Source: Promethearchaeati archaeon (GTDB taxonomy: Archaea; Asgardarchaeota; Heimdallarchaeia; JABLTI01). Taken from it: 18,844 bases of DNA. The notes below the pieces were generated by a model, which worked only from the letters and a program-made list of their open reading frames with translations, had not been told where the DNA came from and searched no databases. Below, one piece after another: positions 1-18,844 of this stretch. How positions within the stretch are numbered: the first letter of the stretch is position 1; each line of letters opens with the position of its first letter. The stretch covers positions 1 to 18,844 of the forward strand of contig JABLTI010000055.1 in assembly GCA_013166835.1 (NCBI GenBank). The letters are read 5' to 3'. Made by a program: the position numbers and the translations under genes.

Positions 1-158
1 TCTACTTTCCATATATAAGCAATAGACTCGTAAGTAATGATTTTATCAGCTTTAGGAATTTCAGGTGAAGATGAGTTAATTTCTAAAGAAAAAGCACCAT
101 ACAAAGAACTAAATAAAAAAAGTAAAATGATGAAAATATTCATTCGGATGCGGTTCAT
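1..158 (-). CDS. 5' part of a probable secreted or membrane-anchored protein (runs off the window)
   Basis: Manual translation from ATG at 158 gives MNRIRMNIFIILLFLFSSLYGAFSLEINSSSPEIPKADKII..., open to the window edge, with a basic N-terminus and hydrophobic stretch like a signal peptide. Confidence 0.6.
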   Translation of the reverse strand, partial: MNRIRMNIFIILLFLFSSLYGAFSLEINSSSPEIPKADKIITYESIAYIWKV

Positions 159-276
159 CTTTTAGACCTTTTGATGTTATTAACTCAAAAATTTTCAAAT
201 CCATTAAAGACATATGAATTCTTATTTGATAACGTTTACTTTAATCTGAAAAATGTATTAAAGGTTCATTCAAAAA

Positions 277-320
277 CGGACTGCTAGCCCTTCAAGAAGA
301 AGTGTGAGTTCTGAGCATCA
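277..320 (+). repeat. Dispersed repeat copy R1 (right part)
   Basis: CGGACTGCTAGCCCTTCAAGAAGAAGTGTGAGTTCTGAGCATCA, nearly identical to 2266-2309. Confidence 0.95.
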
Positions 321-384
321 TTATTTTTTGAAAATCATTTTTGTCACCATAATTTATTTTACTATAAAGCAATAATTATCTAAT

Positions 385-1215
385 ATGGATATTCTTAACG
401 AAATAGAACAGATTGACTCTCAAATTCAGAAAGTAAAAAAAATCCCATCAGATATTGATAATATCTTTTATAGATTAAGAGGACAAGGGGAAGATCGAAA
501 GCTTACATTTTATACTTATAATATAGTTCATAGACTAGCTGTGTCAGCATTCGTTTGGATAGTTATTCTTCTTCTTAATTATGCTGCATTTCATTATGAA
601 AGATTTTTTCTAGGAGTATCTATTTCAGTTATATTAATATTATTAATATTTACACCAATAAGAACTTGGGTTCTAGATTTTAAATCTGACAAAGTTTATT
701 CAATTTTTAAAATTATGTGGATTCCAATAGTAAGAAAAGAATATTCAAAGAAATCATTTTGGAACTCAAAAATAGAAGTAATATTTTATGTATTCTATTA
801 TGAAAAATACATAAGTGAAAAAGAATCTCCTTATGAAATGGAGAAGTATTATGAAAGTCTGTTGTCTATGGAAGAAGATGTGAATTACGCAATAAGAAAC
901 TCAGATTTTGCATTTGTTTATATTACTTTTATGCTTGTGAAGAAAGGTAAGGATAAAGAAATAGAATCTAGTTTACCTAGAGGGAAATTTAGCTTCTTGA
1001 ATACAAGAAAAATAAAGCAACATGAAAATCCCTTTCAAGTAATATTAATGAATTTTTTTACTGAAAAAAGACTAAAATTTCTAAAAGCATTTGTTGAATT
1101 TTTTCCACTTTCAAAACACTATTTAGATGAGAAAGATGGACCTAAAACACATAATCAATTATCCTGTAGTCTTACCAAAACTGAAACACATGTTACTGTT
1201 GAATATGAATATTAG
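385..1215 (+). CDS. Hypothetical membrane protein with two N-proximal TM helices
   Basis: 276-aa ORF with two hydrophobic segments (LAVSAFVWIVILLLNYAAF, FFLGVSISVILILLIFTPI). No family recognised. Confidence 0.75.
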   Translation: MDILNEIEQIDSQIQKVKKIPSDIDNIFYRLRGQGEDRKLTFYTYNIVHRLAVSAFVWIVILLLNYAAFHYERFFLGVSISVILILLIFTPIRTWVLDFKSDKVYSIFKIMWIPIVRKEYSKKSFWNSKIEVIFYVFYYEKYISEKESPYEMEKYYESLLSMEEDVNYAIRNSDFAFVYITFMLVKKGKDKEIESSLPRGKFSFLNTRKIKQHENPFQVILMNFFTEKRLKFLKAFVEFFPLSKHYLDEKDGPKTHNQLSCSLTKTETHVTVEYEY

Positions 1216-1391
1216 ATTTAAAATTTAACACTTCATGTTATTCTATCTGATTATCTACTTTTCAAGTCGTTCTAATATGAAAACATTTGAAAGATTAGTC
1301 ATATACTTTAACCTATCCTTGAAAATTATGAAATAAAAAAAATCAGAAATGAAGTGAAAATTTTTTTCCTTTCTTCCTTTTACTGGTTAGT

Positions 1392-1481
1392 ATTCAAGCT
1401 AGATTTCCCACCAGCATGTACTTACCACTTAAGCGTGACCTTCCCGAAATGGCCTACTAGCCCTGCAAGAAGAAATGTGTG
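1392..1481 (+). repeat. Dispersed repeat copy R2 (long, diverged, alternative tail)
   Basis: Aligns without gaps to R3 at offset 816: CCAGCATGTACTTACCACTTAAGCGTGACCTTCCCGAAATGGCCTACTAGCCCTGCAAGAAGAAATGTG. Confidence 0.9.
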
Positions 1482-1490
1482 CGAGAACTT

Positions 1491-1821
1491 CTATAACAAT
1501 TTTTTTAAAATTTGAATGAGAACAGGAATATCTTTTCCTGGTTTACCAATCATCCTGCTTTCAAGAGCTGTTTGTTTATTCCTGGGATGAAAATGATGTG
1601 GTTTAGAAGAAACATTCCACTTGTCATCATAATTATCATATCTTATTCGATCAAATTTCTTCTGAGAAAATAAAATCTGGTAAGAATATTCATCGAAATC
1701 ATTGTAACGAATGTAAAGTATGAATTAATATGATTTCATAGATCTCTGATAAAAATTGATTAATCAGTAATTCACGAGCGCGTAGAAGCTTTATTCGAGC
1801 ATTAATTTTGGTTTCCCTCAA
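1491..1821 (-). pseudogene. Frameshifted TumE/DUF6516-like toxin gene
   Basis: TTG at 1821 gives MRETKINARIKLLRARELLINQFLSEIYE... and stops at 1699. A second frame from about 1718 reads LYIRYNDFDEYSYQILFSQKKFDRIRYDNYDDKWNVSSKPHHFHP...LIQILKKLL* (TAG 1493-1491), carrying the RYDN...HHxH signature. Not in the ORF track. Confidence 0.65.
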
Positions 1822-1823
1822 TG

Positions 1824-2057
1824 TCAGCTTAGTTTCTTTAGTAAATTCTGAAGTTTCTCCTCTTCACTTACTAATTGCTTCAATTCAATCGCATCATTTT
1901 CAGCTTCTAGTAAGATTCCTTCTTTTGCTTTTTGTAAGAATTCTTCAATTGATTTTTCCTTCCATCTTGAGAGGATATCTTCTATGATTGATTGAATACG
2001 TCTTAGTTTGTAGGTTATTAATTCTTCAGCTACTTCTTTTTTCAAACGTACATCCAT
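1824..2057 (-). CDS. Small helical protein, putative antitoxin of the downstream toxin-like gene
   Basis: 77-aa charged helical ORF whose stop is 2 nt from the start of the toxin-like gene, the usual type II TA layout. Confidence 0.65.
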   Translation of the reverse strand: MDVRLKKEVAEELITYKLRRIQSIIEDILSRWKEKSIEEFLQKAKEGILLEAENDAIELKQLVSEEEKLQNLLKKLS

Positions 2058-2078
2058 TTTTGCTCACTTGTACATCTG

Positions 2079-2096
2079 GTTTATATTTATATAAAC
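2079..2096 (-). promoter_or_regulatory. TATA-like box within an 8-2-8 inverted repeat (possible autoregulatory operator of the TA pair)
   Basis: GTTTATAT-TT-ATATAAAC lies 22-39 nt upstream of ATG 2057. It is AT-rich, so chance is possible. Confidence 0.4.
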
Positions 2097-2207
2097 TATT
2101 CTTAAATATGTTTTATTTGGTTTTCAAGATGGTGACTGTTACGTGTGTTGTTGGACGAAGGTTCCAATACAAGATCGGTTTGAAAGGTTGTGGTGTACGC
2201 GTCGAGT

Positions 2208-2310
2208 CTTCGGGCGGGATGCTCAACCAGCAGGTCCTTCCCTCTTAAGCGTGTCTTTCCCGAACCGGTCTGCTAGCCCTTCAAGAAGAAGTGTGAGTCC
2301 TGAGCATCAA
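2208..2310 (+). repeat. Dispersed repeat copy R3 (most complete, with internal inverted repeats)
   Basis: CTTCGGGCGGGATGCTCAACCAGCAGGTCCTTCCCTCTTAAGCGTGTCTTTCCCGAACCGGTCTGCTAGCCCTTCAAGAAGAAGTGTGAGTCCTGAGCATCAA. GATGCTCA (2218-2225) is the reverse complement of TGAGCATC (2301-2308). Confidence 0.97.
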
Positions 2311-2316
2311 TCATTA

Positions 2317-3153
2317 CTAAATTTTCTTTTTCACTGGAACAGGTCTAATGTTTTTACTGGATTTGGAACTTGTTTTAGACTTCTTTGAAACTGGTTTCTT
2401 TTTCACCACTGGTTTAGGTTTAAGAGAGCTACTTGTTGTTGTTTTCCTTTTTGTAGTATGAACTCTACTTGGTTTAGATGATACAGTTGATCTTGGAGGT
2501 AATTTTGGAACTACTTTCTTTTGCTTTGGTTTTGTAGTTGTGCTTCTTACTTTAGGCTTGCTAGATGAAACTTGGCTTCTTGATTTCACCTTAATTGGTT
2601 TCTTTACACTAGTTTTCTTCTTCACATGTAGTTTACTAACTTGACTTCTTGGCTTTACCTGAGATGATTTTGAGGAAGTTTTAGTTGACAATTTAGAAAT
2701 CGGTTTAGCAGGTCTTTTTTGAGTTGTTGTTATCTTTACTTGTTTTTTCATCGGTCTAGCTAATGTTGGTCGTTGACCAGGCTTTCTAGAACTAGGTTTA
2801 GATTTGATTCTCCCAACTGTTCTTGAAACCCTAACTTTGCTTTTCTTCTTTTTAGAATTCAACTCTTTGATCCGAATAATAGCATATCCTGCTTCCTCTC
2901 TAACTTTATCATCTCTATCTTTGTTTAAAGCAAGCTTCAAAGAAGCTAATGCTCTAGTATCTCCAATTTTTGCTAATGCTTTTGCAGAATTCTTTCTAAC
3001 ATATCTATCTGGATCTGATTTTAAAACAGAAACTAATGCCCCTACAGCTCTTTTGTTACCTGACTCTCCTAGATTCCAAGCTGCTTTCTTGCGCACTCCG
3101 ATATCCTTACTTCTCAAATTTTGAATTTCTTTTTCAATGGAAACTTTTTGCAT
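2317..3153 (-). CDS. HEAT-repeat (PBS lyase-like) protein with a long Lys/Ser/Pro-rich basic tail
   Basis: The first ~95 aa have VRKKAAWNLG / VRKNSAKALAKIG / VREEAGYAI repeats. The remaining ~180 aa are low-complexity K/S/P/T/V. Confidence 0.85.
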   Translation of the reverse strand: MQKVSIEKEIQNLRSKDIGVRKKAAWNLGESGNKRAVGALVSVLKSDPDRYVRKNSAKALAKIGDTRALASLKLALNKDRDDKVREEAGYAIIRIKELNSKKKKSKVRVSRTVGRIKSKPSSRKPGQRPTLARPMKKQVKITTTQKRPAKPISKLSTKTSSKSSQVKPRSQVSKLHVKKKTSVKKPIKVKSRSQVSSSKPKVRSTTTKPKQKKVVPKLPPRSTVSSKPSRVHTTKRKTTTSSSLKPKPVVKKKPVSKKSKTSSKSSKNIRPVPVKKKI

Positions 3154-3263
3154 TTGTATCCACCAGTAAGTGAGATCCCCAACTATCTTTTGTATTGCGC
3201 ATCACCTATTTTATTGTAACTGAATGACCATTATCTGAGTATGGCAATTTGCATGATGGTTGG

Positions 3264-3293
3264 TTAAAGAAGAAGTATGAGTCCTATGCAGCA
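3264..3293 (+). repeat. Dispersed repeat copy R4 (short, diverged right end)
   Basis: TTAAAGAAGAAGTATGAGTCCTATGCAGCA versus consensus TTCAAGAAGAAGTGTGAGTCCTGAGCATCA. Confidence 0.8.
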
Positions 3294-3464
3294 AAATTTG
3301 ATATATTTAGATAATTGTGATTTTAGTCTAGGCTCAATTCAATTGATTAGAAAACTGTAAGAACTTTTTCCATAATAACTAAAAAAGAAAACAAAAATCG
3401 AAAGAAGTGTATTTGAAGACTAACAAATACTAAACTTCTTTTCATTTTCACTAAAAATACTGTA

Positions 3465-4115
3465 CTATAATTTACTAGATATTTCTTTTAACGTCTCTAA
3501 GATTTTGGACAGCAAATCCTCCTCATCAAGTGAAGATGCTATTTCAGTATCAGCAGTAATTGCTGCCTGTCCTTTCATTTTAGAAAGAATACCTCGAATC
3601 TTATCAGTGTAACTACTAACATCCATTACACCTTCAAGTCTTTGTTCTGGATGAGATTTATCTCCACCTTGACCAGCAGTTTCAATATTGATGGTTCCAA
3701 AATTATTACCACCAATAATTCGATCAAGAATACCTCTACGCATAACAAAATTTGTTATGTTTCGATAAGGGACGATTTTAGTTCTTTTGATTAAAAATCC
3801 TCTATTAACTATAATTTCTTGGGTTGTTAATGCATAATTAATTGAATTGTAGTATGGAAATATAAAAATTATTCCAATAATATAAACTGGTACCATTACT
3901 CCCGCGGTAATGCTACTAAAAAGAACCACTACACGCGTGACATCTTTCGCTTCCAAAATTATAGAGATACAGGATGCTACAATGATTGCTATCATTGCTA
4001 TCCAAATTAATGTCCATAAAATTATCATTTTTGTAATAAATTTTCTATCTGGTAGGAATTCATCTAAAACTTTCTGTTTTCCTACTCCAAAGATTTCAGT
4101 TTTGTTTTCAGTCAT
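3465..4115 (-). CDS. Membrane protein with a bacterial PH domain (bPH_2 / YdbS-like)
   Basis: Two TM helices followed by YALTTQEIIVNRGFL...VPYRNITN...RGILDRIIG...GTINIETAG, the typical bPH_2 pattern. Confidence 0.85.
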   Translation of the reverse strand: MTENKTEIFGVGKQKVLDEFLPDRKFITKMIILWTLIWIAMIAIIVASCISIILEAKDVTRVVVLFSSITAGVMVPVYIIGIIFIFPYYNSINYALTTQEIIVNRGFLIKRTKIVPYRNITNFVMRRGILDRIIGGNNFGTINIETAGQGGDKSHPEQRLEGVMDVSSYTDKIRGILSKMKGQAAITADTEIASSLDEEDLLSKILETLKEISSKL

Positions 4116-4174
4116 TTTATATCTATGATGATATTTCCTAATCTGAAATATAAGTCATTTTGAAAAGTAGACTT

Positions 4175-4188
4175 GTCAAACTCTTGAC
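4175..4188. promoter_or_regulatory. Palindrome GTCAA-N4-TTGAC in the divergent promoter, candidate operator
   Basis: Inverted repeat between the divergent starts at 4115 and 4281. The adjacent gene has an ArsR-like wHTH. A second palindrome, TCCTTA-T-TAAGGA, lies at 4206-4218. Confidence 0.35.
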
Positions 4189-4280
4189 TAGTTCTGTTGT
4201 CTTAATCCTTATTAAGGAAAAGACCTTTTGTCAATCATCTCCTATATTTCTAATCTTTACTAGTTACTAAGGGATTAACG

Positions 4281-5222
4281 ATGCAAGATACCGAACTATC
4301 TGTTGAATCAGAATATGTGCTTCGAGCAATTTCACATGAACTTCGACGGAAAATGCTGTTTCTAATTCGAGATAATACAAGTCAGAGTTACACTGAACTT
4401 TTAAGGAAGCTATGGCTTTCAACTGGTAAATTAAACTTCCATCTCAAGCAATTAACAGGGATTATAGAAAAGCAAGAAGATGGCTTTTATGTTTTAACCA
4501 AAATTGGAGAGCAAGCTGTTAATATTCTCGAGCAAATTAATTCAATGAGTGAGAATAAAGAACAAGTTGAGATTCTGAAAAAAATCAGTATTAGTACTTC
4601 ACTCAAACAATTTAACCCCGCACCTGAGATAAAACGTAAATGGTATTTTTGGGCTATAGTAATTTATCTTTTTGCTATTTGGTGTCCTGTGATAGTAACT
4701 GTGAGTGTTTTAGATTTGAATTTCCTCAATGTACTCCAAACAGGCAAAGCTTCGTTAAGGATTCTGGCCAATGATGGAGTACTCACAGGTATAATATTGC
4801 TGCTTATATTTCTGACTTGTTTTCTCTTAGCGAAATATCATAAAACAATATCATATGAAATACTTGATACCGAGATTGCGATTGTTAAAGGATTATTTGT
4901 GAAAACTCGAGCAATCATACCATTCAGAACTATAACAAATCTTGTGATTAAACAGGGACCAATTGATCTTCTCTTAGGTATTTCTGAAGTTATAATACAA
5001 ACAGCTGGTGAATCAGCAAAAGCAGAAGCTGAGGGAAAGATTGTAGGTATGTATTATGCAGAAGATTTAATTGAAGAGATTTTAAATCTAGTTAGACTTC
5101 TAGATCCACCAACCTATTTACGAGATAAAGTACCATTAACAAAGTCACCAAAGAATATAACTGCAATTTACTCACAGATTCTATCAGAGCTGCAAAAAAT
5201 AGATGAGAAGTTAACAGAGTAA
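4281..5222 (+). CDS. ArsR-like winged-HTH + 2 TM + bPH_2 fusion protein
   Basis: N-terminal AISHELRRKML...SYTELL...STGKLNFHLKQL...YVLTKIG wHTH, two TM helices, then IPFRTITN...QGPIDLLLG...IQTAG bPH_2. Confidence 0.85.
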   Translation: MQDTELSVESEYVLRAISHELRRKMLFLIRDNTSQSYTELLRKLWLSTGKLNFHLKQLTGIIEKQEDGFYVLTKIGEQAVNILEQINSMSENKEQVEILKKISISTSLKQFNPAPEIKRKWYFWAIVIYLFAIWCPVIVTVSVLDLNFLNVLQTGKASLRILANDGVLTGIILLLIFLTCFLLAKYHKTISYEILDTEIAIVKGLFVKTRAIIPFRTITNLVIKQGPIDLLLGISEVIIQTAGESAKAEAEGKIVGMYYAEDLIEEILNLVRLLDPPTYLRDKVPLTKSPKNITAIYSQILSELQKIDEKLTE

Positions 5223-5225
5223 TCA

Positions 5226-5255
5226 TGAAGAAGAAGTGTGTGACCTGAGCATCAA
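5226..5255 (+). repeat. Dispersed repeat copy R5 (right end)
   Basis: TGAAGAAGAAGTGTGTGACCTGAGCATCAA begins a few nt after the stop of 4281..5222 and is followed by a T-tract. Confidence 0.88.
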
Positions 5256-5678
5256 TATTTTTTGATTTTTTATAAAGTTATCTTTCAGCAAGTTTAGTGA
5301 AAGGGTTTAAAAAAAGGAATATTTCACATAATATTGGAAGCTTTATAATCACAGAGAAAAGCTTGTTACACACTGTCTGGAGGACAACTGAAATAATGAT
5401 TGACATGGATTTTTTATTAGTTCAAACAAGAAAGCAGCAAAACCTCTTGATTATTGTGAGATTCTAGTGGCAAGACAGCTCCTAAACTAACTTCCTATCT
5501 TGAGGGATTTGTCGGTTTTAATTTGGGTTAATCAAAGAAGTTGGATTGAACGTTCTGTCTATTTGGTTTTTTTAAGAACCTTGAGATATTGCTAGATATG
5601 TTGCCATTATTGGTTCTTTTTCAAAACTAAGCAAGAACATCTCCTAACTGTTGAATTAATCCCCAATATTATTCCAGT

Positions 5679-6767
5679 TTGGAGAGTGAAAGAAATTTGG
5701 CTAAAATAAAAGAAAAAACAAAAAAAGTTAGTGATTTCAAAGAAAATAATGAACTAGATGATGGAAAAGAACAAGAATCCATTATTGTTGTAGATGAAGT
5801 ATTTGATATTCTCCGTGTCGAGGATATTGAAAAGGTTGATCGAATAAAAGCTACCAAGAAAATAAAAGGAGTAACTCGAACAACTCGAGCAGTGGAACGA
5901 CCTGAAAAACTAATGATATCAAGAGCTAGTAATAAATATTACACAGCAGAAGATTTCGATCCATCCTTTATGCCAATGCAAGAGCAAGAAATAGATTATC
6001 AAAAACTTAGAAGTGAATTGATAAACTATAGAGCAGTTACTGACTTGGTAGCTGAGATCAACTCCGGTAAAGAAGCATCCATCTATTCTGCTCATCTAAA
6101 TGGTGCACCACTCATTGTGAAAATGTTCAGATTGCAACTAACATCACATAACAAAGCTAAAAGACGTCGTGTTGGTAATCCACTTACAAGAGCAACATCC
6201 TATGCGGAAACGGAATATTTCTTCATGAGCAAAGCATACAGAGCAGGACTTAATGTTCCAACTCCCGCAATGAAGATAAACAATATCATCCTTATGCAAT
6301 TCATTGGAACAGATTGGGCTCCAGCACCACAATTGAGAAAAGTGATCCTAGAAGAACCTGAACTAATGTTCGACAAGATTGTAGAACAACTCAAAATAAT
6401 GTATCAGAAAGCTAAACTAATACATGGTGATTTCTCAGAATATAATATACTGGTACATGAGAATAAACCAATTATTATAGACTTTCCACAAGCAATTGAT
6501 ATGAGCTTAGTTGGTAATCGCAGTGAAAATAGAATAAACAGTCATTTACAGGTATTACAGAAAGACATTCAAACAATCATAAATTACTTTGAGAAACAAT
6601 ACAACCTACAAGCTAGTTTTAAAGAAATATATCGATACGTTGCTGGTTTCGATGCTAGAAGAGAAAGAATAGATTTTACTATAGAAGAGATTGAGGAACA
6701 AATCAAACTACAGAAAATGATGGTACCAAGAGCAGAATTAGGAGATTTAGATGTACGAGGTAAGTAG
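5679..6767 (+). CDS. rio1: RIO1-family atypical Ser/Thr kinase
   Basis: SGKEASIY P-loop, GLNVPTP, ILMQFIG, LIHGDFSEYNIL catalytic loop and IIDFPQA motifs. The TTG start is uncertain. Confidence 0.9.
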   Translation: MESERNLAKIKEKTKKVSDFKENNELDDGKEQESIIVVDEVFDILRVEDIEKVDRIKATKKIKGVTRTTRAVERPEKLMISRASNKYYTAEDFDPSFMPMQEQEIDYQKLRSELINYRAVTDLVAEINSGKEASIYSAHLNGAPLIVKMFRLQLTSHNKAKRRRVGNPLTRATSYAETEYFFMSKAYRAGLNVPTPAMKINNIILMQFIGTDWAPAPQLRKVILEEPELMFDKIVEQLKIMYQKAKLIHGDFSEYNILVHENKPIIIDFPQAIDMSLVGNRSENRINSHLQVLQKDIQTIINYFEKQYNLQASFKEIYRYVAGFDARRERIDFTIEEIEEQIKLQKMMVPRAELGDLDVRGK

Positions 6768-6827
6768 CCAAAATCCTCACACTTTTTACATTAGATTATT
6801 CTTTCTCCTCAATATTTTTTTCAAAAA

Positions 6828-6860
6828 AGGATTTCTAACCTTTAAAGAAAAAGTGTGAGT
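6828..6860 (+). repeat. Dispersed repeat copy R6 (diverged, alternative tail)
   Basis: CTAACCTTTAAAGAAAAAGTGTGAGT aligns without gaps to CTAGCCCTTCAAGAAGAAGTGTGAGT. Confidence 0.7.
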
Positions 6861-6947
6861 AGAGACTCTATTTTTTTATTGAGATTTTATAAATTCTTAA
6901 TAACTGATAAGAGAATGATATAGCTAAAGTTATTGGAGTAAAAATCA

Positions 6948-7187
6948 ATGAATTCTGAATTTGGGACTGCATTAAGGATTAAGCTTCTTAAAGAAGAATT
7001 TTTACGTCTAATCAAATTATCTCAGAGGGAAATTATATATAGAGTGAAAAAAACGCACCTATTTGCTTTTGATGGTTTTGTATTTTATTGTGAAGAATGT
7101 GAGGATAGAGATTTCGATACTGTAATCGTTGGTTCAGAATTATCAAATATAACATGGTTCTTTGAAAAGGATAGAAAGAAAAAATAA
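6948..7187 (+). CDS. Small hypothetical protein
   Basis: 79-aa ORF with GGAG upstream and one CxxC (CEEC). It is the only ORF between R6 and R7. Confidence 0.6.
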   Translation: MNSEFGTALRIKLLKEEFLRLIKLSQREIIYRVKKTHLFAFDGFVFYCEECEDRDFDTVIVGSELSNITWFFEKDRKKK

Positions 7188-7206
7188 TAATACTTCATTC
7201 ATTCTT

Positions 7207-7309
7207 CTTCAAGCGAATAGTTTAGCAGGTAGGTATTTCCTGTTTCAGCGTGTCCTTCCCGAACCGGACTTCTAGACCTTAAAGAGGAAGTTTGAGTCCT
7301 GAGCATCAA
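7207..7309 (+). repeat. Dispersed repeat copy R7 (full length, left part diverged)
   Basis: Same length as R3 with no gaps: ...AGCGTGTCCTTCCCGAACCGGACTTCTAGACCTTAAAGAGGAAGTTTGAGTCCTGAGCATCAA. Confidence 0.93.
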
Positions 7310-7407
7310 TTGTTTTTCTTATGTGAAAACTATGATAGCATTTTGAATTTTTAAGAACAATCAATGCCAAAACTAATTACATGGTTAAATTAGATAAGAA
7401 GTGAGGT

Positions 7408-8250
7408 ATGCTGATGGATTTAGAACTTGAAGGAAAAGTAGCACTCATAACTGGTGCTTCTGGTGGTATTGGTGCGGCTACAGCTCGGGTACTTGCTGCA
7501 GAAGGTGTTGATGTTATTGTTCATTACAATAGTAGTGAAACTAGAGCTAAAAAATTAACTAATGAATTAGGCACAAACGCTCTCAGTATTCAAGCAGATC
7601 TCTCGAGTGAACATCAAGTTCTTGAAATGTTTGAAGAAATTGAGAAGCAAAAGGGTAGAATTGATATCCTAATTTGTAATGCAGCTATCTGGCCTGAAGA
7701 TTACACTGAAATTGAAAAAATGACTTTGGAGAGATGGAAAAATACTATGACTATCGATCTTGATAGTGTCTTCCTTTGTTGTCGCTCTTTTATACAACAG
7801 CTTCGAAAATTTGATGGTGATTCAGCTAGTATTGTTATTGTAGGTTCTACTTCTGCAGTTTTTGGAGCAGCCGGTCATGCTGATTATTCTGTAGCAAAAG
7901 CCGCAATAAGTTATGGATTAACTAGAAGCTTAAAAAATGAGATTATTAATGTTGTAAGATTAGGTAGAGTTAATGCTGTCTGTCCAGGGTGGACTGTCTC
8001 TCCAATGTCAGAAAAATATCTTGATGACGAAGAAGGTATAAAACACATTTTAAAAACTGTTCCAATGAAAAAGATTGCCGAATCAGAAGATATTGCAAAT
8101 ATGATTACAGTCTTGGCATCGGATAAATTATCAGGTCATATTTCAGGCGAGATCATTACAATTGCAGGTGGTATGGAAGGTCGAGCTTTACATCTTCCAG
8201 AAGAAATTGATTTCTCGAAAGCTTATAAAAGAAAAAAAAGAGAATCTTGA
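7408..8250 (+). CDS. SDR-family NAD(P)-dependent oxidoreductase
   Basis: TGASGGIG Rossmann motif, CNAA, YSVAK catalytic motif and VNAVCPG. GAGGT lies upstream, and the true start may be ATG 7414. Confidence 0.93.
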   Translation: MLMDLELEGKVALITGASGGIGAATARVLAAEGVDVIVHYNSSETRAKKLTNELGTNALSIQADLSSEHQVLEMFEEIEKQKGRIDILICNAAIWPEDYTEIEKMTLERWKNTMTIDLDSVFLCCRSFIQQLRKFDGDSASIVIVGSTSAVFGAAGHADYSVAKAAISYGLTRSLKNEIINVVRLGRVNAVCPGWTVSPMSEKYLDDEEGIKHILKTVPMKKIAESEDIANMITVLASDKLSGHISGEIITIAGGMEGRALHLPEEIDFSKAYKRKKRES

Positions 8251-8260
8251 CGAATTTACT

Positions 8261-8294
8261 CCCCATCAAGAAGAAGTGTGAGTCCTGAGCATTA
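8261..8294 (+). repeat. Dispersed repeat copy R8 (right end; last 3 nt are the stop of the next gene)
   Basis: CCCCATCAAGAAGAAGTGTGAGTCCTGAGCATTA. TTA at 8292-8294 is the TAA stop of 8292..9188(-). Confidence 0.93.
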
Positions 8295-9188
8295 TTTTTC
8301 AAGTATAGCATTAATAAGATCCTCTGGCAATTTACCTTCTTGTGCAGATTTTTTATATGCTGCAGTCATCTTTGGACTAATCTCAAGGGTTTTTTTCAAA
8401 TAGTAAATGGCTTGCTCAATTTTGCCTAGTTCTAAATAAGCAAAACCAATTCCCGTCCAAATATCGAGATATCTTGCTTCTTCCTTATCTTGAATAAATT
8501 TGCCTGCTTTCTCTAGGATTAGTAGTTTTTCTTCTTCATTCGCTGCTTTTAGTTCAGAATTATAACCCCAGAAAACTTGAAGGTTTTTAAACACTCCAAG
8601 AATCCGACCTAACTCTCTAACTGGCTCATCATGATCTTCTATTGTTATATCAATTACAGTATCGCTATCTGCACCTCCTCCTTTTTTCTTAACAAGTAAT
8701 CTAGCACTTTGTTTGCCACGAGCATCCCCTCCAGCATCATCACCAGCTTGTAAAGCTGCGAAAAGTCTCTCCATCAATGAACCCTTAGTATTTTCAAATG
8801 CTAATGTCATTTTCTCAATTACTTTTGGACCAACAAGAATATTTCCTTGACAAGCATAATCCTTGCCAGTTTTATGTCCTGCCCAATAGGTGCAATTTTC
8901 ACCTGTAAATGCATAAGTTTCTCCATTGAATGTTACCATGCCAATCTGTCTACTTTCAATACCATCATCGATTTCTCTGAAGTGTTCCATAATTTGCTCT
9001 ATAGTTTTGTTTTCTTTTAATTGTTCAAAAAAAGCCGAAAGAAGAAATAATCTTCCTTGTGCTTGAGAAGCCATTACACCTTTTTCTGCTTCTACTCGAC
9101 AAACTAATCCCGAGTTCCAAGCACAAGATGCAATAGCAAATCCAACTTCTTTTTCCTTTTTATCTATAGCTACTATTGAAAATGTCAT
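8292..9188 (-). CDS. DUF1028 (Ntn-hydrolase-like) protein with C-terminal TPR
   Basis: MTFSIVA N-terminus, RQIGMV, QGNILVG, GGDARGKQSA and DHDEPVREL motifs. The C-terminal WTGIGFAYLELGKIEQAIYYLKKTLEISP is a TPR. Confidence 0.9.
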   Translation of the reverse strand: MTFSIVAIDKKEKEVGFAIASCAWNSGLVCRVEAEKGVMASQAQGRLFLLSAFFEQLKENKTIEQIMEHFREIDDGIESRQIGMVTFNGETYAFTGENCTYWAGHKTGKDYACQGNILVGPKVIEKMTLAFENTKGSLMERLFAALQAGDDAGGDARGKQSARLLVKKKGGGADSDTVIDITIEDHDEPVRELGRILGVFKNLQVFWGYNSELKAANEEEKLLILEKAGKFIQDKEEARYLDIWTGIGFAYLELGKIEQAIYYLKKTLEISPKMTAAYKKSAQEGKLPEDLINAILEK

Positions 9189-9303
9189 AATCTATTCAAG
9201 CATTAATTTATTTAAAATAATAATTCACATTATGAGGTCACATCTTGTGAGTTGTAAAAAACTGTAATTTTCACTTAATTGTCATTTCACACGTATTGTA
9301 TGC

Positions 9304-9356
9304 TTCAGCGTGCCCTTCACGAACCGGACAGCGAGTCCTGCAAGATGAAGTGTGTG
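9304..9356 (+). repeat. Dispersed repeat copy R9 (middle part, alternative tail)
   Basis: TTCAGCGTGCCCTTCACGAACCGGACAGCGAGTCCTGCAAGATGAAGTGTG aligns without gaps to R3. Confidence 0.88.
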
Positions 9357-9611
9357 CAGTGATACTACATTTTTTTGTTTTTATTCAAAGTACCTCTTCA
9401 CCATCTATCATACAATCATCAACAATATTAAGCAAATTTTCTAATATTCTTATCAATTTATAAGAATTTATTCAATAAAATTTTTGTTCATGAATTCAGC
9501 GTTCTGCTTCAAACTGAAATAACCATCCAAAACAAACACAGCGATAAACTCATTTTATTCAAGACAGAATTTTTTTAAGGAGAAGAGGAATGGTTTATTG
9601 GATGTATTATT

Positions 9612-10790
9612 ATGAAAAAATTTCCTTCATACCTTGGTGTTAAAGCTTTTGGTGTCAAAATCGGTGCTGTTCTCCCACGAGATAATATCGTAGAAGAGGT
9701 CTGTAAAGCAGTTAAAAAATGCCATGAAGACCATCTAATCGATGACCGGGACATCGTTTGTGTTAAGGAGTCAATCGTTGCGCGAGCACAGAATAATTTC
9801 ATCTCTAAGGAAGACATTGGGATAGAAGTTAGGGAAAAATTAAAGCTATCCAAGACGGACACGCTTGGTATACTTTTTCCGATAGCAAGCCGGAATCGGT
9901 TTGTACCTATCTTGGAGGGACTGGTGCTAGCTGTCCCCAAGGGCAAAGTAGTCATCCAATTTTCTTATCCTAGAGATTGTGTGGGAAATCAGATCGCCCC
10001 TGAGGAGTTAGAGGAGCAACTAGGTATCAATCTTAGTAGAGAGGAGATACTTGCAGATCAATTACAAAAATATGATTTTCGTCACCCAGCCACGGGTGTG
10101 AATTATTTGAGCTTATATGAAGAGATCATCAAAAAAGCTGATGTTGAAGCAGAGATTTTTCTATCTAACAACACAAGTAAAATACTCGACCATAAACCAA
10201 ATGGTATCATTGTGGCGTGCATCCATGAAAGGGATAAAGTGCTTGAAAGAATAAATAAGGTTTTTGAAAATGCTATCACGATGCAGGATCTATTCAATGA
10301 TAGCAAAAAAGCAGTCTGGTCGGAGTGGGGGCTTCTCGGAACGAACATGTATTCTGAGGACAAAATAAAGCTACCTCCGAGGGAGTCTTTTAAAGTTGCT
10401 AAGGCCATCCAGAAAGCAATATACAACACTACTGGAAAAAAGGTGGAGGTACTGATATACGGTGATGGAGCGTATATGGATCCTTCAACGGGGATATATG
10501 AGTTGGCTGATCCAGTCTGTTCCTTCGGGCACAGCGACGGGCTGAATAGAAAACGGCAAGGAATAAAATACAAATTTTTTGTTGGTACCTTACATGCCCA
10601 AGGAAAAAAGAAGGGAGAGATTGAAGAAATCATCGATGAACAAAAACAGAAAATGTATGAGATAGATAATATCTCTATGGAGGGCACCACACCCAGAAAA
10701 CTTGAAGACATTGCAAGCAGCTTAGCAGATCTCGTGACTGGTTCCGCAGATGCTGGCACACCCATAGTAATTATTAAAGACCTCTTATAA
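9612..10790 (+). CDS. Coenzyme F420-0:L-glutamate ligase (CofE)-like family protein
   Basis: DIVCVKESIVARAQ, SRNRF, YGDGAYMDP..GIYELADP and GTTPR...SLADLVTGSADAGTPIV, which I recall from the ~400-aa F420-ligase-like family common in anaerobic bacteria. Substrate not determinable. Confidence 0.75.
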   Translation: MKKFPSYLGVKAFGVKIGAVLPRDNIVEEVCKAVKKCHEDHLIDDRDIVCVKESIVARAQNNFISKEDIGIEVREKLKLSKTDTLGILFPIASRNRFVPILEGLVLAVPKGKVVIQFSYPRDCVGNQIAPEELEEQLGINLSREEILADQLQKYDFRHPATGVNYLSLYEEIIKKADVEAEIFLSNNTSKILDHKPNGIIVACIHERDKVLERINKVFENAITMQDLFNDSKKAVWSEWGLLGTNMYSEDKIKLPPRESFKVAKAIQKAIYNTTGKKVEVLIYGDGAYMDPSTGIYELADPVCSFGHSDGLNRKRQGIKYKFFVGTLHAQGKKKGEIEEIIDEQKQKMYEIDNISMEGTTPRKLEDIASSLADLVTGSADAGTPIVIIKDLL

Positions 10791-10800
10791 TAAAAAATGA

Positions 10801-10874
10801 CCCATGGGAGCAGATTTGAACTATTGTCCTCTTGCTTGTAGTACCAGTGTCATAAACGACTAGACCACCCATTT
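10801..10874 (-). pseudogene. Degenerate tRNA-Val(TAC)
   Basis: Minus strand reads AAATGGG TG GTCTAGTCGTTTATGAC A CTGGT AC-TAC-AA GCAAG AGGAC AATAG TTCAAAT CTGCT CCCATGG G. Cloverleaf spacing and D/T-loop motifs are kept, but acceptor (5/7 paired), anticodon and T stems have mismatches. Confidence 0.75.
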
Positions 10875-10897
10875 GTTAGAAGAATAGTTATTTGTAA

Positions 10898-10918
10898 GAG
10901 GGGAATAATCCTCCCCTC
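10898..10918. terminator. GC-rich hairpin, possible terminator
   Basis: GAGGGGA-ATAATCC-TCCCCTC forms a 7-bp stem, with T-rich sequence shortly downstream. Confidence 0.35.
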
Positions 10919-10968
10919 AGAACGTTTCTTCTTTAGATTTTTCACGTCATTGTATTGCCAAGGATTCG

Positions 10969-11056
10969 CTTCAGATGAGATGCTCAGTCAGTAGATACTT
11001 CCTACTTAAGCGTGTTCTTCCCGAACCGGACTGCTAATCTTGAAAGAATAAGTGAG
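10969..11056 (+). repeat. Dispersed repeat copy R10 (left and middle intact, right end replaced)
   Basis: CTTCAGATGAGATGCTCAGTCAGTAGATACTTCCTACTTAAGCGTGTTCTTCCCGAACCGGACTGCTAATCTTGAAAGAATAAGTGAG aligns without gaps to R3 at offset 8761. Confidence 0.93.
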
Positions 11057-11178
11057 ATAAAAAATCATCTTTATTGTTTTAACTACTGATATTTTAACAT
11101 TAATGTCAATTTACGAAGAAAATTAATTAAAATGAATCTATTATATAATTACTTGACAGATGCTAGGTTGAGAATATC

Positions 11179-11634
11179 ATGAGAATGGGGAAAATAACTG
11201 CTAAAGCAGTAATTGAATGTGTAAAAGCAATAAACTATCTTTCATTAGATTCAAGAAAATCAGTTACTTCTGAGAAAGTACATAAGTATCTTAGAATGAG
11301 TTTTGAGTATGTTAATGATGCAATTGAAGTAGCTATAATAATGCAATTTATCAATAATGGTGAATCACTAACATTATCTTCTGCTGGACAGAAATTGATT
11401 AGTTCAACAACAAATCAATCACAAATATTATTCAGAAAACAATTGCTAAAATTGCCAAACATTAATCAATTGATTGTATTAATTTCTGAAGGAAATAGTT
11501 TCGAAGATGCAGTTAATAAAATTATAGTTTCCTATAATATCCAAGGGAAAGAAAAGGAGATATTATATTCTTTTAGAAATTTGATGTTGTTTGCTAATAT
11601 GATTGGACCTGAAGGAACCATAGAAAAGGAATAA
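11179..11634 (+). CDS. Hypothetical protein, probable winged-helix fold
   Basis: 151-aa ORF. AIIMQFI...LTLSSAGQKLI resembles a wHTH wing. No family confidently recognised. Confidence 0.65.
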   Translation: MRMGKITAKAVIECVKAINYLSLDSRKSVTSEKVHKYLRMSFEYVNDAIEVAIIMQFINNGESLTLSSAGQKLISSTTNQSQILFRKQLLKLPNINQLIVLISEGNSFEDAVNKIIVSYNIQGKEKEILYSFRNLMLFANMIGPEGTIEKE

Positions 11635-11677
11635 GCAATGAAAAAAAAATTCTTGATATAATCCTATTCTATAATTA

Positions 11678-11734
11678 TGTCTTGCTGAAATGGTCTTTTA
11701 GCCCTTCAAGAAGAAGTGTGAGTCCTGAGCATCA
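11678..11734 (+). repeat. Dispersed repeat copy R11
   Basis: TAGCCCTTCAAGAAGAAGTGTGAGTCCTGAGCATCA is identical to R3, with a decayed left extension TGTCTTGCTGAAATGGTCTT. Confidence 0.95.
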
Positions 11735-11786
11735 GTTTTTAGGAGCAAGAAATTTAATAGTAATAAAAAAAATAACATAAATTATA

Positions 11787-12824
11787 ATGATCTTAAATAA
11801 TGCTTTAGTCAAGGAAATTATCAATAGTAATTATGATTTGGGTGAGATAGTATCAGTAAATCCTCTAGAATCGGGTCATGAAAGCGATAATATTAAAGTT
11901 ACCACTGAAAGGGGAGATTACGTGATAAAATACTTCCCTCAAGAACCTGAGCATCTCAGAGAGGTAATTATTCTTCAAGATTTGCTTTTTTCAAAGGGAG
12001 TCAAACTTCCACAACCAATCAAAACAATTACCGATGATTTTGTTGTCGAATATAGTCCAACAGAAACCATAGCAATACAATCGTTTGTGTCTGGAGAAGC
12101 CATTGTTTTTCGCGATAAAGATCCTGAGAAAATGTTTAGTTTGATGAGCTGGTTTGGTAAGTGTCTTGGAGAGTTTCATTATCTTTCAAAATCCATAAAC
12201 GAATCCGAAATAAGGCAAAGAATACCGAGAGAGGATTTCTTTGATCAAACTTCCGGGATGCAATGGGTGAAGGAACAATATGAAAAAGCAGAGACGCAAC
12301 TTCCCCAACATGAAAAAAACAAAGCAATTCTAAAGGAATTTGAAATTTACCTGAAAGAAATAGATGAGTTATTCAGTAGTGATATGACATTAGGAATTAT
12401 TCATACTGATTTAAAACCTGGGGATTTCTTTGCTGAAAATAATGAGTTAACTGGTATCCTTGATTTCAATGGAGCGCATTATTCCTACATAATAAATGAA
12501 CTTGGCACTTGGGTCATGTATTCTTCACTCTACAAACCTAAAAATAAAACCAATTTTCAAACATTCATCAAATTTTATTTGGAACACTCAAAAATCCCAA
12601 TGCAAGAACTAATATTCATACCTATGCTTCTGAAAGGGAGAGCTTTCGTTCAATTCTTCTACTTTGCTTACCGTATCCACAATAACATCACTCAAGGACT
12701 TGGTGAAGGTGAAACCAATCTTAAAGGGTTTGAGGATGGAATTAACTTAGTAGAGGCATCTTTGAAAATTCCGAGAACCTACTTCTATGATCTCGCTGTG
12801 CATGTTTTGGAGAAACCAAAGTAG
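11787..12824 (+). CDS. APH / type II homoserine kinase-like phosphotransferase
   Basis: YVIKY, LPQPI, LGEFH, Brenner-type IHTDLKPGDFF and GILDF motifs. Confidence 0.85.
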   Translation: MILNNALVKEIINSNYDLGEIVSVNPLESGHESDNIKVTTERGDYVIKYFPQEPEHLREVIILQDLLFSKGVKLPQPIKTITDDFVVEYSPTETIAIQSFVSGEAIVFRDKDPEKMFSLMSWFGKCLGEFHYLSKSINESEIRQRIPREDFFDQTSGMQWVKEQYEKAETQLPQHEKNKAILKEFEIYLKEIDELFSSDMTLGIIHTDLKPGDFFAENNELTGILDFNGAHYSYIINELGTWVMYSSLYKPKNKTNFQTFIKFYLEHSKIPMQELIFIPMLLKGRAFVQFFYFAYRIHNNITQGLGEGETNLKGFEDGINLVEASLKIPRTYFYDLAVHVLEKPK

Positions 12825-12874
12825 CGTTATTATTCTTCAAAAGCTTCATATTCTGTTAACAATAATGAAAATAT

Positions 12875-13714
12875 ATGTCAAAATGGCCTGATGCTATCCC
12901 TCGAGAGTCAAACAAAAACCTAGAGGAAATTGAGAGCATCTCAAACTGGTTTGCAATTTATAGAATAAACAAAGATACTTTCGCCTTATTGGAACCATTT
13001 CACATTGAAGAAGTTGTTTCTTATCTGTTTATTGGTGAAGAGCAAGCCTTACTGTTTGATACAGGAATGGGTGTTGTTAGTATTAAACAAGAAGTTGAAG
13101 CTCTTACTGAGAAGGAATTAATTGTCTTAAATAGTCACTCCCACTATGATCATGTTGGAGGAAATTATGAATTCACGAATGTTTGGGCTTTCAACAATGA
13201 TTGGGAAATAAAACGAATGAAAAACGGTGATTATTCACAGAAGAGGTTCAAGAATTTTGAGGACTCAAATATTTGTACTGATTTGCCAAGTGGTTTTGAT
13301 AAGAATAGCTATCACATCAAACCTTCAGTAGTTTCCAAGATAATTAAGGATCAAGAGAGAATAGATCTCGGGAATCGAAAGCTAATTATTCATCACACAC
13401 CTGGTCATAGTCCAGCTAGCATCTGCATACAAGATTACCAATACAAGTTATTATTTACAGGTGATACTTTGTATCCCGGAGAAATGTACCTTGATCTTGA
13501 AGGATCCGATTTTGACATTTATATCAAATCAATAAACTACCTAAATGATTTGTATGAAGAATTACTCTTTCTTTGTCCCGGACACAATGAAGCTCTTATC
13601 TCAAGAGATTATTTGCGAGACTTCAAGAATGCTTGTGAAAAAGTCAAATCAATAATACCTCAAAACCCTCCTCATAGAAATATCGATTTTGGTAATTTTA
13701 GTATCAGTTTTTAG
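12875..13714 (+). CDS. Metallo-beta-lactamase-fold hydrolase
   Basis: LFDTG, SHSHYDHVGG, HTPGHS, LFTGD and CPGH metal-binding motifs. Confidence 0.92.
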   Translation: MSKWPDAIPRESNKNLEEIESISNWFAIYRINKDTFALLEPFHIEEVVSYLFIGEEQALLFDTGMGVVSIKQEVEALTEKELIVLNSHSHYDHVGGNYEFTNVWAFNNDWEIKRMKNGDYSQKRFKNFEDSNICTDLPSGFDKNSYHIKPSVVSKIIKDQERIDLGNRKLIIHHTPGHSPASICIQDYQYKLLFTGDTLYPGEMYLDLEGSDFDIYIKSINYLNDLYEELLFLCPGHNEALISRDYLRDFKNACEKVKSIIPQNPPHRNIDFGNFSISF

Positions 13715-14259
13715 TAATTTGAATTCTTATTTACAATCGTTTGTATTTTCTTAATTAATATAGCTAGATCTTCTTTCTGTTCAATGTTAAATTCATTTAC
13801 AATGATACTCTTCTCTTTGTGTTGCTCTAAATACTTGAAGATAAGAGGGCGATATTCTTCATGAAATAATCTTATCACTTTAAAATTATCTTCGATATCC
13901 CCTTCGTAAGAACAGTTTTCGCTAACGTAAGGATTTGGTCTGATTTTTTCCTCATCCATTCGTTGTTGTGCGTGTTTGAAGCAGGTCTCTAGCAGTGGAT
14001 CTATGAAGATAATTATCTCAGCTCGTTCAAATCGACTATCATAAGTTGATTTGTAAGCAACACCGTCTAGTATCCATTGTTCTTTATCAATGATTTCTTG
14101 ATGTTTGGCTACGAATTCCTCTTCTGGGGTTCTTTCCCATCCTGGCTTCCAGAGGATTTTATCAAGATGATAGACTGGCAATTGTAATTCTTTCCCAAGT
14201 AGAACTGCTAATGTAGATTTACCCGCCCCGGAATTTCCCATAATTGTTATTCTCGTCAT
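13711..14259 (-). CDS. FlaR / topology-modulation-like P-loop kinase
   Basis: ITIMGNSGAGKSTLA, YHLDKILWKPGW and WILDG. Start moved to ATG 14259 (MTRITIMG). Confidence 0.85.
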   Translation of the reverse strand: MTRITIMGNSGAGKSTLAVLLGKELQLPVYHLDKILWKPGWERTPEEEFVAKHQEIIDKEQWILDGVAYKSTYDSRFERAEIIIFIDPLLETCFKHAQQRMDEEKIRPNPYVSENCSYEGDIEDNFKVIRLFHEEYRPLIFKYLEQHKEKSIIVNEFNIEQKEDLAILIKKIQTIVNKNSNY

Positions 14260-14373
14260 TTCTTTCTTTTCCAATTTTTTACAAAAATAACTAATTCTCA
14301 AATTAGGTTTTCGTTTATTTAAACAATATTGAGATTTCTCTTCAGCTTCTTTTAATTAAAAGTAGCAAAAAAA

Positions 14374-14420
14374 GAAACAGACTTCAAGCCCTTCATGAAG
14401 AAGTGTGAGTCCTGGGCATC
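14374..14420 (+). repeat. Dispersed repeat copy R12
   Basis: GAAACAGACTTCAAGCCCTTCATGAAGAAGTGTGAGTCCTGGGCATC. Confidence 0.92.
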
Positions 14421-14434
14421 CTATGGATAATCCC

Positions 14435-15100
14435 TTACTCATCTTTAATTTGAATTGGTTGTTTTGCGAGAGTGACTCGAGAGCTAATTTCAATACTGTT
14501 GATGTAATAGACTGCACCTACGACCTCTGTTCCGTGGCCAATCGTCACGTCCCGACCCTTAACATCCCCTGCAACAAAAGTCTTTTTGATATTAACTTCA
14601 TTATCAGCAACAATGTTGCCATGAACTTTATATGGATGTTTAATAGGACGTCTGTCTATAGGCCTGCCGATAAACACGTCTTCTGCCTTGATATTTCCTT
14701 CAACAGTTGTATTTCCACGTAAAATTACCTCTTTTTTAGACATGAGGTTTCCTTGGATATTTGTTAAGCCAGAAATTTTAACCCCTTCAAGAGCTTCTAA
14801 TTGTTTCCCTGTTTTTAGCGTTCCTGACTTTGAATATTTTCCTTCAATGAGAATTCCACCGTCAATAGTAGTTGATCCCGCTGATCTTGCATCTCCTTCA
14901 ACGGTAAGAGAACCTTTTAGTCTAAATGTTCCAGAACATTGAAAATCTCCAAGAACAGATAAATCCCCTGACCCTTTTAAGCTGCCTGAAGATTTAAATT
15001 CCTCACATTCCAAATTCCCATTTATTCTCGTTGAACCAGATGCAACGAGACTTTCATTTATTTTTCCTTCCGGAAGTGTTGATGAACCAGATACTCTCAT
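14435..15100 (-). CDS. Polymer-forming cytoskeletal (bactofilin-like, YhbE/YhbF-type) beta-helix protein
   Basis: Repeated SGS/xxxGxL and IxGNI beta-solenoid units along the whole 221 aa. AGGAG lies upstream. Confidence 0.8.
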   Translation of the reverse strand: MRVSGSSTLPEGKINESLVASGSTRINGNLECEEFKSSGSLKGSGDLSVLGDFQCSGTFRLKGSLTVEGDARSAGSTTIDGGILIEGKYSKSGTLKTGKQLEALEGVKISGLTNIQGNLMSKKEVILRGNTTVEGNIKAEDVFIGRPIDRRPIKHPYKVHGNIVADNEVNIKKTFVAGDVKGRDVTIGHGTEVVGAVYYINSIEISSRVTLAKQPIQIKDE

Positions 15101-15174
15101 TTTCTTATCTCCTTGATTTACTTATAGATTGTCTAATCATTATAATTAAGGTATGGAATTCATTAGTTCTGATA

Positions 15175-15214
15175 TTCTAAACCTTCAAGTTGCAGTGGGA
15201 GTCCTGAGCATCAA
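15175..15214 (+). repeat. Dispersed repeat copy R13 (its TCA is the stop of the next gene)
   Basis: TTCTAAACCTTCAAGTTGCAGTGGGAGTCCTGAGCATCAA. TCA at 15211-15213 is the TGA stop of 15211..15660(-). Confidence 0.88.
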
Positions 15215-15660
15215 TATATAGTTATTTTTTGTTTTTTCGCTAAGTCGAGTAAGTGTTGGTATTGCCAAATTCTTTCATCGGCAATAACGGTTGCTGCATA
15301 ATTGGCAGCATGGATAGCGTGACCCGCAACATGGGCGGTTGCTGCTGCGTGTCCTGCTGCACGAGCAACTGCACGTGCATCACATTCTTCAATATCACGG
15401 GCAGCAGCGTGAGCAGCGAATGCAGTAGTACGAACCTCCCCTACAGATAGCTTACCATGCACCCAAGCTCGTCCTGCTTCTATTGCTTTTCTAGGTCGAT
15501 CATCTTTCGGATACTTTTCTTCAAAATATGATAATATATGCTCCGCACAGTCAGTCGCCCAGATTACTAATGTTCTGTGGTCTATTTTACTCGTTAACTC
15601 TGTGATTGCATTTTTTATGTCCTCTTCCCCTTTTTTATCAACAAAATTAACTTTTTTCAA
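15211..15660 (-). CDS. Imm5-like putative immunity protein
   Basis: WATDCAEHIL..FE...P.DDRPRKAIEAGRAW..G followed by the Ala-rich AFAAHAAAR...ARAAGHAAATAHV..HA pattern. Confidence 0.85.
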   Translation of the reverse strand: MKKVNFVDKKGEEDIKNAITELTSKIDHRTLVIWATDCAEHILSYFEEKYPKDDRPRKAIEAGRAWVHGKLSVGEVRTTAFAAHAAARDIEECDARAVARAAGHAAATAHVAGHAIHAANYAATVIADERIWQYQHLLDLAKKQKITIY

Positions 15661-15721
15661 TCTAATCCTCTTTATAATTGTGTAAGTAAATTTGAATAAT
15701 ATATGCTTTTTTTCATTTTGA

Positions 15722-17692
15722 TTAAATGTCTATTATTGGTAATCCTTTTTCTTCCAAATTTGGTCTCATATCTTTCTGTCTAACTGTATCTGTTAGTCCA
15801 TAGTCTCTTGTCAAATATTCATGATAAATATCAAAATTAACAGCCATTTTGTTGTATAACATATCTCTTATTTTCAATAACTCATTAGGCAAACAATCTA
15901 CGAAATACTCTCCATTTGAATTCAAACAATAATCGTTTCTATCTAGATATCTAATAGCGAATTCTCCTTTCTTCTTGGTTCTTATAGAGACATGTTTCTT
16001 ACGTTGATCCACTAATCCCAGAGTAACAAGTTTAATCATTAATGAGTTAAATCGCGATGAATAATCACTTGTTAGATAACCAAAATCTGAGCAATTAAAA
16101 GAAATTTGATTTTTAAAATCAAATATATAATCTTGTAAGCGTTTAACACCTGTTGCCCACAATCTACTTATTTCAAATTTCTCTTTTGTAAACTTTCTTA
16201 TTGCAGCTAGAACAACAAGTACTAAATCCTCTCCAATTATTTCTTTCTTCTTAATGAGTTCTTTTCTAATTTCCAGATTTTGTGCTCTCAATTCCAATTT
16301 TAAATTTTGAATTATTTCTTGTGTATTGTTTCCTCTCTCATCGCCGTATACCGCTATGAATGAGCTAGCATATGAGTCTTTTAGTATGCCATTTACAATA
16401 TTTGATTTACTATGTAAAGCGAATGTTACTAGTTCAGATTTATACTCAGTACTAGCTACTCTTTCCTCGAAATCATACACTAACTTAATTGTAAGAGGTG
16501 GAGGTTTGACATAAACAAAATCAATAAGAAAATTAGAGTTCAATTTCTCGTTTATATTCCTTTCAAAAATCATCTTCCTATCTTTATATTTCGTAAATAA
16601 ATAGAAATCCAGTCGTTCTTTTGGTGCTAAATCAAACATTTCTATCTTTACGATTTCTTCCAAGAGTTTGCCTTTTAATGCTCTACTTAGATAATCAGCT
16701 TGAATATCATTTGTGGCGTCTTTTGTAATATTTGATACTAAATCATAATCAGTCCAATTTTCATGTAATTTTTGTATAAGTTGCCTATATTTTGTTTCAT
16801 CTAATAATTCCTTTTTCTTTCTAAGAAAATTCTGTGTACTACACATTAACATTTGATTAGCAACACGATTTTTTGTGTCTTGTTGAATTATCGAAATTAG
16901 TTGTTTTCTCGAGAGCAAAAGATTCTCAACAACAAATAATTTGTCTGGATTGAACATAATTTCAATATTTGAGATCAAATCATCTTGCATGCTTTTTTGC
17001 AGTCTGATCCTAAATGAATCCATAATGGAATAAATGTCAATATTAGCCGGTAATCCACAATGATAATTATCTCGAATAATGTAATCTACTTTATCAAAAT
17101 CTAAATCACCATTGAGTAATGGATAGAGAATAGCTATCGGTTTTGGTATTTTATCTAATTTGTATGCTAGGAAATTAGCAATGTTCATAGGAGTGCAAAT
17201 CTCTTCATCTTTGAGAATTCGTTTCAATTCTTTGTTTTTTCTTATTAGTTTCTGTGTATAGTCATCGTGGGAATAATTCTTACCTGGATATAATTCCGGA
17301 TCTCTTTCGAAAACCCATTCAATAGCATGAGAAAATGGTGGATGGCCTAAGTCATGCAGTAAAGCAGCAATTCTGATGAATTGTAAAGTTTTGTTGTAGC
17401 CATTAGTTACACTGTGTTTATCCTTCAAAATTGATTCAGCATGTTCTTTCAGTTTCTCAATTTTACTGGCAATAAGATACGCAACATGCATTGTACCTAT
17501 TGAATGCTCAGAACGCGTATGGTTAGCCCCAGAGAAACTTATAGATGCTAAACTCATCTGTTTGATATTTTTCAATCTTCTAAAAATATCTGATTCGATA
17601 ATGTCCTTCTCTAACTGTGTTATTGGTATGTTCTTCCATACTGGATCATAAATATACTCAACGAATTCTAAATTTTCTGAAATTTTGCCCAC
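15722..17692 (-). CDS. SAMHD1/dNTPase-like HD-domain phosphohydrolase with a long C-terminal extension
   Basis: IYDPVW, RLKNIKQM, HTRSEHSIG, AALLHDLGHPPFSH and DFDKVDYIIRD. GTG start, 656 aa. Confidence 0.9.
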   Translation of the reverse strand: MGKISENLEFVEYIYDPVWKNIPITQLEKDIIESDIFRRLKNIKQMSLASISFSGANHTRSEHSIGTMHVAYLIASKIEKLKEHAESILKDKHSVTNGYNKTLQFIRIAALLHDLGHPPFSHAIEWVFERDPELYPGKNYSHDDYTQKLIRKNKELKRILKDEEICTPMNIANFLAYKLDKIPKPIAILYPLLNGDLDFDKVDYIIRDNYHCGLPANIDIYSIMDSFRIRLQKSMQDDLISNIEIMFNPDKLFVVENLLLSRKQLISIIQQDTKNRVANQMLMCSTQNFLRKKKELLDETKYRQLIQKLHENWTDYDLVSNITKDATNDIQADYLSRALKGKLLEEIVKIEMFDLAPKERLDFYLFTKYKDRKMIFERNINEKLNSNFLIDFVYVKPPPLTIKLVYDFEERVASTEYKSELVTFALHSKSNIVNGILKDSYASSFIAVYGDERGNNTQEIIQNLKLELRAQNLEIRKELIKKKEIIGEDLVLVVLAAIRKFTKEKFEISRLWATGVKRLQDYIFDFKNQISFNCSDFGYLTSDYSSRFNSLMIKLVTLGLVDQRKKHVSIRTKKKGEFAIRYLDRNDYCLNSNGEYFVDCLPNELLKIRDMLYNKMAVNFDIYHEYLTRDYGLTDTVRQKDMRPNLEEKGLPIIDI

Positions 17693-17738
17693 TTTCCTAT
17701 AATCTAACTAATTATTAAAAATTACAAATATTAATCTT

Positions 17739-17810
17739 CTTTAAATTGAATGCTCTGTTATCATGTACTTTCCCCTTCGAAGTAACCTTTCCGCACCGAA
17801 CTTTAAGACC
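17739..17810 (+). repeat. Dispersed repeat copy R14 (heavily decayed left and middle)
   Basis: ATGCTCTGTTATCATGTACTTTCCCCTTCGAAGTAACCTTTCCGCACCGAACTTTAAGACC aligns without gaps to the consensus at roughly 60% identity by hand count. Confidence 0.65.
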
Positions 17811-17868
17811 ATTTTAATTAGTGCAGTAATCGTTGGATTTTTATAAAAAACTATCTGCTTTGAGTTTG

Positions 17869-18627
17869 ATGTCTAACCTTAAAGAAGCATTAAATCCAGT
17901 AATTAGAATTGAAAATTTAACTAAAAATTATAAATTAGGAGAATTGTCCATTTGTGCTTTGGACAACGTATCATTTTCGGTTGATTCTGGTGAAATGGTA
18001 TTTATTATGGGGCCTTCCGGCTCAGGCAAAACAACGCTAATTAATTTGGTAGGCGGCATAGACCACCCCACAAATGGCACTATAGAAATTATAGGTGAGG
18101 ATATAGCAAAATACACTGATAAAGAATTGACTCTTTATCGAAAGAAAAGATTAGCCTTCGTCTTTCAGTTTTATTCGTTAATTCCAACACTAACTGCTCG
18201 TGAAAATGTTGAGCTCACATTAGAATTAACCCTCCGAAAACGAAGAAATATCAGCAAAATCGCTGAAGAACACCTAACACTTGTTGGGTTAGAAGATCGA
18301 ATGGATAATTTTCCATTTCAACTTTCTGGTGGAGAACGTCAACGCGTTGCTATTGCTCGTGCTTTAGCAAAGAGCCCAGATATTTTGCTTGTTGATGAAC
18401 CCACAGGGCAATTAGATCAAAAAACAGGGGATAATGTAGTCAGTCTTATTCGTAAAATTGCCAAAGAAAAGAAGAAAACCGTTTTATTGGTTACCCATGA
18501 CCATGAACTAGAATGCTATGCTGATCGAGTGATTCGCTTACGTTCAGGTCAAATTGTAGCTGATGATACGAATTCTTTGCTTAGTAGTACTGACGAGGGA
18601 ACATTATCAAATGCTGCAAATATATAA
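17869..18627 (+). CDS. ABC transporter ATP-binding protein (LolD/MacB-type)
   Basis: GPSGSGKT, FVFQFY, LSGGERQRVAIARAL, DEPTGQLD and VTHD. ATG 17869 is preferred over TTG 17833. Confidence 0.93.
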   Translation: MSNLKEALNPVIRIENLTKNYKLGELSICALDNVSFSVDSGEMVFIMGPSGSGKTTLINLVGGIDHPTNGTIEIIGEDIAKYTDKELTLYRKKRLAFVFQFYSLIPTLTARENVELTLELTLRKRRNISKIAEEHLTLVGLEDRMDNFPFQLSGGERQRVAIARALAKSPDILLVDEPTGQLDQKTGDNVVSLIRKIAKEKKKTVLLVTHDHELECYADRVIRLRSGQIVADDTNSLLSSTDEGTLSNAANI

Positions 18628-18844
18628 AACAATTTTCCGAGAATTCCGATTCCAAAAAAGAAGGACCTTTTTATTATTCTTGGTTTTCTTTGTTATCGTG
18701 TCATTTCCGTTAGCTATGTTCTCAATTGATCCTAGTATCAATGCTTCTGTCATTGAAAGCAATGAATCATATAAATTGACATACTTGGAAATGGGTTTTC
18801 AAGGAAATGTTGATGAAGTTCGCTCTAGTGTGGATGATTTGATT
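18611..18844 (+). CDS. 5' part of a probable ABC permease (FtsX/MacB-like), runs off the window
   Basis: ATG 18611 overlaps the ATPase end. MLQIYKTIFREFRFQKRRTFLLFLVFFVIVSFPLAMFSID... fits a permease N-terminal amphipathic helix plus TM1. Confidence 0.75.
   Translation, partial: MLQIYKTIFREFRFQKRRTFLLFLVFFVIVSFPLAMFSIDPSINASVIESNESYKLTYLEMGFQGNVDEVRSSVDDLI

What the first reader, a model, noticed from the sequence alone, without database searches (positions are those of the whole stretch)
277..17810. Co-oriented ~100-bp repeat divides the region into 1-3 gene units: candidate integron-like cassette array with a non-attC site
Seen in the sequence: 14 copies (277, 1392, 2208, 3264, 5226, 6828, 7207, 8261, 9304, 10969, 11678, 14374, 15175, 17739). 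All are intergenic and on the + strand, although the genes between them point both ways. If orientation were random, 14 alike would occur about 1 time in 8192. The intervening units are about 0.35-2.6 kb and functionally unrelated to their neighbours. The repeat does not split apparently coupled modules (TA pair, divergent bPH pair, ABC pair). Established knowledge: integron arrays show co-oriented recombination sites separating heterogeneous cargo, including TA modules. Inference: this is a gene-capture or shuffling platform whose site is neither a canonical attC nor a CRISPR repeat. The enzyme is not in the window.
Basis: partly seen in the sequence, partly recalled or inferred. Interest (0 to 1): 0.92.

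Follow-up and report, generated by a model that had tools for sequence, protein, structure and literature searches.

The report
Gene cassettes separated by rRNA-tail copies
In one genus of Heimdall (Asgard) archaea, dozens of small gene units are separated by same-direction copies of the tail end of the 23S ribosomal RNA gene and are reshuffled between related genomes, which looks like a previously undescribed integron-like gene-shuffling platform.

Summary
In detail: 14 same-strand copies lie in the window, and the genome holds about 40, confined to six contigs.

The repeat is not anonymous. It is the 3' end of the archaeal 23S rRNA gene plus its roughly 55-nt 3' trailer, the strand that pairs with the 5' leader in the pre-rRNA processing stem. 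Most copies hold only the trailer. The smallest are 27 nt (AAGAAGAAG + TGTGAGTCCTGAGCATC).

In a relative, an array starts at the intact 23S gene. Copies occur in 10 of 10 genomes of the genus, in 0 of 30 genomes of other genera, and in 13 independent metagenome contigs. Of 152 adjacent copy pairs, 151 share a strand.

Cassettes recur in relatives at 78-94% identity in a different order. They keep their orientation relative to the repeat (108 blocks against 1).

There is no attC hairpin. No integrase, reverse transcriptase, HUH, serine or IS110 gene lies in the arrays.

My best reading (0.45) is integron-like excision and insertion at these sites by a recombinase acting in trans. The candidate is a genus-restricted, unlinked XerA-like protein. 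Plain homologous recombination between copies is the main rival (0.3).

The mechanism is inferred, not shown. I found no description of this in print.

The parts
270..334 (+). Repeat copy 1. Trailer only: +3..+63 relative to the 23S 3' end. T1 distal type.
385..1215 (+). Cargo unit A: 276-aa ORF with no Pfam hit. Recurs with its downstream copy in G005:C99 and G007:C158 at 93-94% identity.
1374..1490 (+). Repeat copy 2. 23S part plus proximal trailer, with a non-T1 distal part (GTGTGCGAGAACTTCTATAAC). Its 5' part travels with unit A in three genomes, each with a different distal part.
1500..2057 (-). Cargo unit: 77-aa ORF (1824-2057) plus a broken partner frame. All four laid runs have 41 extra letters between 1725 and 1726.
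2130..2314 (+). Repeat copy 3, the longest: the last ~132 nt of 23S plus a 53-nt trailer. 82-85% identical to the 3' ends of three real 23S genes (G005, G006, G009). T1 type. The junction at 2130 is bridged by a run contig.
2317..3153 (-). Cargo: HEAT-repeat protein.
3264..3294 (+). Repeat copy 4: short, degenerate core (+20..+49).
3465..5222 (.). Cargo: divergent pair, a bPH_2 protein (3465-4115, -) and a wHTH+bPH_2 protein (4281-5222, +).
5227..5262 (+). Repeat copy 5: minimal core only, starting 5 nt after the upstream stop codon.
5679..6767 (+). Cargo: RIO1-domain kinase.
6824..6867 (+). Repeat copy 6: proximal trailer with a decayed distal part.
6948..7187 (+). Cargo: 79-aa ORF with no Pfam hit.
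7199..7315 (+). Repeat copy 7: 23S part plus trailer, T1 type.
7408..8250 (+). Cargo: short-chain dehydrogenase. Found in four contexts (window, C133, G003:C215, G005:C38) behind upstream copies of different length.
8262..8296 (+). Repeat copy 8: minimal core only.
8292..9188 (-). Cargo: DUF1028 + TPR protein.
9301..9363 (+). Repeat copy 9: T3 distal type (GTGTGTGCAGTGATACTAC).
9612..10790 (+). Cargo: F420_ligase-family protein, followed by a degenerate tRNA-like sequence at 10804-10872 (-).
10950..11072 (+). Repeat copy 10: 23S part plus trailer with T4 distal part (GTGAGATAAAAAATCA). This distal part precedes the same downstream unit in three genomes.
11179..11634 (+). Cargo: 151-aa wHTH-like protein.
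11678..11736 (+). Repeat copy 11: T1 type.
11787..14301 (.). Three-gene unit with no repeat inside: APH kinase (+), metallo-beta-lactamase fold (+), P-loop kinase-like (-). The MBL gene stands next to different neighbours in G003 and G007.
14374..14421 (+). Repeat copy 12: T1 type.
14435..15100 (-). Cargo: bactofilin-domain protein.
15175..15215 (+). Repeat copy 13: T1 type.
15211..17692 (-). Cargo: Imm5-like protein (15211-15660) and a 656-aa HD-domain protein (15722-17692). The two occur apart in G007.
17744..17810 (+). Repeat copy 14: degenerate, 23S part only, core lost (E=0.06). The orthologous copy in G007:C186 is complete.
17833..18844 (+). Cargo: ABC ATPase plus the start of a permease. 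The unit continues on contig C215 (reverse strand), which overlaps the window end by 144 nt at 100%.

Best explanation
SHOWN. The window is part of a large array, at least 32 kb with its overlapping contigs C112 and C215. In it, units of 1-3 unrelated genes are separated by direct copies of the DNA for the 3' end of 23S rRNA and its 3' trailer. The trailer is the strand of the pre-23S processing stem that pairs with the 5' leader. Such arrays are specific to one genus; public record titles label matching contigs Candidatus Heimdallarchaeota. In at least one relative an array starts at the intact 23S gene. The units recur in relatives in a different order but always in the same orientation relative to the repeat.

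INFERRED. Units move by recombination between these directly repeated sites. Two copies recombine to release a circle carrying one hybrid copy plus cargo. The circle re-enters at the 23S trailer or at any other copy. The crossover zone lies around AAGAAGAAG|TGTG, about 32 nt past the 23S end. The part of a copy 5' of that point therefore stays with the unit on its left, and the distal part stays with the unit on its right.

MOST SPECULATIVE STEP. The catalyst is a dedicated recombinase acting in trans. The only candidate found is a 352-aa XerA-like tyrosine recombinase with a Cys-rich insertion. Close orthologues occur only in this genus, and it is never linked to the arrays.
For: Identity of the repeat. 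Rfam places the end of LSU_rRNA_archaea inside the first copy in G005:C98, G006:C99, G009:C20, G008:C95 and G010:C35. Window 2130-2314 aligns with those 3' ends. The trailer pairs with the 5' leader at -29 to -50 kcal/mol in 4 of 4 genes tested. In two other genera the trailer also matches its own leader in reverse complement.

Clustering. 40 profile hits at E<=1 fall on 7 contigs; one of them, on C50, is doubtful. The 27-nt core occurs on 4 contigs only.

Genus specificity. Copies are in 10 of 10 same-genus genomes and 0 of 30 others. The 23S end occurs once in each of 3 other genera tested.

Polarity. 35 of 36 multi-copy contigs have a uniform strand, and 151 of 152 adjacent pairs share a strand. 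All 10 multi-copy JGI contigs are uniform.

Shuffling. Window units recur at 78-94% identity in another order. G003:C215 reads w9539, w2322, w7261, w12835, w14395, w11019. MBL is followed by bactofilin in G003, bactofilin by MBL in G007, and a kinase gene lies between them here. Between genomes, 108 homologous blocks keep their orientation relative to the repeat and 1 is inverted.

Hybrid copies. Unit A carries the same 5' copy part in three genomes, each with a different distal part. The T4 distal part stays with the wHTH unit in three genomes behind three different upstream units. Right ends of homology blocks peak within +-5 nt of the end of AAGAAGAAG: 20 there, against 0 in the two bins before it.

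Minimal unit. All 19 hits of the distal 17-mer in the genome carry an AAGAAGAAG-like 9-mer upstream (18 with <=2 mismatches). This holds even where everything further left is unrelated.

Candidate enzyme. It is the only PF00589 hit in this genome. Orthologues of 64-91% identity are in 6 same-genus genomes, with a fragment in a seventh; other genera reach at most 31%. Its best family is XerA_Arch at 117 bits, below the cut-off of 220, and its best solved relative is XerA 4a8e.

Other enzyme classes. RVT_1 is in 0 of 11 genomes. Y1_Tnp is over its cut-off in 0 of 11. Resolvase occurs only in G005, on non-array contigs. IS110 occurs in 1 of 11.
Against: No recombinase lies on any array contig examined. 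The link to the XerA-like protein rests only on a shared genus distribution in incomplete genomes. It may simply be the genus's housekeeping Xer.

The minimal 27-nt unit has no dyad symmetry, by my reading of the sequence. The copies do not fold (z from -0.9 to +1.3). Both are unusual for a tyrosine-recombinase site.

The distal parts come in at least four unrelated types, so the only element common to all copies is AAGAAGAAG(Y)G.

The breakpoint peak at the anchor is partly forced, because similarity between copies of different type ends there. Identity falls gradually across the copy (0.93 to 0.78-0.83, then 0.76-0.59) rather than in one step. Short copies would confine any kind of recombination to the core.

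Some junctions have no repeat: APH|MBL here, and the HEAT unit in G003 and G007.

A solitary copy of more than 200 nt sits in a conserved core-genome region of G008 without an obvious cassette.

No 23S gene is assembled in this genome, so linkage of this particular array to the gene is not shown.

The G005:C98 array shows no gradient of copy quality with distance from the 23S gene.
Confidence: 0.45

Rival explanations
1. Homologous recombination only. The copies are passive stretches of homology. The host's general recombination machinery loops units out between direct copies and re-inserts circles, or incoming DNA, at any copy or at the 23S trailer. No dedicated enzyme is involved.
For: No recombinase is linked to the arrays. 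No site is common to all copies, since the distal types T1-T4 differ. Identity falls gradually across the copy. Orientation is retained, as for any recombination between direct repeats. Several copies share an exact 27-nt block.
Against: Every archaeon has homologous recombination and a 23S trailer, yet arrays appear in 10 of 10 genomes of one genus, 0 of 30 others, and 0 of 3 other genera tested with their own sequence. Copies are short (25-185 nt) and only 62-90% alike, which makes them poor substrates. The sharp minimal unit, in which the left 9-mer is always kept, is not predicted. It also does not explain how the first copies arose.
Confidence: 0.3
2. Graveyard of complete integrative elements. 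Viruses or plasmids with their own integrases repeatedly integrated into the 3' end of the 23S gene, as other elements do at tRNA genes. Each integration duplicated the att segment. Deletions then left only small remnants.
For: The repeat is the 3' part of a stable-RNA gene, with variable 5' extent and a fixed 3' end, as in tRNA att sites. The array starts at the intact gene in G005:C98. In T2-type genomes the copy extends about 130 nt beyond the trailer, as if whole flanks had been copied.
Against: No PF00589 or PF00239 hit lies on any array contig examined. The median unit is 1.2 kb. The same small units recur intact in several genomes in another order, which decay does not predict. One scan of viral contigs with the core pattern gave one match, which lies inside an ORF.
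Confidence: 0.1
3. The repeat itself is the mobile thing. It would be a MITE/SINE-like element, or a retro-copy of the pre-rRNA 3' end, that inserts between genes. The 'units' would simply be what lies between insertions.
For: 5' ends vary while the 3' end coincides with a T-run that looks like the operon's terminator. A solitary copy sits in a conserved core region of G008 and is missing at that place in four other genomes.
Against: No reverse transcriptase in 11 of 11 genomes. Copies are clustered and co-oriented in 151 of 152 adjacent pairs, not dispersed. Copy parts travel with neighbouring genes, and it is the order of the units that differs between genomes. There are no terminal inverted repeats.
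Confidence: 0.07
4. A canonical integron or CALIN (cluster of attC sites), or an assembly artefact caused by rRNA fragments.
For: Integrons and CALINs are reported as enriched in Asgard MAGs (PMC9668308, passages read). The cargo resembles integron cargo: toxin-antitoxin genes, small proteins, unknowns.
Against: No hairpin. No close inverted repeats. No intI gene. Gene orientation is mixed: 10 genes on + and 8 on -. Against an artefact: contigs of four public runs reproduce long stretches across several copies with 0-3 differences. The same architecture appears in 10 other assemblies and 13 JGI contigs. Most copies are shorter than the k values (127, 141) that appear in record titles and differ from one another.
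Confidence: 0.03

Closest known systems
Sedentary chromosomal integrons and CALINs, including the archaeal ones of Ghaly et al. 2022 (PMC9668308, passages read)
   Same: Long arrays of co-oriented recombination sites separate small, heterogeneous, often toxin-antitoxin-rich cargo units. [quoted passage not shown] Unit order is shuffled among relatives. Arrays often lie far from any integrase.
   Different: The site is not an attC. It forms no hairpin, has no R''/R' architecture, and is derived from the 23S rRNA trailer. No IntI was found. Genes point both ways, so there is no common Pc-type expression. The array can start at an rRNA gene instead of an attI beside intI.
Additive genomic islands at tRNA/tmRNA genes with repeated partial gene copies (for example Prochlorococcus tycheposon islands; 10.1101/2020.12.28.424599, seen only as a search listing; details recalled)
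   Same: The repeat is the 3' portion of a stable-RNA gene. It is co-oriented with the gene, with variable 5' extent and a fixed 3' end. The island grows next to the intact gene.
   Different: The target is the 23S rRNA trailer, not a tRNA. Copy density is far higher, about one per 1.2 kb and 40-60 per genome. Units carry no integrase. The same 1-3-gene units are reshuffled.
IMEX elements exploiting Xer/dif, and pdif modules of Acinetobacter plasmids (recalled, not read here)
   Same: Small modules without their own recombinase are bounded by short sites and presumably moved by a host Xer-type recombinase. Tandem co-oriented arrays occur at dif.
   Different: The core here has no dif-like dyad symmetry. 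pdif sites alternate in orientation. No link to a chromosome-dimer resolution site is shown.
Hypervariable region of SAR11/Pelagibacter with embedded rRNA genes (10.64898/2026.04.03.716430, passages read)
   Same: A hotspot of accessory genes is physically associated with rRNA genes. The authors themselves compare it to integron arrays.
   Different: In the passages read, its boundaries are described as tRNA-anchored, and no repeated rRNA-derived site between units is mentioned.
Asgard mobile elements described so far: aloposons and HeimM2 beside the 16S gene (PMC8813620, passages read); Atabeyarchaeia elements (PMC11529989, passages read)
   Same: The same broad lineage. One element is inserted exactly next to an rRNA gene.
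   Different: Those are single elements of several kb with their own machinery. The passages found by term searches for '23S', 'direct repeat', 'cassette' and 'hypervariable' mention no rRNA-tail repeat arrays.

Membership tests
Integron / CALIN | attC sites: imperfect palindromes that fold into hairpins, with R''/L''/L'/R' boxes | tested here: not met
   Six folds of four long copies (two of them on both strands) give z from -0.91 to +1.31 against shuffles. No close inverted repeats in the window. IntegronFinder and HattCI were not available.
Integron / CALIN | intI integrase gene with attI next to the array (not required for a CALIN) | tested here: not met
   The single PF00589 hit in this genome is on contig C61. 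In 5 relatives no PF00589 hit is on an array contig. The integron-integrase models score 33 and 17 bits on the candidate, against cut-offs of 265 and 435.
Integron / CALIN | Co-oriented sites separating heterogeneous cassettes that are reshuffled among relatives | tested here: met
Integron / CALIN | Cassette ORFs mostly co-oriented and read from a common promoter | tested here: not met
   10 likely genes on + and 8 on - in the window.
att-site accretion at a stable-RNA gene (tRNA-type integrative islands) | The repeat is the 3' part of an RNA gene and the array abuts the intact gene in the same orientation | tested here: met
   Rfam LSU ends fall inside the first copy. Arrays lie downstream in G005:C98 and G008:C95. 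This cannot be tested in the window's own genome, where no 23S gene is assembled.
att-site accretion at a stable-RNA gene (tRNA-type integrative islands) | Each integrated unit carries, or once carried, its own integrase | tested here: not met
   No PF00589 or PF00239 hit on array contigs. Recurrent array-resident protein families are cargo only.
Xer-exploiting elements (IMEX / pdif modules) | A dif-like core: two inverted ~11-bp arms around a 6-8-bp spacer | tested here: not met
   The 27-nt minimal unit shows no dyad symmetry when the sequence is read directly. The genus's own dif site is unknown, so mimicry of it could not be compared.
Xer-exploiting elements (IMEX / pdif modules) | A host Xer-type recombinase is present | tested here: inconclusive
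   A XerA-like protein is present but scores below the XerA equivalog cut-off (117 against 220 bits). It is absent from 3 of 10 incomplete same-genus genomes and a fragment in one.
CRISPR array | Short, near-identical repeats at regular spacing with spacers of 25-50 nt | tested here: not met
   Spacing runs from 78 to 30573 nt with a median of 1206. Copies are 62-100% alike and of variable length. Protein-coding genes lie between them.
Dispersed intergenic repeats (REP/MITE-like) | Genome-wide dispersal in both orientations, with terminal inverted repeats | tested here: not met
   Copies are confined to six contigs and co-oriented, and no terminal inverted repeats were found.

The most novel reading that the evidence does not exclude
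Heimdallarchaeia of this genus possess a previously unrecognised gene-capture system. Its recombination site is the DNA of the pre-23S rRNA processing stem, and the rRNA gene itself acts as the primary insertion point, in the way attI does in an integron. Each captured unit carries a new copy of the site, so the array seeds its own growth. A genus-restricted XerA-like tyrosine recombinase with a Cys-rich (zinc-ribbon-like) insertion, encoded elsewhere, serves as the integrase. This would be an rDNA-targeted cassette platform in the archaeal lineage closest to eukaryotes, invented independently of integrons.
Probability: 0.3. Interest if true: 0.9.

Novelty: new variant of a known kind. Interest (0 to 1): 0.8.

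Why it matters
If real, this is a second, independently evolved integron-like architecture. The site descends from an rRNA processing signal rather than from a folded attC, and it is found in Asgard archaea, whose gene flux bears on models of eukaryote origins.

It would explain how these genomes hold tens of kilobases of fast-turning accessory genes: toxin-antitoxin pairs, immunity-like proteins, kinases, transporters, and LRR and RING-like proteins.

It may also explain part of the practical trouble with these MAGs. The public-run contigs laid here break at the copies, and this bin lacks a 23S gene.

The 27-nt minimal unit and the single candidate recombinase make the idea directly testable. 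A short, asymmetric, naturally portable site would also interest people building genetic tools for archaea.

Tried and rejected
Rfam found nothing in the window at gathering score. It also found nothing at E<=1 on 1950-2400, because the partial 23S end is too short for the model. Identity was settled through relatives instead.

ARAGORN found no tRNA. Rfam at E<=1 finds only a sub-threshold tRNA-like sequence.

DNA folds of four long copies showed no structure beyond shuffles.

I looked for a recombinase among recurrent array-resident protein families. I clustered 437 ORFs from array loci and scanned 27 proteins against Pfam. All were cargo: sulfotransferase, LVIVD, LRR, RING-like, DUF433/DUF5615, HicA, PIN, beta-lactamase fold, ABC.

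Genus-wide family searches placed none of these on the main arrays: RVT_1, Y1_Tnp, Resolvase, IS110, TnpB-like. TnpB-like genes are common, but only two lie on contigs that also hold a solitary copy (G007:C20 and G010:C10). I take that as coincidence.

One viral-contig scan with the core pattern gave a single match inside an ORF.

Thirteen metagenome contigs gave more arrays but no circular contig and no recombinase.

Public runs were available only as Logan contigs, not raw reads. The 'joints' between copies have sides of 25-33 nt and are cross-mappings of other copies. They give no evidence for or against excision or circles.

Copy scores in G005:C98 show no trend with distance from the 23S gene.

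My first change-point test and the breakpoint histogram are biased towards the point where the copy types diverge. The binned identity profile shows a zone of about -12 to +20 rather than a point. It cannot separate site-specific from homologous recombination.

Literature: four completed searches and term searches inside four papers found no description of 23S-tail repeat arrays.

I did not use structure prediction, complex prediction, the search for homologous proteins or the protein-atlas search.

Full report
**1.

The repeat finder groups the copies into overlapping families, all on the + strand. A profile built from eight long copies finds 13 copies in the window and 40 hits in the whole 3.56-Mb, 260-contig genome at E<=1. 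These fall on C141 (13, all +), C133 (14, all -), C217 (7, all +), C215 (3, all -), C112 (1) and C33 (1), plus one doubtful hit on C50.

The copy at 3264 is recovered (family D2) and.

Contigs C112 and C215 overlap the window's two ends by 144 nt at 100% identity. The array therefore runs on beyond the window, and its copies keep the same polarity.

The window's GC content (33.4%) equals that of the genome (33.7%).

**2. What the repeat is.**

The window matches no Rfam family at gathering score and contains no tRNA.

In related genomes the full-length copy coincides with the 3' end of the large-subunit rRNA gene:
- In G005:C98 the archaeal LSU model ends at locus position 12770, and the first copy spans 12699-12820.
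- The same holds for G006:C99, G009:C20, G008:C95 and G010:C35.

Window 2130-2314 aligns with these genuine 3' ends over 185 nt at 82-86% identity.

Relative to the 23S end, the window copies span from -132..+53 for the longest down to +23..+46 for the shortest. Eight of the 14 consist of trailer only.

The trailer segment ATGGACTTCTAGACCTTAAAGAAGAAGTGTG pairs with CCACACTTCTTCAAGTGAAATCTAGATCTCC in the 5' leader of all four 23S genes tested, at -29 to -50 kcal/mol. In two other genera the trailer also matches its own leader in reverse complement.

The repeat is therefore the 3' strand of the pre-23S processing stem, with more or less of the mature 3' end attached.

As single strands the copies do not fold better than shuffled sequence.

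**3. Distribution.**

The repeat is found in 10 of 10 other genomes of the same genus and in 0 of 30 genomes of nine other genera of the class.

As a control I took the 23S end plus trailer of three other genera, one of them a closed genome. Each occurs once in its own genome.

Record titles returned by a pattern scan label 39 of 44 matching stretches Candidatus Heimdallarchaeota archaeon.

Across the contigs I fetched there are 204 copies on 52 contigs:
- 35 of the 36 contigs with two or more copies have a single polarity.
- 151 of 152 adjacent pairs share a strand.
- The median spacing is 1206 nt.

Thirteen JGI metagenome contigs show the same picture. All ten with two or more copies are uniform in strand.

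In G005:C98 the array begins at the intact 23S gene and runs 27 kb to the contig end. In G008:C95 at least two more copies follow the gene. In G009:C20 and G010:C35 the 5-6 kb available downstream hold none.

The window's own genome has no assembled 23S gene.

**4. The units are shuffled.**

A DNA search with the whole window shows individual units at 78-94% identity in relatives, in other contexts. In G003:C215 the order is w9539, w2322, w7261, w12835, w14395, w11019. MBL and bactofilin are adjacent in G003, reversed in G007:C154, and separated by a kinase gene here.

With all contigs oriented by the repeat, 108 between-genome homology blocks of at least 300 nt keep their orientation and 1 is inverted.

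The cargo is unrelated from unit to unit. It includes HEAT, bPH, RIO, SDR, DUF1028, F420-ligase-like, APH, MBL, bactofilin, Imm5-like, HD and ABC proteins. On sister contigs it also includes DUF433/DUF5615, HicA and PIN proteins, beta-lactamase-fold, LVIVD, LRR and RING-like proteins.

**5. Anatomy of the junctions.**

Distal to AAGAAGAAG the copies fall into unrelated types:
- T1, GTGTGAGTCCTGAGCATCA. This is the type of the real 23S trailer in G005, and G009's is T1-like. It is also the type of most copies in G000, G003, G005 and G007.
- T2, GCGAGGGCCGTAGATTCTAC. This is the real trailer of G008 and G010, and the type of most of their copies. In those genomes the copied segment extends about 130 nt further.
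- T3 and T4.

Unit A (w385-1215) carries the same idiosyncratic 5' copy part in three genomes, each joined to a different distal part.

The T4 distal part stays with the wHTH unit in three genomes behind three different upstream units.

Right ends of homology blocks pile up within +-5 nt of the end of AAGAAGAAG. There are 20 there, against 0 in the two preceding bins.

Binned identity for pairs that share only the upstream unit (n=16) falls from 0.93 to about 0.8 across the copy and towards background after +20. Pairs that share only the downstream unit (n=5) rise from about -12.

This places crossovers in a zone of about -12 to +20. The test is confounded in two ways. Copy types diverge exactly there, and short copies leave only the core as common ground.

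All 19 genomic hits of the distal 17-mer keep an AAGAAGAAG-like 9-mer upstream, even where nothing further left is rRNA-like. This defines a 26-27-nt minimal unit.

Not every junction has a copy.

One copy of more than 200 nt stands alone in a conserved core-genome region of G008. It is missing at that place in G010, G009, G006 and G005.

**6. Who does it?**

No array contig holds a tyrosine or serine recombinase. The genus has no RVT_1 (0 of 11), no Y1 transposase over its cut-off (0 of 11), and IS110 in one genome only. TnpB-like genes are frequent but lie off the arrays.

The only PF00589 protein in this genome is a 352-aa protein on C61 with a Cys-rich insertion. Its best family is archaeal XerA, below the equivalog cut-off, and its best solved relative is P. 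abyssi XerA.

Orthologues of 64-91% identity exist in six same-genus genomes, with a 58-aa fragment in a seventh. Other genera reach at most 31%.

The shared genus restriction is suggestive but weak. The genomes are incomplete and related, and the protein could be the housekeeping Xer.

**7. Reading.**

Shown:
- A genus-specific, polar, clustered array of units bounded by rRNA-tail copies.
- Units reshuffled without inversion.

Inferred:
- Movement by recombination between direct copies, through circular intermediates.
- The rRNA trailer as the primary insertion point.

Speculative:
- A trans-acting XerA-like integrase.

The genus restriction and the sharp minimal unit argue for a dedicated factor. 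The lack of dyad symmetry, the several distal types and the gradual fall in identity argue for homologous recombination. I put 0.45 on the first and 0.3 on the second.

**8. Novelty.**

The architecture works like an integron or CALIN, and like an additive island at a stable-RNA gene. It fails the defining tests of both: there is no attC and no IntI, and the units carry no integrases. The literature searches and paper passages listed under Tried and rejected gave no description of it. I could not see supplementary files.

Noticed in passing
window 1725/1726: Contigs of all four public runs laid on the window carry 41 extra letters between 1725 and 1726 (depth 88.8 of about 90 in X1). The window's frame at 1517-1729 contains stops, while relatives have an intact 123-aa partner ORF next to the 77-aa ORF. 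The window probably lacks 41 nt here, either as an assembly variant or as a real deletion.
   Followed up: partly
window 10804-10872 (-): A degenerate tRNA-like sequence (Rfam tRNA 25.3 bits, gathering score 29; not called by ARAGORN) sits at the end of the F420-ligase-like unit. A similar piece lies before the corresponding copy in G003:C215. It may be a remnant att site of another kind of element.
   Followed up: partly
L031 8489-12770; L033 5471-9545; L035 6184-9572; L053 10795-14053: The 23S genes of this genus span 3259 to 4282 nt against a 2987-position model. They therefore carry insertions of very different size (introns or expansion segments) from species to species.
   Followed up: no
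G000:C61 (L108 2200-3258, + strand) and neighbours: The genus-restricted XerA-like recombinase has a Cys-rich insertion of about 40 residues between its two domains. It lies next to a small wHTH protein and an Nmad2-domain protein. In G007 a second, 193-aa PF00589 frame lies directly upstream of it.
   Followed up: partly
L053 (G008:C95) 5602-5666 (-): This is the only inverted copy seen among 204. It lies about 5 kb upstream of the 23S gene and points away from it.
   Followed up: no
L052 (G008:C112) about 14780-15004: A solitary copy of more than 200 nt of the 23S end lies in the variable spacer between two genes of a conserved syntenic block. It is absent from that place in G010, G009, G006 and G005. 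It could be a seed for a new array or a relic of one.
   Followed up: partly
L112, L051, L113, L050 (G010 and G008 arrays): In genomes with the T2 trailer, the copied segment extends about 130 nt past the trailer and includes a T-rich stretch (TTATCAGTTATTTTTTCTTTTC...). The 3' boundary of the repeat therefore differs between lineages and may follow the end of the rRNA transcript.
   Followed up: partly
array loci L032 15504-16568 and L051 3200-4309: The array cargo includes RING-finger-like and leucine-rich-repeat proteins. These are domain types often discussed as eukaryote-like in Asgard archaea.
   Followed up: no

Follow-up and report, generated by a model that had tools for sequence, protein, structure and literature searches.

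We examined why several minus-strand genes in the DNA of a Heimdall-type archaeon end against a short repeated sequence, and what that sequence is. The DNA analysed (the window, a stretch of 18,844 nt) contains a series of similar repeat copies, R1 to R14, separated by small groups of genes (Table 1). A sequence-only reading had noted that the stop codons of three unrelated genes fall on the last three bases of the repeat, and from this had proposed that cargo genes are joined to an integron-like site with regard to their stop codons.

The repeat is, almost beyond doubt, a displaced fragment that duplicates, in the same orientation, part of the LSU (23S) rRNA gene's 3' terminus along with the 3' trailer. 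The seven long copies could be aligned across about 215 nt, and their consensus fold held 49 pairs, nine of them with compensatory changes. About 130 nt of the repeat represent the last bases of the 23S gene and the remainder is trailer. The LSU part of R3 was 80–87% identical to Rfam-confirmed LSU 3' ends of three relatives (G005:C98, G008:C95 and G009:C20), the LSU model boundary in R3 corresponding to position 2260. CM R2 scored R3 at 158.5 bits (2121–2295) and its element was present in 55 of the 83 class genomes; outside the genus 44 genomes were positive, 36 of them with exactly one copy, and at four of five out-group loci the match covered the final ~134–138 nt of a full Rfam LSU_rRNA_archaea match and 31–40 nt past it. 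The trailer sequence GAAGAAGTGTG paired with CACACTTCTTC of the 23S 5' leader in all three relatives folded; in the pre-23S processing stem the trailer supplies the 3' side. A functional, full-length LSU rRNA gene (RF02540, the LSU model) is not present in the window: no Rfam family matched it at gathering score, and no LSU match was obtained for 1300–2400 even at E≤10, R3 covering no more than the final ~130 nt of the gene. The sequence-only reading would have the array run gene-stop-repeat along the minus strand; instead, what the repeat represents is the sense strand of the 23S end and trailer, on the plus strand. The 5' starts of 194 copies were scattered along the whole model, while about 8 in all ended before model position 101; the copies thus nest by 5' truncation and share their 3' end.

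Table 1. Repeat copies and cassettes located within the window.
Feature	Position	Strand	Evidence
R1, trailer-only copy	274..324	+	nhmmer
R2, copy beginning within the 23S end, other tail subtype (GTGTGTGCGAGAACTT)	1377..1491	+	nhmmer, alignment
R3 5' part (long form), LSU (23S) pseudo-copy, last ~130 nt	2130..2260	+	LSU identity, CM R2, consensus fold
R3 3' part, 23S 3' trailer copy with GAAGAAGTGTG and TCA column 2307-2309	2261..2314	+	LSU model end, leader-trailer duplex
R4, weak trailer-only copy	3264..3308	+	repeat-search family D2; nhmmer at E≤1 misses R4
R5, 32-nt trailer remnant, 3-5 nt past stop of 4281..5222(+)	5228..5259	+	nhmmer
R6, degenerate trailer copy	6827..6870	+	nhmmer
R7, long copy	7192..7313	+	nhmmer
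R8, trailer remnant occupying the 41-nt gap of convergent genes 7408..8250(+)/8292..9188(-)	8263..8297	+	nhmmer
R9, long copy, tail subtype GTGTGTGCAGTGATAC	9250..9373	+	nhmmer
R10, long copy, tail decayed	10952..11072	+	nhmmer
R11, trailer copy	11681..11737	+	nhmmer
R12, trailer copy	14374..14420	+	nhmmer
R13, trailer copy; its TCA (15211-15213) serves as TGA stop	15176..15216	+	nhmmer
R14, degenerate copy; equivalent place occupied in G003:C41 and G007:C186	17735..17810	+	nhmmer
Cassette array, 13 repeat-bounded units, 1-3 genes each, either strand	325..17734	.	Pfam; units single in other genomes
Toxin-antitoxin-like cassette; toxin-like ORF 1491-1724, partner ORF 1824..2057	1491..2057	-	
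HEAT-repeat gene cassette; stop 10 nt past column	2317..3153	-	Pfam
DUF1028+TPR gene, 298 aa; own TAA abuts trailer remnant R8	8292..9188	-	Pfam; homologue G005:C80
Bactofilin gene cassette; stop 16 nt past column	14435..15100	-	Pfam
Imm5-like gene, 149 aa; stop supplied by R13	15211..15660	-	Pfam PF21805, 7.8e-41

The window's genome (G000) had 37 copies, all in arrays on only six of 260 contigs; 60 copies were found across six contigs of a relative (G005). Copy orientation agreed with the rest of the contig for 193 of the 194 copies (40 regions) and was constant whatever the strand of the adjacent genes. At one array head (G005:C98) a full LSU gene (98488–102769) is followed directly by the first cassette and more copies; an LSU gene also sits at a long copy in G008:C95, G009:C20 and G010:C35, and in another genus (G033:C8) two co-oriented partial LSU copies follow the LSU gene. 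G005:C98 and G033:C8 each show one feature by which tDNA islands are recognised, an intact gene at one end with co-oriented displaced fragments downstream, and the repeat shows another, since it reproduces part of a stable RNA gene at its 3' end; an integrase beside the regenerated gene was not found among the ORFs scanned. By analogy with these relatives, the window is presumably linked to the 23S gene of its own genome, a gene absent from the assembly.

The units encode an unknown 276-aa protein, a TA pair, a HEAT protein, two bPH_2 proteins, a RIO1 kinase, a 79-aa ORF, an SDR, DUF1028-TPR, an F420-ligase-like protein, a wHTH-like protein, APH with MBL and a P-loop kinase, bactofilin, and an Imm5-like protein with HD. 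Window cassettes reappeared in other species at 73–94% identity in changed order, units being found singly and reordered in G003:C215, G005 and G007; the SDR unit was duplicated on C133 (87% identity). Several shared cassettes had no repeat on one side in another genome. There was no simple gradient of young copies near the 23S gene, long copies also occurring deep in arrays (R3 here; at 124.6 kb in G005:C98).

The ends of homology blocks clustered at two narrow places. Twelve of 24 right block ends fell at model 98–105, right after GAAGAAGTG, and 8 of 19 left ends (blocks of ≥88% identity) fell at model 119–133, which is 2–16 nt past the last column (the TCA of R3) and just beyond the trailer. 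Cassette 1 had one repeat core with three different tails in three genomes; public contigs from four runs diverged from the window sequence after 2304–2315; and at R8 the TAA of the cargo gene stands directly against GAGCA(T). The abutment at R8, the diverging contigs and the clustered block ends bear out the earlier suggestion that repeat and cargo are genuinely joined at this 3' edge. No excision, circular or empty-site joint was demonstrated in the public-run contigs, the 25–32 nt sides of the joints lying within repeats and being ambiguous.

These data lean toward serial insertion of 1–3-gene segments behind the 23S gene, leaving displaced target fragments. The window would lie within a large accretion island behind a single LSU (23S) rRNA gene; small DNA segments carrying 1–3 genes would enter one after another at the 3' end of this gene, part of the terminus being duplicated per insertion such that the rRNA gene and processing stem would remain intact, and the earlier copy would be displaced downstream. 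Copies left behind in this way would be expected to point in one direction and to finish at one 3' end but to reach different distances 5', the pattern of tRNA-gene islands. Later recombination among copies may permute, duplicate and delete cassettes. The crossover could be site-specific, near GAAGAAGTG..GCATCAAT, and made by an enzyme acting in trans, or host homologous recombination could serve instead; the sharp 3' edge may mark the outer limit of the sequence required for pre-23S processing. Under a simple single crossover the tail should move together with the cargo downstream of it; this fits poorly, as only 3 of 19 left block ends ran into the repeat. We place the probability of the overall explanation, i.e., the identity of the repeat, serial insertion, recombination among copies, and stop codons as a side effect, at about 0.6. 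A further-reaching version is speculative: Heimdall-type Asgard archaea might practise integron-like capture at the 23S trailer, where a trans recombinase would insert promoter-bearing cassettes just outside the processing stem, and stores of >100 kb behind a single 23S gene would be exchanged between species.

Recombinases were sought by Pfam; none was found among the 18 window ORFs, nor among 40 array, island and boundary ORFs of other genomes (at least three of these 40 lie inside an rRNA gene). None of the 24 genus-wide PF00589 matches was on an array contig, and RVT_1, Y1_Tnp and resolvase gave no match in G000 (85% completeness). Separately, a genus-restricted, divergent XerA-like protein of 352–360 aa was noted as a candidate trans recombinase.

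Array contigs without any recombinase are in keeping with host homologous recombination acting alone, where circles or foreign DNA with a stretch of the 23S end would enter by single crossover and unequal crossing-over would shuffle the units, no dedicated enzyme being needed. The copies are alike over 35–180 nt at 70–90% identity, the 23S end is conserved between species and provides a ready anchor, and rRNA genes have been proposed by Wilhelm et al. 2007 (PMC2217521) as homologous-recombination sites flanking SAR11 HVR2. However, truncation would be expected at either end of the copies, whereas it is the 5' starts that vary, and the block ends cluster at two narrow places, not throughout the repeat; we consider host recombination alone a doubtful, if serious, alternative. 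It is appreciably less probable that trailer copies are retained for a putative RNA role (terminator or processing signal), with gene conversion homogenising them and selection preserving the 3' part. The 3' ~45 nt are indeed the best-conserved stretch, a T-run was seen after many copies, and R5, R7 and R8 begin 3–13 nt past the stops of plus-strand genes; but orientation is fixed regardless of the strand of the neighbouring gene, the copies have no 5' partner with which to form the processing stem, and their origin is left unexplained. Such a role may come on top of the main explanation instead of competing with it.

The nested series with its common 3' end and strict strand bias might also be produced by a mobile non-autonomous element (MITE-like, an IS200/605-type end, or a 5'-truncating retroelement) that resembles rRNA by chance and prefers gene 3' ends. 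This is very improbable: copies are confined to the six array contigs rather than dispersed as expected of MITEs, G000 is without an RT or Y1 transposase (its two TnpB genes are on other contigs), and the full-length "master" of the copies is the genuine 23S gene end. Hardly any weight is left for a canonical integron-type array (CALIN), where an IntI encoded elsewhere would act on the copies as attC sites in folded single-stranded form; the attC analogy drawn by the sequence-only reading is not supported. Co-oriented sites between small cassettes, many of them toxin-antitoxin, do look like a CALIN, and Ghaly et al. 2022 (PMC9668308) report integrons and CALINs to be enriched in Asgard archaea. 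Yet a complementary RYYYAAC...GTTRRRY pair (≤1 mismatch, 50–160 nt apart) was found once in the window, at R14, and at none of the 13 other copies, compared to a mean of 1.9 in 50 shuffles. An imperfect ~95-nt hairpin closed by GATGCTCAG/CTGAGCATC can be drawn, but with almost no covariation support: RNAalifold over 13 copies retained only three pairs, and 72.7% of positions paired compares to 70.5% for shuffles (10 of 500 reached 72.7%). Over half of the copies have no 5' arm at all, and the rRNA gene end and trailer already account for the sequence. The top integron-integrase match (TIGR02249) covered 45 residues at 33 bits versus a cut-off of 265, and no intI or attI stands at the array head, the head in G005:C98 being the LSU rRNA gene.

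We then return to the stop codons. The coordinates of the sequence-only reading were correct: the TCA at 2307–2309 in R3, the TCA at 15211–15213 (TGA stop of the Imm5-like gene) and the TTA at 8292–8294 (TAA stop of the DUF1028+TPR gene) share one column, and two further genes end nearby, at 2317 (d=+10 from the column) and 14435 (d=+16). The CTA of R2 (1491–1493) occupies the same column in ungapped MAFFT rows, but its homology is by offset alone, the tail subtype of R2 being different; and the "toxin-like gene" given this TAG stop is an ORF of 77 codons, stop-to-stop, without a start codon. That gene is broken in this assembly, because contigs of all four public runs have 41 nt between 1725 and 1726 that are missing here. 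The three stops are of three origins: the cargo's own, in the DUF1028+TPR gene, whose homologue in a repeat-free context (G005:C80) has the identical ...EK* end; a four-codon read-on to the repeat's TGA, in the Imm5-like gene, which has ITIY in addition to the ...QK* end of both chromosomal homologues; and a gene broken in assembly. Comparison with homologues, a check that had been proposed, thus gave one gene keeping its end and one extended to a stop supplied by the repeat, the latter an outcome that had itself been named as speaking against capture at stop codons.

The coincidence failed to generalise among 178 aligned copies from 11 genomes of the genus (convergent ORF ≥60 aa, crude longest-ORF caller). 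A convergent ORF followed 78 of these, with d=0 in five; two are from the window and two are a single homologous cassette, leaving two independent new cases. Stops were ≤6 nt from the column or within the repeat in 14 of the 78, no shorter than ordinary spacing, since 18% of convergent gene pairs in the same genome (n=311; median 27 nt) are spaced ≤6 nt. The column has a reverse-complement stop triplet in 69 of the 178 copies (39%; TCA 35, CTA 24, TTA 10), irrespective of genes, TCA and CTA being the consensus triplets of two tail subtypes. ORF-aware capture, where cargo is joined exactly at or targeted to stop codons, is close to refuted by this survey and by the Imm5-like read-on, notwithstanding the shared column in the window and junctions ≤3 nt from the stops of the HD and DUF1028 genes. 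The coincidence is real in the window, yet hardly exceeds expectation from a compact genome and the stop triplets of the repeat. Stops touch the repeat edge because cargo begins there and convergent genes are tightly packed, and are mostly a side effect of this packing; in addition, the minus strand of the trailer leaves no reading frame open, with a TGA at the column, a TAA 4 nt further and a TAG 34 nt in, and therefore catches ORFs deprived of their own stop.

The stop-codon pattern is then a minor consequence. If serial insertion behind the 23S gene is true, accessory genes could be stored on the scale of integrons by a second route, anchored on a sequence that is among the most conserved in the cell and may be a ready landing pad for foreign species' DNA, and this in the archaea closest to eukaryotes; variable islands in Asgard metagenomes could then be found with the 23S trailer and processing stem as a marker. 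The rRNA-end copies would also explain assembly breaks in these regions, and such fragments may be misannotated by repeat finders and by attC searches based on structure.

Serial insertion arrays at the 23S 3' end were not described in the literature searched, and comparison is made with systems that share some of their features. Composite SCC of staphylococci has tandem units at the rlmH 3' end, with short direct repeats of this gene end as the boundaries of each unit; SCC units, however, encode serine recombinases, and the target is protein-coding and bacterial. SAR11 HVR2 is likewise a hypervariable island right behind the 23S gene, with rRNA genes proposed as recombination anchors (PMC2217521; "Pelagibacter, resolved" preprint); but it is bacterial, its cargo is large surface-polysaccharide operons, and the available passages of these sources describe no partial rRNA copies inside it. 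HeimM2, found in Ca. Heimdallarchaeum with the 16S rRNA gene on one side and tRNA-Arg on the other (Wu et al. 2022, PMC8813620), is likewise mobile DNA that directly adjoins an rRNA gene, and from the same archaeal group, yet is described there as a single 8-kb element at 16S with a homing-endonuclease homologue and no rRNA-end array. Integron arrays and CALINs have in common with the present arrays their length, small cassettes, co-oriented sites, toxin-antitoxin cargo, reshuffling between relatives and, for most, no adjoining integrase (Ghaly et al. 2022, PMC9668308); they differ in that the sites here are rRNA-end copies without R''/R' cores, many too short to fold, and that both strands carry genes here, which have upstream regions of their own. 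In tRNA/tmRNA 3'-end islands the target is regenerated and a fragment displaced (Islander database), and tandem integration is known in archaea (Badel et al. 2021); the word "rRNA" does not occur in this review of archaeal tyrosine recombinases. Unlike such islands, the arrays here use the 23S rRNA gene end and trailer as target, have units of ~0.4–3 kb without an integrase, and reach tens of copies per genome (the 60 of G005); as in such islands, a stable-RNA gene is the target, an intact gene lies at one end, and co-oriented partial copies with its 3' end are separated by variable accessory cargo.

Scanning of the window, which is one entire contig of 18,844 nt in an assembly of 3.56 Mb (33.7% G+C), gave no Rfam match at gathering score, and LSU was not matched at E ≤ 10 within positions 1300-2400; the identity of the repeat was reached only through its long copies and the out-group genomes. 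R3 (the long form) and six copies of other genomes were aligned over ~215 nt, and RNAalifold on these seven long copies gave 49 pairs on the + strand, with compensatory changes in 9. Folding of the short copies gave almost no compensatory support, and a hairpin or attC-like fold of the short repeat was dropped because the covariation was not convincing. The 177-nt core was built into a covariance model (model R2), which matched 55 of the 83 class genomes; of the 72 beyond the genus, 44 have the element, 36 of them in exactly one copy. This overturned the genus-specific repeat suggested by a short sequence-only profile (model R1), which matched 10/10 other genomes of the genus and 0/30 outside. 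Upon Rfam scanning of five out-group loci, four had the single copy on a full LSU_rRNA_archaea match, covering its final ~134-138 nt and the 31-40 nt that follow, and the fifth held an LSU fragment. Four long copies of the genus, in G005:C98, G008:C95, G009:C20 and G010:C35 (genome:contig) are true LSU gene 3' ends. The repeat is thus a copy of the 23S rRNA 3' end and its trailer; short copies, among them R1, R5, R8 and R13, hold trailer only. In 3/3 genomes folded, GAAGAAGTGTG of the trailer pairs with CACACTTCTTC of the 23S leader, and it is therefore the 3' strand of the pre-23S processing stem that the repeat copies have kept best. The LSU gene of G000, the genome of the window, is absent from its assembly. 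In G012:C23 (region L154, local coordinates) the SSU (1-857, -) and LSU (1764-5138, +) genes are divergent with ~900 nt between them, and hence form no operon.

Coordinates of the repeat parts and of two protein features
Feature	Position	Reference
Copy of 23S rRNA last ~130 nt	2130-2260	window coordinates
Copy of 23S 3' trailer	2261-2314	window coordinates
~310-340-aa family	e.g. L022 2581-3600 (-)	G010:C28, C31, C33
Divergent XerA-like recombinase	L167 1200-2258 (14202-15254 of the contig)	G000:C61

A profile built from five window copies found 37 copies in G000, confined to 6 of 260 contigs and in the same orientation within each; 144-nt end overlaps chain C112, C141 (the window), C215 and C185. 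With nhmmer, 194 copies were found over 40 contigs or regions (646,601 nt) from 11 genomes of the genus; 193 copies agree in orientation with their contig. The sole opposite copy lies at 20601-20665 (-) of G008:C95 (region L126), ~5 kb upstream of the LSU gene. The 5' starts were scattered across the whole model and only ~8/194 copies ended before model position 101; the copies share a 3' end and form a nested series truncated from the 5' side. In G005:C98 the first cassette starts directly behind the LSU gene (98488-102769; 13489-17770 in region L017), and eleven more copies follow over 27 kb. The LSU match there covers 4.3 kb for a model of 2,987 positions, and a LAGLIDADG endonuclease ORF, presumably intron-encoded, lies inside the 23S gene (L017 15718-16275). 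Upstream of its 23S gene, G005 has a 228-aa ORF, which was rejected since other genomes do not keep it at that position. The arrangement is found on a smaller scale in another genus, where two partial LSU copies lie 7 and 26 kb downstream of the LSU gene of G033:C8, in the same orientation. Six copies (L151 8711-8886 of G044:C8, plus five more) came from G044, which is classified in a different genus and family; this genome has 19 in total, including a long copy (207 bits) nearly identical to long copies of the window's genus, which suggests either transfer across genera or mis-binning of contigs.

The junctions between repeat and cargo were assessed from homologous cassettes (units of 1-3 genes between copies) and from contigs of 4 public runs. 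In the highest-identity pairs, homology extends past the cargo as far as the downstream copy, where it ends right after AAGAAGAAGTG; cassette 1 has three different tails behind it in three genomes and cassette 9 has two. For 63 blocks (≥88% identity, ≥400 nt), 12 of the 24 right ends mapped to the repeat fell at model positions 98-105 and 7 at 115-125, the repeat's terminal TCA column being model 115-117, and the left ends (n = 19) fell at 119-133 (8), at 151-167 (8) or inside the repeat (3). There is a second break ~15 nt upstream of the trailer 3' edge. Public contigs matching R3 diverge after 2304-2315 into at least 4 different sequences, and those that enter R3 at 2130 do so out of genuine 23S sequence. 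Together, the block ends and the divergence of the public contigs show that the trailer 3' edge is a real repeat-cargo boundary. Repeat-repeat joints in the public contigs were considered as excision products and rejected: their sides are only 25-32 nt and lie inside repeat sequence, and they therefore show other copies.

The sequence-only reading held that the stops of three unrelated genes share the TCA column, and that this suggests ORF-aware capture or stop-codon targeting. The positions were confirmed for R3 (TCA, 2307-2309), for R13 (TCA 15211-15213, the TGA stop of 15211..15660(-)) and for R8 (TTA 8292-8294, the TAA stop of 8292..9188(-)). The CTA at 1491-1493 next to R2 does occupy the same column in ungapped rows, but the toxin-like ORF that it closes (1491-1724(-), 77 codons, without a start) is interrupted in this assembly: 41 letters between 1725 and 1726, present in contigs of all 4 public runs, are missing from the window, and their absence disrupts the toxin-like member of a toxin-antitoxin cassette. 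Either faulty assembly or a variant may account for it. The three window stops differ in origin. The R8 TAA belongs to the DUF1028-TPR gene itself, as a homologue in a repeat-free place retains the terminal EK and stop. The R13 stop is supplied by the repeat; two chromosomal Imm5-like homologues stop after QK, and the run in the window gene has one extra A, so that ITIY is read before the repeat's TGA. The R2 stop is common to an intact 123-aa homologue, likewise beside a decayed copy. A trailer origin for the R8 TTA and the R13 T-run was discarded because homologues place both in cargo genes. In G005:C80 (L109, ~24310) an in-frame TAG lies 10 codons ahead of the conserved EK and stop of the DUF1028-TPR homologue, and the codons downstream of this TAG are still homologous.

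The minus strand of the consensus with its T-run closes all three frames, by TGA at the column, TAA 4 nt downstream and TAG 34 nt inside. The column reads TCA, CTA or TTA in 69 of the 178 aligned copies (16 of the 194 hits were below the inclusion threshold), TCA and CTA being the consensus of two tail subtypes. A convergent ORF of at least 60 aa follows 78/178 copies, and its stop lies at distance 0 from the column in only 5 of them; 14 were within 6 nt or inside the repeat, 24 within 26 nt and 36 within 53 nt. Ordinary convergent pairs (n = 311, 40 longest contigs) are closer (18%, 49% and 72% within 6, 26 and 53 nt, respectively), and ORF-aware capture is unlikely.

Accessory genes make up the cargo (toxin-antitoxin pairs, an Imm5-like gene, kinases, ABC transporters, LRR and TSP3 proteins). 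Window units recur singly in other species at 73-94% identity and in changed order, as in G003:C215 (F420-ligase-like, HEAT, SDR, MBL, bactofilin, wHTH-like gene), and contig C133 carries a duplicate of the SDR unit (87% identity) along with its truncated downstream copy. A family of ~310-340-aa proteins without Pfam match is represented 10 times in the G010 arrays, with several decayed copies, and is often convergent with copies having a CTAC-type tail. Neither a 5S gene nor a tRNA marks a distal array boundary in Rfam scans of neighbouring G000 contigs. A tRNA-like sequence at 10804-10872 (-), inside the F420-ligase-like cassette of the window, scored 25.3 bits with Rfam (gathering score 29), was not called by ARAGORN, and is conserved in the G005:C75 cassette (94% identity).

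We rank first a serial insertion at the 23S end, with the crossover near the trailer; the insertion enzyme would act in trans, or host recombination might suffice. Ranked second, pure homologous recombination would build the array with scattered crossover positions, whereas a site-specific crossover should fall at one position near GAAGAAGTG..GCATCAAT. An added RNA-level role of the copies is ranked third.

G000 was searched with PF00589, RVT_1, Y1_Tnp, TnpB and Resolvase. A transposon is unlikely, as RT (RVT_1) and Y1 transposase were without match in G000 (85% completeness), and so was Resolvase; the 2 TnpB genes of G000 lie on other contigs than the copies. PF00589 was searched across the genus, and none of its 24 matches lies on an array contig. 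Pfam found no recombinase among 10 ORFs before or inside the G005:C98 rRNA gene (of which at least 3 are inside it and are probably no genes), 10 island ORFs of G033:C8, or 10 representatives of recurrent array families. The sole tyrosine recombinase of G000 is a divergent 352-aa XerA-like protein with ~90 extra residues; against the archaeal XerA model it scores 117 bits (cut-off 220). At E ≤ 1e-20 it was found in 8/11 genomes of the genus (G000 and a G009 fragment included) and in 0/72 outside, these genomes being related and not independent. Canonical XerA is present in other families of the class, but none over the cut-off is found in family f1 or in almost any genome of f2; G016 and G026, both closed, are among those that lack it. 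The divergent protein is a candidate for the enzyme of the array, no more, and it may be simply the genus's own Xer.

Asgard archaea are described as enriched in integrons and CALINs in the text available of Ghaly et al. 2022 (PMC9668308). A canonical integron is unlikely here, canonical attC cores being absent. The literature searched, in the portions available, holds no account of arrays of rRNA-end copies, including an integrase with direct repeats at a 23S end; the word rRNA is absent from the accessible part of a 2021 review of archaeal tyrosine recombinases (Badel et al. 2021). According to the available text of each source, SAR11 HVR2 sits between the 23S and 5S genes (Wilhelm et al. 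2007, PMC2217521) and one element adjoins the Heimdallarchaeum 16S gene (Wu et al. 2022, PMC8813620). The array is unlike tRNA-gene islands in its target, in its unit size, and in that no island integrase was found, but it resembles them in having an intact stable-RNA gene followed by co-oriented, displaced 3' fragments of varying length with accessory cargo between them.
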